Source: Trichoplax adhaerens
Lineage: Eukaryota > Animalia > Placozoa
Length of the DNA stretch: 64,000 bases
NCBI RefSeq assembly: GCF_000150275.1
Contig: NW_002060950.1
Span: forward strand, 3,028,596 to 3,092,595
Reading direction: 5' to 3'
Under the pieces are notes generated by a model. The model made no database searches. It saw only the letters and a list, made by a program, of their open reading frames with translations, and had not been told where the DNA came from. How positions within the stretch are numbered: the stretch's first letter is position 1; each line of letters begins with the position of its first letter. Made by a program: the position numbers and the translations under genes. Positions 1 through 64,000 of this stretch are shown piece by piece.

Positions 1-141
1 CAGTAAATCTGTAGAAGACAAAATTATATTTTAAAATAAACTTTTTTGCACGCTATCTTTTCAAGACTTTACAATTGAATTGTAAAGTAGATTAAACAAT
101 TTTACATCTTTAAGCAAATGTATGATTTTTGTATACCTTAG

Positions 142-3100
142 TCCAAATTCGTATGTTTTATACGCCTATGGAATAGAAGACCATGTCAGAGAGGTATTAT
201 ATTATGCTTTAATACATAGCAGAATATATTGAACTGATTGAATGCAACTACTGAAAGACTTTTAGAACGAACAACCAGATAATCTAATGCCGCTTGCTTT
301 TATACTCTCCGCAGCCTTCGCAGCTGCATACTCTAGCATAGAGTCAACAATTAAAATCTGTTATTATGGGCTACTAAATATGTCGCAAGATAAATATAGA
401 AACGATACTACCGCACATCGTATTAAACATGACTAATAGCCTACACTTACAATACATAGTTACTTTACAATTACATATTCTGTATGGTGTATTTTAAAAG
501 TTCTAGTTAGGCCTATAATATAGTAAGTGCTGATAATAATTTTCTGATTTTCGTTAATAAGCACTGCTCATTATGTTTCTTAGGCGTTTCTAAAGAAAGT
601 TCGTGAAGTAAATAGTAATGCTTCCGTTAGCCTGACCAGATATACATGTAGCAGAATGAGCAACTGGAATTTTGCGTACGTAAGAAAAATGGAAATTCGC
701 TACGACATTGCTAAAAAATGACATTCAAAGCATTTAAGCTATATCTATCTCGTAGCTTATACAAAGAAATATTGCGTACATATGAAGACGTAGTTTCATT
801 TCCTCAATATTAAAATCTAACTAAATCCAAAACCATTTTAAATCCTATAATATCAAATATTATAGCTGTATCTGTTTAATGATGTAAGGGATTTCTATAT
901 TAACCGGTAACATGAGTTATTGACTATTCATTTGTTCGTAATCGACATTTAGGGAATTGAGTATACCAACGCAAGCGGCCGCTGTTAACTTGATGGCTGC
1001 TTTTAAAAGTTTAGGACCTGGAAATAATGGCCTAGGATTAAGATTATTTTGGCCTGAAGAAATAGAAAAACAAAGGTTGCAAAAATTAAATAATAGCCAG
1101 CTAAACCTTTTATCTTCATCATATAAAGGTGGTTGCCCCTGCTTTTACAACGCCATAGTCGAAGTTCGGTTAGGGCAATTTCCTGATTTATATCATGTTA
1201 AACGTCTTCTTTATAGGAAATTTACCACTAAAGTTGTAATTTTACTGATTTACTATTTAGAAAGATACAGGCTATGAAGAATATAAACAGTGTTTCATTG
1301 AAACCCATTAAAACTGCTATCATAATATCTGATCTTCCTGCACCATTGCATAAGGTTGATAAAGTCCATCGTAGTGATCTATCTCAAATCATATTATTAG
1401 TTAATAAAGTATTACAAAATTTGAAATATTTTTTTTGTTGATATCGTCTTGATCTCTATCCAACTCATCCGCAGATTGAGCTCTTCCACTTGGTCAATCA
1501 AAGTGGCTTAGTTACTTGCATGGAGATGATGGAATCCAAGAAAGCGTAATAAATGAGTCTATTTAAATGGACTAGTAATATACGTATTTATAAGTCGCTC
1601 TTATAACTACCAAAATAATTTCTATTGTTTGGAAATAAACTAATTATGATTTTAGTTGGAGATAGCATCTTACCGTAGTCATTATAAAGTATTAAGACAA
1701 GTTAATTAGTATGCTTTTAAGTACTTTGGGATTTTTTATAGTTAGTCTGATGAAACCTTGATGTCTTAATTTTTTGACCTTATTAATCATTTGATTTCTA
1801 GATTTGCATCTTTAATTGAATTGCTTATAAATCATTTAGTCTCTAGTTCACGATAATTTCTATATACCATAATATATCATTTTTGAGCAATGGCATGTTT
1901 ATAATTATGATGAAATAAACATATATTATTTCAAGCAAGATATATTATGCTATACATACTTAGTGTTTCTACTTTTCTATTAGGCGCGTAACCTATCTTG
2001 AACAATCTGATGCTATTATCGCTTTTTTGTGCTTGGATAACTTTGAAATCTGTTCTAATCATCGGATTGTTCTGAAATTTGATGATTCTGATTACTCAAA
2101 GCTCTTGAAGGATGAGGTTGATCGACTTCAAAATCTTATTCAAGATCAGGATAGTGGCAGTAGCAGATTGTTGCCCCAGCAAGCTGTGCTAGTAAGTGGA
2201 CAAAGAAAAGATTCCTCTGTCAATCAACTAGAAAGCACGACTTGCGCTGGGCAAGATAAGCAAACTCATTTAATAAATAAAAATCAAGGTAATGGAAACA
2301 TCGATGCTAGCTATAAAATCGAAAAAACGGTAGAAAATAGTACAGAAATGGACAACCCTAGTAGAGCTAGTCAAGGAAATGCTGGAAAAAAAATAGGTAG
2401 GAATAGCTAAAATACGTTTGTTGCTCAAAAGAAAATATGTGCTATTATTTATATAAGCGTAATTTTAATTATTTTGCAATCATGTAAATGATCTTGATGA
2501 ATAATAAATAGAATTGAATTTATACGAGTATATTGTAAGTATAACTCACTATTCAACCTTCTAATGTGCGGGTATCTTTTTTAATGCTACAGTTCAGCAA
2601 GAATATGATTTACCTGCGAATGTTTGTTTCCTTATTCAACAAGCTAATCTAGAACAGAAAATTAAAAATGAAGGCTATAACGTTTCTTTTACGTTTACAA
2701 ATGATGATCATGGATACCGGGTCATTGCACATATGATTGATGGCTCACAAAGTTATGTAATGAAAAAGTTGCTTGCGTACATGGTTATTGTAGAAAGTAC
2801 GGACAAATTACCGGTTAAAATAGGTAGTTTTCTAACTCAACAGGCTGAAATGAGAACTCTTACGAATAAAAAATTACGAGATTACGGATTGGAAGCTGGA
2901 ATCTTCTGCAAAAGAGATTCTCTTTCCATTTTAGCAAGGACCACAGAACTACATGATCAAGTGATTGCAATTTTGAAAAACATTTTTTGTACTAAGTCAA
3001 CAACCATTATCGGTGAAAATCTCCTCATACCACATAATGAAATCGAATTTCTATCAAAAATTCGAGGTGGCATTGCCATATGTAGCCAAGTCTTGTTCGA

Positions 3101-6100
3101 AATAAATAGTACAACTAATGGACACGCAATAACGGTTACAGGTCCAAGTAGCATCGTGGATGATATCGTAGATGATATTCATAAACTAGGAGAAGATTAT
3201 AAAATCGAGAAATTTGTTTTACCCAAATATCCAATTCTTATGACGGAATACCTTCGAGTGCACATGAAAGATATTATTCAAGAATTGGAAAACGAGTTTA
3301 GCTGCAAAATAAACGTCGAGGAAAAGCTGGAAAGTGACACATTCCTTTTAGGAACTACCAAAAATATTACTGTTAAATGTTGCCAAGCGTATAAAACGGT
3401 TGTTTCACAGATGATTCAAGATATTATGCAGAGTATTGCTGTAAAGAGAGAAGAATCGATAAGTAAGTATTCTAGAGTTGGAAGATTTATCATTTCGGAA
3501 ATAAATAAAACAAAATTGGACAAAATACAAAAGGAACTTCAGTGCTTTATTATCGTGGCAGATAATGATGGAAAATTAAGGTTAGAATCTATTCTTAGCA
3601 TCATTTCATAACGAAGTTGTTGTTTCATATATTCTGATGTGTGATGCTATATATCTGCTAACATTGATTAGCGTTATAAAGCAGCAGAGATGTTAAATTC
3701 ATCGATACTTTTCTATAACTAAAGTTACGGTTACATGATACTATCTCATTCATACTATTGGTGTGAAATTGTACTTTCGGTGAACAGTAGGTCCTATTCT
3801 GCAAGTTAGTGCTAATTTTGAGACAGTAGCAAGAGCCAATACTATGCAGCGATACAGTAACAATTTCGAATTGATAAATTTACCAAATAGATCGATTTAG
3901 GTGTACAACCGGAATACAGGTGTAGATCTGGTTTAAAACTAAAGCTACTGTATAGAGTTGCGTATAGTTCTTTCTACAATTTTCATATACGTCAATAACT
4001 ATATGTTAAAGGAGATTGAGACAATATTATTTAAAAGAGGATAACATGTAGTGTAGTACAGAAATTACATAAGTTCACGATTTAAAAATAACCAGAAAAA
4101 CAAGGTATGATACATGCAACGTAATAAGTAACATTTGAACACTATAATACAGTACAATAGTAAATGATTAATTACAAATAACTAATAATGATACTTATAA
4201 TAACAATTAGAGGTATGCACATAACGCAGAATGCAAGTGCTATAAAAGATGACAGTATAATTTTTGCTATGAAAATTGATTACTTGGCCAAAATTTCTAG
4301 ACTATCAGCAGAATCTCTAATTTTCTTTTCTACCTTCTTATTCCCATGGGCGTTAGCAATACTAAACTTAATCAGATAAAGATGCGTAGATCAGCCATGG
4401 ATATTTATAGATCACTTCAGCCACAGACCATGAACGAAACACCTGTAAAGACTGTGACCAATCTTATTAAGCCTACGCCATTTTCGTATAATAACGATAA
4501 TGAAGTTGAAATCAAGAGCATTACTATTAAATTGGTGAAAGGCACTATTGAACGAGAAGGAGCAGCTGTAAGATATCTGTCTACTCTTGTTCTATACTAA
4601 TACTTTAGTCGCTACTGCTGATAATGACCAAATTATGAATTGATTAGGAAACTGAAATGCTAAATTTTATTCTTCATTCATTCATTAATTATAGGCGGAT
4701 GTTATCGTTAACTCTGTGCTGCACGGGAATTACGCCTACGGTAGAATTGCAGTTGCATTAATCCAGGTCGGTGGAACCCCTTATTTATCTGAATGTATTT
4801 TGAAGTTACAAACTTTACAAAGCGACACTATTGGTTGTACAAATGGAGTCTACTTTGGTTGCAAGAAGGTGTATCATATTCCATTCTTATCTTCTGATAG
4901 GTCCTTGAAGGTTAGTACCGAAAAACATTGATGTTGTTTTTTTATTTGTAAGTTGTTGCTGCAAATTATAACTAGCATCAGGTAGTAACAAGTAAATAAA
5001 TGTTATATTATTCGACAATGCAAGCTGAAGCTATCGCTCAATCACATGTTTCTAATTGCTCTTATTTAGTGGCTTAGTGATCGTATTAGCGATTGCCTAA
5101 TTAAAGCTAATACAGAATTTATGAATTCGATATCAATACCAATTATTGGAGCTAGTCAAGCCGAATTAAATATTAATGACATTGCGGCAGAGATGTTAAA
5201 GAAATCCTTTGAATTTGCTCAAAAACAAGTTGGAAGCTTAAAAGAAATCAATTTTATTATTCATCCTACTGACATTAAAAGCTATACAGCTTTTAGTCAA
5301 GCCTTGAAAGCTAGCATAACCTCAATAAATCAGGTGAAGAATTCAAGCCAATTAACTGCATCTGCGAACAAATCAACAAATGATAAGAATGCAAATTGTA
5401 AAAATTATAGCCACCTGTTTTCAGCTATGTGCGAAACTACTGAAACACCCTTTTACATTAATGTTTATCATGGTACTACTTGCGATGCAACCACCGCTGC
5501 TATCTTAGATACGACAGCCTTATGCTCCGATCATAGCACTATAACATCTGATATTATGCAAAGTAAAGATGATGGACATAGTATGAAAACTCTGCAACTT
5601 CTCTCAAGCAAGGAATCGGGTCATAATGTGTACCAGATTTGTCCTTTTGGTTGCTTCGCTGGGCTTAGCACGGTTTTAGCTTATATTAATGCCTACGAAG
5701 ATAAATCTGTAGCTATTCCGTTATTAAGTGTTGAATTAAATTTTGGCCATGTCTACGACTTAATAAAAGCCATAGAAGTATTCATGCTTCATGCTCTTAA
5801 CGATTCAATTAAGATAAGTTCGATTGATTTCGTTATTGGTTACAAAGACCGAGCTTTGGAAATTGCAACTTGGATGGAGCAGAACATTGTTATAAACGCT
5901 GACTTATTGCACTTTGGATGGCAATTGATTAAAAATGTACCCACGAAAAAATTGGGTATAAAATTAGTTTTCGTCGCTCGAGATGAAAGTACAATTGCTA
6001 AAGCTAGGTCGAGAATTGAAGAATCTGCAAGTCTTTGGACATCTCAGAGGATGAATAATGAAGCTTATTTCGCCACTATTGACCAAAATTATTGGTATAA

Positions 6101-7516
6101 AATTGCATTACAGTTTTGGGATGAGTATAATATTATTTTAACACGTCAAAATCAAGGTACAATTGTAGATATACATGGATTGGAAGATGACATTTTCGAC
6201 TCTCTTTCAAGTATACACGAGTTAAGTAAAATCCTTGTTGAGGAGAAAACTCGCTATGAAGTTCAAAGATTGCGGGCAGATAGAGCCATGCACTACCAAA
6301 GCTTTAAGAACTGGCTCTCTGACGGAATTGCAAGGCCCTTTCAAAGATTTTCATCGGGTAAATTATATGTATTACTACTACAAAATAGCATTAATTTTAA
6401 TAAGCTATCCCTTACGGTCCAAAATAGTAATCCGGGTCAGTCATAACTAAAAATCTGTGTAGAAAACTGTGAATCTGATATTTTACAGAAATTAAAAATT
6501 TATGCTATAAAATAAAACTGTTTCTTTATAGACTAGCAGTAATTTCATTCCTGATAAGTAGCTGAATTGAAAACAAATTATTTTGTTTGATAATCTTACA
6601 AAAGATATCGCCATACCTAAGAATTGGGAATATCAAAAGCAGGATCAAATTAGAAATGGACATTTTCGTATATTGAATGTCAAGAATCAACAAGAAATAG
6701 CTGAAATAGCTAATATTCAAGGATTAAATGGGGTTACCATTAGGAAGTTGCAACGAATTCAAAATTGGAATTTATATAGGCGATACCATTTAATGAAAGC
6801 TGATGTAGCTAGAGCAGTTAAGAAGTATAAGCCAGAAGCTCAGGTTGAAAGACGCTTATTTCATGGCACTAAAGGAATAAACTTACCAAGTATAGGTAAA
6901 AATGGTTTCGATCGGGATTTCTCTGGAAAATCTGCAGGTTAGTTAAAGCATGCATAAAAGTGTGCCGAGTTGCATATTATTGCTAAATTAAGCACAATTT
7001 GTAACTATAATACTATATTAGAACTTAGAGTGGAGTAAAACAATCCATCATTAGTATATTTATATGAAATCTGTTTAAATACGAAGATTTATTTTTGAAT
7101 ATATAACATATATAATGACACACTATAGTCAAGTTAAAGTATAATTTGTAATTATAAAATAATATTACAAGTAAGAGTAGGGTAAGAGAATTCATCGTTA
7201 GCATTACAATTATCAAATTTATTTCTTGGTATAACTCTCTTATTTTATTTATTTTGCAGGTTCAGCGCTTGGTACTGGCACATATTTTGCTACAGATGCG
7301 AGAATGTCATTACAATATGGTAGCAGTCTTATCTTAGCACGTGTTCTAACAGGAATATATGGTGCTGCAGCTAGTAGCAACCAACCAAACTTATCTAGCA
7401 TTCCTGGAAGCAAAGGAGATCGAATTCATTCTGTTGTTAATGACGTTACTAATCCTTCTGTATTTGTAATTTCTAATGATAACTCTGCTTATCCAGAATA
7501 CATTATCCATATATAA
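142..7516 (+). CDS. PARP14: G1: PARP14-like macro-PARP mono-ADP-ribosyltransferase (2 RRM, KH-like array, 2 macrodomains, KH-like, ART; no WWE). First micro-exon lies upstream of the window. Symbol is family-level.
   Basis: Manually spliced GT-AG exons, frame-consistent: 142-193, 584-675, 953-1168, 1261-1354, 1475-1545, 1984-2396, 2593-3580, 4357-4567, 4695-4910, 5070-6357, 6605-6937, 7260-7516 (~1410 aa). Motifs: RRM1 VLYAYGI...WNFA; RRM2 AIIISDLP...ELFHLVNQSG...VTYLEQSDAIIAFLCLDNFEI; macro IKLVKGTIE|ADVIVNSV...KVYHIPF...SISIPIIG; ART LQRIQNWNLYRRY...RRLFHGT...GFDRDFSG|SALGTGTYFA...LARVLTG...PSVFVI...AYPEYII. Confidence 0.88.
6605..7516 (+). other. G1 PARP catalytic (ART) domain, H-Y-V mono-ART signature
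   Basis: HG at 6862-6867, GTYFA in the last exon, Val at 7460-7462 in PSVFVI; two exons 6605-6937 and 7260-7516. Confidence 0.9.
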
Positions 7517-10500
7517 TACGTATCCAGTAGGCAATAATCATCATAAGCTTTTATTTGGCTATCTATCATCAAAAAATGAATGTTTTCCGAAGTTTTGATA
7601 ATTGAATGGCTTACAACATAGTTATAGAAGACTAGAGTAGCTACCATATACAAACGTGGGTTATTGACAATGAGATTGCTATAGCTTTTAATTATTTTTT
7701 ACTTCTAATTGTAGTTAGATAAAGCTATTTCGTTGGCCATTTCGTGTACTATACGCGTATTGGCCTATTTTTCAAGTCATCTCTGTAATATTTTCTATTT
7801 GATATTTAAATCTACCTTATTAACATCTTTAACTCCAGTTAATTAACGGAATGTAATTCAAAATTTTATCTATTTCATAAGTGAAATTTGCAGCGGAATA
7901 GATTACATGCTCAATTGCTTGATTAAAGATAGGATGCTATGATGACGATTGAACCTTAAGAAGTACAATATATGTGTACAAGCTATCCTTTACTTCACTT
8001 CTTTAACGTCTGTAAATTTATACTATTATAAGAACACATATTATGACTTTGATTTGAGATTTTGACTCATAATATGTGATTAGAAATCGTAGATTTAAAA
8101 TCAGATAGCTAAATTATATCATTATTACAATAAATTAAAGTATTGGAACTATCGCTTTATTAGCAATCTATTTCTTGAGTAGTAGGCTTACATCTTAGCA
8201 ATGTTGGTGACAATAGTTTTCCTCAATGATTTTTCTGAGTCCGCAGGCAAAGTTTTATTCAATTTATACCAACGTTGGGAAAAAAAAGTTATTATTGTGA
8301 TCAATCTGATTGCATGGCATCATTTTATTGGCTATAAGTTAGGACACTGTTATAGAAGATGAAGTAAAAGTTGTTTTATTGTAATTAAAAGATTTTTGAC
8401 CTAGTGTGGAGCGGTTCTTCAGTATTTATCTGGCTAAGATAGTTTCATTAAATACATAGTGATTAGAGACATTTAGTAGCCTCCAACTTAGAACTAGCTA
8501 AGTAGCTATATTTTTAATATGGAAATTACCTGTGATCATGGTAGATTATAACAGAGGGTGTTTTTGTAGTTAAAGATGATGCTAAAACGAACCGTTAATT
8601 AGTGATAATGGCATATGTTAAATTCAGAAAGAATGATTTTTGTTTACCCGGTGCCCTTACTTTCTATTCTACTGGTGATAATCACACTAAAATTTTTCCC
8701 CTTTTAGGATTATAATCGAGTCTATATTTAAGAGTCTTTGTAACAGTAAAGTATTATGTCGTGTTAGATGAACAATTTTGCTAAATCGAAGCTTTTATTT
8801 CTAGGTAGCGCTGATAGTGTTTATTAATTCTTGTAATTCTGCCGCATGTAAAAGCTAAAGCCAAACTGCGTTATGATATTGACGGTTTAGAGATGATGTT
8901 GTCAAAGTAAACACTTATATTTAATTAAAGTAGGAGGTGGGTCTTGGGTGCTATTATTTAGGAAAGGAGGACCACCCACGGATGCTTTCTGAATGCAATA
9001 GGATATAATATAATAGTAGTTTATCAAACTTTCTAGAAAATCGACTACTTTCTATAGTCTGGCAAGCATTTGGCAATTCTAGCACCAGGTTATAGCCTGT
9101 CAGAAATGATAGAATTAAGAAATGTAGACGTACCAACAAAAGCTGCTGACATAGGCATAATTTTTGATGACTGTTTTTTAGCGAAAAAAAAAGTGATTTA
9201 GAATTGTAACGTTGCTGTAATTTCATTATGAACTACGTAAGTTTATAGTGTATGGTTTCTTAACCTTATTACGGTATTTCCCACCACATAACTACTGTAT
9301 TTAACTGAAATCACGACAAGCTTGAAATCTTGTAAGGATTCATTTAAATCTCTGCATACAGCTCTATATGCTCGTACTGTATATTAAAATGGATGCGAAA
9401 TTGACATATAGATCAGCATGTTAAAAATTTGCTTGTGCAATCATCGATGACGATGAGAATAAATATAGCAAACTATTCCACCATATTTTATCCGATTCTG
9501 AGAAACGGATTCGAAAATTAGAGATAGAAATAGCTAATAGATATGCTTCATGACTAAAGTATCGATAATAATAGTCTATGACCAAATGCCAATGTTTGAA
9601 GAGTTAGTATGCAATGCGGAAGCGGTATCTTGTGTTATGCTAATTCTTCTATATTCCCAGTAGGATCGTTTATGCCACCTATAAAGTAAACGAAGCCAGA
9701 AATCGAAGCAGTCTCTGTGGGCACACTTGCAAACGAATTTCAATCTGTGATGGTCTACTTTTGACACTAGATTAATCATATAACCACATTACTTTAGTAT
9801 GCATTCGATGATTATATTTGTATAGAATCAAACAAAACTGATTCCGTACGTTCCATAGTTACTATTGGCGTAACATATTTCCAGGCTTTGTTTCCTAACT
9901 TTGGTGACAATAGTGCATTCTGGTAATATCAGACTAGGATCGCTAGTTAACATTTAAATTTAAAATACCACATCTCACCAATTTAGTATTCCTAGATACT
10001 AGAAAATTGACTCTATCCAATACATGCTTATCAGGATTAGTAATTTAAACTTAAGGTAGGCTTTCTTTGATAGCTGCAATGGCTTGAGTCCATTCTGGTT
10101 ATATCGGACTGAGATCGATAGTGAACATTTTGGACTTCAAATACTTAACTTCACTAATTCAGTATTATTATATAATAAAAAGTTGACTTGAAATCAACAC
10201 AGGAATATTAGGATAAGTAATTTAAGCGCTTAAATCGATAAACTAAATGCTGTCGAAATATTTTACTTGCTAGATTTCATTCTTGAAATCAACGCTGCGT
10301 GAGTAGATCGAAAAATTAAATGCTTCATTAATTAATGCCTTTATAGTGATTACTGTAGCCCTACCAAGCTACTACCACCATACAAAGCTAAATCGTGTAG
10401 AAAGTCACCAGTTGGGAAAATAAAGAAATCTATCCAAGTATTACTACTTTAAAGCTATACTACTGCAAAGTTTACTATCCTTGGAATCATCACCTTTCCC

Positions 10501-10604
10501 TAATTTATTCTTGAAGATTAATATCGTGAAATTGATGCTACCACTATTATCCTGGGAAGGAATTGATGCTATAAAGCTGAGTAAACCTTTGCACCAGTTA
10601 ATTC

Positions 10605-13600
10605 ATGGGTCAATTATTCTGCTTAGCATGTTTTCAAGCACCCAAACCTTCTACGTCTTACACCTATCAGACATACGTGAAGGAAAGGTGCCGCAAGGCA
10701 GCAGCTAAATCGAATACAAATGCTGACGATAAAGAGAATTCGAGAACAGCTGAAGGCTTACCGAGTAGCTCTAATAACTATGTCCAACAAGGATCAAGGA
10801 TTAACAATTTGAATAATGACCGTAATAATTATGGGAGCGTAGCAAATCACAGAGGAAATTCAACTGTAAATGAACCTCAAAGTAATTCAGCTGGCTTTAC
10901 ATCTGATAAGTTACCAACACAAAGTAAACAAGAAAATAAAGCACCTATTGGCATACTCAAAAATTGGAAGGATGGTCAATATTCGTCTGCTAGAGTTGAA
11001 ATTAATTCTAAAAGTCACCAAAATAATTCAGCAGGCCTCCCGGCTGGTAAGTTGCCAGTACAGAGTCAAGGAAATGATAAAGCAGCCAATAGCACACCAA
11101 ATGATGGGAATGATGATCGATATCAATTTTCTAGAGCTGATGCTAGATCTAAAATTCACGAAATTAATACGAGATTGTCTTCAAAACGGTCATTACTATC
11201 GTCGAAAACTTCTTTGGAAGAATTACTTGATAGCAATATCAAACCTTTGAAAGCCTCCACTACTCAAAGTAATGGAACGGCACAAGATTCAAACAGCAAA
11301 AATAAAGTTCCGTTGATTCATAACTCATCGTTCTCCTATACCGCAGCAGATCGTGAAAAAGGTCAAGATACCAACAAAAATAAAGCTGGTAAGTTAGGTG
11401 TACCTGTATCTGCACCCTCCATTAGCCGGAATTTATCGGGAAAAAGTAATGATAGCTATATCCAAAACTTGGGAACATCATCGACTGGTATTCGTGTACA
11501 CAACAGTGCAAAAGATCCAATAGCAAATGGAAGTGCAGTGAACAATTTAGCTGCTCCTACAGCAAAAACCCAAGTTAGACAGAATTTGCAACAGGATAGC
11601 AATAGCCAAGATCCAAAGCTGAATACAGTCAAAAATTCTAAAATCGTTGATCGTAAGTTAGTTAATACACCCTCCGTTATAATAGAAAAACATAAGGCAG
11701 CCAATAAGCAAAGCAATGTAACTAACCATTCTGTGTCAACGCCATCTCTTACAGGTGAATTAAATAGTAATGACAGAGTCAGTCAAGACGGAAATTCCAA
11801 GGCTTCTGCTCGATCGACAAAGCACAAGACAACATTATCATTTGAGCAAGAATTGTTACAGAAAATAAATAATGATATCATCGACGAAGGCAACGTGTGC
11901 CAAGATGGAAGCATCGAAAATTTCAATCCAACTGTTGCTAAAAATAGTGGAGCAATTAATAAAAATCACAAAGATCAATCTCTAACAAATGATACTGCTA
12001 CTAAAAATGTTAAAAGTGGAGAAACCCGTCATCATATGGTTGATACAACATCAAATATAGTGGTGGAAAAGTATGATGCAGGTAAGTCAGACAGTTACCA
12101 AAATGAGGATTATAAAGGCAAAGCAACATTAAAATTGGCGTCTTCTTCTTGTCATTTACTCTCTTAAGGTGTAAATAAAACAACAGAGGATACTACTAGA
12201 GGATCAATATTTACCATGACTCCTTCCTTAATGTTGCTCTTTCAGCAACTTGGCTCGCAACATCAATTGGTTCAAATTGCCAACAGGAAAGAAATACAAG
12301 ATCATCAGGAGCTTTTTGCAAATATCAAAGACAGTCAAGATGGCATATCGCCATCGCTGTCTACATTTCTTTGCCAGTACCCACAGCTTGTAAAGGACAT
12401 GAACACCAAATTTAGAAATCGAAAAATTAAAGCAGGTATCCATTATAATAAGAAGACAATCTCCATAGTAGCTATCAGCAAACAAGAATATGATAAAGCA
12501 GTGACGATTCTTAACACGGATATCCTTACCAACACTCATCAAATATCATATACCAAAGATTTGCTTTGGCACTGGATCGCAATATATGATGTATTAACAA
12601 AGAAATTAGCTTCTCATCTTGGCGTATTGATCCAATGTTGGATGAATACCAAAGAGAAAGTTGTGACTGTTGAAGTGGTTGGCAGCAGTAATACTTTGGA
12701 TAATGTGATTACGAAAGTCCAGCAATCTCTCAATGACTTTGAAGCAAAAATAGCTTTTACTCTTTATGATGATGAATTTTTCATCCAAGAATTGCCACAA
12801 GTAAAAGCTCAGTACTTGAAACAGCATTATAAAGAGGAAATAGAGGATCAGTATTGTTGCCAATTGCAGTTTCACTCGATAGAAGATTTGGATAGCGATT
12901 TGAAATATCAAGTGATCATTAAATATCCTCATGAGCGTATAACAACCGAGATTAGGCAAATTAAAGAGAAAATTTCTTCTATTCCTATTGCCATTAAAAA
13001 ATTTTCGTACGATGGTAGCCAATTATCCAGAATAGCGCGATTCATCATTCATGGTCGAAGACACAGGAAGATTAAGGAAATTATGGCGAATTTAAAATGT
13101 TCATTTACAATATCAGATGTTGCTGTTGAAAGGTAGCTATAGTAATAAAAGTTAAAAGAATTGGAAGTTACTAGGAGAATTTGAAATAGGTACTAGAAAG
13201 AGCTGCCAATTTTAATTCACTTAATTTCGTCTTCTACAGTAAAGTCAATGTGAAGAAGAAGCAAGAAAAAACATCGAATGAAAATTTAGCTGCTTCAAAG
13301 AATAGAAGAAGTAAAAGGCAAATATCGTCATCGGCAAGTACAGACTACGGTGACGACCAAATTTATGTCTTGGGATTGTGTATGAAACTTATAAGAGGAA
13401 GAATTGAAGAACAAGGTAGAAAGGTACGTATAATGATTTCAGCTTGTGACAGTGGTTGTGTGTTACAGTAAGCTAAAAGTATTACCAGAATGATCATAAA
13501 TCTCCGTAGCATTAAATTTTGCCTAATGCGATAAAGCCATTCAGAATTTTCTTCCATGGTCTCTTATTTAGACTGATGTTATTGTCAATGCTGTTGATGT

Positions 13601-16289
13601 GTGCGACTTCGAAGTAGGAGCAATCGCTAGAGCATTATATCAGGCTGGTGGACGAAATTATAGAAGAGAATGTGACAATCTGAGCCAGTATCTTGATGAA
13701 GATGAAATTGGCTGTACTGATGGATATCGTTTAAGATGTAAGAAAGTCTATCACGTTCCATTCTTAAGTTCGCCGCGAACATTAACGGTAAGTTAATCGG
13801 CAACTACTGAAAGCAGTTCAATAATTAATGGGATAAGGTTGCAATCAGCTGACACCGCTGTTTTTTCCCCTATACGTTCTGTTTTTGTAGTGGTTAAATG
13901 ACAAAATTTACGAATGTCTAGATAAAGCGAATCGTGAATCGATGAAAGCTATTTCTATACCGACCATTGGGACTGGCAGTACTGGATTTTCCTATGATAC
14001 TATTGCGAAAGAAATGATCGATGTAGCAATCGAATTTGCTAAGAACAGTGGTCGCAGAAATTTAAAAGTAGTGCGATTTGTTGTCTTTGAAAATGATGTA
14101 GAAGCGTATTATAGCTATAGTAAAATATTTAAGCGAATTAATAGCCATTCTGATGGAACATCAAGGCTATCTGACTTGACCAAATGCGATGGAGTAGGAC
14201 TGGTAGAACGCCTAACAAACGCTACAAAAACTGTTATAGATATGAAAGAAAATCCACTGGAAATTCTATTTTCTGCCGTATCTACAGATTCCTCTCGTTT
14301 TCGTCTCAATTTCTATCATGGTAGTATTTACGCTGCTGAAACATCAGCTATACTTAATCCAACAAAAGTCTGTTCAAGCCATTTACAGCAGGGAAAGCTA
14401 TCAGAGCGATTAGATCGGAATTGGTCTCGAATGCACTGGAGTTGGACTTTAAGTAGTAGCCAAGAAACGGTAGCTGGAAGTAGCAGGACTATTTATACTT
14501 GTTGTCCATACGATATGATAGACGATTTTCAATCTTTGCTCAATCATATCAATGGCAATGGCGAGAGTTCTCTTACATGTCCATTAGCAAGTACAGAAAT
14601 TAAGGAAGAAGATATCTGCAGTCTATTTACTGCTATAGCTAGTTTTCTCAAAGATCGGTCCAAGATCAACAGTCCACTTTCACGTCTTGATTTTATAACG
14701 GGGAATAACGAACTAGCTCATGAAATAGCTTGTTGGGCGCAAAGGCAAATTACGGTTAAACGTAGAGATGGCATTGCAAAATCGATTAATTGGCATATTA
14801 GTCAATCCTATTCTTACCATAGATATGGCAAGAGTATTGATATCATTGCTGGTAGTAACGATATTATAGATCAAGTTGAGAAAAATTTAGCAGATAGTGC
14901 ACCGTGTTGGATAAGCAAAGAAGTCCAGGAAGAAGATCTGATTGATAACTTCCAGGATATCCAATGCTTAAAACTAATTAATGAATTATGGTGTCAGTTT
15001 GGTACATTAACAGTTTGCAATCCCAATAGCAACAAAATGACAATTTACGGCTATGAAGATGATGTATTTCAAGCTACTAATAGGATTCAAAAGTTTGCTA
15101 GAGAGAGAGATTGTCAAGTTATGGTAAAAGAGTGGGCTAACGACTCCTTAGAAATTGCTAAATGGAGCGTTGAAGTCGAGCAAACTACTCACACTTTTTC
15201 TCCTGAAATGAACTATGAAATTGAAAAAGGCTACCAAATTTTTATTCAAAACAAATACGGGTCCACTCATAAATTTGACGATAAAATCATCAATTACGAC
15301 GACATGGCAATCCAAATGAACAATTTGTCATTTACAATAATGCGAAAATCGATTCATCACGGTAGGTTAAACGTTATTTTCAAGAAATTTTTCTTAAAAT
15401 CTTTGCCCTTGTTAAGACATACGGTACTTTACTTCCACTATATCCAGTGTCTTTCTTATATTATTCTCATCAGTCAGTGAGCAAGGTCAAGACAGTAGTA
15501 TGAAGAGATTTTAGTCTTGTTGATAATGAATTCGATGATTATCTAATTTATAGATGATTTGCCAAGTCATTGGACACGTATTGATAATGATGACGAGAAT
15601 ATGGATCAAAATCTTCTAGTGGATGTATGCTATGGTGAAGAGTTTAATGAAATCGATCGGATTGTAAATTCATCACATAGTTGTTTTCACCTTATGAGAT
15701 TGCAAAGAGTTCAGAATAAGAACCTTTATAAACGCTATCAGCTGTGCAAGAAAGAAGTGACTGAATCAGTACAAAAGCATCGTTCCAGGTTTCCAGTTGA
15801 GAGAAGATTATTTTATGGTACCGACCCTTCAAGTATAAATCGTATTTATAAAACGGGATTTGACAGAGACTTTGATGCATCTGCAGGTAGGATATTTATC
15901 ATTCACTCAACATGGAATGAGTGTAAGGGCAGGCATATTGTCTTAAGTTGTCTGTTTTATAAGTTCAATTTCTATTGATGGATATCCAATTCCTTGCCCA
16001 ACTTTATATTCTTAATCTATTCCTACTAGGGGCTGAATACGGAATTGGAACTTATCTTCATGAAAATATTCTTAGCGCCTATTCAAGTAAGAATACTTTG
16101 CTTCTAGTGAGGGCTATAACGGGTATATATGGATTACATTCAGGAAAAGGAAAGATAAATTTAGGAGTTATCCCTGGTAGTGAGGAAAGAATTCATTCCG
16201 CGGTTAATAATGTTCGTTATCCTAGTACTTTTGTTATCTTGAATGACAACGCTGCTTATCCAGAATATATTCTACATATTCGAGGCTAA
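10605..16289 (+). CDS. PARP14: G2: PARP14-like macro-PARP (~490 aa disordered N-terminus, KH-like array, 2 macrodomains, KH-like, WWE, ART with Y-Y-T site; probably catalytically impaired). Symbol is family-level.
   Basis: Exons 10605-12081, 12169-13132, 13240-13423, 13572-13787, 13891-15361, 15554-15886, 16030-16289 (1634 aa, frame-consistent). The TAA at 12165 falls inside an 87-nt intron (G|GTAAGT...TTAAG|GT). Macro TDVIVNAV...AISIPTIGTG; WWE KWSVEVEQTTHTFSPEMNYEIEKGY; ART RRLFYGT...GTYLH...PSTFVI...AYPEYIL. Confidence 0.87.
10884..11165 (+). repeat. Coding tandem repeat, 2 x 47 aa (141 nt) in the G2 N-terminus
   Basis: NSAGFTSDKLPTQSKQENKA... at 10884 and NSAGLPAGKLPVQSQGNDKA... at 11025. 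Confidence 0.8.
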
Positions 16290-16323
16290 ATTAGAAGCTT
16301 TACCAGACAGCGATGAAAAAATT

Positions 16324-16395
16324 CGTACTACTTTTATAATTATCCAGAAAATTTAAATGATAATGCTGCTTATCTAAAATGTGTTCTACATATAG
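16324..16395 (+). repeat. Degenerate duplicate of the G2 C-terminal ART coding sequence just after the stop codon
   Basis: ttaaatgataatgctgcttatctaaaatgtgttctacatata (16353) matches ttgaatgacaacgctgcttatccagaatatattctacatatt (16239). Confidence 0.75.
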
Positions 16396-17038
16396 AAACG
16401 AATTCTTTGGAGAGATTTGTTCCTTACTGATGCAAGCTAGAACAAGAACTGTTAAGAAATACTTGTAGTTAAACGACTAGTATAATAATCTTCTTCCTCA
16501 TTTTTAATATAGTGAAAGACCATTTTTCCTTTCCTACTTTATTTTGGTAGTCTCTAGCTATACAGCCATCACATTAGAATCTATTCTTACATTAAGAAAG
16601 GTTACAATGATGCATTTGCAGGGATCTCGATTTTTTTTGGGGGGGGGGGCAAAATAATCCAAATCAAGTATGTCTTTGCTCAAGCTTGGTTAACTAGAAT
16701 AGTATTAGCCCTTTATTTCTTAGTAATTATTTCGTTGGTATAGCTACGTACTGATTAAGGTGGCGGTAGACAAAGTAAGTTATATTGTTTCAAAGTGATA
16801 TAAAATTATTAAATCCATATATCATTATTACGGATTTATCTATGGATAAAAGTTAAAATTATTATATAAGTAAAGTTACTTGTGTTTGATTTTAAAATAT
16901 AAAAATGTGTAGCATCAATTAATTGAGAATTGTCTTGTATCGTAGCTATTTTGCTGTAGCGCAGCCCCAAATAGCTTAAAAAATTAGAGTTATATATTTC
17001 TACAAGAATAGATTGGATTGTACGCTAGATTGTCAAGT

Positions 17039-17600
17039 TTTATAAGCAGCCATTTTCAGACGCTGCATAAGTGCGTATATTATAGTTTTTTCGTGATGAT
17101 TTCATTTATGAGCATTTATATATGTATGAAAACGATTATATCTATTAAAGCGACGTATTTGCAAAGGGATTTCTTCATGACTGATTTAATATATCAATTT
17201 CCTAATTCTTAATCTTGATGGTATGCACAATGAAGTTAATATATTTATCCTAATCCTAGCCCTAAACCTAACCTTAACCCTAATAATTATAAACTTAACC
17301 TGTTTTATTTCTACGTTTGCGTCTATAAAGGCTCCAAGATAATATTGATTACATGATACTGAGTTTGGATATTATAACTATAGCGCGTGGTGATTTTAAC
17401 CTTATCAATTTGCTTCATAAATGGGCAGTTACTATTGATTCAACTAAAGGACGTTTAAAAAATATAGGAATATATTATTACACTAATTAGATAAAATTTC
17501 GATTGATTTGGGAAGAATTCATATGATATTGAATCTTTGCCTTCAAAAATTATTTTTGCAATAGGTTAAATCCAGCTAGATTGTAAAGTGTCATTGCTAG
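17039..17600 (+). repeat. Copy 1 of a diverged non-coding direct duplication
   Basis: Colinear shared blocks with 19214-19880: tttataagcagccattt, tttaatcttgatggta, ttataacta, cttatcaattt, ttcgattgatttgg, atccagct(a/g)gattgta. Confidence 0.75.
17249..17283 (+). repeat. Degenerate telomere-like (CCCTAA)n tract
   Basis: cctaatcctagccctaaacctaaccttaaccctaa, about 6 hexamer units. Confidence 0.55.
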
Positions 17601-18789
17601 ACCTCTTCCTCGAATCTACTAGAGCATCATTTCGAAATCATTAACGTTAGTTATAATTATTTATTCTTAAGTCAAGCTAATTCAAAATGCTCTTACAGCT
17701 GTAACGGCCAATCCCGGGAATCAGCCATTCCTAGGATTAGGCCGGATAGCATTGTAGATATTTAACATCTTATGCATAGCTCAGAGTATCGTATTTGAAG
17801 GAAGATATTTGTTATTATCATATACCCATATACTGGTTTAAGCAATCATTAATGAAGGCTTATATGAAAATACGAATTTTTTGAGATGCCATTAGATTAG
17901 TCACTGACATGATTTATTACTGCGATCTAAACATTTTAAATAGTCTCGCACTGGCCGTACTAATATTTCTTATCATAAGGTATTTTTACAAGCGACTTCA
18001 ATGGCAGACACCATCATTAGTATCTTCACAATAATAAAATAAACAAATAAACTACACCAAGAATTTAAGAAATATTTATCATCCTAGACAAAATTATACT
18101 TCATCATAAATAAATGTATTTATAATATAATCAACATTGCAAGATTAAAATTAGTATTATTAATGCTGATTGATCAAATGTAAACTGCAAGAAACATTAA
18201 AACATGAGACATATTAATTAATAATAATTATTAAATTAGCCTAGCTCATACCCCTGGTATAATCTAGGCAGAAGAGATTATATCCACCTAGGCCAGATTA
18301 GTCCGACTAAGATTGTACCCTATTCTACACGTGAATATTTAACAAATAATTGAAGATGTAAGTTTGAAATCGATCTAATCTAGCGCTAATGAATCAAGAG
18401 TAAACTATAAGAAAGATTAACGGTAGATATGATCAATATTTGCGTCTTTCTTTGATAAGCTCTAGAGAGTGCCTATACAAAGTACGATAGCCCTTACCCT
18501 AGCTAGTGAATCCGATTTACAGTCAGACCGATCAAGCAACATTCACAATCATGCAATAGGGAATTTGATTTAAACATAGACTATGACTTTGAAGTGGGAT
18601 AAAATATTCTCGAGATATGATTAAACTTGCTGCATCTATGATTTCAGCCTTTGTTTTCATCGTGAGCAACTAATTATGCAATGCAATAAGACCTAAAATA
18701 TATAGCTTTACTAGGTTACACTTTCTACATTTTTGGGCATTATTAGGCCTAGAATAAGTTGCATCCAGAAATTTAAATGAGCTAGGTGT

Positions 18790-18992
18790 AACCATAATGA
18801 CACTAATAAGTTAAAAATAGAAATATTAACATTATTAACTTTAGTAATAATGAATGACCATTTCATCTTCCAAGTAACCCGGTGGAATGAGTCTTGAATG
18901 GGCTCATTTTCTTATATTGCAATCTCTTCCCTGAAAGATGTTTACATTTTTCGAAATAACCTGGTAGACTGATTCCTGGAGGACCTCCTTCT
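18790..18992 (+). repeat. Dispersed copy of the repeat family found in G3 intron 2
   Basis: taacccggtggaatgagtcttg...ttttcttatattgcaatctcttc and taacctggtagactgattcct match units at 27480-27990. Confidence 0.7.
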
Positions 18993-19213
18993 AGTCTCAA
19001 ACATAGTTGAACCAAAACTTTATTGAAAAAGTGTTCAATTTATAGTAAATCAAAATAAAGATAATTTATCAGTTTATAGATAATTATGCAAGTATATATT
19101 AAATTTATGGCCATAGATAAATTAATATAAATACATTCTTAGATAATTTATCTTAAAGAACTATCTTATGATAGCTATACAAAAGCTATTGCGTAACGAC
19201 TAAATTGTAAGAA

Positions 19214-19880
19214 TTTATAAGCAGCCATTTCTAGATGATATGTACTGTACGATGCATATATGAAAGTATTTCGTGATCTGCAATTTACTTTTTGAGTACG
19301 TATATTATACTGTAGGTATTTTCATAAGTTAATATCGCGGGAATATGACGAATAACTTTACAGATCTGCTGGCTATATATAGAATTGAATGATTAACTTC
19401 ACCAGTTTCCCTAGCTATATATTTATTCTGTCTAGTCTACTTCAATGGATTCATTTCATTCACGAGTACTCATGAATCTACGAAAAGGTTTATATTTATC
19501 AAAACGATGTATTTTGCAAAATAATTTTCACTATACTTGATTTAATACATAAATTTTATAGCGTTTAATCTTGATGGTAAATATGCTATTTCATTTATTA
19601 TTTTTTCTGTATTTGTGTCAATAAAGCCTGAGATAATGATATCTACTGCATGCTGCTGGGATTATAACTAGTAACAGTATAGTAGTTGAGATCTTATCAA
19701 TTTTTTGTTCCAAATGGACTCTGACTACCTGCTTCAACTTTGCAGCGCTAAAATATCATATTGCACTTATTAGCTGAAATTCGATTGATTTGGAAATCGA
19801 TGTTTTGTATGATACTCAATCCTGCACTCGAAAGAAAATTTTGCCCTAGCTTTTATCCAGCTGGATTGTATGCTATTACT
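19214..19880 (+). repeat. Copy 2 of the diverged non-coding direct duplication
   Basis: See 17039-17600. Confidence 0.75.
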
Positions 19881-22279
19881 TGCTCTCTTTCACTCATCTG
19901 CTGCCACGTCACCAAATCAAATTTATCATGGCTATATACCATACTTCATTTGCTAACAATAAGAATCATTAAAATAATACTAATTAGAATAATAATAACC
20001 ATATAACAAAAGCATTAATATACGCTGCAGCTACAAATATTGACTTCCGTTCCATTTAAATTCATGAGCTAATATGGCAGCTATTCACCTAGTGAGAATA
20101 ATTTACTTTCGATAGGTATAACCGCGCTCAATTATCCTAAAAAAAAATTACGTCATTTATGCTTGGGATTGCTTTCTAGACAATATGATATTTTATAAAA
20201 CGGATCAACAATTTTCAATGTTTACGAAAGAATTTAGAGTGAATAGCAATCTTAAAAAAATACATAGATTAATATGGTGCAATTAGTACTTACGAGTATG
20301 TTTACAGCTTTAAAATTGAATGATGTAGATAGCTATTGGTTTAAACTAAGTTATAAGAGATAGGATTGCTTTCACTAACTGCGGTAAATGAGGACAGAAT
20401 AGAGTTATACCTACCTGTCCTTAAAAAATGCGTCACTGTGATTAAAAGTATGATATGATCGTTAATTCTGATATTAATATCGCTTGCTATAAATCTCTAT
20501 TAATCAAATTATATCAGTCCATGAGTTATTAATGCTACAAAATAGCTATAATACATTACATTGAAAGGTTGATTATCGTGACAAAAATTCCTTCCAGTCA
20601 TGTTTGAGATCCGCATCTTGTTTTTTCGATTGAATTTTGCTAACTCTTATATATAGCTTGATACAAGGTCAGTTTATACGGCCCATGGTGGATTGTAAAG
20701 CTGGCTTTTCAATTTCCATTATATTAACCCTAATTCAGTCGTAAAATTGATATAAAGCCATATGGCTTCCTTTAAACAGACAAAAATTGTTTTGTCAAAA
20801 TTAACAACTATCGGACTCGTATTAAATTAACTAAATGTGAATAAAGTTGACAAAACTTTAGTCACGGTATACGAAAAGTATCAGTAGAGATACAGAGAAG
20901 ATGAGCAGAGTAGGGCTATATGCTGAACAACTAAACTTCTTTTTATCTTTGATGATATCTAATATTCAACTATTTTAATCGCTGTTAAGAATCCACTTTC
21001 TAAAGTCTCCAGAGTACTATCGGTCCAATATCTTTCTTGATTAGCAACAACCCTTTCAAACCTTTGAGTCGATAAGACCGGCTAATTTTATACGCTTTCG
21101 TAATTACTACAATACAATGTCCATTAATATTCCTTTTTCCAGTTTAAACGTTTAAGATTAGAATCGATCATTCTAGATATAAGACATTCGGAACTTAGTA
21201 ACTTGTGAACAGTACTGAAACTGGATCGAAATTTGATTTCTCCTTAGTTTATGAAAAAAACTGGTTCCGGTATACTTATAAATTGAAGATAGGAAATTAG
21301 TCCTAGCAATGGTGTTAACCTGAATTTAGAATTGAGTAAAATGTATTGAGAATTTATAAGTCTTTGATAAATTTTATTGCAATATCATTGTCGCCAATGC
21401 CGAAATTACTTGGATAGAAAAGTTAAAATTGTATCAGAAGGCGACATCGACGATCCGTTAATAATTAGCAGTGAAAGAAAAGTAATAGAATTGTACTACC
21501 AAAATTTCTTAAGAAGAAAGTCAACTAACAGTCTTGGAATTACTCATAGAAATCTAAATAAGCGCAATTTTTACCTATCAAGTTGAAAATGAATAAATAT
21601 ATCAATATACAGCTATAGATATACTTATGCTTCTTCATTAAGTTGCTCTAGTTTAAATAGAATTATGAACAGTCTAGAAGTTACGGTAAACGCCGATATT
21701 AAAAATTAGCTGATAACACATATGTTTGCTTTGCTCTTCCACCTTTTAGTCTATTATCGGTACCACTTAATTTTAATACGCATAACGTGATGTAATATAC
21801 ATGAAAGCGCCAATGTTGACCTTCTAAAAATTGTTGTAGATTAGGGTTTAATTAAGAGAATGCTATTAAATATTTTATCTACTATTTTACAACGACAGAC
21901 TTCATAATTCGGCACAGCTCTAATCTTGCAACCGGATTCTATTTTTGTAATGTCAGTGTCACTACCTCTCAAGTTCTCCGTAAATAGAGATTAATTTAGA
22001 TATTTGCTAACTTTAGAAACTTTAGTAACTGTTCAGTTTAGAAGTTACTGATTTTAAAGAACTCATAAACTCCGACACGGAGGTAAAAATGACTTTATAA
22101 AATGCTGGCTTTACTTGCTTACTGAGAAATTAATAATTAGTGATATTGCCAAATAAATCAAGAAATATAGAACAGTCAGCAATCAGTTTATGTAATGATA
22201 ATAAAATAATATTGCTGACCTTGATTTATAACCAATCGGATTGAGATATTAAATCGATTATTATTTTTTATTTTTGCAG

Positions 22280-24720
22280 TATTGATCGACAGCAATTTAC
22301 AATTTACGCCTTTGGAATAGATAATCAGATAACTGAGGTAATTTTCAATTAACTAAATAGAATATATAGCTAGATAATTTCGTTGGTAAGATGATATTTT
22401 AAATTTCTTGATAATAAGGTAAGCTATTAAAATATATTTGATATTCGACACCATATATATATTGCAAAATTAAGAGTTTATACAAAATGCAAGCTCAACT
22501 TCTTGTAGCACAATTCCGATAATAATAGTCTTGCATATTAAATATTTATCTGTTTTACAATCTTTACCATCTATAAACACTGCTAGTATGCTTTCCAATT
22601 ATGCAATTGCTATAGATGAGGTTATCTAACTTTTTTTCTAGGCAGTTTTTTATTTCTTGATACTAAACTTTATATGACTGAGAAATAGCTACCTTTAATT
22701 GGTTTGAATAAGGTCTGTTTCTTACGATATAAAATTTTAGAAATTTGAACGACAAGTTAAGAAAGCCTGCAAAGACTTTGGAATTGCCAGATATTATGTT
22801 CGAAATAAAGCTTGAGATCGTTACATAGGCAGTAAGAGAACATGCTGGAAGTTTGTATAAGTACGAGGGTAACTAGAGTTGGCCATAAAGTTGATTTCAT
22901 TTTTAAAACCAATGTACTTGGATAATGCACAAAACTCGACATCAGACTAGAACTAGCATTAGACTTTACTGATATAGACTGCAGACATCCAAGCATGTAC
23001 TAGCAGGAACGATCTAAAAATTCGTCAGAGGACAACTCTATTTTGCGGCTAGGAGCGAGATGAAATTAAGTAATATTGGGCATATACAGCTAACTAGACC
23101 AAGTGAATGTTGCTTATTTGATTGACCCTTTACGCTTAGCTACAAAGCTCGAAAGTATAGTGCACTAGTTCCTAAGCTTAGATGTATCATTTGAGCTTAG
23201 GAACAAGCTTACCATTGTTGTGTATGTGGTTTGTAATACTGCTTGAGTCAAGTATTAAACCTCGTACAATCTGTAGATAATGTAAAGTTTATAAATTACA
23301 AGAGTGAAATTGCATTTTAGGCGAATATAAAATGCTTGCAATTGTGCAACAGTATGTCATGAACCCATGGGAAATCTAGGAGAATCAGGCAATGTGCAAC
23401 TCAACATACTGTACAGTATATGGTCTAATAGATGCTTAACACATAATAAAAATTCTAAATATGTAAAAGCAATCTACTGTACTAACATATGTAATACAGT
23501 ATAACTACTTATCTTACATTAAGATATTTTCATGGAGATATTTAATAAATGCATTATCATTGAAATTATTAACCATATTTAAATAATTGCTTTTCAGTGG
23601 CAAGGATTAATTAACACCTAGTACTTATTACCATAAATTCTGTTTTAATAAATTAACTCGCATCACATGAGATTTTGATTATATATAATTATAGATTGAC
23701 ATTCATTTATAATACGCCATAAGCTACATAAAATTCTAGATTTGATGCTTAGAAATACGTTGATGTAACTTTGATGATTTGATGCTATTTTCAAAATACA
23801 GGCATATAGAAGATAACTCTGAAGAATATGTAATTAAAATTAATGGTCAGCCTGAGAAGAGTGCAGCTAAGTAATACTTTTCTTCGTTTACGAATATTTA
23901 GGCTCCTGGGATTGTCTTTGGATGAAAGAAGGAGGCTTAACGGGATGGTAAAGAATTGTATGAAAAAGGTAAATAATGTAAAGCATGGATGCTACTATGA
24001 TAAGATGATTGAAAAAAGTAAATTTCATCTGTCGCTAATTGCATTTTAAAACAAAGTAAAGAAAACTAATACGATATTTTTGGAAAAAGACTTATGAAAA
24101 TTGCTTCTTTGAAATCTTTCATTATTAATAATATTTGAGGCTGTTCGGTAAATTAACGCTATCAACCTTACTTTTCGTTAGGAAAGTAGAAGCCATCAAT
24201 TTACTAAAGGACTATAAATTCGATTATGGTCCGGCTTCGATCAAAATAATGGATCTTCCAACTGATCTACATCAAGTGAGAAGTTATATACTTTAGAATA
24301 TACGAGCGTATGTATAATTTGTTACTACTTCAAACTTTTTGTTACTGGTAAAACTATTTCATTTGGTATATCAACCAGGAGAACTTTCTAATCTAAGCGG
24401 AATAAAACTAAATAAGACGTAATAGACAAGTTAGTTCAAATTACTAATATACGAATGCATAGATCATTACAGCCGCCTAAGCGTGGTAGTTGTGTTACAG
24501 CATTTTTTTTTAAAATCCGTCATTTTACAAAATCACTATAATGTCGTCATTTAGTTAAAATTGCACTGTGGTCAAAATTTTGAAAGCCCAGAGTTCAGGT
24601 ATTCATAAATGTATAACTATCCGAAATATAGGAAATAAAAAGTGCAGCGGCTAAATCTATTTGATTTTGTCTATTCGAAGAAGTCTAGTAGATAATAAAT
24701 TCGGTTTAGGAGATATTTTA
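22280..24720 (+). pseudogene. Pseudogene of the same PARP14-like family; only the RRM exons are recognisable
   Basis: Exon homologues: 22280-22337 (FTIYAFGIDNQITE, intact); 22741-22856 (KFERQVKK...RYIGSKRTCWKFV; TGA at 22813, donor GT>AT); 23802-24017 (frameshift near 23838); 24182-24275 (ASIKIMDLPTDLHQ, intact); 24348-24418 (KLFHLVYQPG; acceptor AG>TG); faint exon-7 remnant at ~24620-24720. Confidence 0.8.
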
Positions 24721-26234
24721 GAACTACTTTGCACCAGTATTCTTTTGAAAAATCGGAAATATACCCTACTCTGATCAATGTGTCATAAAATAACGGTGAT
24801 ATTTGCTGGTGTCAAGTTCATTTCATCATTTCAAATGGAAAGAATGTATTTAATTCATTATTTCTTACATTGAAGATATTTCATGAATGTGGAAGATTCC
24901 TGTCGATTTTACTAGATTGTTGTCTATACGAATTCTATTTAAAGGTTAAAATTTACATTAGTACTCTTCATTAGTCGATTTCTGTTGTGCTTGTTCTAAT
25001 TCATACGATAGATAACGATTGGGGACGATTTGAAAGTAACCCTTCTCTTAATTATGGAATGGGTATATGAAAAAAATTGTGATCTCTGCTTGATGTGATC
25101 GTATTGCTGTTTGGACAAATGACATTCTTGACTGCTTATATTCCCTATATTAGATGTACATCATCGTCGAAACTGACTCTGTCTTCTTTCTCCATCTTGA
25201 CATTCAAACATAACACATTTGAGCATTGGAGTGATTTTCTTACAACTATATATTCACTTGCTTATATAGCGAGGCATCAAAGCTTGTTAAAGCTTACAAT
25301 TCTTTCCGATGTTATTACAGAGCCTTGTGGTATCTTCTTGCATTACTCATTCTTGAGTTGGTAACACCTTTTTAATACAATCCATAAGTTAAAAAATAAT
25401 CTCGATCTATACCGAAACAATATCCTATCACTCGAGTTCATTATTAGAATAATTCTTCAAAAATGCTGACACTGCAACTTATTGGCTAGCAGGCATTGTA
25501 AGCAAATCTAATTGATGCGGTAAACAAGGCAAGTTCCCCAACACTTCATTACCACGCCTTCCAAATCACCCCAGCGTATCTAACAAATACCTTGATGGAA
25601 TGTGTATTTTATTGCTTCATGATTGCAATTTTACTTTTTGCAATCGGTGCAGAGTGCGATATGTTATTAGCAACGAAAAATATTCTCTACAAAAAAAAGA
25701 GGAACATTTAGATTCTTTCTTGACATTTGTAAACGTGCAACTAATCTCAAAATAAAAGGGAGAGATTATATTCTAGCATTCTTATACAGAACGCCAGGGT
25801 TCGTTTAAATAGAAGCTATTACATATCAAAATCCATGCGATAAGGTATTTTGAAGTAGAGCATAGTAACAAGTTTAAGAGGCATTGCAAATTGATTGTCT
25901 TCTATACAGAGAATAGCCTTGTTTGTTATAACTTGCTTAGAAAGTTAAACAGGCCTAACTTTACTTTCGATCAGTGAAAGGTCAGAAAATCAACACCTTG
26001 GTAGGCTACGAAAAGGGTACTTTGCTCAGTAGGGGTTGCCTGATTTAGGGATTATTTGATTAAGAATAAACGCGAATTATTCAGCTAGTTTTAACAATTA
26101 GGTAGCCTAGCCTACGCTAATTGATCACCGTTTGATTTTTTAGCTTGCTTGTATTTTATAATCATTAATTTTGTAGACGATTCGATCCTTTAATAATTTC
26201 GATCAACTTGCAACTACACCTTTAACTATTACAA

Positions 26235-29200
26235 ATGGCTTCAGCAAGGTTTGTTCAACAAAATCATTGAGTCTGTTGCACCGCTGCATAAACGGCATCG
26301 CTATAATTAATTGATCATTGCAATTCTTGTCATTGTAATTTGATTCATTAGAATTACGCAGACAAAATAATTTTTTAACGCGATGGCTTTCTATCGTGAC
26401 CGTTTACCGTTTAGACTTTCTACCATGTCGACAGCTTCTTTGTTACATGTTGCTTAAACCTGGTGGCAATATAACATTGCTGCATTTTATTACCTATTTT
26501 ACCGCTTCTTCCTAGTCTTTATACTTTAAAATGAGTTGCTCGATCAAGTACAATAGTTACCTTGATATCTCGATCAAATTGGCCAGTAGTTAAAAGACCT
26601 CGAATATTTAAACTACTGCTATTCGAGATTTAGTTTTAACATTAGAGGGTAATAAAGGCTAGTTAATCAACATATTAAGATTTTTTTTTAATTTGACTAA
26701 TGCTTTCGTTCATTTAATTTAGTTCTTAATTAATCGCGTATTTTGGATGTGCTATGCTATGCGATACCGTTGCCAAATAGAAAATTGAAAGAGATTGTAA
26801 TAGTTAACATACGCTACTGCGATTACAGATTAGTTCGCCATCAGGAACAGATGGCGTAAAGATAACTTACACTGTCTACCTTCCTCATGTTACCCATATT
26901 ATTGTCATTACGTATTATTGCTGTACTATCGTAGCGATGCAATCAGTTAATTTCAAGCAAACTATTATTCTAATGCATATTATAGATCAAAAGAGCATTG
27001 CTTGTATGTATGTGGAATTGAACACGATGTCCTGCAGGTAACGTATAGGAAAGCTGAATGAGGCTTCCATTTGTAATGATTGTCTAATAGACATTACAAC
27101 ATCTTTTAGGACTTAGTAATCATGTTTAGGCAGATTAGATTAAAGTTTACCTTGGCAAGTTGGTTACGTACCAGTACTGTATTTACAATTGCTTTCCTTT
27201 CTGAATAATTTGGTAGACTAATTCTAGAGCAAGTCGCTATTCATGTACTGCAATCTTTCACTTGAAATGATTAATTACATTAGATACACAGAGCAGGACA
27301 TTAAAGAAAATTCACTGCTAGATTATTTGTTACTACTGCATATAGGTTACGGCCAATGTTCAAATAGTCTGATTCCTGAATATGCATTTTTCCCCATACT
27401 ACAATCTTTCGCTATAATGATTAGCATCACGCTGATTAGTTAGTTAAAAATCAACTATTAGCTTTACCAAGATTAGTACTGACCCACCAGTATGAGTCTT
27501 AAATTAGCTTTTTCTTATATTGCAATCTCTTGCCTCTAGTAATAGATTAAAATAGTTTCTATTTTCAAAATAATTCAATATATAGACTTCTGAATGGGCA
27601 TCTTAATATTGTACACTAATTACCGTTCCATCGTTTCTCCCTTGCAATTAAACTAGCAACCCAGTAGACTGACTCCTAAATAAGCTCCTTTTTCTTATAT
27701 CACAATCTTTGGCTGTATTGATTAATTTTATAAAGGATGTTGCCATGCAAATATCAAGTAGAGCAGTAATGACATTGATGGTCTAAAATACAATTATTAA
27801 TATTTTTAGCTCTGGTAGTGATGAGCGTTTTACTTTCAAACTAGTCAAGTAGAATGAGTCTTGGCTTAGTTTCTTTTCTTATGTTTCATCGTCTTGCTTA
27901 AAATAGTTGCCATTTTCAACATAACTCAGTAGACTAACTCCTGAATGAGTTTCTTCTTCAAATATTGCAATTTTTCGTTCAAATGATCAATTTCATCATA
28001 TTTGCAGCCATAGCAAAGGCGGTGCTATTGAACAACAAAAATATCAAGTGGCAATAACATTGAAAGTTCAAATTTACAATTATAATTATTAGCATTTATA
28101 GTAATGAACTTCTTCAAAATGTTTATTTACCTGAAATTTTTAAACAATGCTTAAAATACTAAAGGAATTTGAAATTCAAGTCCATGAAATTATAAGTGAA
28201 GCTCGTATTAAATTTTACAAATACATAGGAACAGGAAAAGATGATTGGCGATTTGCGTAAGTACTGAACTGAAAAGAAATTGACAGTGTTTGTATTATTA
28301 TCAAATCCTAATTAGAAAATAAAATGAGACAGAAGCAATACGGCAAGAAGTTGATCTAATCTAGTACATATCATTAAAACGTCCTTGCTTTTCATGAAAA
28401 TTTCGGAATAGAAGACTGATTTTAATAGTCTCTAGCAGCTTATAGAAATAACAGATTCTGGATTATATCAGCACAGTGATTTGTCTCCACCACTGTACGA
28501 TGTTAATTAAGTTCCAATTTAGCTATAGATCTAGCTAAGTAGCTTCTTCTAGGACAGTTGAAAGCAGTTCGGTAAGAGAGATGGATGGCATTTAACGTCT
28601 AACAGAACTTTCTATTGTGAATAGGAAAATTGGAGTCGCTAAACGAAAGCAAGTCATTCAGTTGATGGTAAACTTGAGGGGAAATAAAGTTGGGAATAGC
28701 AAATTAGGCTTAGTCGTTTATTTACCACTAGAATTATCTCTAAAAGTCCGAAATAAAGTGGAAAAAAAAGTCAAAGATGAAATGATAGCATTAGATCGGC
28801 TTCGAGGAGGCTGCTTTTATGCAATGGAAACAGAAATCATGTATGTCCAATCTATTTTTAATTAACCTTCTGGCTGATGATCATTAAGATTGATAAAGTA
28901 AATTGATGTAATTGGCCTTTAGATTTAAGTACGTTATGACAATGTTGCCAAAGGATTTCTTTTAATTTCTGCACTTACAGAAAAGCTTTCGCTAAAGAAA
29001 ATTTACCATCTGACACTTTAAAGAATTTAAGAACAACTATCAAAGTGAATAACATCCCAAAAGCAATAGAGCAGGTTTTACCCTAGAATAATAAAGATTT
29101 TCAATTCTTAACGACACTATAGCATATAGGTCAAGCTTACTATACTCTCATCAATATGATACTATTTATTTTACTACTACTAAATCCAGATGGAACTATT

Positions 29201-32200
29201 GCATTTGTTTGGCCAAGTCGGAAAAGTAGAAGAGCTGTATAGACTAAACCATGAAGAAGTGTAGGGATTGAATTTATAGTAGTTAATAATCATGTTACTA
29301 AATTATATGAAGTCATTTTTGCAATCTTACGTGATACTTTGGGGTTGCACGTCATCACTTTGATAACCTTTATAGAAGTCTATCTGATGCTTGTTTAAAT
29401 AATGTCTTTTTATCTTAATGCATTTAATAGATTAATTAGTAATAGCTCTGAAGCATCGATACAAGTACTCGAAATAAAGAATTATTACAGTAATCTAATG
29501 CGCTCAGTCAATCTTAGTTATTGAATTTTATAACTTGAAGGATATCAATTTAAGCTGGCGAATTCGAATTTAGAATTTTTCAAGCTCCAGTAAAAAACAT
29601 TTTCTCAAAATTATTTCCAATCTTTTAGGCTAGTTGCGTATCGTCAGCAATCGGAAGCGGCTATTGCTATGCTGTGCCTAGAAAACTTTGAAATTATTGA
29701 TGACAAGCCGATATCACTGGAAATCCATGATAATCCCATGATTGCTGATACTATCAATGAAGTAGTTTATAAAGTACGTCAAAAGATTAACACGGAAGAT
29801 AGAAAGCAGTGGTACGAAGGGACTCAAAAATTTCGATTCAGTAGAGATTCTCCCCTATCTGCAACGCTTTTAAGTGATTCTGAGAATATGGAAATAGAAG
29901 ATTGTGAAAGTAAGTCAAGTCGATTGCAAGTAGCAGAAAATGAGCTAATGGTTAAGCATGAAGACAAAAAAGCTATCTCGCAAGTATCCGAAGATATGCC
30001 TGTAGCGAACCTTGAAGGTAAAAAAGGTATTTCTCAAGTATCCGAAGAAGTGCCAGCAGTGAAGCATGAAGATAAAAAAGATGTTCGAAAAAATGGCCAC
30101 CAAAATCTGAAAGTACACGAAAATAATGAGAAAACACCAAATGACTACCGAAACTGCTCCAAAGGTACTGTATATAACCTATTAAGGAAATGAGTCATGC
30201 ACCAGCAATTTCGGATGATGATGATGAAAGTCCTAAATAATTAATCAGTATTTGACAAAGTGGTCAACCGAATTGAATTATTAGGAGTTAAAACTTGGAG
30301 TATCCTCTTCGAAATCAAGCAATTTCTAATTTAAATATAACGTAGACAGTTTAATTCATAGTTACCGTAATAATCGTTTATGTAGAGGGATAGAATCTCT
30401 TAGCTGCACCTAATCAAAATAATATGGAAAAATCGAGCCTAAAGTCATTGATGTCGTCATAGATCATTCTATCGTTTTCCGAAATTGATATTTATCCTAT
30501 CATCTGTGGTAATTATAGGTTATGGCGATTTAACTTGCATGGCGGTACAATATCGGCTTGCTCAAGAATGTAGTAAAGCGAATGATAAATTAACAGGTGT
30601 ATCAGCAGATTGTGATCAAATGGGAATAGATTTTTCCGACCAAGTCGATTCGGAGTCACACGGCAATGTCATAATGGTTCAACAAGAACTTGAAATATCC
30701 ACTGTTGTGCATTTTCTTATTCAGCAGACTGAGTTAGAAGAAAGATTAAAGGAAAATGGCTGTGATACCCGTTTCCAGTATACTGATATAAATAATGATA
30801 GAAGTATTCGATTGATTGTGCATATGGCCCCTGAAGATCAAGAGCACATCAGTAAAATGCTATCAAGTTATACTAAATGCTTTATTTGCGATAGCCATAA
30901 AGATTTACAACATCAAATATCAACTTTTATAGCTTTAAGTCTTGAAAAGCAAATGCTAATTAACGAATATCTGCGGTTTAATGACGTTAAAGCTGGTATC
31001 ATGTCTAATGGTGGCAATCAGTCGGTGTCCATCGTTGCCCTTAACGCAAAGGCCTATCAGCAAGCTCTCTCTAGTATGAGAGAAATGTTTTGCAGCCAAG
31101 TAACCAGAGTCGATATTGATAACCTATTCTCTCGGCCGGATTTCCATATGTTTATGAATGGATTAAGAAATTCTTTAACTGCAAGTAATGATATTCATCT
31201 GGAAGGTGAATGCAGCGACAATTTTAACTTCTGTAAAATTATCGTCACTGGAAGTCGATGCGATGTTTCTAATGTGGTTAAAATCATTCAATGTAACTTA
31301 AATAGTTATAAAGTCATTGATTATATAATTCCGAATGCTCCAACATTATACACGAAATATTTGCAATTGTATTTGCCAGAAGAGCTTCAATTGCTGGAAC
31401 AATTATGCGGCTGTAATGTTCAATTTGAGATGATCAATGAACACTATGCAAACATATCCATTAAATGTAGTCAAGTATTTTCATCAGTCATTGCTAAGAA
31501 GATGAGAGAACTGATTGATAAAAGCAGTGACATAGAAAGCAATGAAATGCTGCGCGCAAAATTAATGTCTCAGGACATTTTTGGTGATGATGGTAAAGTC
31601 AAAGTTTCGCTAAATGAGGAAGAAGATGCAATTGCTACGACTTATGTTCAATGCCAAATGTAGGTAGCATAAGTGATTCCCATTAAATTTTGATCGCCAT
31701 TAAGTCTTTGTTCAAATTTTTAGGTCAGGTTGAAATTTAGATGTTAAAATGAATAATTTCAGTGACGCAAGTAATGCTGCATCATGCAGAATTGCTAAAA
31801 ATGATATTTTTGTGGCTTTCTAATTATTATGTATAAATTCCAATTAATTCTAGCGACATCAATCAGCGAGACGAAGAAACCACAATTCGACAAGGCAACG
31901 ATACTCATAATTTGAACACAATGTCTGAAAACACTTCTCATTGCAATCTTGAAATGGATCAGTTAAAAGATGAAAAACGAATTTTTGCTGATGTGAATAA
32001 AGATAATTGCGAAGAGTGAGTACAGCCGTTTGCAGTTTCACTTAAGAGGATTTTAAATGTCAGTAAAAGCACAGCTATACTATTATGAAATTGATAATTC
32101 ATATGAGATATTTTGACTGAAAAGTATTCAGGCGCATTACATAACCAGAGTCATGCTCTGATCAGATTTGAAATAGTCATTTGTTACTAATAGGACTACT

Positions 32201-33428
32201 ATAATTCAATACAGACAGCCTAATCAAGCTACTGTTTCGTGCGAGCTCAAGGAACCAAATAACCAAAGCAGAACTGATGGAGAAAATAGCGAAACCATTT
32301 GTACAAGAGAAGCTGCTCAAAGCATCGATGGTAGCCAAGCTGAATTAGGTAGTTTACAAGATGAAAAAGAAAGCGTATATGCGGTGATATATTATGAACG
32401 TGAAAAGTAAGTAGGAAACGGATTAGATTATAGTCAAATATCTAACGGTAGAGTAAACCTATAAATAATGAAGATTATGTAGCTTATATCTGTCTATATT
32501 CATGCTAATTTATTATCGCTAATACTTTGCTATATTTATAATGTGATGTAAAATAACTGTACTTTTTATATTAGTAATCGAAGTAAGATCAGTTATTCCA
32601 AGAAAGATACGAAAGTAAGGGGAAGAAATTATGCTAATTCTGAAACAACCGAAAATCTTTCGAAAGATAATACCAAAGTAAATCTTTATTCATCGTTATT
32701 GGCCCATAATGGTTATAATAGGAGCGATAAAGTCATTAAATTAGTAAAAGGAAATCTTGAAAAAGAGGGTACTAAAGTACGTACATACAGTGAACTCTGA
32801 GTATAAAGCTCATTTAATGATGTTATGAAGGTGATTAATGTCCCTCCAATTATTATCATAGGCAGATGCTATCATTAACTTCATAAAATTGAAAAAATAT
32901 CACATTGGGGAAATTGGAAAGGTATTACATCGCATTGGCGGGCTCGAGTACCGTTTTGATTCCCATCAAAATTTAAAACATCTTACTATTGATGAAATTG
33001 GAACCAGTAAGGGTTGTTATTTTGGCTGCAAGAGAGTTTACCATATTCCATCTTTAGGCTTCAATCACTCGATATCGGTAAAGTATAGAAAATAATTATG
33101 ATGCCTTATGTTTAACGAAACACTTGTTTAATATCACTAATAGCCGATCGTAAATTTTTAGTGGTTCATTGATCGAATTGAGAATTGCTTGGAAAAAGCC
33201 CATACAGACTCGATGAATTCCATAGCAATACCAATGTATGGCAGTCCTGTGTTTTGTTCTGATATCAACAACCTATCTCAAGAAATAGTCATGATTATTT
33301 CCAAATTTTATGAAAAATATCAGCAAATGTCGCCATTACAATCTATCCATCTTATTATTCCACCCAGTAAATTAGACTGCTATGAGGCTGTAAAGTCTGT
33401 GATAATGTCTTTTGAGTTGCTTGTTTAA
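26235..33428 (+). CDS. G3: truncated PARP14-like protein, RRM-RRM-KH-like array-single macrodomain, no WWE or ART
   Basis: Exons 26235-26248, 26986-27037, 28165-28256, 28625-28840, 28981-29074, 29190-29260, 29629-30164, 30519-31659, 32215-32406, 32575-32776, 32862-33077, 33162-33428 (1030 aa, frame-consistent). Exon sizes 52/92/216/94/71/216 match G1. Stop follows the last macro helix; AATAAA at 33547. Confidence 0.83.
27480..28110 (+). repeat. Degenerate tandem repeat (~80 bp units, ~265 bp higher order) in G3 intron 2
   Basis: Recurring AACCCAGTAGA(A/C)TGA(G/C)TC...TTTTCTTATATTGCAATC-like units at ~27480, 27570, 27657, 27842, 27922; aaatatcaagt...acattga...tacaattat at ~27749 and ~28039. 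Confidence 0.7.
29951..30080 (+). repeat. Coding tandem repeat, ~2.4 x 18 aa (54 nt) in the G3 linker
   Basis: VKHEDKKAISQVSEDMPV / ANLEGKKGISQVSEEVPA / VKHEDKK. Confidence 0.85.
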
Positions 33429-36400
33429 TCGTCGAGATGATTTAGTACCGATTAGTGACTGACTTATTGGTAAACATGCAGTGATATTATGAATGAGTAG
33501 TGAAATATAGTTCTAACTTTGATGCAGTACATAAAATACTTACTTTAATAAACATCTATGAATTTGATCAACTTCTAAGAAATCAGATTTAGCAGGTGTA
33601 CAGTGTTTTCAATTAATGCGATGCTTTGCAACTGTAATTGCTGCTGATTGCACATTATGTTTTATCGAAATGCTATCAGGATTGAACTATAGCAATTTCC
33701 AATAGAACTACTTGACTATTAGAGCTTAATTCAGTTTTAAACTCTTTACGAATTGAATCATTGACCTAATCATGACCTTCTTACAATAATATATCGTTAC
33801 TAATTGATATGCTAGATCTAGTTAATAAATTTTGAAGTTTAGAGGAGCGAATATAGTTTACTCTGTTTGCAGGTTCTATTTTTCAAAACATAGTTATAAT
33901 GAGATGATAGAGTTACGTAATTATCTGGTTAGACTAGGATGCAACTAAAATTTCTAAGTAGTTATTTTTAATGTCTTATTTCCATGAGTGCCAATCAGTA
34001 AGTAAATTTGAAGCATATCATGGTTAATTCGACGACTGGTGTTTAAATTGAATAAAAGACAAATTCTCTTATAAATGCAAGAATTAATAAACTGATGTTG
34101 CCACAGAATACTTTCTGGCAAGTTTGCTCGTCTATCGTAAAGCACTTATTTTCAGTTGTTTCTATTGATTACTACCCTAGTCTGCCTAAAGAACTAGTAA
34201 GAATATAGCGCTGCTACTATAACACCTAAGAACTACCCTTCTGAAAGGTTCACAACCAACTATAATGCTAAAATACTCAGTATAACAATACTTCCTTAAA
34301 CTCTATAATTTAGGTAATATCATTCCGTAATAGATGTGTTTTTCTTCTATATTGTAAGTTGAATATGGTTTAGCCACTGCAGAAGTATTGTAGAATGTTT
34401 TATAATTTCATATAGAAATTGATCATTTGTTCATTGAAATAAAAGTAAGCATATACTAGTATTGAACAGTTGTCTCTTAAACCATTCTTAGTTGTTATCC
34501 TATCTTGCCTTTGATAAATAGTTGAAAGAAATCAAAATTGCATCATCAAAGAAGGAGCTATCCCAACGTAAATAAGAGCAGTGCTTACACGTAGATACTC
34601 ATAGCTTGATTGATTAGACTAAACTGGCAATGGAATAACTCGACTATTTTTCATACGTTTATTATCATACGATGTCGTAATACTTTTAATTACTAACATC
34701 CTAGAATAGACAGTGCTGGTAGCAGTATTAATTCGCAGCTTGGACGACGTTAATTTAAAGAAAATTTTTGAAATCAATTTTTAAACATCGTAAAAAATTG
34801 TATATGGAACGTGAGTTATGGATAGACTGCCTATTTCATTTACATCTCAATAGCATTCAAGTTGTTCAACATTGGTATTCACGTTTGTCAGAACCAGTAT
34901 ATGATTGCTAGCATATTTGACTTTAAAAAGTTACTTTTACATTAGTATCGTTGCTTTTGAAGTCATAATTCTTATATCATTTCGCGATATAAGAAAAAGT
35001 TGTTTTTTTATTAAGAATTGAAGGAAATATTATTATCATGCTAGTCTTAATTTTGTGATTCATCTTTTAACTAATGTTGATTTTGCATTAAATCAATGTA
35101 AAATTTGAAAACAATGATATCATAAAATACATTCTATTCGTAATAGAATTAAAATTAGAATTACTTAATTAGTCATTACGTCTTTCATAACTAAGCTATA
35201 ATTACAATTCATCAATTATCAATAATGCTATCTCTATTACTTGTTTAAACTTATGATATATCTACTTCATCTATTCGTTATTGTGAATCTTAGCTGAGTT
35301 ACGGATGTAGAGTAGTCTTGTAGTCTTTGATCTATCGAAAGTAGTAACTTTACAGTACAGAATTCTCCTAGTTTTAAGAGCATTGATACTAAATGCTTAC
35401 AGTAGGGGACATAATAATTAATTTTTTTTCCAGGAGTAATCAGAATATACCGAAACATTTACATTACTATTACGATTTTACTCTCGAAGAATTATAGTAA
35501 TAGAAGAAGTTCTTCTAAGTAAAATTACTTAGAAGCTATAGCATTGTAGGTAAGCGAAGGTTGTTATTTTATTAAGGTTATCCTGGCGGTCAATATTTAC
35601 AACATTATTCTATAATTATTTAATTTTAGAATGTAAACTGTATTTACAGTAAATAAGTAGGGGAAATTTGCCTTCTTTAGTGAAATAGTGATAGACACTT
35701 TGAGTAGACGGCGAAATTTAAGGTACCCAATAAATTTGTAGCGCTTACAATTCGAATGATCTATCCAGCTCAATTTTTAAGCTTCATGAATTAATCATGA
35801 AATTGATCAATTATACAAAACTTCTGCTCCATTCGAAAGTACGAAGTATTTGCTCAAGATCGTCGAGAGGTATAATTTTAATTCGAAATGCAGACTAAAA
35901 GCCTATATTAATTTCATAATATCATAACTTCTGTAATGCCTAAATAGCACGATCAATCGGAGCTATTCAAACCTAAATTGACTGATTAGGCCTTATTTTT
36001 AGTAATTGTTATGGTAATCATGATAAATCGCCTACCCTATAACTAGTCTTACCCTGAAAAACTATTCTCAATCAGCCTCATAATCTTCTCTGTCACAATT
36101 TGAGGTACTACCCATTCTATTCATTTGGTGCACAAATAATACAATGCTGCATATGGTGTGATATCAAACAAAAGTGCCAATATAAATGTGACAAAAGTGA
36201 TTGGGGCTCGATTAGCCTTAATTATTATTGTAAAAAAGATTCTATTTACACAGACTGGCTACTCGAAAAATGAGTACAATATCTTTCTATTCGGTAAGAA
36301 CGAGTTCAAGGAGTTACTTAATGTAGACCTTAGAGGTAATTGTAATTCTTATATAGAGTAGTCTTAAAAGCACGCATACTGCATAAGGTGGAGTCTAAAT

Positions 36401-36726
36401 TGGGTTAAAAAAAACCTATTTCGATTGTTGGACCAACCCATAGACTCTATTTAAGAGCACAACTAGCCAGTCAGTATCAAAGGCCATCAAAAATAAAAAA
36501 GCCCCATGCAAATTTATGCACGCTGCAGGGGTTATAGTATTCAAAGCCTGTTTAGAACTTGATAAAAAACTCAATCTAACGATTCCTAATGATTCCCTTA
36601 GCTTAAGCTGAGTTATCGTTACGCTATTTTTCATCCGTAAATTATTTTTTCTTAATGTACAATTTCTAAAATTGCTAACCTTTTAAGATTGAAATCAAGA
36701 TTTAACGCCATCTTCAATATTGGTAA

Positions 36727-39700
36727 ATGGCTTTCCCAAGATTTGCCTTTACTCAGCCGTCGAATCCACGGTAGTGTTGCGTGCATAAGATTGCTATAAC
36801 TAATCAATCCAATCTTGTAGAATATTTAAATTGTTTCGAAAGTTTTTCAGCTAGAATACGTTAGAAATGATGATGTTGAATTATAGCACATAAAGTATTT
36901 ATATTCCATCAAATCTCTAATAGTCTCCTGGAGCTACAGCCAGCTTACAAGTTATGCTTTCCATGATTATACTGTATACATATGTTTAGACAGTATTACT
37001 GTGGCTTTTAGCAGTACATATTCAGATGCGAAAGATTGCTTATTATAACAGTGCATTTATTATCAATTTGTTAGTAGTCAGATTACTTTTAACCCCTGCA
37101 ACGCTTAGTACTATCCTTAAAGACTGCTTCATACTCACTCAATGGCGTAAATATTTCAAAAACTTCTTATTTTCTCATACATTATAGACTACCACCAAAT
37201 CATTGCTTGTACGTTTGTGGAATTGAATCTAGTGTTCTTGAGGTAATGTGGTATTAAAAATAGACTCAGATGATGATACTTGATGAATTGCTCTACTATA
37301 TTAATTTATGTCATCAATTTGACAAGTTACGAGTATGAGAGTATCTATACTAAGAGTTTTAATTCACTCTTTCCTTCAAATTAATTCAGTTAATCGACTA
37401 TAATAAAGTGAACCATCTTTCTTATGTTGGTAGTTTCTGTTCAAATTTATTAACGATTACTTTCGATAAAGTTTCAATGCCTTGCACTTACCGCTGTAAA
37501 GTAGAAGGTAGCTTTGCAAAAAGTGATGTTATGTAATAAAAAAAAAATGGAAGCAATTTTGTTACCGATCAATTTCAAATGCCCTCATAAATTTATTATA
37601 TTCAAACACATTGATTAATATCTTTAGGCATTTGAATATGAAGTCTGTAAAATTATAAATCGAGCCCAAATTATATTTTATCACTATATTGGCATTGGAA
37701 AAGAAAATTGGCGATTTGCGTAAGCATAGTGTATAAAATTTAGTAGTTAAATAATTTTAAAAGTTTTATTATCACTTCAAGTCGTACATATTGCTGTACT
37801 AACAAATTGAGATAATGATATATAATAAACTAATGTTATCCGATGGTTTAATCGCCGGTTTAACCAGAATTTAATAATATTCAAAGTCGGGATCAACGAT
37901 CTAGAAATAGTCTTGTGTGCGATTATATACCTTACCAGAATTAAAATTGATTCTGTTTTACATAGAATGTTGTACTGAAAGAGCTGCTTGGCACTACAAG
38001 TATTCATATATATTGCACGTTTTCTTTTATCTGGAAATAGACAAATACTGGTAGAAGAAAGAAACCAAGTCATCCAGTTGAACATAAATTTGAGAGGAAT
38101 CAAAGTTGGAAAAAGCAAGTTAGGTTTAACTGTTTATTTACCGCCAGAATTGCCCCTAAATATCAGAAATGGCATGGAAAAGATAGTTTATGATCAAATG
38201 AAAGCCTTAGGATTGCGTAGATCTGGTTGTATGTATGATACGGAAACACAAAATAGGTGAGTTTTAACTTTCATCTACTCTAGAGTACCAATTTTGCAAG
38301 TTAGGCTATATACTTAATCGGTTGATACAGGAATATTCTAATTTGAAACACCATTCGTCATCTCTATATTAAGAATAAATGAAGTCAAAGAAGCCAAAAA
38401 AGCTTTTTCAGACGATGAATTAAAAGAGTTGACCGAATTAAGAACGCTTGTCAGAGTCATTAATATACCAGAGGCAATAGCACAAGTTTGTAAAAATTCT
38501 TGCATGATGGAATTTCGAATACTTAGAAATACTACATTACGCCTAAATTGAGAATGTTTCATAATTACATGTCATTTATTTTCTTCCTTTAGATAGAATT
38601 AATGCACATCTTTAGCCAAGTTGGAAGAGTAGATGATCTCATTAGGGCAAGATCCGGCGAAGTGTAAGAAGTTGATTGATAAAAGCTTTTAATCAAATTG
38701 TAGATCGTTGCTGATTTGCTCTGCTCTCCTACATGATGATTGAGGACATGTAGTGTATTATGATCTGTACTGAAGTTTATAGGATGTGTATTTCATAGCA
38801 TAATCTGTACTAGGTTTGCAAACTTAATGTAATCGAGGTTATAGCTTTGCAAAGAGCTGGTTTCTTGGATGTTCGATATTAATATAATTTCACCTAGAAC
38901 TGTTACAGTAATTGTTAACTTTACAGCAATACAAGTATGTAAGACTGATTTTGTCCTTAAGATTAAAATCACAATTAGTGTATATTTACATTGCCCGTAA
39001 CAAGTATACTGTATACTGTAGTGAATTGATCATGCACAAACGGCTTGGATCTGCAATTAAAAATTATCATTACATCATTTTTCAACTATGCAGAATCGTA
39101 GTGTACCGACGGCAATGGGGTGCCGTTATGGCCATGTTGTGTCTGAATAAGTATAATATTATCAAGGGCAAACGAATAACATTAGAAATACATGAGAAGC
39201 CTAATATTGTAACTTTGATCAATAAAGTTATTTGCAGCGTGCAACAAAAACTTAAAAGTAATCGTCGAGACCAATGGCTCTTAGCGACTAAAACACGTCG
39301 TTGGACTCGAGATTCTTCGTTATCCTCTATTCAATCTGGTGATCTTAGAAAGGATAAATCCACGGATTTCGTAAATAAGTCGAATGTCTTCCAAGTTTCT
39401 GGCGATAACAATAACACTGAAAATACTGAGAAATCTAAAGATTGCAATTCAAAAACACAAGAAAACAGTAAGGAACTCTCTAGCCTCATTAGCAATGACA
39501 TTATAGACATATCAATTTTTAAAGCATAAGGTGAAATATTTCAAGTTTCTTTCTGGCAATTTCTTAAAAGGCTATTTTGAGTATTGTACTCTCTCGTGAT
39601 TATAAGATCTGAATTATTAGAACAATTATGATGTATATCATTACATATAGTTGTGTATTATGCAATTTTTATAACATTTGTTGTAGTCAAAGCATTTTTA

Positions 39701-42587
39701 AATAGTAATTCCTAAGTTTTGATATTGATCCAGCCATATATCTGTCAACGTAATTTTAGGTCAAGATGATAAATTAACTACCATGAAGGTAAAGCCTCAA
39801 AGTGCTGAAGAATATAGGGAAGCTAATAGCCAATTTCCAGTTGTATCTCCAACGGATAATATAGACTCAAGAATTTCTGATCCAATCAAATCAGAATCAA
39901 TGAACAAAGGATTAAGGGTTAAACTAGAAATCGAGTTATCTACTGCGGCTCATTTTCTCATTCAAGAGACTAAGTTAGAAGAATCGTTGCAGCAATATGG
40001 TTACGATGTCTATTTCCAATATATCCACATTGAAGGAAATTTTCGATTAATCGTTCACATGCCCTCTAAAGATCAAGGGTATATTGGGAAAATGTTATCC
40101 AGTTATACTAACTGCATTATTAGCAATAGCAGTCAAAATCTGCCTCATCCTTTATCCACTTTTATTGCTCGTCATGATGAGAAGCAGGTACTAACTAATA
40201 AGCATCTGCGATTTAATGGTATCAAAGCTGGAATTATGCGTCATGGTGATAGTCTATCGGTATCTGTTGTTGCCTTAGACGCAAAAGCCCATCATCTAGC
40301 TATTTCTTTATTGAGAGAAATGTTTTGCTGCCAGTCGACCACAGTCAATGTTGATGGCCTATTCGTTAGATCCGATTTTCATATATTTATGCATGGATTA
40401 AGAAATCATTTAGCTGGAAACTATGATATTTATCTGGAAAGCGTATACAGTAATAATTTTGATTCATGTAAGATTCTCGTCGCTGGAAAACGAGCTGATG
40501 TTTCTAACGCAACCCACATTATTCAGAACCATTTAGATAAATATAAAGTCGTTGAATACGTAATACCTCATGTTCACTTAATAAATGCAATAAATCAGCA
40601 ATTGTATTGGCGAGAAGATCTCCAATTACTAGAAAAAGCGTACGGTTGCAATATTCAAATTGAGAAGACCACTAATAAGGAAGCGAATATTTTAATTAAA
40701 TGTAGTCAAGTTTATGCAACAAATATTTATCAAAAGATGGAAGAACTTATTCAAAGAAGTTCAGAGGTAGAAATAAGTGAAGTTTTGAATAAAAAAATAA
40801 CATTAAAAAATATTTCTGGTCGCAATTTCGAAATGGATCGTACACAAGACAAACATGAAAATTTAATTACCGCATTACCCAACGAATGTGAACGGTTGGT
40901 AGCTCACAGTTGCATTTGTTACGTTTAGTTATAGATGTTGACTTGTCGACATATTTTATAGTACGAATTGAGATTTTTGCTGTTCAATGAATCTAATTAG
41001 TCAAGTAAACGATACTATACGTATATAATGCTAAAGTACATTTTTAAAAGTGCTAATTTAAAAGATGAAAAACTCAAAATTTTGTTGCTATGATCAATAG
41101 TAGCCATATCGAGTGGGAACTTCGCTTGCAGTTTAACCTTAGAAATGCTGGATGCTAGCAATAGCCGTAGTTTATATTAAATGTTACTATACCGTAAAAG
41201 AAGTATGTGGACTAAATATTATGCGATTGAATTGCTAGAATAAACCCCAGTTCTTCTTCAATTGGGACAGTGAGTCAATATTTATCAATTTTTTTTCAAT
41301 CGAACGTAGAAAACTCTGTATAGCTACTGCTTCATACAATATCAAGGAATCAATTAACCAGAATCGAGCTAATGAAGGAGGTAGCGAAACGAAGTTTGAA
41401 AGTGAAATAGGTCAAAACATGGTTGATGGCAAAGTTAACCTGGATACTTTACAAGATGAAAAAGAAAGTACCTTCATTCTAACATGCGATGATTGTAACA
41501 AGTAAGTAGGGTATCGCTAATCTTAGTCCATAATTAGCAATAAATTATTCCATCAATAATAAGAAATAGTTATCTATTAGCGTTAATTTTATAGTATACT
41601 TATAATATATATATAATTGGAGGAAGACAACCGTACATCCACTTAATATTCGATTTTGAGAAGTCAACAGGATATCGCTAATTTCCGCTAATAATTAATC
41701 AATGATGTATAGTGCCTATGGATAGACAAAAAATAGTTATATGCAACATGAGGAAAACATTATTATTCTGTGTTTTGGCAATTGAAGTAGGATCACTTAT
41801 TGTCAGGAGGGTACAAATTCTAAAACAACCGAAAATCCTTCTCAAGTTAATCCTGCAGTACATGTTTCTTCTCTATCATCGGCTACTAATGACCATGATA
41901 AAATCTCAAAAATTATTAAATTAGTAAAAGGAAAGGTTGAAAAAGAGGGTATTGAAGTATGTATGATGAAGTAAATTTCAAGAGTAGCGTTCATTTAATG
42001 ATTACTGTCTATGCAATCATTCTTAGGCACAAGCTATCGTTAACTACGTAAAACTGGAAAAGCACCATAAAGGAGAAATTGGAAAGGCATTACATCGCCT
42101 TGGTGGATTCCAGTATCAGCTTGATTACTACCAAAATTTGCAACGTCTGACTGTGGATGAAATTGGAATTACTAAAGGAACTTACTTTGGCTGCAAGAAG
42201 GTTTATCATATTCGGTTTTTAAGCTCCAATCAGCCAATATCGGTAAGACCCTAGGAAATATATTTCGTAATTTAAGTTCATATATTAATTTTGTTTACAA
42301 CCGATTGTAAATTTTAGTGGCTCATTGATCGAATCAAAAAATGCCTTGAGAAAGCCCATTCAGATTCGATAAACTCGATAGCAATCCCCATGTATGGTAG
42401 TCCTGAATTTAGTACTAATATTGACGAATTATCTCAAGAAATGGTCAAGGTTATTTCAAAATTTTATGACGAACATAAGCAACTAACACTTGTGAAATCT
42501 ATACATCTAATTATTCAACCTAGCGACTTAAAATGTTATGACATTTTTAAATCTGTGTTAATGTCTTTCGAGTTGCCCGTAATTTAA
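36727..42587 (+). CDS. G4: truncated PARP14-like protein, RRM-RRM-KH-like array-single macrodomain; closest paralogue of G3
   Basis: Exons 36727-36770 (tentative), 37188-37242, 37628-37719, 38041-38256, 38374-38485, 38593-38663, 39094-39467, 39760-40894, 41310-41501, 41791-41956, 42027-42242, 42318-42587 (980 aa). Ends KSVLMSFELPVI* versus G3 KSVIMSFELLV*. Two splice sites are shifted relative to G3. Confidence 0.78.
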
Positions 42588-42912
42588 TTCTGAATATGAA
42601 TTTGTATGAGTACTTTCAAGGCATAGCGATGGACTCCATTGCTAGCTAGCCAACTATTCACTATTTAGATAGCAACAAAAATAAATTCAGTTTTAATTTT
42701 TATGCTGTGGTTATTCAGGAAATTCTCAGATAATTTCAATGTCTATGATTAGATTAGCTGCGACTACTTTATTTTATTTTCTGTACTATAAATGTTAAGA
42801 AACCCTGATTTTCGACACTTTACGCTCAAAATATGATCAGAACTGAGTCAAATTGGGCTATAATATCTCATGTACCTGTCTAAACTACATATTAAACTGA
42901 TCTACACTAAAA

Positions 42913-43001
42913 CAGGGACTCCTACTGGAAAAATTTGAATTGCAAAAAATCAAAAGTTAAACATTTGCTATTCGTTGAAATTTTACCGGCAGGAGTTCCT
43001 G
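42913..43001. repeat. 89-bp imperfect inverted repeat (MITE-like or hairpin)
   Basis: cagggactcctactggaaaaattt is the reverse complement of aaattttaccggcaggagttcctg at 20/24; the inner gaattgcaaa / tttgctattc pair matches at 9/10. Confidence 0.7.
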
Positions 43002-43679
43002 ACAAAAGTCATGCTATAGAGGTGGATCTGCTGGGGTAAACCTATTTTAATTTCAATACTAGGGAGCTCTGTAGATCGGATCTCTTACATTTAGTATAGA
43101 GCGGGATGAGAATTAAAAAGCAATTCTTTATTGAGTACCTACTTCTACAGGTAATGATAAGCTAGTAATTTTAACCTAATTAAAGTCGCCTATTCAGTTT
43201 TATCCGCTTACTGCCAAGTTAATAATTCATTCTATTTGGCTAAATTCTCACTCTAACTTATCAATTTTAGTTACTATTGTAAAAAAGTAGATGACTCGGT
43301 TTATGAGCTCCTGTTAGTCGCAATGCCTTCAAATTTGTACTGCAGTGAGTTAAATAAATCTCTGAGCGTTTACAACCCTCAGAAACCCCGTACTAAATCG
43401 TTTCTATGACTAGTATCCTAATTCTCGAACAAAAGCTGTCCATCGCAGTGTAAAATATCCCAATTTATTTCCAAGCAAGCGCGAACATTTTCTCCTACAT
43501 CTAAATCGAATTTTACATTTATAGAAATCTTTAGACTAAGATAACCTAAATTTGCATAGATGAGTTATCCATTTACATACTGGCAACTCATGCAAAATGC
43601 TTCAAATACCCCTTTACTAAATCTTCAAATCATTTAATTACTTATATATTTCAATAGTATAAGCATTAACAAAGAGTAA

Positions 43680-44130
43680 AAGTGCAAGCCTTTAGTATAA
43701 CTCGGTTTTATCTAGTCTAAGTTGGATCCATTGATTCGGTAAAGCAAAAGAGAATAGTATCATATTACTATTCTGTAATCCGCTCCTCGATTTAATTATA
43801 TCTATGTTCGATCAATTGATTAAGATAAGAAAAGCAAAATAGGAAGGCTTTATATTTCTTTTCTGCAGCCCATTACTTAATTTTGTCTAAGCTTGATCTT
43901 TCATTGCGAAAAGCGAAGATTGATGGTATGCTATTGCTATTCTGTAATCCATTTCAGGATTTAATCGTGCTATAGCTTGATCATTCAATTGAGAATGCAA
44001 AGAGGATACTATTGAATAGCTATTCTGCAGTCCATTGCTCGATTCTAACGTACATTCGTGTCTAAACTTGATCGATTGATTCAGCAAAGCTAAAGAAGAT
44101 AATGTCTCACTACCGTTCTATAATTCATCA
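43680..44130 (+). repeat. Degenerate minisatellite, ~80-94 bp x 5-6
   Basis: ttctg(t/c)a(a/g)(t/c)cc...gatc...aaagc/aatgc units at ~43771, 43861, 43940, 44023, 44116. Confidence 0.7.
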
Positions 44131-44224
44131 TTTGGTTTTATTATGTTTAAGTTTGAATAACAGTCAAATAATGAGGAAAGTAAAAGATCAAAAACAAAGA
44201 AAAGAAATTAGAGAATTACTTCAT

Positions 44225-44281
44225 GAATAACAAGCATGGTGAATAAAGAATAACAAGCATGGTGCATAATGAATAACAAGC
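44225..44281 (+). repeat. Tandem repeat, 23 bp x ~2.5
   Basis: gaataacaagc at 44225, 44248 and 44271. Confidence 0.8.
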
Positions 44282-45231
44282 GTTATATATGGTGCTTAAT
44301 TGTAGTAAATAATTATTCAAGGAATGTGCATACGTCGGCACATTTTTTAAATAAATATTAATTAATCTTCTCTGATCGTGAGCGAAGTGACTGCTTTAGT
44401 GGAATTCAAGCCTAATGATGGAGTGCAGTAATGTTTGATTGATTTTATGATTTACATTATTCCAAATTATATCGTTAAAATATGAGCCATATACAGTGGT
44501 GCTATCCATTAAAATCACTTGCATAGATAGCGTAGATCTCATTTTATCTGCTATTGGTGGTATTTTACTTTCACTAAGAAGCGTCATAAATCATTGTATT
44601 TTTGCTATCCCCATATTTTGTTCTCCCAGTTAGCCATGTTAAGTTTTACAGTGCTTGATCGATCGTTATAGATGATGTTGATAGCGGCAATCAACGTCTT
44701 ATTTATAACTGGCAGTAATAAAGATGAGAATAAAAGCTAGACACTAGCTATTAAACACGAATTATAGTCGAATATCAAAGTCCATCTTGCCAGCAGAGAT
44801 TTCTTTGGAAACTGTTTGTGTGAAACTATATTTAACACCTTGGCAGTAGCCAAGATGTGTTTGGTGCTGGCATAAAGAAATTTTCAAACCCCTTGCTAAT
44901 CAAGTGATTGTTCAAGATATATATTTTAACGTTTCAATATTAACTGTACTATGTGAACAGCGCAGTTTCTGTTGAAAATTAGAAACTTGTGAGGACTAAG
45001 TTCGCGGACTAGTACGGACAGTACTGTAGACATTTGTAGATACTATCATTTACTTTGGATGGCAATATAATAAGACAACAAGATTCAATTGTTAGTCAAT
45101 AGACGGTACCATCAGAAAGAAGACGACAGGAGAGGATAGATCTTTTATGGCGAGTTAGTTAAAGATCAGTTTTATTAAGGTTGGCCAGTAGGATTGTCAG
45201 TCGCGATTAATCTAATTAAAAAAATTCGTCA

Positions 45232-48200
45232 ATGATGAATAAATCAGGTGAGATCTTGCAAGGATGCTACAACATATTAATGGATGCTTTATGGTGCATC
45301 ACATCTATTTTTTAATAACTATGCTGGTTATTTTTGACCTTTTCTAGGTGGGGTTAGCGGTAATAGTGACGGAAAAGAGAATGAGTTTTCTTTAAGGTGG
45401 TTGGAGGATGTGTTCGAGCAAAGTAAGGGTTATACTGGTGCAAATGAAAAAAACGAAAATAAACAACAGAAAGATCCTAAACTTATAGAAAATATGACTA
45501 AAAAAGAAGAAATTCAAAGACAAACATCAAATGATATATTAAGTAAGGAAATGATTCATCAACCAGGGAATATCAGCACGAACAACAGTGATAAGGATAT
45601 CTCTCCTTCGATACCGCTGCATTTATTAGATGATGTAATAGATCAAAATGAAAACAGTACTAGTGGAAAAAATATTGCTTGTAGGGAAATATCCAAAGAG
45701 ACTACTAAGCAAAAACATACACACGAAACCTACATAGATGACATAATAAACGAAATAACCGATACTACAACCAGGCTGGATAAAGTCAAGGGTACGAACA
45801 GTTTGGGCGGCCAAACATTGGCTCAGACTTGTACTGAAATGGCCACTTGTCAAGATCGTAACGCTATTTTTACAGGAGATGAAAACTTGGGGAAAGCAAG
45901 AAGTGGTGTAGAAAACTTGAAAAATAGGGATAATTTGCTACCATCTTTAAAAGAAAACAGCATCGAGGATCGAAGTAATGCCCCAAAGTTGGTAAAGGGT
46001 AAACTATTAGACTCGCAATTAGATGCAATGGACACTGTTATGAAGAAAACAGCACATACTGAAATGAAAACCCCAAACGTCGATGTAAAAGATGCAATAC
46101 TAATGGCTATAGAGACTGAATATAAGGACGTCAATTTAGATCCAAATTTTCGAGCTATGCCTACAAGTTTAAAGGATTCTGCTAAGAATATTGATGAGAT
46201 GAATGTCAAGACAGGACAGTCATCAAACCAATTAATCACAGAGAATAATCTAATTGCACAGTCTTTGGACGGTATGATTAAAGATATCCAGAGTAACATC
46301 GATAATAACTCTAATCAAAAAACGAAGCTCATTCTCGCTAATGAAAAATGTCAAAAGGATGTGAGCGAAACAAGCAGCGATAATGACCATGTAGGCAAAC
46401 TTGGTACTGTACAAGATAGTGAAAATCAAGCCGGAAGTGATGGTAAAGATGATAAATCAATAATCATAGATGGATCTACCCAGGTGGCCAGTCATCATTC
46501 CATTCCAGATTTATCTAAATTGGATCTTGAAGGAAGGGAAGAGATCGATCATGATGTCAGATTTCTTGTAGATGAAATAAATACAGATATTCTGGATTTG
46601 GACAAAACCATCGTAGAAGGGGATGCTACAGCTCAGAAAATTGAAGAGAGAACAGACGCTTTTGAGAAGGATAAATTTAAAGTTAATGATAGTTCTAATA
46701 ATGAAGATAGGAAATGTGATACAAAGCTAGACCTGGCAGATACAGAAGTATCCGGCAATAAAGGAAAACAAAAACTAGTTGACCAACAGTCGGTTCATCA
46801 AGACCTAACTGTAGAATCGTCGAACTTATCGGAAACGTTGGACAACCTTTTAGCGACTGATTTTGATCAATCGAAAATCAGCCACGATCAAAAAGTATCA
46901 GCTAAACAGCAAAGAAAATCTATTGATAAATCGAAATCGGTTAGACATGGACAAACTCAAGATTTTAAAGCTAGGTCGATCAATAACAGTAAAGGAATTG
47001 TAGAAAGGCACGATCGTGTTAGAGCTAAATATTCACAAGAGAAAATATCTACAAAGACTAACAAGCTAAAAGGTGATCAGAAAGTTTGTATGTCATCGGC
47101 AGAAGTTGTGTTACTTCGGCAACTTGGATTACAAGAAAAGTTACTATGTATGGGCTTCAGGGCCGATGTAAAAGCTACAGGAAATCAGTATACGCTGATG
47201 ACGAACATGAATAATCCTAAAGCACCTAGGGAACAGCTGGCAGCCATTAAAAATAGTCAAGATGGTATATCGGCCAATTTATCCGCTTTCCTACGTCAGT
47301 ATTCTCATTTAATCAATGATATCAATAGAATTTTGCGAAATAAACGAATTTTAGCTGGAGTCTATCTTGATAATGAGGCAGTCTTTGTTATTGGAATCAA
47401 TAATGAGGAATACGATAAAGCAGTTGCCTTCCTGAAAGAACAGTATCAAACCAAAGAGTTTAAACTTCATTACAAAAAAAATCTACTGGAAGATTGGACT
47501 AATGTTCATCAATATTTCACTCATAAATTTGCACACTATCATCGAGTTTTCGTCGACTTTTGCATTAATACCATCGATAAGACTGTTAATACTACCGTTG
47601 TAGGAGTGCTTAATGAAATAGACTATGTTGTCAGTAAAGCTAAGAAGTATCTAATGGTATATAAGGGTAATGCCCATCATCATACATCCTTTGACGATCG
47701 ATTCGATGAATTTGTGATTGGTAAAATGAAATTATTAAAAGTTGAATTTCTTCAACGCTTTTGTAACGATGATTTAATGGCAATACAGAATCGCTATCAA
47801 TGTCAAGTTTTATTTGAAGCAAACAAGGGAGAAAGTAGCAGTGAGGATAGTAAAGTAATAATCAAATATCGCCATAGCCAAATATCGACAGCCATTAGTC
47901 AGATTGATGCGGAAATTCGTTCCATTCCAGTGGTTTGCAAATCAATTTCGGTTGGAAAGAGTCAATTTTCAAAAATTTTACGCTACGTTATTTCAGAAAA
48001 GGATAAAGGAAAACTGGCTAATTTAAAAGACAGCCTGCAATTCTCCATTGACGTTGCTGATGTCCAAATTCGCAGGTATGTCTAGAATGATCTGTAAACA
48101 ATCGAGCATATTTTAATCAATAAATATATCTAGAAATACGTGTAAATAAATAGCATCAAGAATAATCTTCTAAATAGGAGGATATTTAGAATGACTTGTA

Positions 48201-51200
48201 AATTATCAAGAATATTTTGTGTGATTCTTTTTAAAGTGTACGTTCTCAATCTCGTGGTACGCCTGATTTATAATAGGATAACCAAGGAGAATTCTAAACT
48301 TCGTGCTCCAGCGTGGAAGAAAGTAAATCGAGGACTACGGGTAACGTGCCCTTCATTGAAGTATAATAATACATCTTTTTCACAACAGGCATCTTCATTC
48401 ACGTACCTGCCTAGCAAAATGTCCTCGATGCTATTGCTTAATAAACTCTCACCGTCAACCTTTTCAAGCTGGTCGTGTAACGTACCAATTATAGATGATA
48501 ATCAAAAGATTGATTTCAATGGTAAAGTTATTACTGTTTTGAAAAGGCCACTACAAGCTATAAGTAATAATGTAAGTATCGACAAGATTTCACGAAGATT
48601 TATACGCTGAATGGTTGAATTGCGGCTAGGATAGATTCTATAGAATAAACTAAATTTAAATCTTTATATTTCTCTCTTCGGTATCTTGTACATTAGTTCG
48701 ATGTCATCGTAAATTCTATAATGTTATGGAATTATAGCGCTGGACAAATTGCATCAGCTTTATATCAATCTGGTGGCGCTGCATACCGACTTGAATGTCA
48801 GAGGAAATTATATACATTAAGTACGACAAGTATAGGTTGCACAAGTGGCGTTCACTTCGGATGTCAATACGTCTACCATATTCCATTTCTAAGTTCTTCT
48901 AGGCACTTATCGGTAAGCTGATTCATTTGCATAAGTAAGTGATCTTAATTAAACTTCAATCCTGATACTGAAACTTTTCATGGTAGTGGTTAAAGCCTAA
49001 AATTGGCGAATGCTTACGAAAAGCTAGTAAACAGTCTATGCAATCCATGGCAATACCAGCGATTGGTGCTGGCCACGTTGGTATTAAAGCGCAAGATCTT
49101 GCTAGAGAAATGATATCCACCACTTGTAAATATTTGTTAAAAAATGCTGATACAAGTTTGAATGTCATTGCTTTTGTCATTTTGGATCAAGACATCTACG
49201 ATGCGTACACGAAATCGATCGATGCTGCTCAGATTGAGCTGAATTCATATTGCCAAGAGAGTAACTTCTCTACGAATCAACTAGATAATGGATTGGTTGA
49301 TCAGATAACTAAATGCAAGAAAATTCCGGGTAAAATTGAAGAGGAAAAGCTCGATACACTATTAACAGTAACCTCAGAAAGCAATGCCAAATTATCTTGC
49401 AATTTCTGTTTTGGAGTAATGCATGCTGTACAAACATCAGCAGTCATTAATACAACTCATATCTGCCATCTTCATCAATCAGAAGATCATTTATCAGCAA
49501 GACTAGATTCCACTGTCAAAAACCATTGCTTAGAGAGTATTCATGTGGATAAAAGCACACAAAGTGACTGTAGCATTTTTAAAGTTTGTCCATATGGCCT
49601 GATTGATGATTTCGGCTCTTTGTTAGCTTGCGTCAATGCTAATGAAAACACGTCGATATCATGTCCTCTTGCCAGTACAGAAATCACCGAAGAAGATATC
49701 AAATTACTCATTCAAGCTATCTATCTATTCTTAGATAGTCATAAGAAATCAGGAATTAGTCTTCAACGTATTGATTTTATCACTGGAAATAGAGAATTAG
49801 CATATGAGATTGCGAGTTGGGCACAGCACCAGTTCGAGAATGCACACAAATCTTATTCAGATTATACAATCGCATGGCAGATAACTCGGCCATTTTCCTA
49901 CAACAATTTTGGCAAAAATGTTACCATTGTAGCTAGTCGGTATGAAATTATTGAGCAAATTGAATCACTATTAGCAAGTTACGCTCCAAGTTGGACATGT
50001 GTTGTTTTCGCTGAAGAAGATATGCTTGGATATGATGAAGAAACTTGGCATGCACTAATTCAAGATTGGTGGTGCCACCACAGTACCTTAATGATCAGAA
50101 ATACAAATACAAAACAACTGCAAATCTACGGCTATAAAAATGACATCTTCACAACCTATAGCAATTTTCAAAAATCATCCAGCCTGAAAACATATCAGTC
50201 AGCTATGGAGGAGAACAGAAAAGAACTTTTGGAAACTGTTCAATGGAATGTCAATATCAAACAAGCTGTGCATCAATTTGATCTTGTAATGAATTATCAG
50301 CTTGAAATAGATTATCAAGCATATTTGAACGATAAAACAAAATCAAACGTTATTTTAGATGGTAAATCAATCGATTTTATCAGGATGGCAATTACAGTGG
50401 ATACTGGAATGTCTTATCCAATCTGGCGCAAGTTTGCATTGGAAGGTTAGTCAATCCGCCTACTCTTAAAATAAGCCTTGATTAACTATTCGCTTTAACG
50501 TAGCACGTAAATGTCCATATGCAATCATTTAGTGAAGACACGAGTTTGTCTCAAAACTTTTCAATCTGCTATGCACTCATTATCAAGGCACAAAATAGAA
50601 AACAGCTTCACATATTCATAGAAACTACGATCATACTGCTATTTAACTTTATACGTAAACGAATTGGAAAAATTGGGTATATCTCCTATCACTTTTAATT
50701 TACTTATAGTAGGTTAAATAGTAAGTTCAAAATAATGATCACTTTCTAGATTTTGGTTGTGCAAAGGTCTCAATCTTGCTGCTGGAAGAATTTACGATAC
50801 TTCGAAATCATTTAAACATGATATTGAAATAAAAAAAAAAATTTACAATGGCTAAGATTGCAAAAAAATGCGTAGTTTAGGATGGCATTCTATAGTCTCC
50901 CTTTGATCGTAACATGTAATTACTCATATGTTACAATGTCGAGACCTCGCATATTGTTTATACCGTATCAATAGTTTTAATTACTTAATGAGTAATAGTC
51001 AAGCTACTAAATAGCGTGTAATATTAGATTATCTTTCTTCCAGCATTTCATGAAGTTTAAACATACTTTGATTTTGCGAATCAAAAATTGCATTTAGATT
51101 GTTTTAAGATTTTGGCAGATTTCTTTTAGTTAAGATCAGTTAAAATTTCCCTTAATTTTGATTTTGCGAATCATGACCTTGAGTTTGACTAATTTAAAAT

Positions 51201-52107
51201 CTTGTACATTATTAATGCAACCTGTTAGTGTGCACCGATGTCAAAGTCGAATATATCGTTGCAGATTAATTAATTAATGCAGTTCTTATTAAATCCAACA
51301 GACCCTACAGATAGTTTAAAATCTGGCTTACGAATGTTTCAATTCTGTTATATTAAATTATCTAACTTTCCAAATGAATTTGATATATCAATAGATTCAT
51401 TACCAGCAAGTTGGCAATCAGCTGAAGCAGATACCCAGAAAGATGAACTGAAATTAATAGTGGAAGTGAGGAATCAGGCAGAAATACAAGAAATTTCCGA
51501 ACTAGTGCGAGCTAAAGGAATAGATCTAATAAAATTACAGCGTATCCAAAATAGGAATCTGTACCGGAGGTATCAGCTACAGAAAGCAGAAGTAACACAA
51601 GACGTACAGCAATATCAGCCAGGAACTGTAATTGAAAGGCGATTATTCCACCGGACGAATGAGAATAATGTGAATAGTATTTGCAAATCCGGCTTTGATC
51701 GAGATTACTCCGGTAAATCTCATGGTAGGTTCAGCTTAAAATAAGAGTTTTTATCAATGTTAGCATTGATAGATGAGTAGAGCACACTCATTTATGTAGG
51801 CTCAAATTAGAAACAATTTACTAAATTTTGTCCAATATATCTACGATTAGGATCCGCATTAGGAAATGGAACTTACTTCGCCACTGAACCATCCACTACC
51901 GTCGGCTATGGGCGTACATTAATTCTGGCTCGCGTACTTACCGGCATCTGCAATACTTCTGGTAATGTCCGTAATTTGCAATATATTCCAGGCAGTCAGA
52001 ATAAAAGAATTCATTCTGTAGTGAATAGCTTGTTAAATCCTACAGTATTTGTAATATTTAACGACAACGCTGCATATCCGGAATATATATTACATGTTCG
52101 GCAATAA
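45232..52107 (+). CDS. PARP14: G5: PARP14-like macro-PARP (~600 aa charged disordered N-terminus, KH-like array, 2 macrodomains, KH-like, WWE, ART with HGT>HRT). Symbol is family-level.
   Basis: Exons 45232-45247, 45348-48075, 48277-48571, 48697-48912, 48987-50445, 51395-51724, 51851-52107 (1766 aa, frame-consistent). Macro FDVIVNSI...SMAIPAIGAG; WWE QWNVNIKQAVHQFDLVMNYQLEIDY; ART RRLFHRT...GNGTYFA...LARVLTG...PTVFVIFNDNAAYPEYIL. The last exon is absent from the ORF track. Confidence 0.87.
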
Positions 52108-55100
52108 GGTCACAAATAGCCTCTAATTGTAATGCTTACTCAAATGTAAAGGCTGTATCAGCTCTCTTTCGTCAAATTAATGAATCACCACCATATTAAG
52201 ATTTCGTTGTAATTGTGCTTTCATATCTTCGAATTATTTTGCTCACACATATTAATGGCTTTAGCCTTAGTTTGTACGACCTAAAATCTTGAAATAGTAA
52301 TAGGACAATTTGTCCTGCCTAGGATGAGAGAGTTAAATTATACTAACGCGATTGTTAATACGTAAATTAGGCCTAATTAAAACCTTAACTTTAGTATTTG
52401 ACTTTACCATTTGATGCATTGCCTATATTTGTATCTATGATGCTTACAAAGCTTCAAATTTCGTTACTTAATCTCCAATTTTGTAAATATTTTAGGATAT
52501 ACATGTTTTGCACAGAGTATCTGCTTATAATTAATATCTAAGCCTATTTACTGAGCATCGTATTATTTTGAACCAGGCCGTAATATAATGTTCATTTCTT
52601 TGTACTAGTTAATGATCATATTCTATTCAATAAAGCAGCTGACAAGATTTTATGAGCAGATGGAATTTACTAGCACGCGATAATACGAGTATCGAAATTG
52701 CTCATTCAGCTCATTCTACATCAGTAATGATATAATGTGTACGAATACAGTAAGAATGTAAATAAAAAGGCAAGCTATGTAAATTGTCATTAAAGTACGC
52801 ACATTGAGGCATGATCTGTTTCCAAATCTCAAAAATTTCATAGATTTATTAGTTTCAATTATTTTGATAGATAAGATAGAATCTGTCTCCAAAGCAGTTT
52901 CGTAATTGGCTCGCAGATGGAGACTGCATTCAAATCTTACAACAATTTACAAGTTTGTCATATCTGTGGATATGATTAGCACTACTCGAATGTGATTCTT
53001 TTGATCATCCTTTAAAATGTTTTAAAATTAATGTTGGAGATTGATTCTGAATTTACTTGTAATCTATGTTAAACGAAACCAAAAGAAAATAGTTTGATTC
53101 AACACTTTCAGATAACATTACATAAATTATTAAGGCATCAAGGCTCGATTAGAATGAGTTGTTGATTAGGAAGAATTCGAACATCCTTTGATTCTATCAC
53201 AAAGCAAAAAATCCAGTTCTTTACAATCTATTTAAGAATAGGCTATTTACTAAGATTCGAAATTATCGGATTGTACTAAAATAGATGAATTAAACGTTTC
53301 ATTGTAAGCTTAAGATTTAAAATTATAGAATTATACAAAAACGGATGAATTGAACAAGTGATTGTAAAATTAAACATTTAATTGAATCAATTTCGTACAA
53401 CCGTATAATTTTAAATCTTGAGCTAATTTGGTACTGCACTGAATCATGATAGAATACACGCATGATCTCTCGTAACTCCGATAGATATCTTCTAGATATT
53501 AAGAATATCAACTTAGTTTAATAAATTTGGTTTTGATGCCAGACAAAATCTACGTCAAAAAATTTGAAAAATTCTTTTCTATTTTTGTCTAAACAGACAA
53601 AATTCTATCATAGAATTACAATTTAGCATCGAATAAACAGAAAGAATTGAAGCATTGCCTTATTTAACCCACTATTTGCAGTCTCATTTGTATGTGTATT
53701 CATTGTGTAGTAGATTAGCCATCCTATTAGCAGCTATTGCTATTACCTTCCAATATTACAGCAATTGTACTTGTCACGACTGCAAGTTAAACTTAAAAAA
53801 AAATTTCCTTTATTTACACGTTACCAACGAGCAACAACACACAGCAAATTGCCAAAAAGCAATTTAATGACTTATTCAAATTTAACATAAGCCGAAGTCT
53901 CCCTTTTTTCTCTATCCCCTTTTATACAATTATAGTTAATATATCAATACTCTATATTTGTAAGATAAGTTAATGAAACCACGACAACAGTAAATAAGTT
54001 TTAAAACATAATCTCACGACAGTAATTATCCCTAAATGGTAAATATAACAAGTAATAATCCTTAATATGGAAATCAATTAAACTTAACAGCACTATTCTA
54101 CTGTAAGATAGACGTATAATGAGAAATAACTTAAGCAGACTAGAAGTTGCACTATTAGTTATACTAGTGCAAACTCCCGTCGCTTTGCTGATTCATATGT
54201 TGCCTTTACATAATAATTATCTATTTACACTCGAATCATCGAAACTGTGTACGTCCTTATTTAAAATTGAATCAATTTTATACAATTCTATTCAATAGCA
54301 TTTAATTCTGTTGTTGATTTTAACTACCTATAGCATTAGTTTCTATACAAGTCGCATAAATTAATAGAACGATGAATAGACGAGAGAGAATAGAAATGAC
54401 ATAGAAAGCTTTTATGATAATCATTTTGTTATAGAAGAGAAATAACATATTACATTAAGGCAGTAGTAGCGCGAGCTTAAGTTTTCAAGGCAGTATAATA
54501 ATCAAGATCTCATAGCTTGTATTCTTTGTGGCAAATATTACTCATCGTAGCTATTAAGACTCATTAAAGGTAGCGTATTTCAACATGATCTACCTCAACG
54601 GTCTCCATTAGCTTCACTTTAGAACAATCATAATTGTTTTTGATAACACGCATGGAATTTTGCCCTTAACATTGATTTAAATTAATTTTTCGACTTTGAA
54701 CTTGGTTCACCAGAATGACTTATAGAAAGAATTTCTATGTTATTGATTATCGAAACTTAAACGACGACAGTTAACGATTGAAAGCATCTAAGAATCGAGA
54801 AAGTTGTTTCTGCCGAAGAATAAAAGGTAACTATTTGCTATAATTAATCGCTGAGCATCTCTTTTACTTAAATAACGACATTTAGCAATAGAAAGTACGT
54901 AGGAATGAAGAATGCATTTTTATCTTAGGTTAGAACTTAATTATTTGCTAGTAATCAATTTCTAAGCATCACTTAAAGGTTTAAAAATTTTTTTGCCTTA
55001 AATGTGATTATTTAATCAAGACAATTTCGATCGCTGCTTGTTATTGAACTAATTTACCGCTCCCTTGAGTGAATGATTATTTATACAAACTTGTTCCAAT

Positions 55101-55111
55101 CATTTTATACC

Positions 55112-55212
55112 CAATTTGAAAATATAGTACAGCAGTAAAGATTGTTCGGTTTGAAACTGCAGCATTAATTCTATTCAATTGAAGAATAGAGTACAGTAGT
55201 GAAAACTGTTCG
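55112..55212 (+). repeat. Direct repeat, 2 copies, ~64 bp period
   Basis: caatttgaaaatatagtacagcagtaaagattgttcg versus caattgaagaatagagtacagtagtgaaaactgttcg. Confidence 0.65.
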
Positions 55213-56004
55213 CTTTTACTTGAATTATCAATTTAACTAATTTATAATTATAAGTGACGATTCAGAAGGTAATAAATCCTACATAGTCAAAACTGGTTAC
55301 TTCATTTTTGTAATTTTAACAAAAGTGAATACTTCAAAACACTTTAGCGTCGAGTGCTGTAATTTTATCAATGATGGGAAAATTTTTAATAATATAGGAA
55401 AAAAGCTTTATCCCAGCATACTTATTTTACTCAATCTAAGTGTAAAAATATTATTGAGACAGCAAAATACGTAGCCAATTGATTAAACTAAATAGCATAC
55501 AATGACTAATATTTGAAATTCGATAAATTACTGTGTGTATAACTGGAGATCCAATGCTTTGAGCTGGTGCTGAAGTTTGTATCTTTCAATTGGTAAGGTA
55601 GCAAACATATTAGGATCATAAATGAATAACAAGAATAGAGAGGCTGTAGTTGGGTGTGATGAAATTCATCTAACCGTTTAAATGGATGTGTGTTAACTTC
55701 AAGTTACATTTTATGGGGATCTCATTGGCATACTTAGCTAATTTAACGACTACTTTGAGCGAAAGAGAATCATGAAACAGGCTACAACACTTAATAACGC
55801 CAAGTAAGAGCATTCATACCATTTATATTAGTGTATAGAGTGAGATTTCACTGACATTACACTGTTCTAAATCTTGATAGAATAAGTATGGTGATGACTA
55901 AGAGACTTTGCTCCAAGGAATTTTCATTTTTTCGTAGTGATTTTCGATAATCGTACTAAAATGAATTAACAGTGCATTTATGATTATTTATTACACTGTA
56001 TGTA

Positions 56005-56357
56005 ATACGATATTAGAATTATCTTCTGAAGCTATTTCAATTAACGACTCCATTGTTTTTGCTGAGAATATACTCCTAGTTATATATTGTTGCAATGCAA
56101 TATTCGGATAATTTTGTATAGTAATTTCACTTAATAATTCTAATGCGTGTGTTGGAGTGTACTCGTAGTCCTAAATTGGAAATATAAACAATATTGCAAT
56201 AATCTTCCGTGGTGATCTCAGCTAATGTTTCCAATAAGTGTTCAGAATGCATTAGTAATTATTTGACTATAGTGGATGTAGTACAACATTAGAATTATCC
56301 TCTGTAGTGATATCAACTAGAATTTATGTTGAGGTTGTACTCGTAATTATATATTGG
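56005..56357 (+). repeat. Degenerate minisatellite, ~90 bp x 4
   Basis: attagaattatc-like and tactc(c/g)ta(g/a)t-like motifs recur in units at ~56006, 56096, 56188, 56282; partial copy near 56990. Confidence 0.65.
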
Positions 56358-58428
56358 TCTCACAAAAGAGCTTTGCAGCAAGATAAGGGAATTTACGATC
56401 AATAAGTGAATTGCTTGAATCACGTATCAAGGAGCGATATATACACAATCAGGAACACTTTTACTCTACTAGCAGACAACACAAAGGCTTAGACGCCTCT
56501 TATTTTACGTTAAACACTAGGTTTCACAATTAACTTCATTACACGATATATTGCGTTTACATACTGTACTCCTCCTTAATAGTTCATGAGTCATAGTTAG
56601 TATGGTTAACTTTGGAATCATTGGCAGTTTTATATGTTAATTTAAGCTACTTCTCCCTAATGCAGACAACAGTATTTACGAACATAGACATCTGATGACT
56701 AATACAGAATAGTCAGATTACGATATGTCCTATCACGGGACATTTCCATGATAATTTGCAATCTACCATAAGTAAGCTACAATCATAATGATTTGAACTG
56801 TAAGTAGATAATTCGCATTGCCTAATATAACTATTAATTTCAGTATATGTATATATGCCACTGTCATAAAAAGCCAGTGCTATATTAAAATACATTATAT
56901 CCAAATTAGAAATTAACTAAATAAGAATAGGCTAACAAAATTATCTTAACATAGATATTTTTACTCTAATACAGTATATAAGACTGTCATAATTGGATGT
57001 AGTACAATGTAAGAAATAAGCGATATCGTAGCTCTCGAATCATATCTTTCTGAAGTGCTATATGCGGTCAGTGTTGCAACATTGCTTAGATTAAAGTAAA
57101 AATTTAAAAGCTACGCTTTAATTATACCCGGTAAAATATAGCTACATCTTTACGGGGCATGCGTATTGGTTCATTTTGCCCAGCAAGGTTATTAAAGTAT
57201 TGATATTGAACATGAACTCAGCAATATAATACTACTGTAATTGTTTGATACATTAAATAAAGCTTGGGCTCATAGTCTAATCTTTTGAGGGAAGTATAGT
57301 TATCCTGTACCCTTTTGATGATGAAAAATTGTCATTAATTGAGTGATACTATTGGTGGATGACGAAAAGGATAGGTCTGCCCAGTGGCCTTATAAGTACA
57401 TCTAATTTCTAAGTAATAGTTTACATTTACTTTGTTGCAAATCGTAATTTATAACAGAAGTAAGGGAAGGAAGATAAAGCCTTTGCTAACTCTTGCAATA
57501 TGAGGAACCATTATTTGATTACCATATTGCAACCGTAAGATTGATTCTCTGATCTACCCTGTAGCAGATCAAAATTTGATTCAGAAGCTTAGAAATAGCA
57601 TAATTTTTTAATTTAATCATTTGTTAATACTTGGAGTTACTAGAATATCATGTATGCTAATGTGACATTCATTAATTAATGCATCATCAATATTATAATT
57701 TTGTTGTGTGATGAATCATATGTTGACACCTAGCTACTAATTAACTAATATTAAATGTCATAGAAAGTGTGTTGTGATTCTGGCTATAATAAGTATGTAG
57801 ACTGGGTTATTAATTAATTACTGTTTTTGCACCAACGAAGTTGGTGAGGATATATAAAGTCTCAAAGTTCTTAATTGAGAGTTAGTTACGTTAGTCGATG
57901 ACAGCTGGTTATCAGTTGCTAGTCGTAATTGTAAGTTGTGTGTTCAATCGGACATTTTAATAAAATAGCTTCTAGAATAAAGTTTTGATCCTTAACGTGA
58001 GTAATCTATCGTCTAAGACTCGAATCTAAGTTTGGTTGATTAAAGAGTGCTTAGAGTTAGTTGCTTAGATAGTTAAGTCTACTTTAGAGGAAAGAATCCC
58101 GTTTAATTCTTGTGTTACAATCTCGGTTGTGACAGCTAATACTACTTGCTTTGCTAAAAATTGCTGTATTTCATCATATTGATAGAACCTAGTTAATTGC
58201 AATACCGATCAAATTTTTAGCAACTATTCAAAATTAATTGCCAGTAACTTATGAGTACTGTTATATATATACGAGCATACGCTTTCTCAGTATGGTTAGA
58301 ATTATCTTAAAATTACAGAGAAACTCAATACTTTTGTTTATTATCTAATATAGGTTTGAATTATCGATCCTTTCTATATAGGATAGAGTTTTGCATATTT
58401 TCAAGCTTTCCTTAGTATCCCCTAAAAG

Positions 58429-61400
58429 ATGGCAACGACAAATTCTCTCAGGTCTGCTCTTTCTATATTACAATATTATAGCTAAAAAAAAGCAAATCGT
58501 AATTTTTTAATGCGTTAAACAGCTAGTTAAAAACTTTTAATTATCTAATCCATTCAGAAGCATTTACAGTATTGCTTTAAAATATCTTAGAATAAGTATC
58601 ATCATTTCATAACTTTAACAGATAACCAAATACTAATTTCAGTGCATAACAAAAGCGATTAAATGGTTCTTGATTCACTGTCAATAAATTCAAGTTGCAC
58701 AAGCATCTAAGATTTAGGCATTTTATCCTCAATTATAGTTTTATTGAAATAATATTAATGCATTTAGTTCTGTATTAATTAATCTTAATAGCTAAAGAAT
58801 TATTAATCAGAAGTCCATCTATATTTTAACAGAATATTTACTTCAAATTAATACTACCATGAATTATCTACATAATCAAGCGTAATAATTTTATGATCTG
58901 ATTGATAAATAAGTTATAGTCTTTAATAGCATGGTAAAAATTCACTGTAAACTCTATGACTTAGAAAATGATTTAGTTTGACAGAATCCAGTAGATTATT
59001 AATTACCAGCAGCAGAAGTGTCTTTGTTTATTTTTGATTTGCAAGACATTAGAAAGTTTAATAAACTGTACATTATAATTCGTAACGTTATTAAAGTATT
59101 GGTTAATTTAAGAAGACCTTAAATCGAAATATATGCTGTACCTCTTCATGCTACCTTTCGTTGGAGGCATCGAAGATAATTGTAGTGAAAATTGTAGAAA
59201 CCATCATTTGTATCACCTAAATTTTATTAGTGATTGGCTTTTTATATGTCATCACTAAAATTAAATAGCTACCAAAAATTACCGTCCTATTCCAATTTTA
59301 ATATGAACTTATTTATAATTTATTAGCATTCATCAATTAAATAGTAATTCGTACGAAATATGGGTTTGTGAGATGGAAGAGATCGCCTTAAAGGTAGAAA
59401 AATTTACCGTATGTGATATAGACGAGTAAAGACTACTTATTTGCTGATTGTTAAGCTAGATTAGATGGAAGTCGATTTCCTTATTTTCTAAGGATTTATG
59501 TCGACAATTTAAGACTTACGATAATCCTACATGATATGAAACTGTAATAATTTTCAGTTTATTATAGCAATTATATGCTTTGAAAGTATGGTAATGCTGC
59601 AAAAATATCAATTAGCTCTAGCCGTTTTGTAAAAAGCACTTTTGCAAACAATGAATTAATAAATCATCAACATTAAATTCTATGTTTAATTTGATATTTT
59701 AATATCTACTTGGTCCCTTCATTCTAGATGAAAGACTAAGTTTTTACTATAGATCACTATTAGCTGATGAAACTTGTAGACAAATACAGTCTGAAGTAGT
59801 AATCTTAAAACTTGTGTATGCATTCATTTATTTTGCAATGTATTTTAAAATAGAAATTTTTGATTAAACTATGGATAATCGAAAATTAAAAATATACTCT
59901 AAAAATAAACCTGCTATTTCATTATGAATATAAATACATAAAATCTCTTGACATTATGGTTAGAAATTTATAGGACAAGTAAACACCCTAACGTCCTCAC
60001 GTAGTAGTATCAAATTCGGAAAATATGTTCATTATAAAAAAAAAGAACGAAATTTTGCGTAAGTAGTTAAAAATAACATTGAGGCTTTGTAAGGTTAAAA
60101 TTTTATCAGATTCATATGATAAATGTATAGGAACAGGGAAAAAATATATGATAAATTTGATGCAAAGTTACTTTTTGGTTTGTTAATGGCTATAGCATAT
60201 CATCAGACATAATTGTTAGTATCATTTCTTGTTATTGAGGCTTAATGAAGCCTATAATGCAGAAATCACAAGCATTAGTTAATTGCTTGACTCCGCTAAA
60301 TACATTAAATCATGCCAGCAATCGCTTTCTATTCAAACTAATTCTTCATCATGCGTTGACACAGAATCCTTCAGGTCTTCTCCGAAAATGATGCTGTGAC
60401 GGTAATGGCAAATCTTTATGGCAGAAGGCTTGAAGGAAGTCGATTATCTTTCCGAGTTTATTGGTCTTTGGCAATGCCGTTGGGCTTGCGCCAACGATTA
60501 AATGAAATGCTATTTCAAAAGAGAGAGAAAGTAAAGGCTTGTAAAGGCAATTTTTATGATAGCTTGTTAGAAAGCAGGTGAATAATGCTTATTGGTATTG
60601 ACATTAATATCTGAAGAAAAATAGTACCGATATAAGAAAGCTTTTTACGTTTTCGTAAAGAATTGTTAAATAAGTATGGAAATTAGATTCTTACTGATTG
60701 ATTGACAGATAGAAATGGTCATTCAATTTCTATAAGAGCAAAAAATTAGAACCGTGTCTGGATATGTATATGTATATATATATGGAGAAAAGTCTAGCTT
60801 TATCTAACTATAATATCTTTTCCATTATTTTTTTAGAAAAATCCTCTACCACAGGAAATTACGGCATTTTACAGGCGAATCTAAACCAATCACCATTCAT
60901 GTATCACGATTGCCAATATCGATGAGCATAGTAAGCCCTTTCGTCAATTAACAATAATATACTAGAATAATATCATCGTGTTTGATACCTACTAAGTGTG
61001 TAAGGGTAAACTGAGCTCTCTAAAAGATTAGTTTTCGTTATTTATAGGTGGAATGTATTCACTGCTTTAGTCAAGCTGGAGAAATTATTGATTGCAAAAA
61101 TGGCTCTTCTGATTGCATGTAAATATAGATAAATGGGTTTTTAATAGATCGGTCGTCTGATAGTACTAGGAAGTTAGATAAACTTACGAATATCAGAGAC
61201 TAATTATAATATGTCTACGGTCGAACTGTACACTTAATTTCATCAGTGCCTAAGTTGATATACAGCAAATAAATCTATTCTTACTTAACAACTTGCGCTC
61301 AATTTTAAATTATTTTAAATTAAATAGTAGATCAAAACCTTTGCTATACTTGCCGTACAAAAAATATCAGCAAAATACTGTCATTATCCTAAATTTCGTA

Positions 61401-64000
61401 ACATTTATCGCTATTTTAATATACAGAAGCCTTACGTATAAAGATGACAAGAGCGGCTTAATTGCCTTACTTTGCTTTCGATATTTCAACATTGAACCTG
61501 GCAAACAAATTAAGGCATTTCTAGCAGACGAATGTAAAGATTCTTTAATTTTTAAGAAGTTAATATCAATGATAATAAAAAAAAAGGAATTGAAAGTAAA
61601 TATGAACAAAATTAACCGTATTCTTTTAATATTCACTATGTCATTTACTTCAGATTTGGAGTTAACATTAAGGATTTTTAAAATTAAACATAGCTTTTCA
61701 TATAGCCTTAAAATTAGTCATTTACTGATAGCGTAAGGGCTTTCTGATGTATAGCTAATGGAATATTTAATTTCGCTAGGATTCTCCCAAAAGTGAAGCC
61801 CAACCTGAAAATGCCATGGAAATCTTTGAATCTGAAGGTACAGCAGCTAATATAAAAAGTAGAATTTATTTCTGTTCCAGGGGGCAATAAAAGTAGTAAA
61901 TAATGAAAAGGTGCAATTAACTTTTCATATTATTTTTTAGCGCTTTTAATCATAATTAATGAAGAATACTACAAAAATTAACTTCGATTAATATTGAGAG
62001 GCTAAGAATAATTTTCTCCAAGATCTGTAGTCATTGAAAACTATTCTATAAGAAGGAGACCTGATTTCATAAATAAAACTTCGTTTAATTAAGAAATTAA
62101 CGCCTTTTTAACGAAATCGTAACCTTTAATCATGGAATTTCGTATCTAAGGCCTATAATATTGCAATCAGCTAACGTTACAATGATTCATAATAGAATGA
62201 CATCCTCATCCATTACCTATCGTACTTCTTATTGTAAAAATTTAATATTCGGATTCAATAGAGTAGATCTTTACCTGGTTAACAAGCATTACAAATTTAA
62301 ATTTTGCGACGAAAAAAATACAACTATCATAGAAAACTAAACGCTAATAGCCTACAGTAAAACTTGCCCTTGACGATGTTTACCTACAGTATGACTCTAA
62401 ATAATGACGATCTCCTAGTATCAGGAGGAACGGTAGTTACTAGTCTCCTCAGACATAACTAAACTCAAACTTATTTAAAAACCAGTTGATTTATAGCCAA
62501 TTTACATAAAAATTTATTATAGGTAATTGAATAAAATTATAAAACTATTGATTTATCTAATAAGAAGGTATAAAATCATAGATGATAGTGTTTCCAACAA
62601 ATACCTACATACGTTATTTGATGAAATTAGATCAGCATTAGTTAGTGAAAGTCACTTCTAAAGAGTAAGACATATTAGTAAAGAAACGCCTGTAAATTGT
62701 CTATTATTACTTAAGACAAGACATAATTATGCTTCTTTAACTTTATACTATGATTTAATAAGCCAATTTAAGTTTAGCGATCGTATTAACGTATCAAAAA
62801 GCTATCGAAATTTCTATTCATATTAGCTTTCAGAAATTACAGTACCGCTATCATATTATTAATCTTAATCAAAGGCTTGGCTTATCCTCTAGTTATTAAT
62901 ATTCAAAGTATACCAAACTCATAGAATTCTATGTTATCTCGGCATTCCGTAAATTTCGCTTAACTTTTACCCTTTTCCATTATAGACTTTAGCCATAATA
63001 TTTCTGACATGAGTGATTCAGACGATTTTTCAACCGCATCCCAACATAGCCAGAAAGAATTTAAAAGTGACACGGAAAGCATTTGCGATCAAAGGGAATT
63101 ATGGGGGGAAATAGATGGAGAATTAGAAGAGTTTCCTATAGCTCATCATGTCAAATTCTTATTGCAACTCATTGAGCTAGATAAGAAATTACGTCTAAAA
63201 GGCATTCCTGTTTATTTTAAATTTTTTCAACGATATGGTTATCCTATCATAGCCATTAAAATGAATGAACATTATAAACTAATTATTATGCAAGAATTAA
63301 CAGCACTTATTGGGATTGAGATTAGTAGTGCTGGCTTGACAGAATCGATGACGAGCTTTTTATCCAAATATGACGACAATCAACATCATCTAAATAGAAA
63401 ATTAATGGAGCAATCTATTCAAGCAGGAATTTATAAGAATCAACAAGATTTCATTTCCATCGTTGCTCTCAATCACTCAGAATATTCAAGAGCAATTTCT
63501 TATTTACACTGTGAAATTTCAACCCAATCGATTAAAATTATTGGTGATAGTTTTAATTTAGTGTTAGATGGTAAGGTCCTGAAGCCCGATTTCCTTCTTA
63601 ATTTATCGGATCAGCACAAAGTTTGTCTGCAAACCGAAATTGATACCCAATCCGCTCATTGTAATATTATTGCGATTGGCTTGAAGGATTCTGTGAAACA
63701 AGTTTTAGTTGCTATCAACAAGAGCATTCTAGACTATAAAATGATCCAATTTTCGATTGACCAAAAAATCGAAACTGGATCATCTATTTGGTTAGAATTT
63801 CTTCGACATCATTTTCATCGTATTGAGGAAGAATATCACTGTTACGTACATTGCAAAAATGTTACAAATGACACCCCCGCTAATCAAGATGGTCGAGAAG
63901 GAGATATTATTATTCAATGCTATCCTCATGATCAGCAACTTATTTATTTCCAAATTAAAAAGTTATTTCGTTATTCGTTCGTCCACGAGCAATCAGGCAT
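58429..64000 (+). CDS. G6: PARP14-like family member, RRM-RRM-KH-like; 3' part lies beyond the window
   Basis: Exons 58429-58451 (tentative), 59345-59393, 59964-60058, 60365-60577, 60837-60930, 61048-61118, 61427-61595, 61780-61837, 62986->64000. Clear RRM: NFAILQVFSENDAVTVMANLYGRRLEGSRLSFRVY. The last exon (not in the ORF track because it has no stop) reads VKFLLQLIELDKKL...MTSFLSKY...IQAGIY...ISIVALN, homologous to the KH exon of G1-G5. Confidence 0.82.

Follow-up and report, generated by a model that had tools for sequence, protein, structure and literature searches.

We analyzed 64,000 nucleotides of a Trichoplax adhaerens scaffold (the window), which carry six co-oriented PARP14-like genes and one relic and probably represent the 3' portion of a tandem family of PARP14-like macro-PARPs that expanded specifically in placozoans and diversified by birth-and-death. 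The full array comprises 13 genes over ~190 kb (C1407:2,910,691-3,097,504), and three further family members lie outside it, giving a total of at least 16 related macro-PARPs. Counted by exon, the family has 14 loci with ART exons and 16 with exon A, a KH-encoding exon described below, 13 of the latter being on C1407.

The array and its gene models

Joined spliced protein models were used for lengths, reading-frame checks, dN/dS and the ART-domain alignment and tree; profile, structure and database searches were run exon by exon rather than on the joined models. The window contains the following features:

142-7516, plus strand: G1, 12 modelled exons, ~1424 aa in the window
10605-16289, plus strand: G2, 8 exons, 1600 aa, start MGQLFCLAC
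23834-24293, plus strand: relic of family N-terminal exon(s), one or two exons and not a full paralogue
26996-33428, plus strand: G3, ART-less, at least 965 aa, aligned to the RNA-based G4 protein with no stops
36727-42672, plus strand: G4, ART-less, 12 exons, 981 aa, stop at 42585-42587
45232-52107, plus strand: G5, 8 exons, 1753 aa, from the spliced alignment of P0151
57661-58135, no strand assigned: dispersed repeat, 474 bp, inserted just 5' of G7 and outside the gene family
59967-64000, plus strand: 5' half of G7, which runs off the window and ends at window-equivalent ~69830

An earlier note on this DNA had described seven co-oriented paralogues with three ARTs. The common orientation is borne out, with all array paralogues in the window on the plus strand by all-vs-all blastp, but there are six genes and a relic of one or two exons rather than seven full loci. 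The spliced aligner found no seventh full paralogue in 16.4-26.9 kb or 52.2-58.4 kb, only the relic. Both counts are a product of the window edge, the array having 13 genes and the G7 ART lying outside the window. In the relic region (16400-26900) the spliced-aligner scores reached only 54-61; by blastp the relic resembles an N-terminal exon of 216 nt in G3, and the annotation of the H2 strain places a 96-aa gene at the site.

Spliced alignment of G1 to the paralogues P0153 and P0154 gave a reading frame without stops; the window seems to miss the first coding exon of G1, which would lie upstream. The H2 protein P0001 (RDD38020) aligned to G2 over 1600 aa with zero stops, and the full G7 model (~1410 aa by spliced alignment; 1456 aa with Macro and PARP in the H2 annotation) is likewise intact. 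TRIADDRAFT_58773 (P0002) models part of G5 and matches the window at 100% identity over 49047-50444, and the H2 orthologues bear the names PARP9 and PARP14. For G4, three studies (runs X5, X8 and X11) supplied RNA contigs with nine GT..AG joints, while the DNA-like run X1 was unspliced across the gene; the contigs place the mRNA 3' end at ~42668-42672, ~85 nt past the stop, and the 981-aa frame equals the H2 annotation, a Macro-only protein. Two aligner proposals were dropped: a 69-nt exon of G1 (6489-6557), which is low-complexity intron and without which the phase closes, and a G3 intron (29918-30081), whose 162 nt are the in-frame 54-nt tandem repeat found at 29957-30080. The 474-bp repeat is missing from the matching H2 site and has at least 40 genomic copies, many of them 99-100% identical.

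The genes share exon sizes and phases, as the earlier note had it. N-terminal exons of 92, 216 and 71 nt are common to G1, G3, G4 and G7, and a 216-nt phase-0 macro exon occurs in all six window genes. An exon of 1357-1471 nt is common to G1, G2, G5 and G7, followed by ART exon 1 (333 nt in G1 and G2, 336 nt in G7, 423 nt in G5) and then by ART exon 2 (about 251-257 nt in all four).

Domain architecture and active-site states

A PARP14-like identity, proposed earlier, is supported by sequence and fold. The best PDB sequence matches of the ART are PARP12/14/15, with the G5 ART aligning to the PARP14 and PARP12 ART structures; macro-1 is nearest by sequence to PARP9 MD2, macroH2A1.1 and PARP14 MD2, which are of the reader class; and KH, macro and WWE folds were recovered. 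Pfam scored Macro at 38-48 bits in full-length H2 and T. adhaerens proteins. Run on all large and small exons, it returned Macro and PARP fragments only, with no RRM, KH or WWE, and full-length paralogues gave no RRM, KH or WWE either. Exon A (2592-3569 in G1) was modelled as four KH-like beta-alpha-alpha-beta-beta-alpha units with a pLDDT of 87, and its Foldseek matches were the KH arrays of GLD-3, IMP3, PCBP2 and FBP (probability 0.99-1.0). Within the 487-aa exon of G5, fold prediction assigned residues 119-300 to a second macro fold (Z 12-13.8), 335-402 to a KH domain (Z ~8.5) and 417-487 to a WWE domain (Z 8.1-9.2; rmsd 1.4 A to HUWE1). For an N-terminal RRM, neither Pfam nor searches of PDB sequences using the N-terminal exons gave a match; a weak lead came from a language-model feature search with residues 1-320 of P0154, which hit RRM_PARP14 clusters at 0.78-0.82.

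G1 thus reads as N-terminal exons, four KH domains, macro-1, macro-2, KH, eroded WWE and ART, and G5 as a long unique N-terminus, KH array, macro-1, macro-2, KH, WWE and ART. The KH-WWE unit directly before the ART is seen by fold in G5 and agrees by alignment in G2 and G7, so that the WWE is kept in G2 and G5 as claimed. G1, which had been said to lack a WWE, retains an eroded WWE-homologous segment that bears two deletions and lacks both the final strand and the nearly invariant Trp. G3 has N-terminal exons, four KH domains and macro-1, and then a stop at the place equivalent to that in G4. No ART homology was found downstream of either G3 or G4, and the G4 mRNA stops after the macro exon; together with the Macro-only H2 protein, this confirms that the pair has no ART.

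All motif strings previously quoted for G1, G2 and G5 were found in the sequence. G1 indeed combines a canonical ART (RRLFHGT / GTYF / NPSV-FVIS; HG at 6850-6870, Y..S..Y at 7271-7318, V at 7451-7474) with a degenerate macro-1 loop, PIIGASQAEL (5139-5168). The reverse combination claimed for G2 and G5, altered NAD+ pockets with canonical macro loops, is also present: RRLFYGT (YG at 15802-15822) with PTIGTGSTGF (13960-13989) in G2, and RRLFHRT (HR at 51637-51657) with PAIGAGHVGI in macro-1 (49056-49085) of G5. Their WWE segments begin at 15157 (WWE-like) and 50238, respectively. G2 has further substitutions, with the pocket Ser changed to Ala and the second Tyr to Ser (16041-16088) and Thr as the third residue (16218-16241), so that a Y-G/Y/T state sits within an open frame of 1600 codons. 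In G5 the Y..T..Y segment lies at 51862-51909 and the V at 52036-52059; with H-Y-V kept and only the pocket Gly and Ser altered (to Arg and Thr), G5 is a possible pseudo-PARP. The H-Y-[I/L/M/V] triad is found in G1 (H-Y-V), G7 (H-Y-I) and G5 (H-Y-V with the pocket Arg), and fails in G2 (Y-Y-T). The G7 ART, 4.6 kb beyond the window, reads H-G/Y/(Ala)/Y/I, and its macro loop, IGIDENHL, is degenerate.

Across the family, 10 of 14 Trichoplax ARTs keep the His-Gly and the Tyr and have an aliphatic residue in third place; in G7 and the 2911k copy, both among these 10, the pocket Ser is replaced by Ala. At the same positions, 76 outgroup ARTs have H in 75, G in 73, Y in 76 and S in 72. The macro loops of the ART-less pair are degenerate (PMYGSPVFCS at 33231-33260 in G3, PMYGSPEFST at 42387-42416 in G4), and Gln replaces the adenine-binding Asp in the G4 motif AQAIVN (42027-42044). 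The suggestion that G3 and G4 are readers is thus not supported; judged by these motifs, neither seems an obvious one.

Phylogeny, selection and expression

In a tree with 76 PARP14-like ARTs from other animals, the 14 Trichoplax ARTs group together in a single clade (SH-aLRT 100), which points to a lineage-specific expansion. This upholds the proposal of an independent invertebrate expansion, which is placozoan-specific. One-to-one orthology with vertebrate PARP14 is not seen in the ART tree, where the Trichoplax ARTs are co-orthologues at best. Within the Trichoplax part of the tree, a subclade unites G2, the 3011k copy, G5 and G7.

The non-catalytic copies, whether ART-less or dead-pocket, are intact, and their continued retention by selection is supported. 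G3 and G4 share 49% amino-acid identity, are alignable in exons only and have a dN/dS of ~0.40, showing that purifying selection acts on the pair. Pooled comparison of T. adhaerens with H2 gave 66 nonsynonymous and 32 synonymous changes (p = 0.004 against neutrality). Indels between the two fell in non-coding DNA in 24 of 25 cases, and none was found in the coding sequence of G2, G4 or G5. Taken singly, the pN/pS values of G1 (0.58), G2 (0.78) and G5 (0.56) are indistinguishable from neutrality, H2 being only 0.7-0.8% diverged. The expression and dN/dS checks proposed in the earlier note thus came out positive for G4, the sole gene examined for spliced RNA, and for the G3/G4 comparison, and non-significant for G2 and G5 singly.

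Interpretation and relation to known systems

The ancestral unit of the expansion would have consisted of N-terminal RNA-binding-type modules, four KH-like domains and a reader-class macrodomain, followed by a cryptic second macrodomain, a KH domain, a WWE domain and a mono-ADP-ribosyltransferase with the H-Y-[I/L/M/V] triad. Birth-and-death would then have produced three classes: full-length copies that, to judge from sequence, are probably active (G1, G7 and most upstream neighbours); copies whose NAD+ pockets have decayed (G2 and the C1407:3011k neighbour, possibly also G5 and the 3024k neighbour); and an old pair cut short after macro-1 (G3 and G4). The full-length copies may act as autonomous mono-ARTs targeted by their KH domains, N-terminal modules and macrodomain, and the degraded or truncated ones may bind or regulate without catalysing, as vertebrate PARP9 and ZAP/PARP13 do. 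By analogy, a conflict-driven (antiviral or antimicrobial) origin would be plausible.

Like the Trichoplax copies, vertebrate PARP14 (ARTD8/BAL2) carries a KH array, tandem macrodomains, a KH and a WWE domain, and a mono-ART at the C-terminus whose triad is H-Y-aliphatic; the nearest non-placozoan proteins to the Trichoplax copies are annotated PARP14-like. The Trichoplax copies differ in having two macrodomains (one cryptic to Pfam) rather than three, in a macro-1 that is like reader-class domains (MD2, PARP9 MD2, macroH2A) rather than the MD1 hydrolase, and in variable N-termini, with putatively RRM-like exons in G1, G3, G4 and G7, an MG start in G2 and, in G5, a long exon unique to it; moreover, they form their own clade, and none is a 1:1 orthologue. 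Among pseudo-PARPs, PARP9 has the state Q-Y-T and ZAP/PARP13 Y-Y-V. Similarly, G2 and the 3011k neighbour no longer have the His or Tyr that binds NAD+; they share with PARP9 an origin by PARP14-like duplication and remain intact (PMC2964712, PMC13224862). Unlike PARP9 and PARP13, they arose independently within the placozoan clade, and their motifs suggest that they are inactive. G3 and G4 recall DTX3L, the RRM-KH partner of PARP9 and PARP14, in being ART-less, KH-dominated and within a macro-PARP cluster, but differ in keeping a macrodomain and lacking a RING-DTC module.

These likenesses raise the possibility that placozoans convergently rebuilt the logic of PARP14/PARP9/DTX3L as a conflict-driven ADP-ribosylation defence cluster, in which G3, G4, G2, the 3011k copy and perhaps G5 would serve catalytically competent neighbours as non-catalytic, KH/WWE-contacting partners, regulators or decoys. 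We consider this unlikely.

Distinctly improbable is the single cooperating system put forward in the earlier note, in which G1 writes, G2, G5, G3 and G4 read or sense, and the subunits assemble via KH domains. The opposite states of G1 and of G2 and G5 fit such a system, as do the conservation of the non-catalytic copies, the expression of G4 and a vertebrate precedent, in which the PARP14 KH8-WWE-ART binds KH2-3 of DTX3L and PARP9 with DTX3L resembles a split PARP14 (PMC13224862). A canonical GxGxxG loop also occurs in 4/4 ART-degraded and 4/10 ART-intact copies (one-sided Fisher ~0.07), a weak trend in the proposed direction that is not phylogenetically independent because G2, the 3011k copy and G5 are one clade. 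However, G1 does not look like the one writer: intact triads occur in G7, which also has an intact WWE, and in at least eight other copies, most upstream neighbours having canonical triads, and in the H2 assembly G1 itself has a 1-bp insertion that shifts its frame. Nor is a split between writing and reading supported, as at least four paralogues join an intact triad to a canonical GxGxxG loop; in G3 and G4, which lack an ART, the ADP-ribose loops are degenerate. The WWE is a doubtful reader, no PAR binding having been detected for that of PARP14 (PMC13224862). No Deltex-type RING-DTC gene adjoins the array; genome-wide there is a single DTC match, which lies on contig C1399 rather than C1407. 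Thus, a system of one writer plus readers is not supported.

It is highly improbable that G2, G3, G4 and G5 are decaying duplicates without function of their own: despite their degraded catalytic or ligand motifs, the non-significant pN/pS of G2 and G5, and a relic at 23.8 kb attesting that copies do die within the array, we reject the pseudogene reading on their uninterrupted frames of 965-1753 codons with conserved splice structure, the indel distribution, the spliced, polyexonic G4 RNA and the G3/G4 dN/dS.

A placozoan-specific expansion shaped by birth-and-death agrees with earlier accounts. PARP14-like duplications are frequent in placozoan and sponge, and amphioxus has tandem copies (PMC4245714; PMC2964712; PMC13224862); the amphioxus, sponge and placozoan clusters (Perina et al. 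2014, PMC4245714) are alike in repeated local PARP14-like duplication with varying domain content. The placozoan duplication is already published and the genes annotated, so that what is added is detail and not the kind of system: the 13-gene array, the expressed ART-less pair, the decayed-pocket subclade and the cryptic second macrodomain. The array represents recurrent PARP14-like duplication in one of the simplest animals, independent of vertebrates, and parallels the vertebrate case in that some duplicates drop catalytic residues or the entire ART and yet are retained. Trichoplax thus offers a compact natural set for the residues and modules involved in mono-ADP-ribosylation, ADP-ribose reading and KH/WWE assembly.

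Gene models and annotation of the window

The window (G000:C1407:3028596-3092595, where C1407 is contig NW_002060950.1) is AT-rich, with a G+C content of ~32%, and all-vs-all blastp of its + strand open frames revealed repeated exon sets. Gene models were built with a purpose-written protein-to-genome spliced aligner, which was checked on proteins of Trichoplax sp. H2 (hereafter H2), a second placozoan strain with an annotated assembly. The joined models served as the basis for open reading frame checks, dN/dS estimates, and the alignment and tree of the PARP-type ADP-ribosyltransferase (ART) domains. The model of G4 was built from RNA contigs (three runs from three studies), which contain nine GT..AG joints; a further, DNA-like run is unspliced. 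The following PARP14-like features were identified:

142-7516, + strand: G1, 12 exons, ~1424 aa; its initial coding exon is apparently located upstream of the window
10605-16289, + strand: G2, 8 exons, 1600 aa
23834-24293, between G2 and G3: relic of a 216-nt N-terminal exon and perhaps of a second one; a 96-aa gene is annotated here in H2
26996-33428, + strand: G3, at least 965 aa
to 42668-42672 (RNA contig ends), + strand: G4, 981 aa, identical in length to the H2 annotation
45232-52107, + strand: G5, 8 exons, 1753 aa
59967 to window-equivalent ~69830, past the window end, + strand: G7, ~1410 aa, no stops

An earlier note on this DNA described seven co-oriented loci. The paralogues are indeed co-oriented, but the window contains six genes and one relic, within an array of 13 genes; no family sequence was found at 52.2-58.4 kb. 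The exon sizes and phases said to be common to the paralogues are borne out by the spliced models. Thus, N-terminal exons of 92, 216, and 71 nt are common to G1, G3, G4, and G7, a 216-nt phase-0 macro exon is present in all six genes, and G1, G2, G5, and G7 share a 1357-1471-nt exon followed by ART exon 1 (333 nt in G1 and G2, 336 in G7, 423 in G5) and ART exon 2 (~251-257 nt). The absence of an ART from G3 and G4 was likewise confirmed: the G4 mRNA ends at 42668-42672, its H2 annotation carries Macro only, and G3 ends at the same place. The G3 exon at 29629-30164 includes an in-frame 54-nt tandem repeat (29957-30080; 2.3 copies of an 18-aa unit), which accounts for its 162-nt excess over the 374-nt G4 exon. 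The N-terminus of G2, MGQLFCLAC (10605-10631), is a possible N-myristoylation/palmitoylation motif. Just upstream of G7 lies a 474-bp dispersed repeat (57661-58135) that is absent at the H2 site; with at least 40 genome copies, many of them 99-100% identical, it has the appearance of a small mobile element with recent activity.

The long macro-to-WWE exons of three paralogues were combined into a profile, which was run against 1.8 billion protein representatives. It recovered T. adhaerens TRIADDRAFT_58773 (P0002), with 100% identity to window positions 49047-50444, and two H2 proteins, RDD38020 (named PARP9, the G2 orthologue) and RDD38030 (named PARP14, the G5 orthologue). Annotations of these genes thus exist in public records already. 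Our literature search found no paper naming these loci and none on an immune role for these genes in Trichoplax.

Domain architecture and motif states

Even in full-length proteins, Pfam detects no more than a single Macro and a single PARP domain. An AlphaFold2 model of exon A of G1, the KH-array exon (15 paralogous rows; pLDDT 87), contains four consecutive beta-alpha-alpha-beta-beta-alpha units, and its Foldseek matches are the multi-KH proteins GLD-3, IMP3 (KH1-2), PCBP2 (KH1-2), and FBP (KH3-4). The model of the 487-aa G5 exon (pLDDT 81) starts with the C-terminal third of macro-1, the Pfam-visible macrodomain, and continues with a long helix, a complete second macro fold, macro-2 (residues 119-300; Z 12-13.8 to PARP9 MD1/MD2, macroH2A, and PARP14 MD3/MD2), a type-I KH domain (residues 335-402; Z ~8.5), and a WWE domain (residues 417-487; Z 9.2 to TRIP12, 8.4 to HUWE1 with rmsd 1.4 A, and 8.1 to RNF146). 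Positions 304-490 of the profile match the stretch that follows the final macrodomain of PARP14-like proteins from other animals. The sequences nearest to macro-1 are those of PARP9 MD2, macroH2A1.1, and PARP14 MD2, which are of the reader class. Within macro-2, Cys160, His163, and Cys201 are nearly invariant in 11 paralogues (G5 exon residues 160-201, window 49464-49589) and His180 does not vary among G1, G2, and G5; these conserved residues may form a metal site.

This architecture agrees with that of vertebrate PARP14, published as three RRMs, eight KH domains, three macrodomains, WWE, and ART (PMC13224862), except that the N-terminal RRMs are unconfirmed in the Trichoplax copies. Pfam and PDB sequence searches for an N-terminal RRM gave zero matches, and a language-model search with the N-terminus of one paralogue returned RRM_PARP14 clusters with scores that make this a lead only. 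In PARP14, PAR binding by the WWE was not detected, and KH8-WWE-ART contacts DTX3L KH2-3 (PMC13224862). No Deltex-type gene was found near the array.

The ART triad positions (His, Tyr, and an aliphatic third residue) were set by alignment to the human PARP14 and PARP12 structures, giving the following pockets:

G1: H-G, Y, S, Y, V
G2: Y-G, Y, A, S, T
G5: H-R, Y, T, Y, V

The matching positions are nearly invariant across 76 PARP14-like ARTs from other animals (H in 75, G in 73, Y in 76, S in 72, Y in 70), so the G2 domain is strongly degraded. G5 departs at the Gly, which is conserved at 96% among these ARTs. The strings quoted earlier for loop-2, the macro-1 ADP-ribose loop (canonically GxGxxG), are present in the sequence. 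Loop-2 reads YGSPVFCS in G3 and YGSPEFST in G4, which also has Gln in place of the adenine-contacting Asp. The claim that G1 has no WWE needs correction: a homologous segment is present, but it is eroded, with two deletions, and lacks the near-invariant Trp as well as the final strand.

The wider array and the writer/reader question

The genome (105.6 Mb, 1414 contigs) was searched with the ART exon and exon A of G1, which yielded 14 loci with an ART and 16 with exon A. On C1407, 13 genes, 12 of them co-oriented, lie between 2,910,691 and 3,097,504; contig C1394 holds two and C1410 one. ART exon 1 of the copy near 2972 kb is split by ~970 bp (C1407:2971410-2972637), which would be an insertion or an additional intron; the triad residues are intact. 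Both searches missed a further exon of macro-1 type, whose loop (IGTGNLRL) is near-canonical and which lies ~580 kb from the array on its upstream side (G000:C1407:2331762-2331974, - strand).

The His-Gly, Tyr, and aliphatic third residue are kept in 10 of the 14 ARTs; in two of these ten (G7 and the copy at 2911 kb) the pocket Ser is replaced by Ala. The G7 domain, which is among the ten, lies 4.6 kb past the window end, in a gene whose WWE is good. The idea of one writer therefore stems from the window frame. A complementary split into writers and readers is not supported either. Intact triad and canonical loop occur together in four copies (C1407 at 2999 and 2911 kb; C1394 at 854 and 867 kb), while G7, like G1, pairs an intact ART with a degenerate loop. 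Moreover, given the degenerate loops of the ART-less G3 and G4, their sequences do not justify calling them readers. A canonical loop is found in all four ART-degraded copies versus 4 of the 10 ART-intact ones (one-sided Fisher ~0.07), a weak trend because three of those four degraded copies sit in one clade.

Origin and selection

In a maximum-likelihood tree of 90 ART domains, all Trichoplax copies form one clade (SH-aLRT 100, stem length 1.0). Among the remaining 76 sequences are annotated PARP14-like proteins from starfish, hemichordates, amphioxus, a bivalve, and a brachiopod. Such a topology supports an expansion specific to the lineage, in agreement with the independent origin proposed earlier. 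Within the clade, G2 is sister to its dead-pocket neighbour at C1407:3011k. G3 and G4 are 49% identical, can be aligned in their exons only, and stop at a common position (dN 0.37, dS 0.91, dN/dS 0.40); these features indicate that the truncation is old and that both copies have been maintained since.

The window and H2 DNA are 99.2-99.3% identical, introns included. The pN/pS values, which rest on few changes, were 0.58 for G1, 0.78 for G2, 0.35 for G4, and 0.56 for G5, with only G4 individually significant; the pooled counts are 66 nonsynonymous and 32 synonymous differences (p = 0.004 against neutrality). Of 25 indels in 52.5 kb, 24 are non-coding. The sole coding indel is a 1-bp insertion in exon A of H2 G1 (2593-3580) at window position 3115 (L002 ~2510; ACAACT to ACAAACT), which breaks the frame and probably explains the 1397-aa H2 annotation. 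This insertion may be an assembly error or, alternatively, genuine damage to the gene cast as the only writer.

Trichoplax macro-PARPs were previously placed in clade 3B (Citarelli et al. 2010, PMC2964712), and PARP14-like duplications were found to be frequent in placozoan and sponge, with tandem copies in amphioxus (Perina et al. 2014, PMC4245714); a 2026 review restates these duplications and ties them to antiviral conflict (PMC13224862). The sequence observations of the earlier note were largely right, but its system-level reading as seven loci with one writer and complementary readers is not upheld. The array is most likely the product of ordinary birth-and-death diversification of a PARP14-like family in which non-catalytic members have been retained, a case paralleled by vertebrate PARP9 and ZAP.
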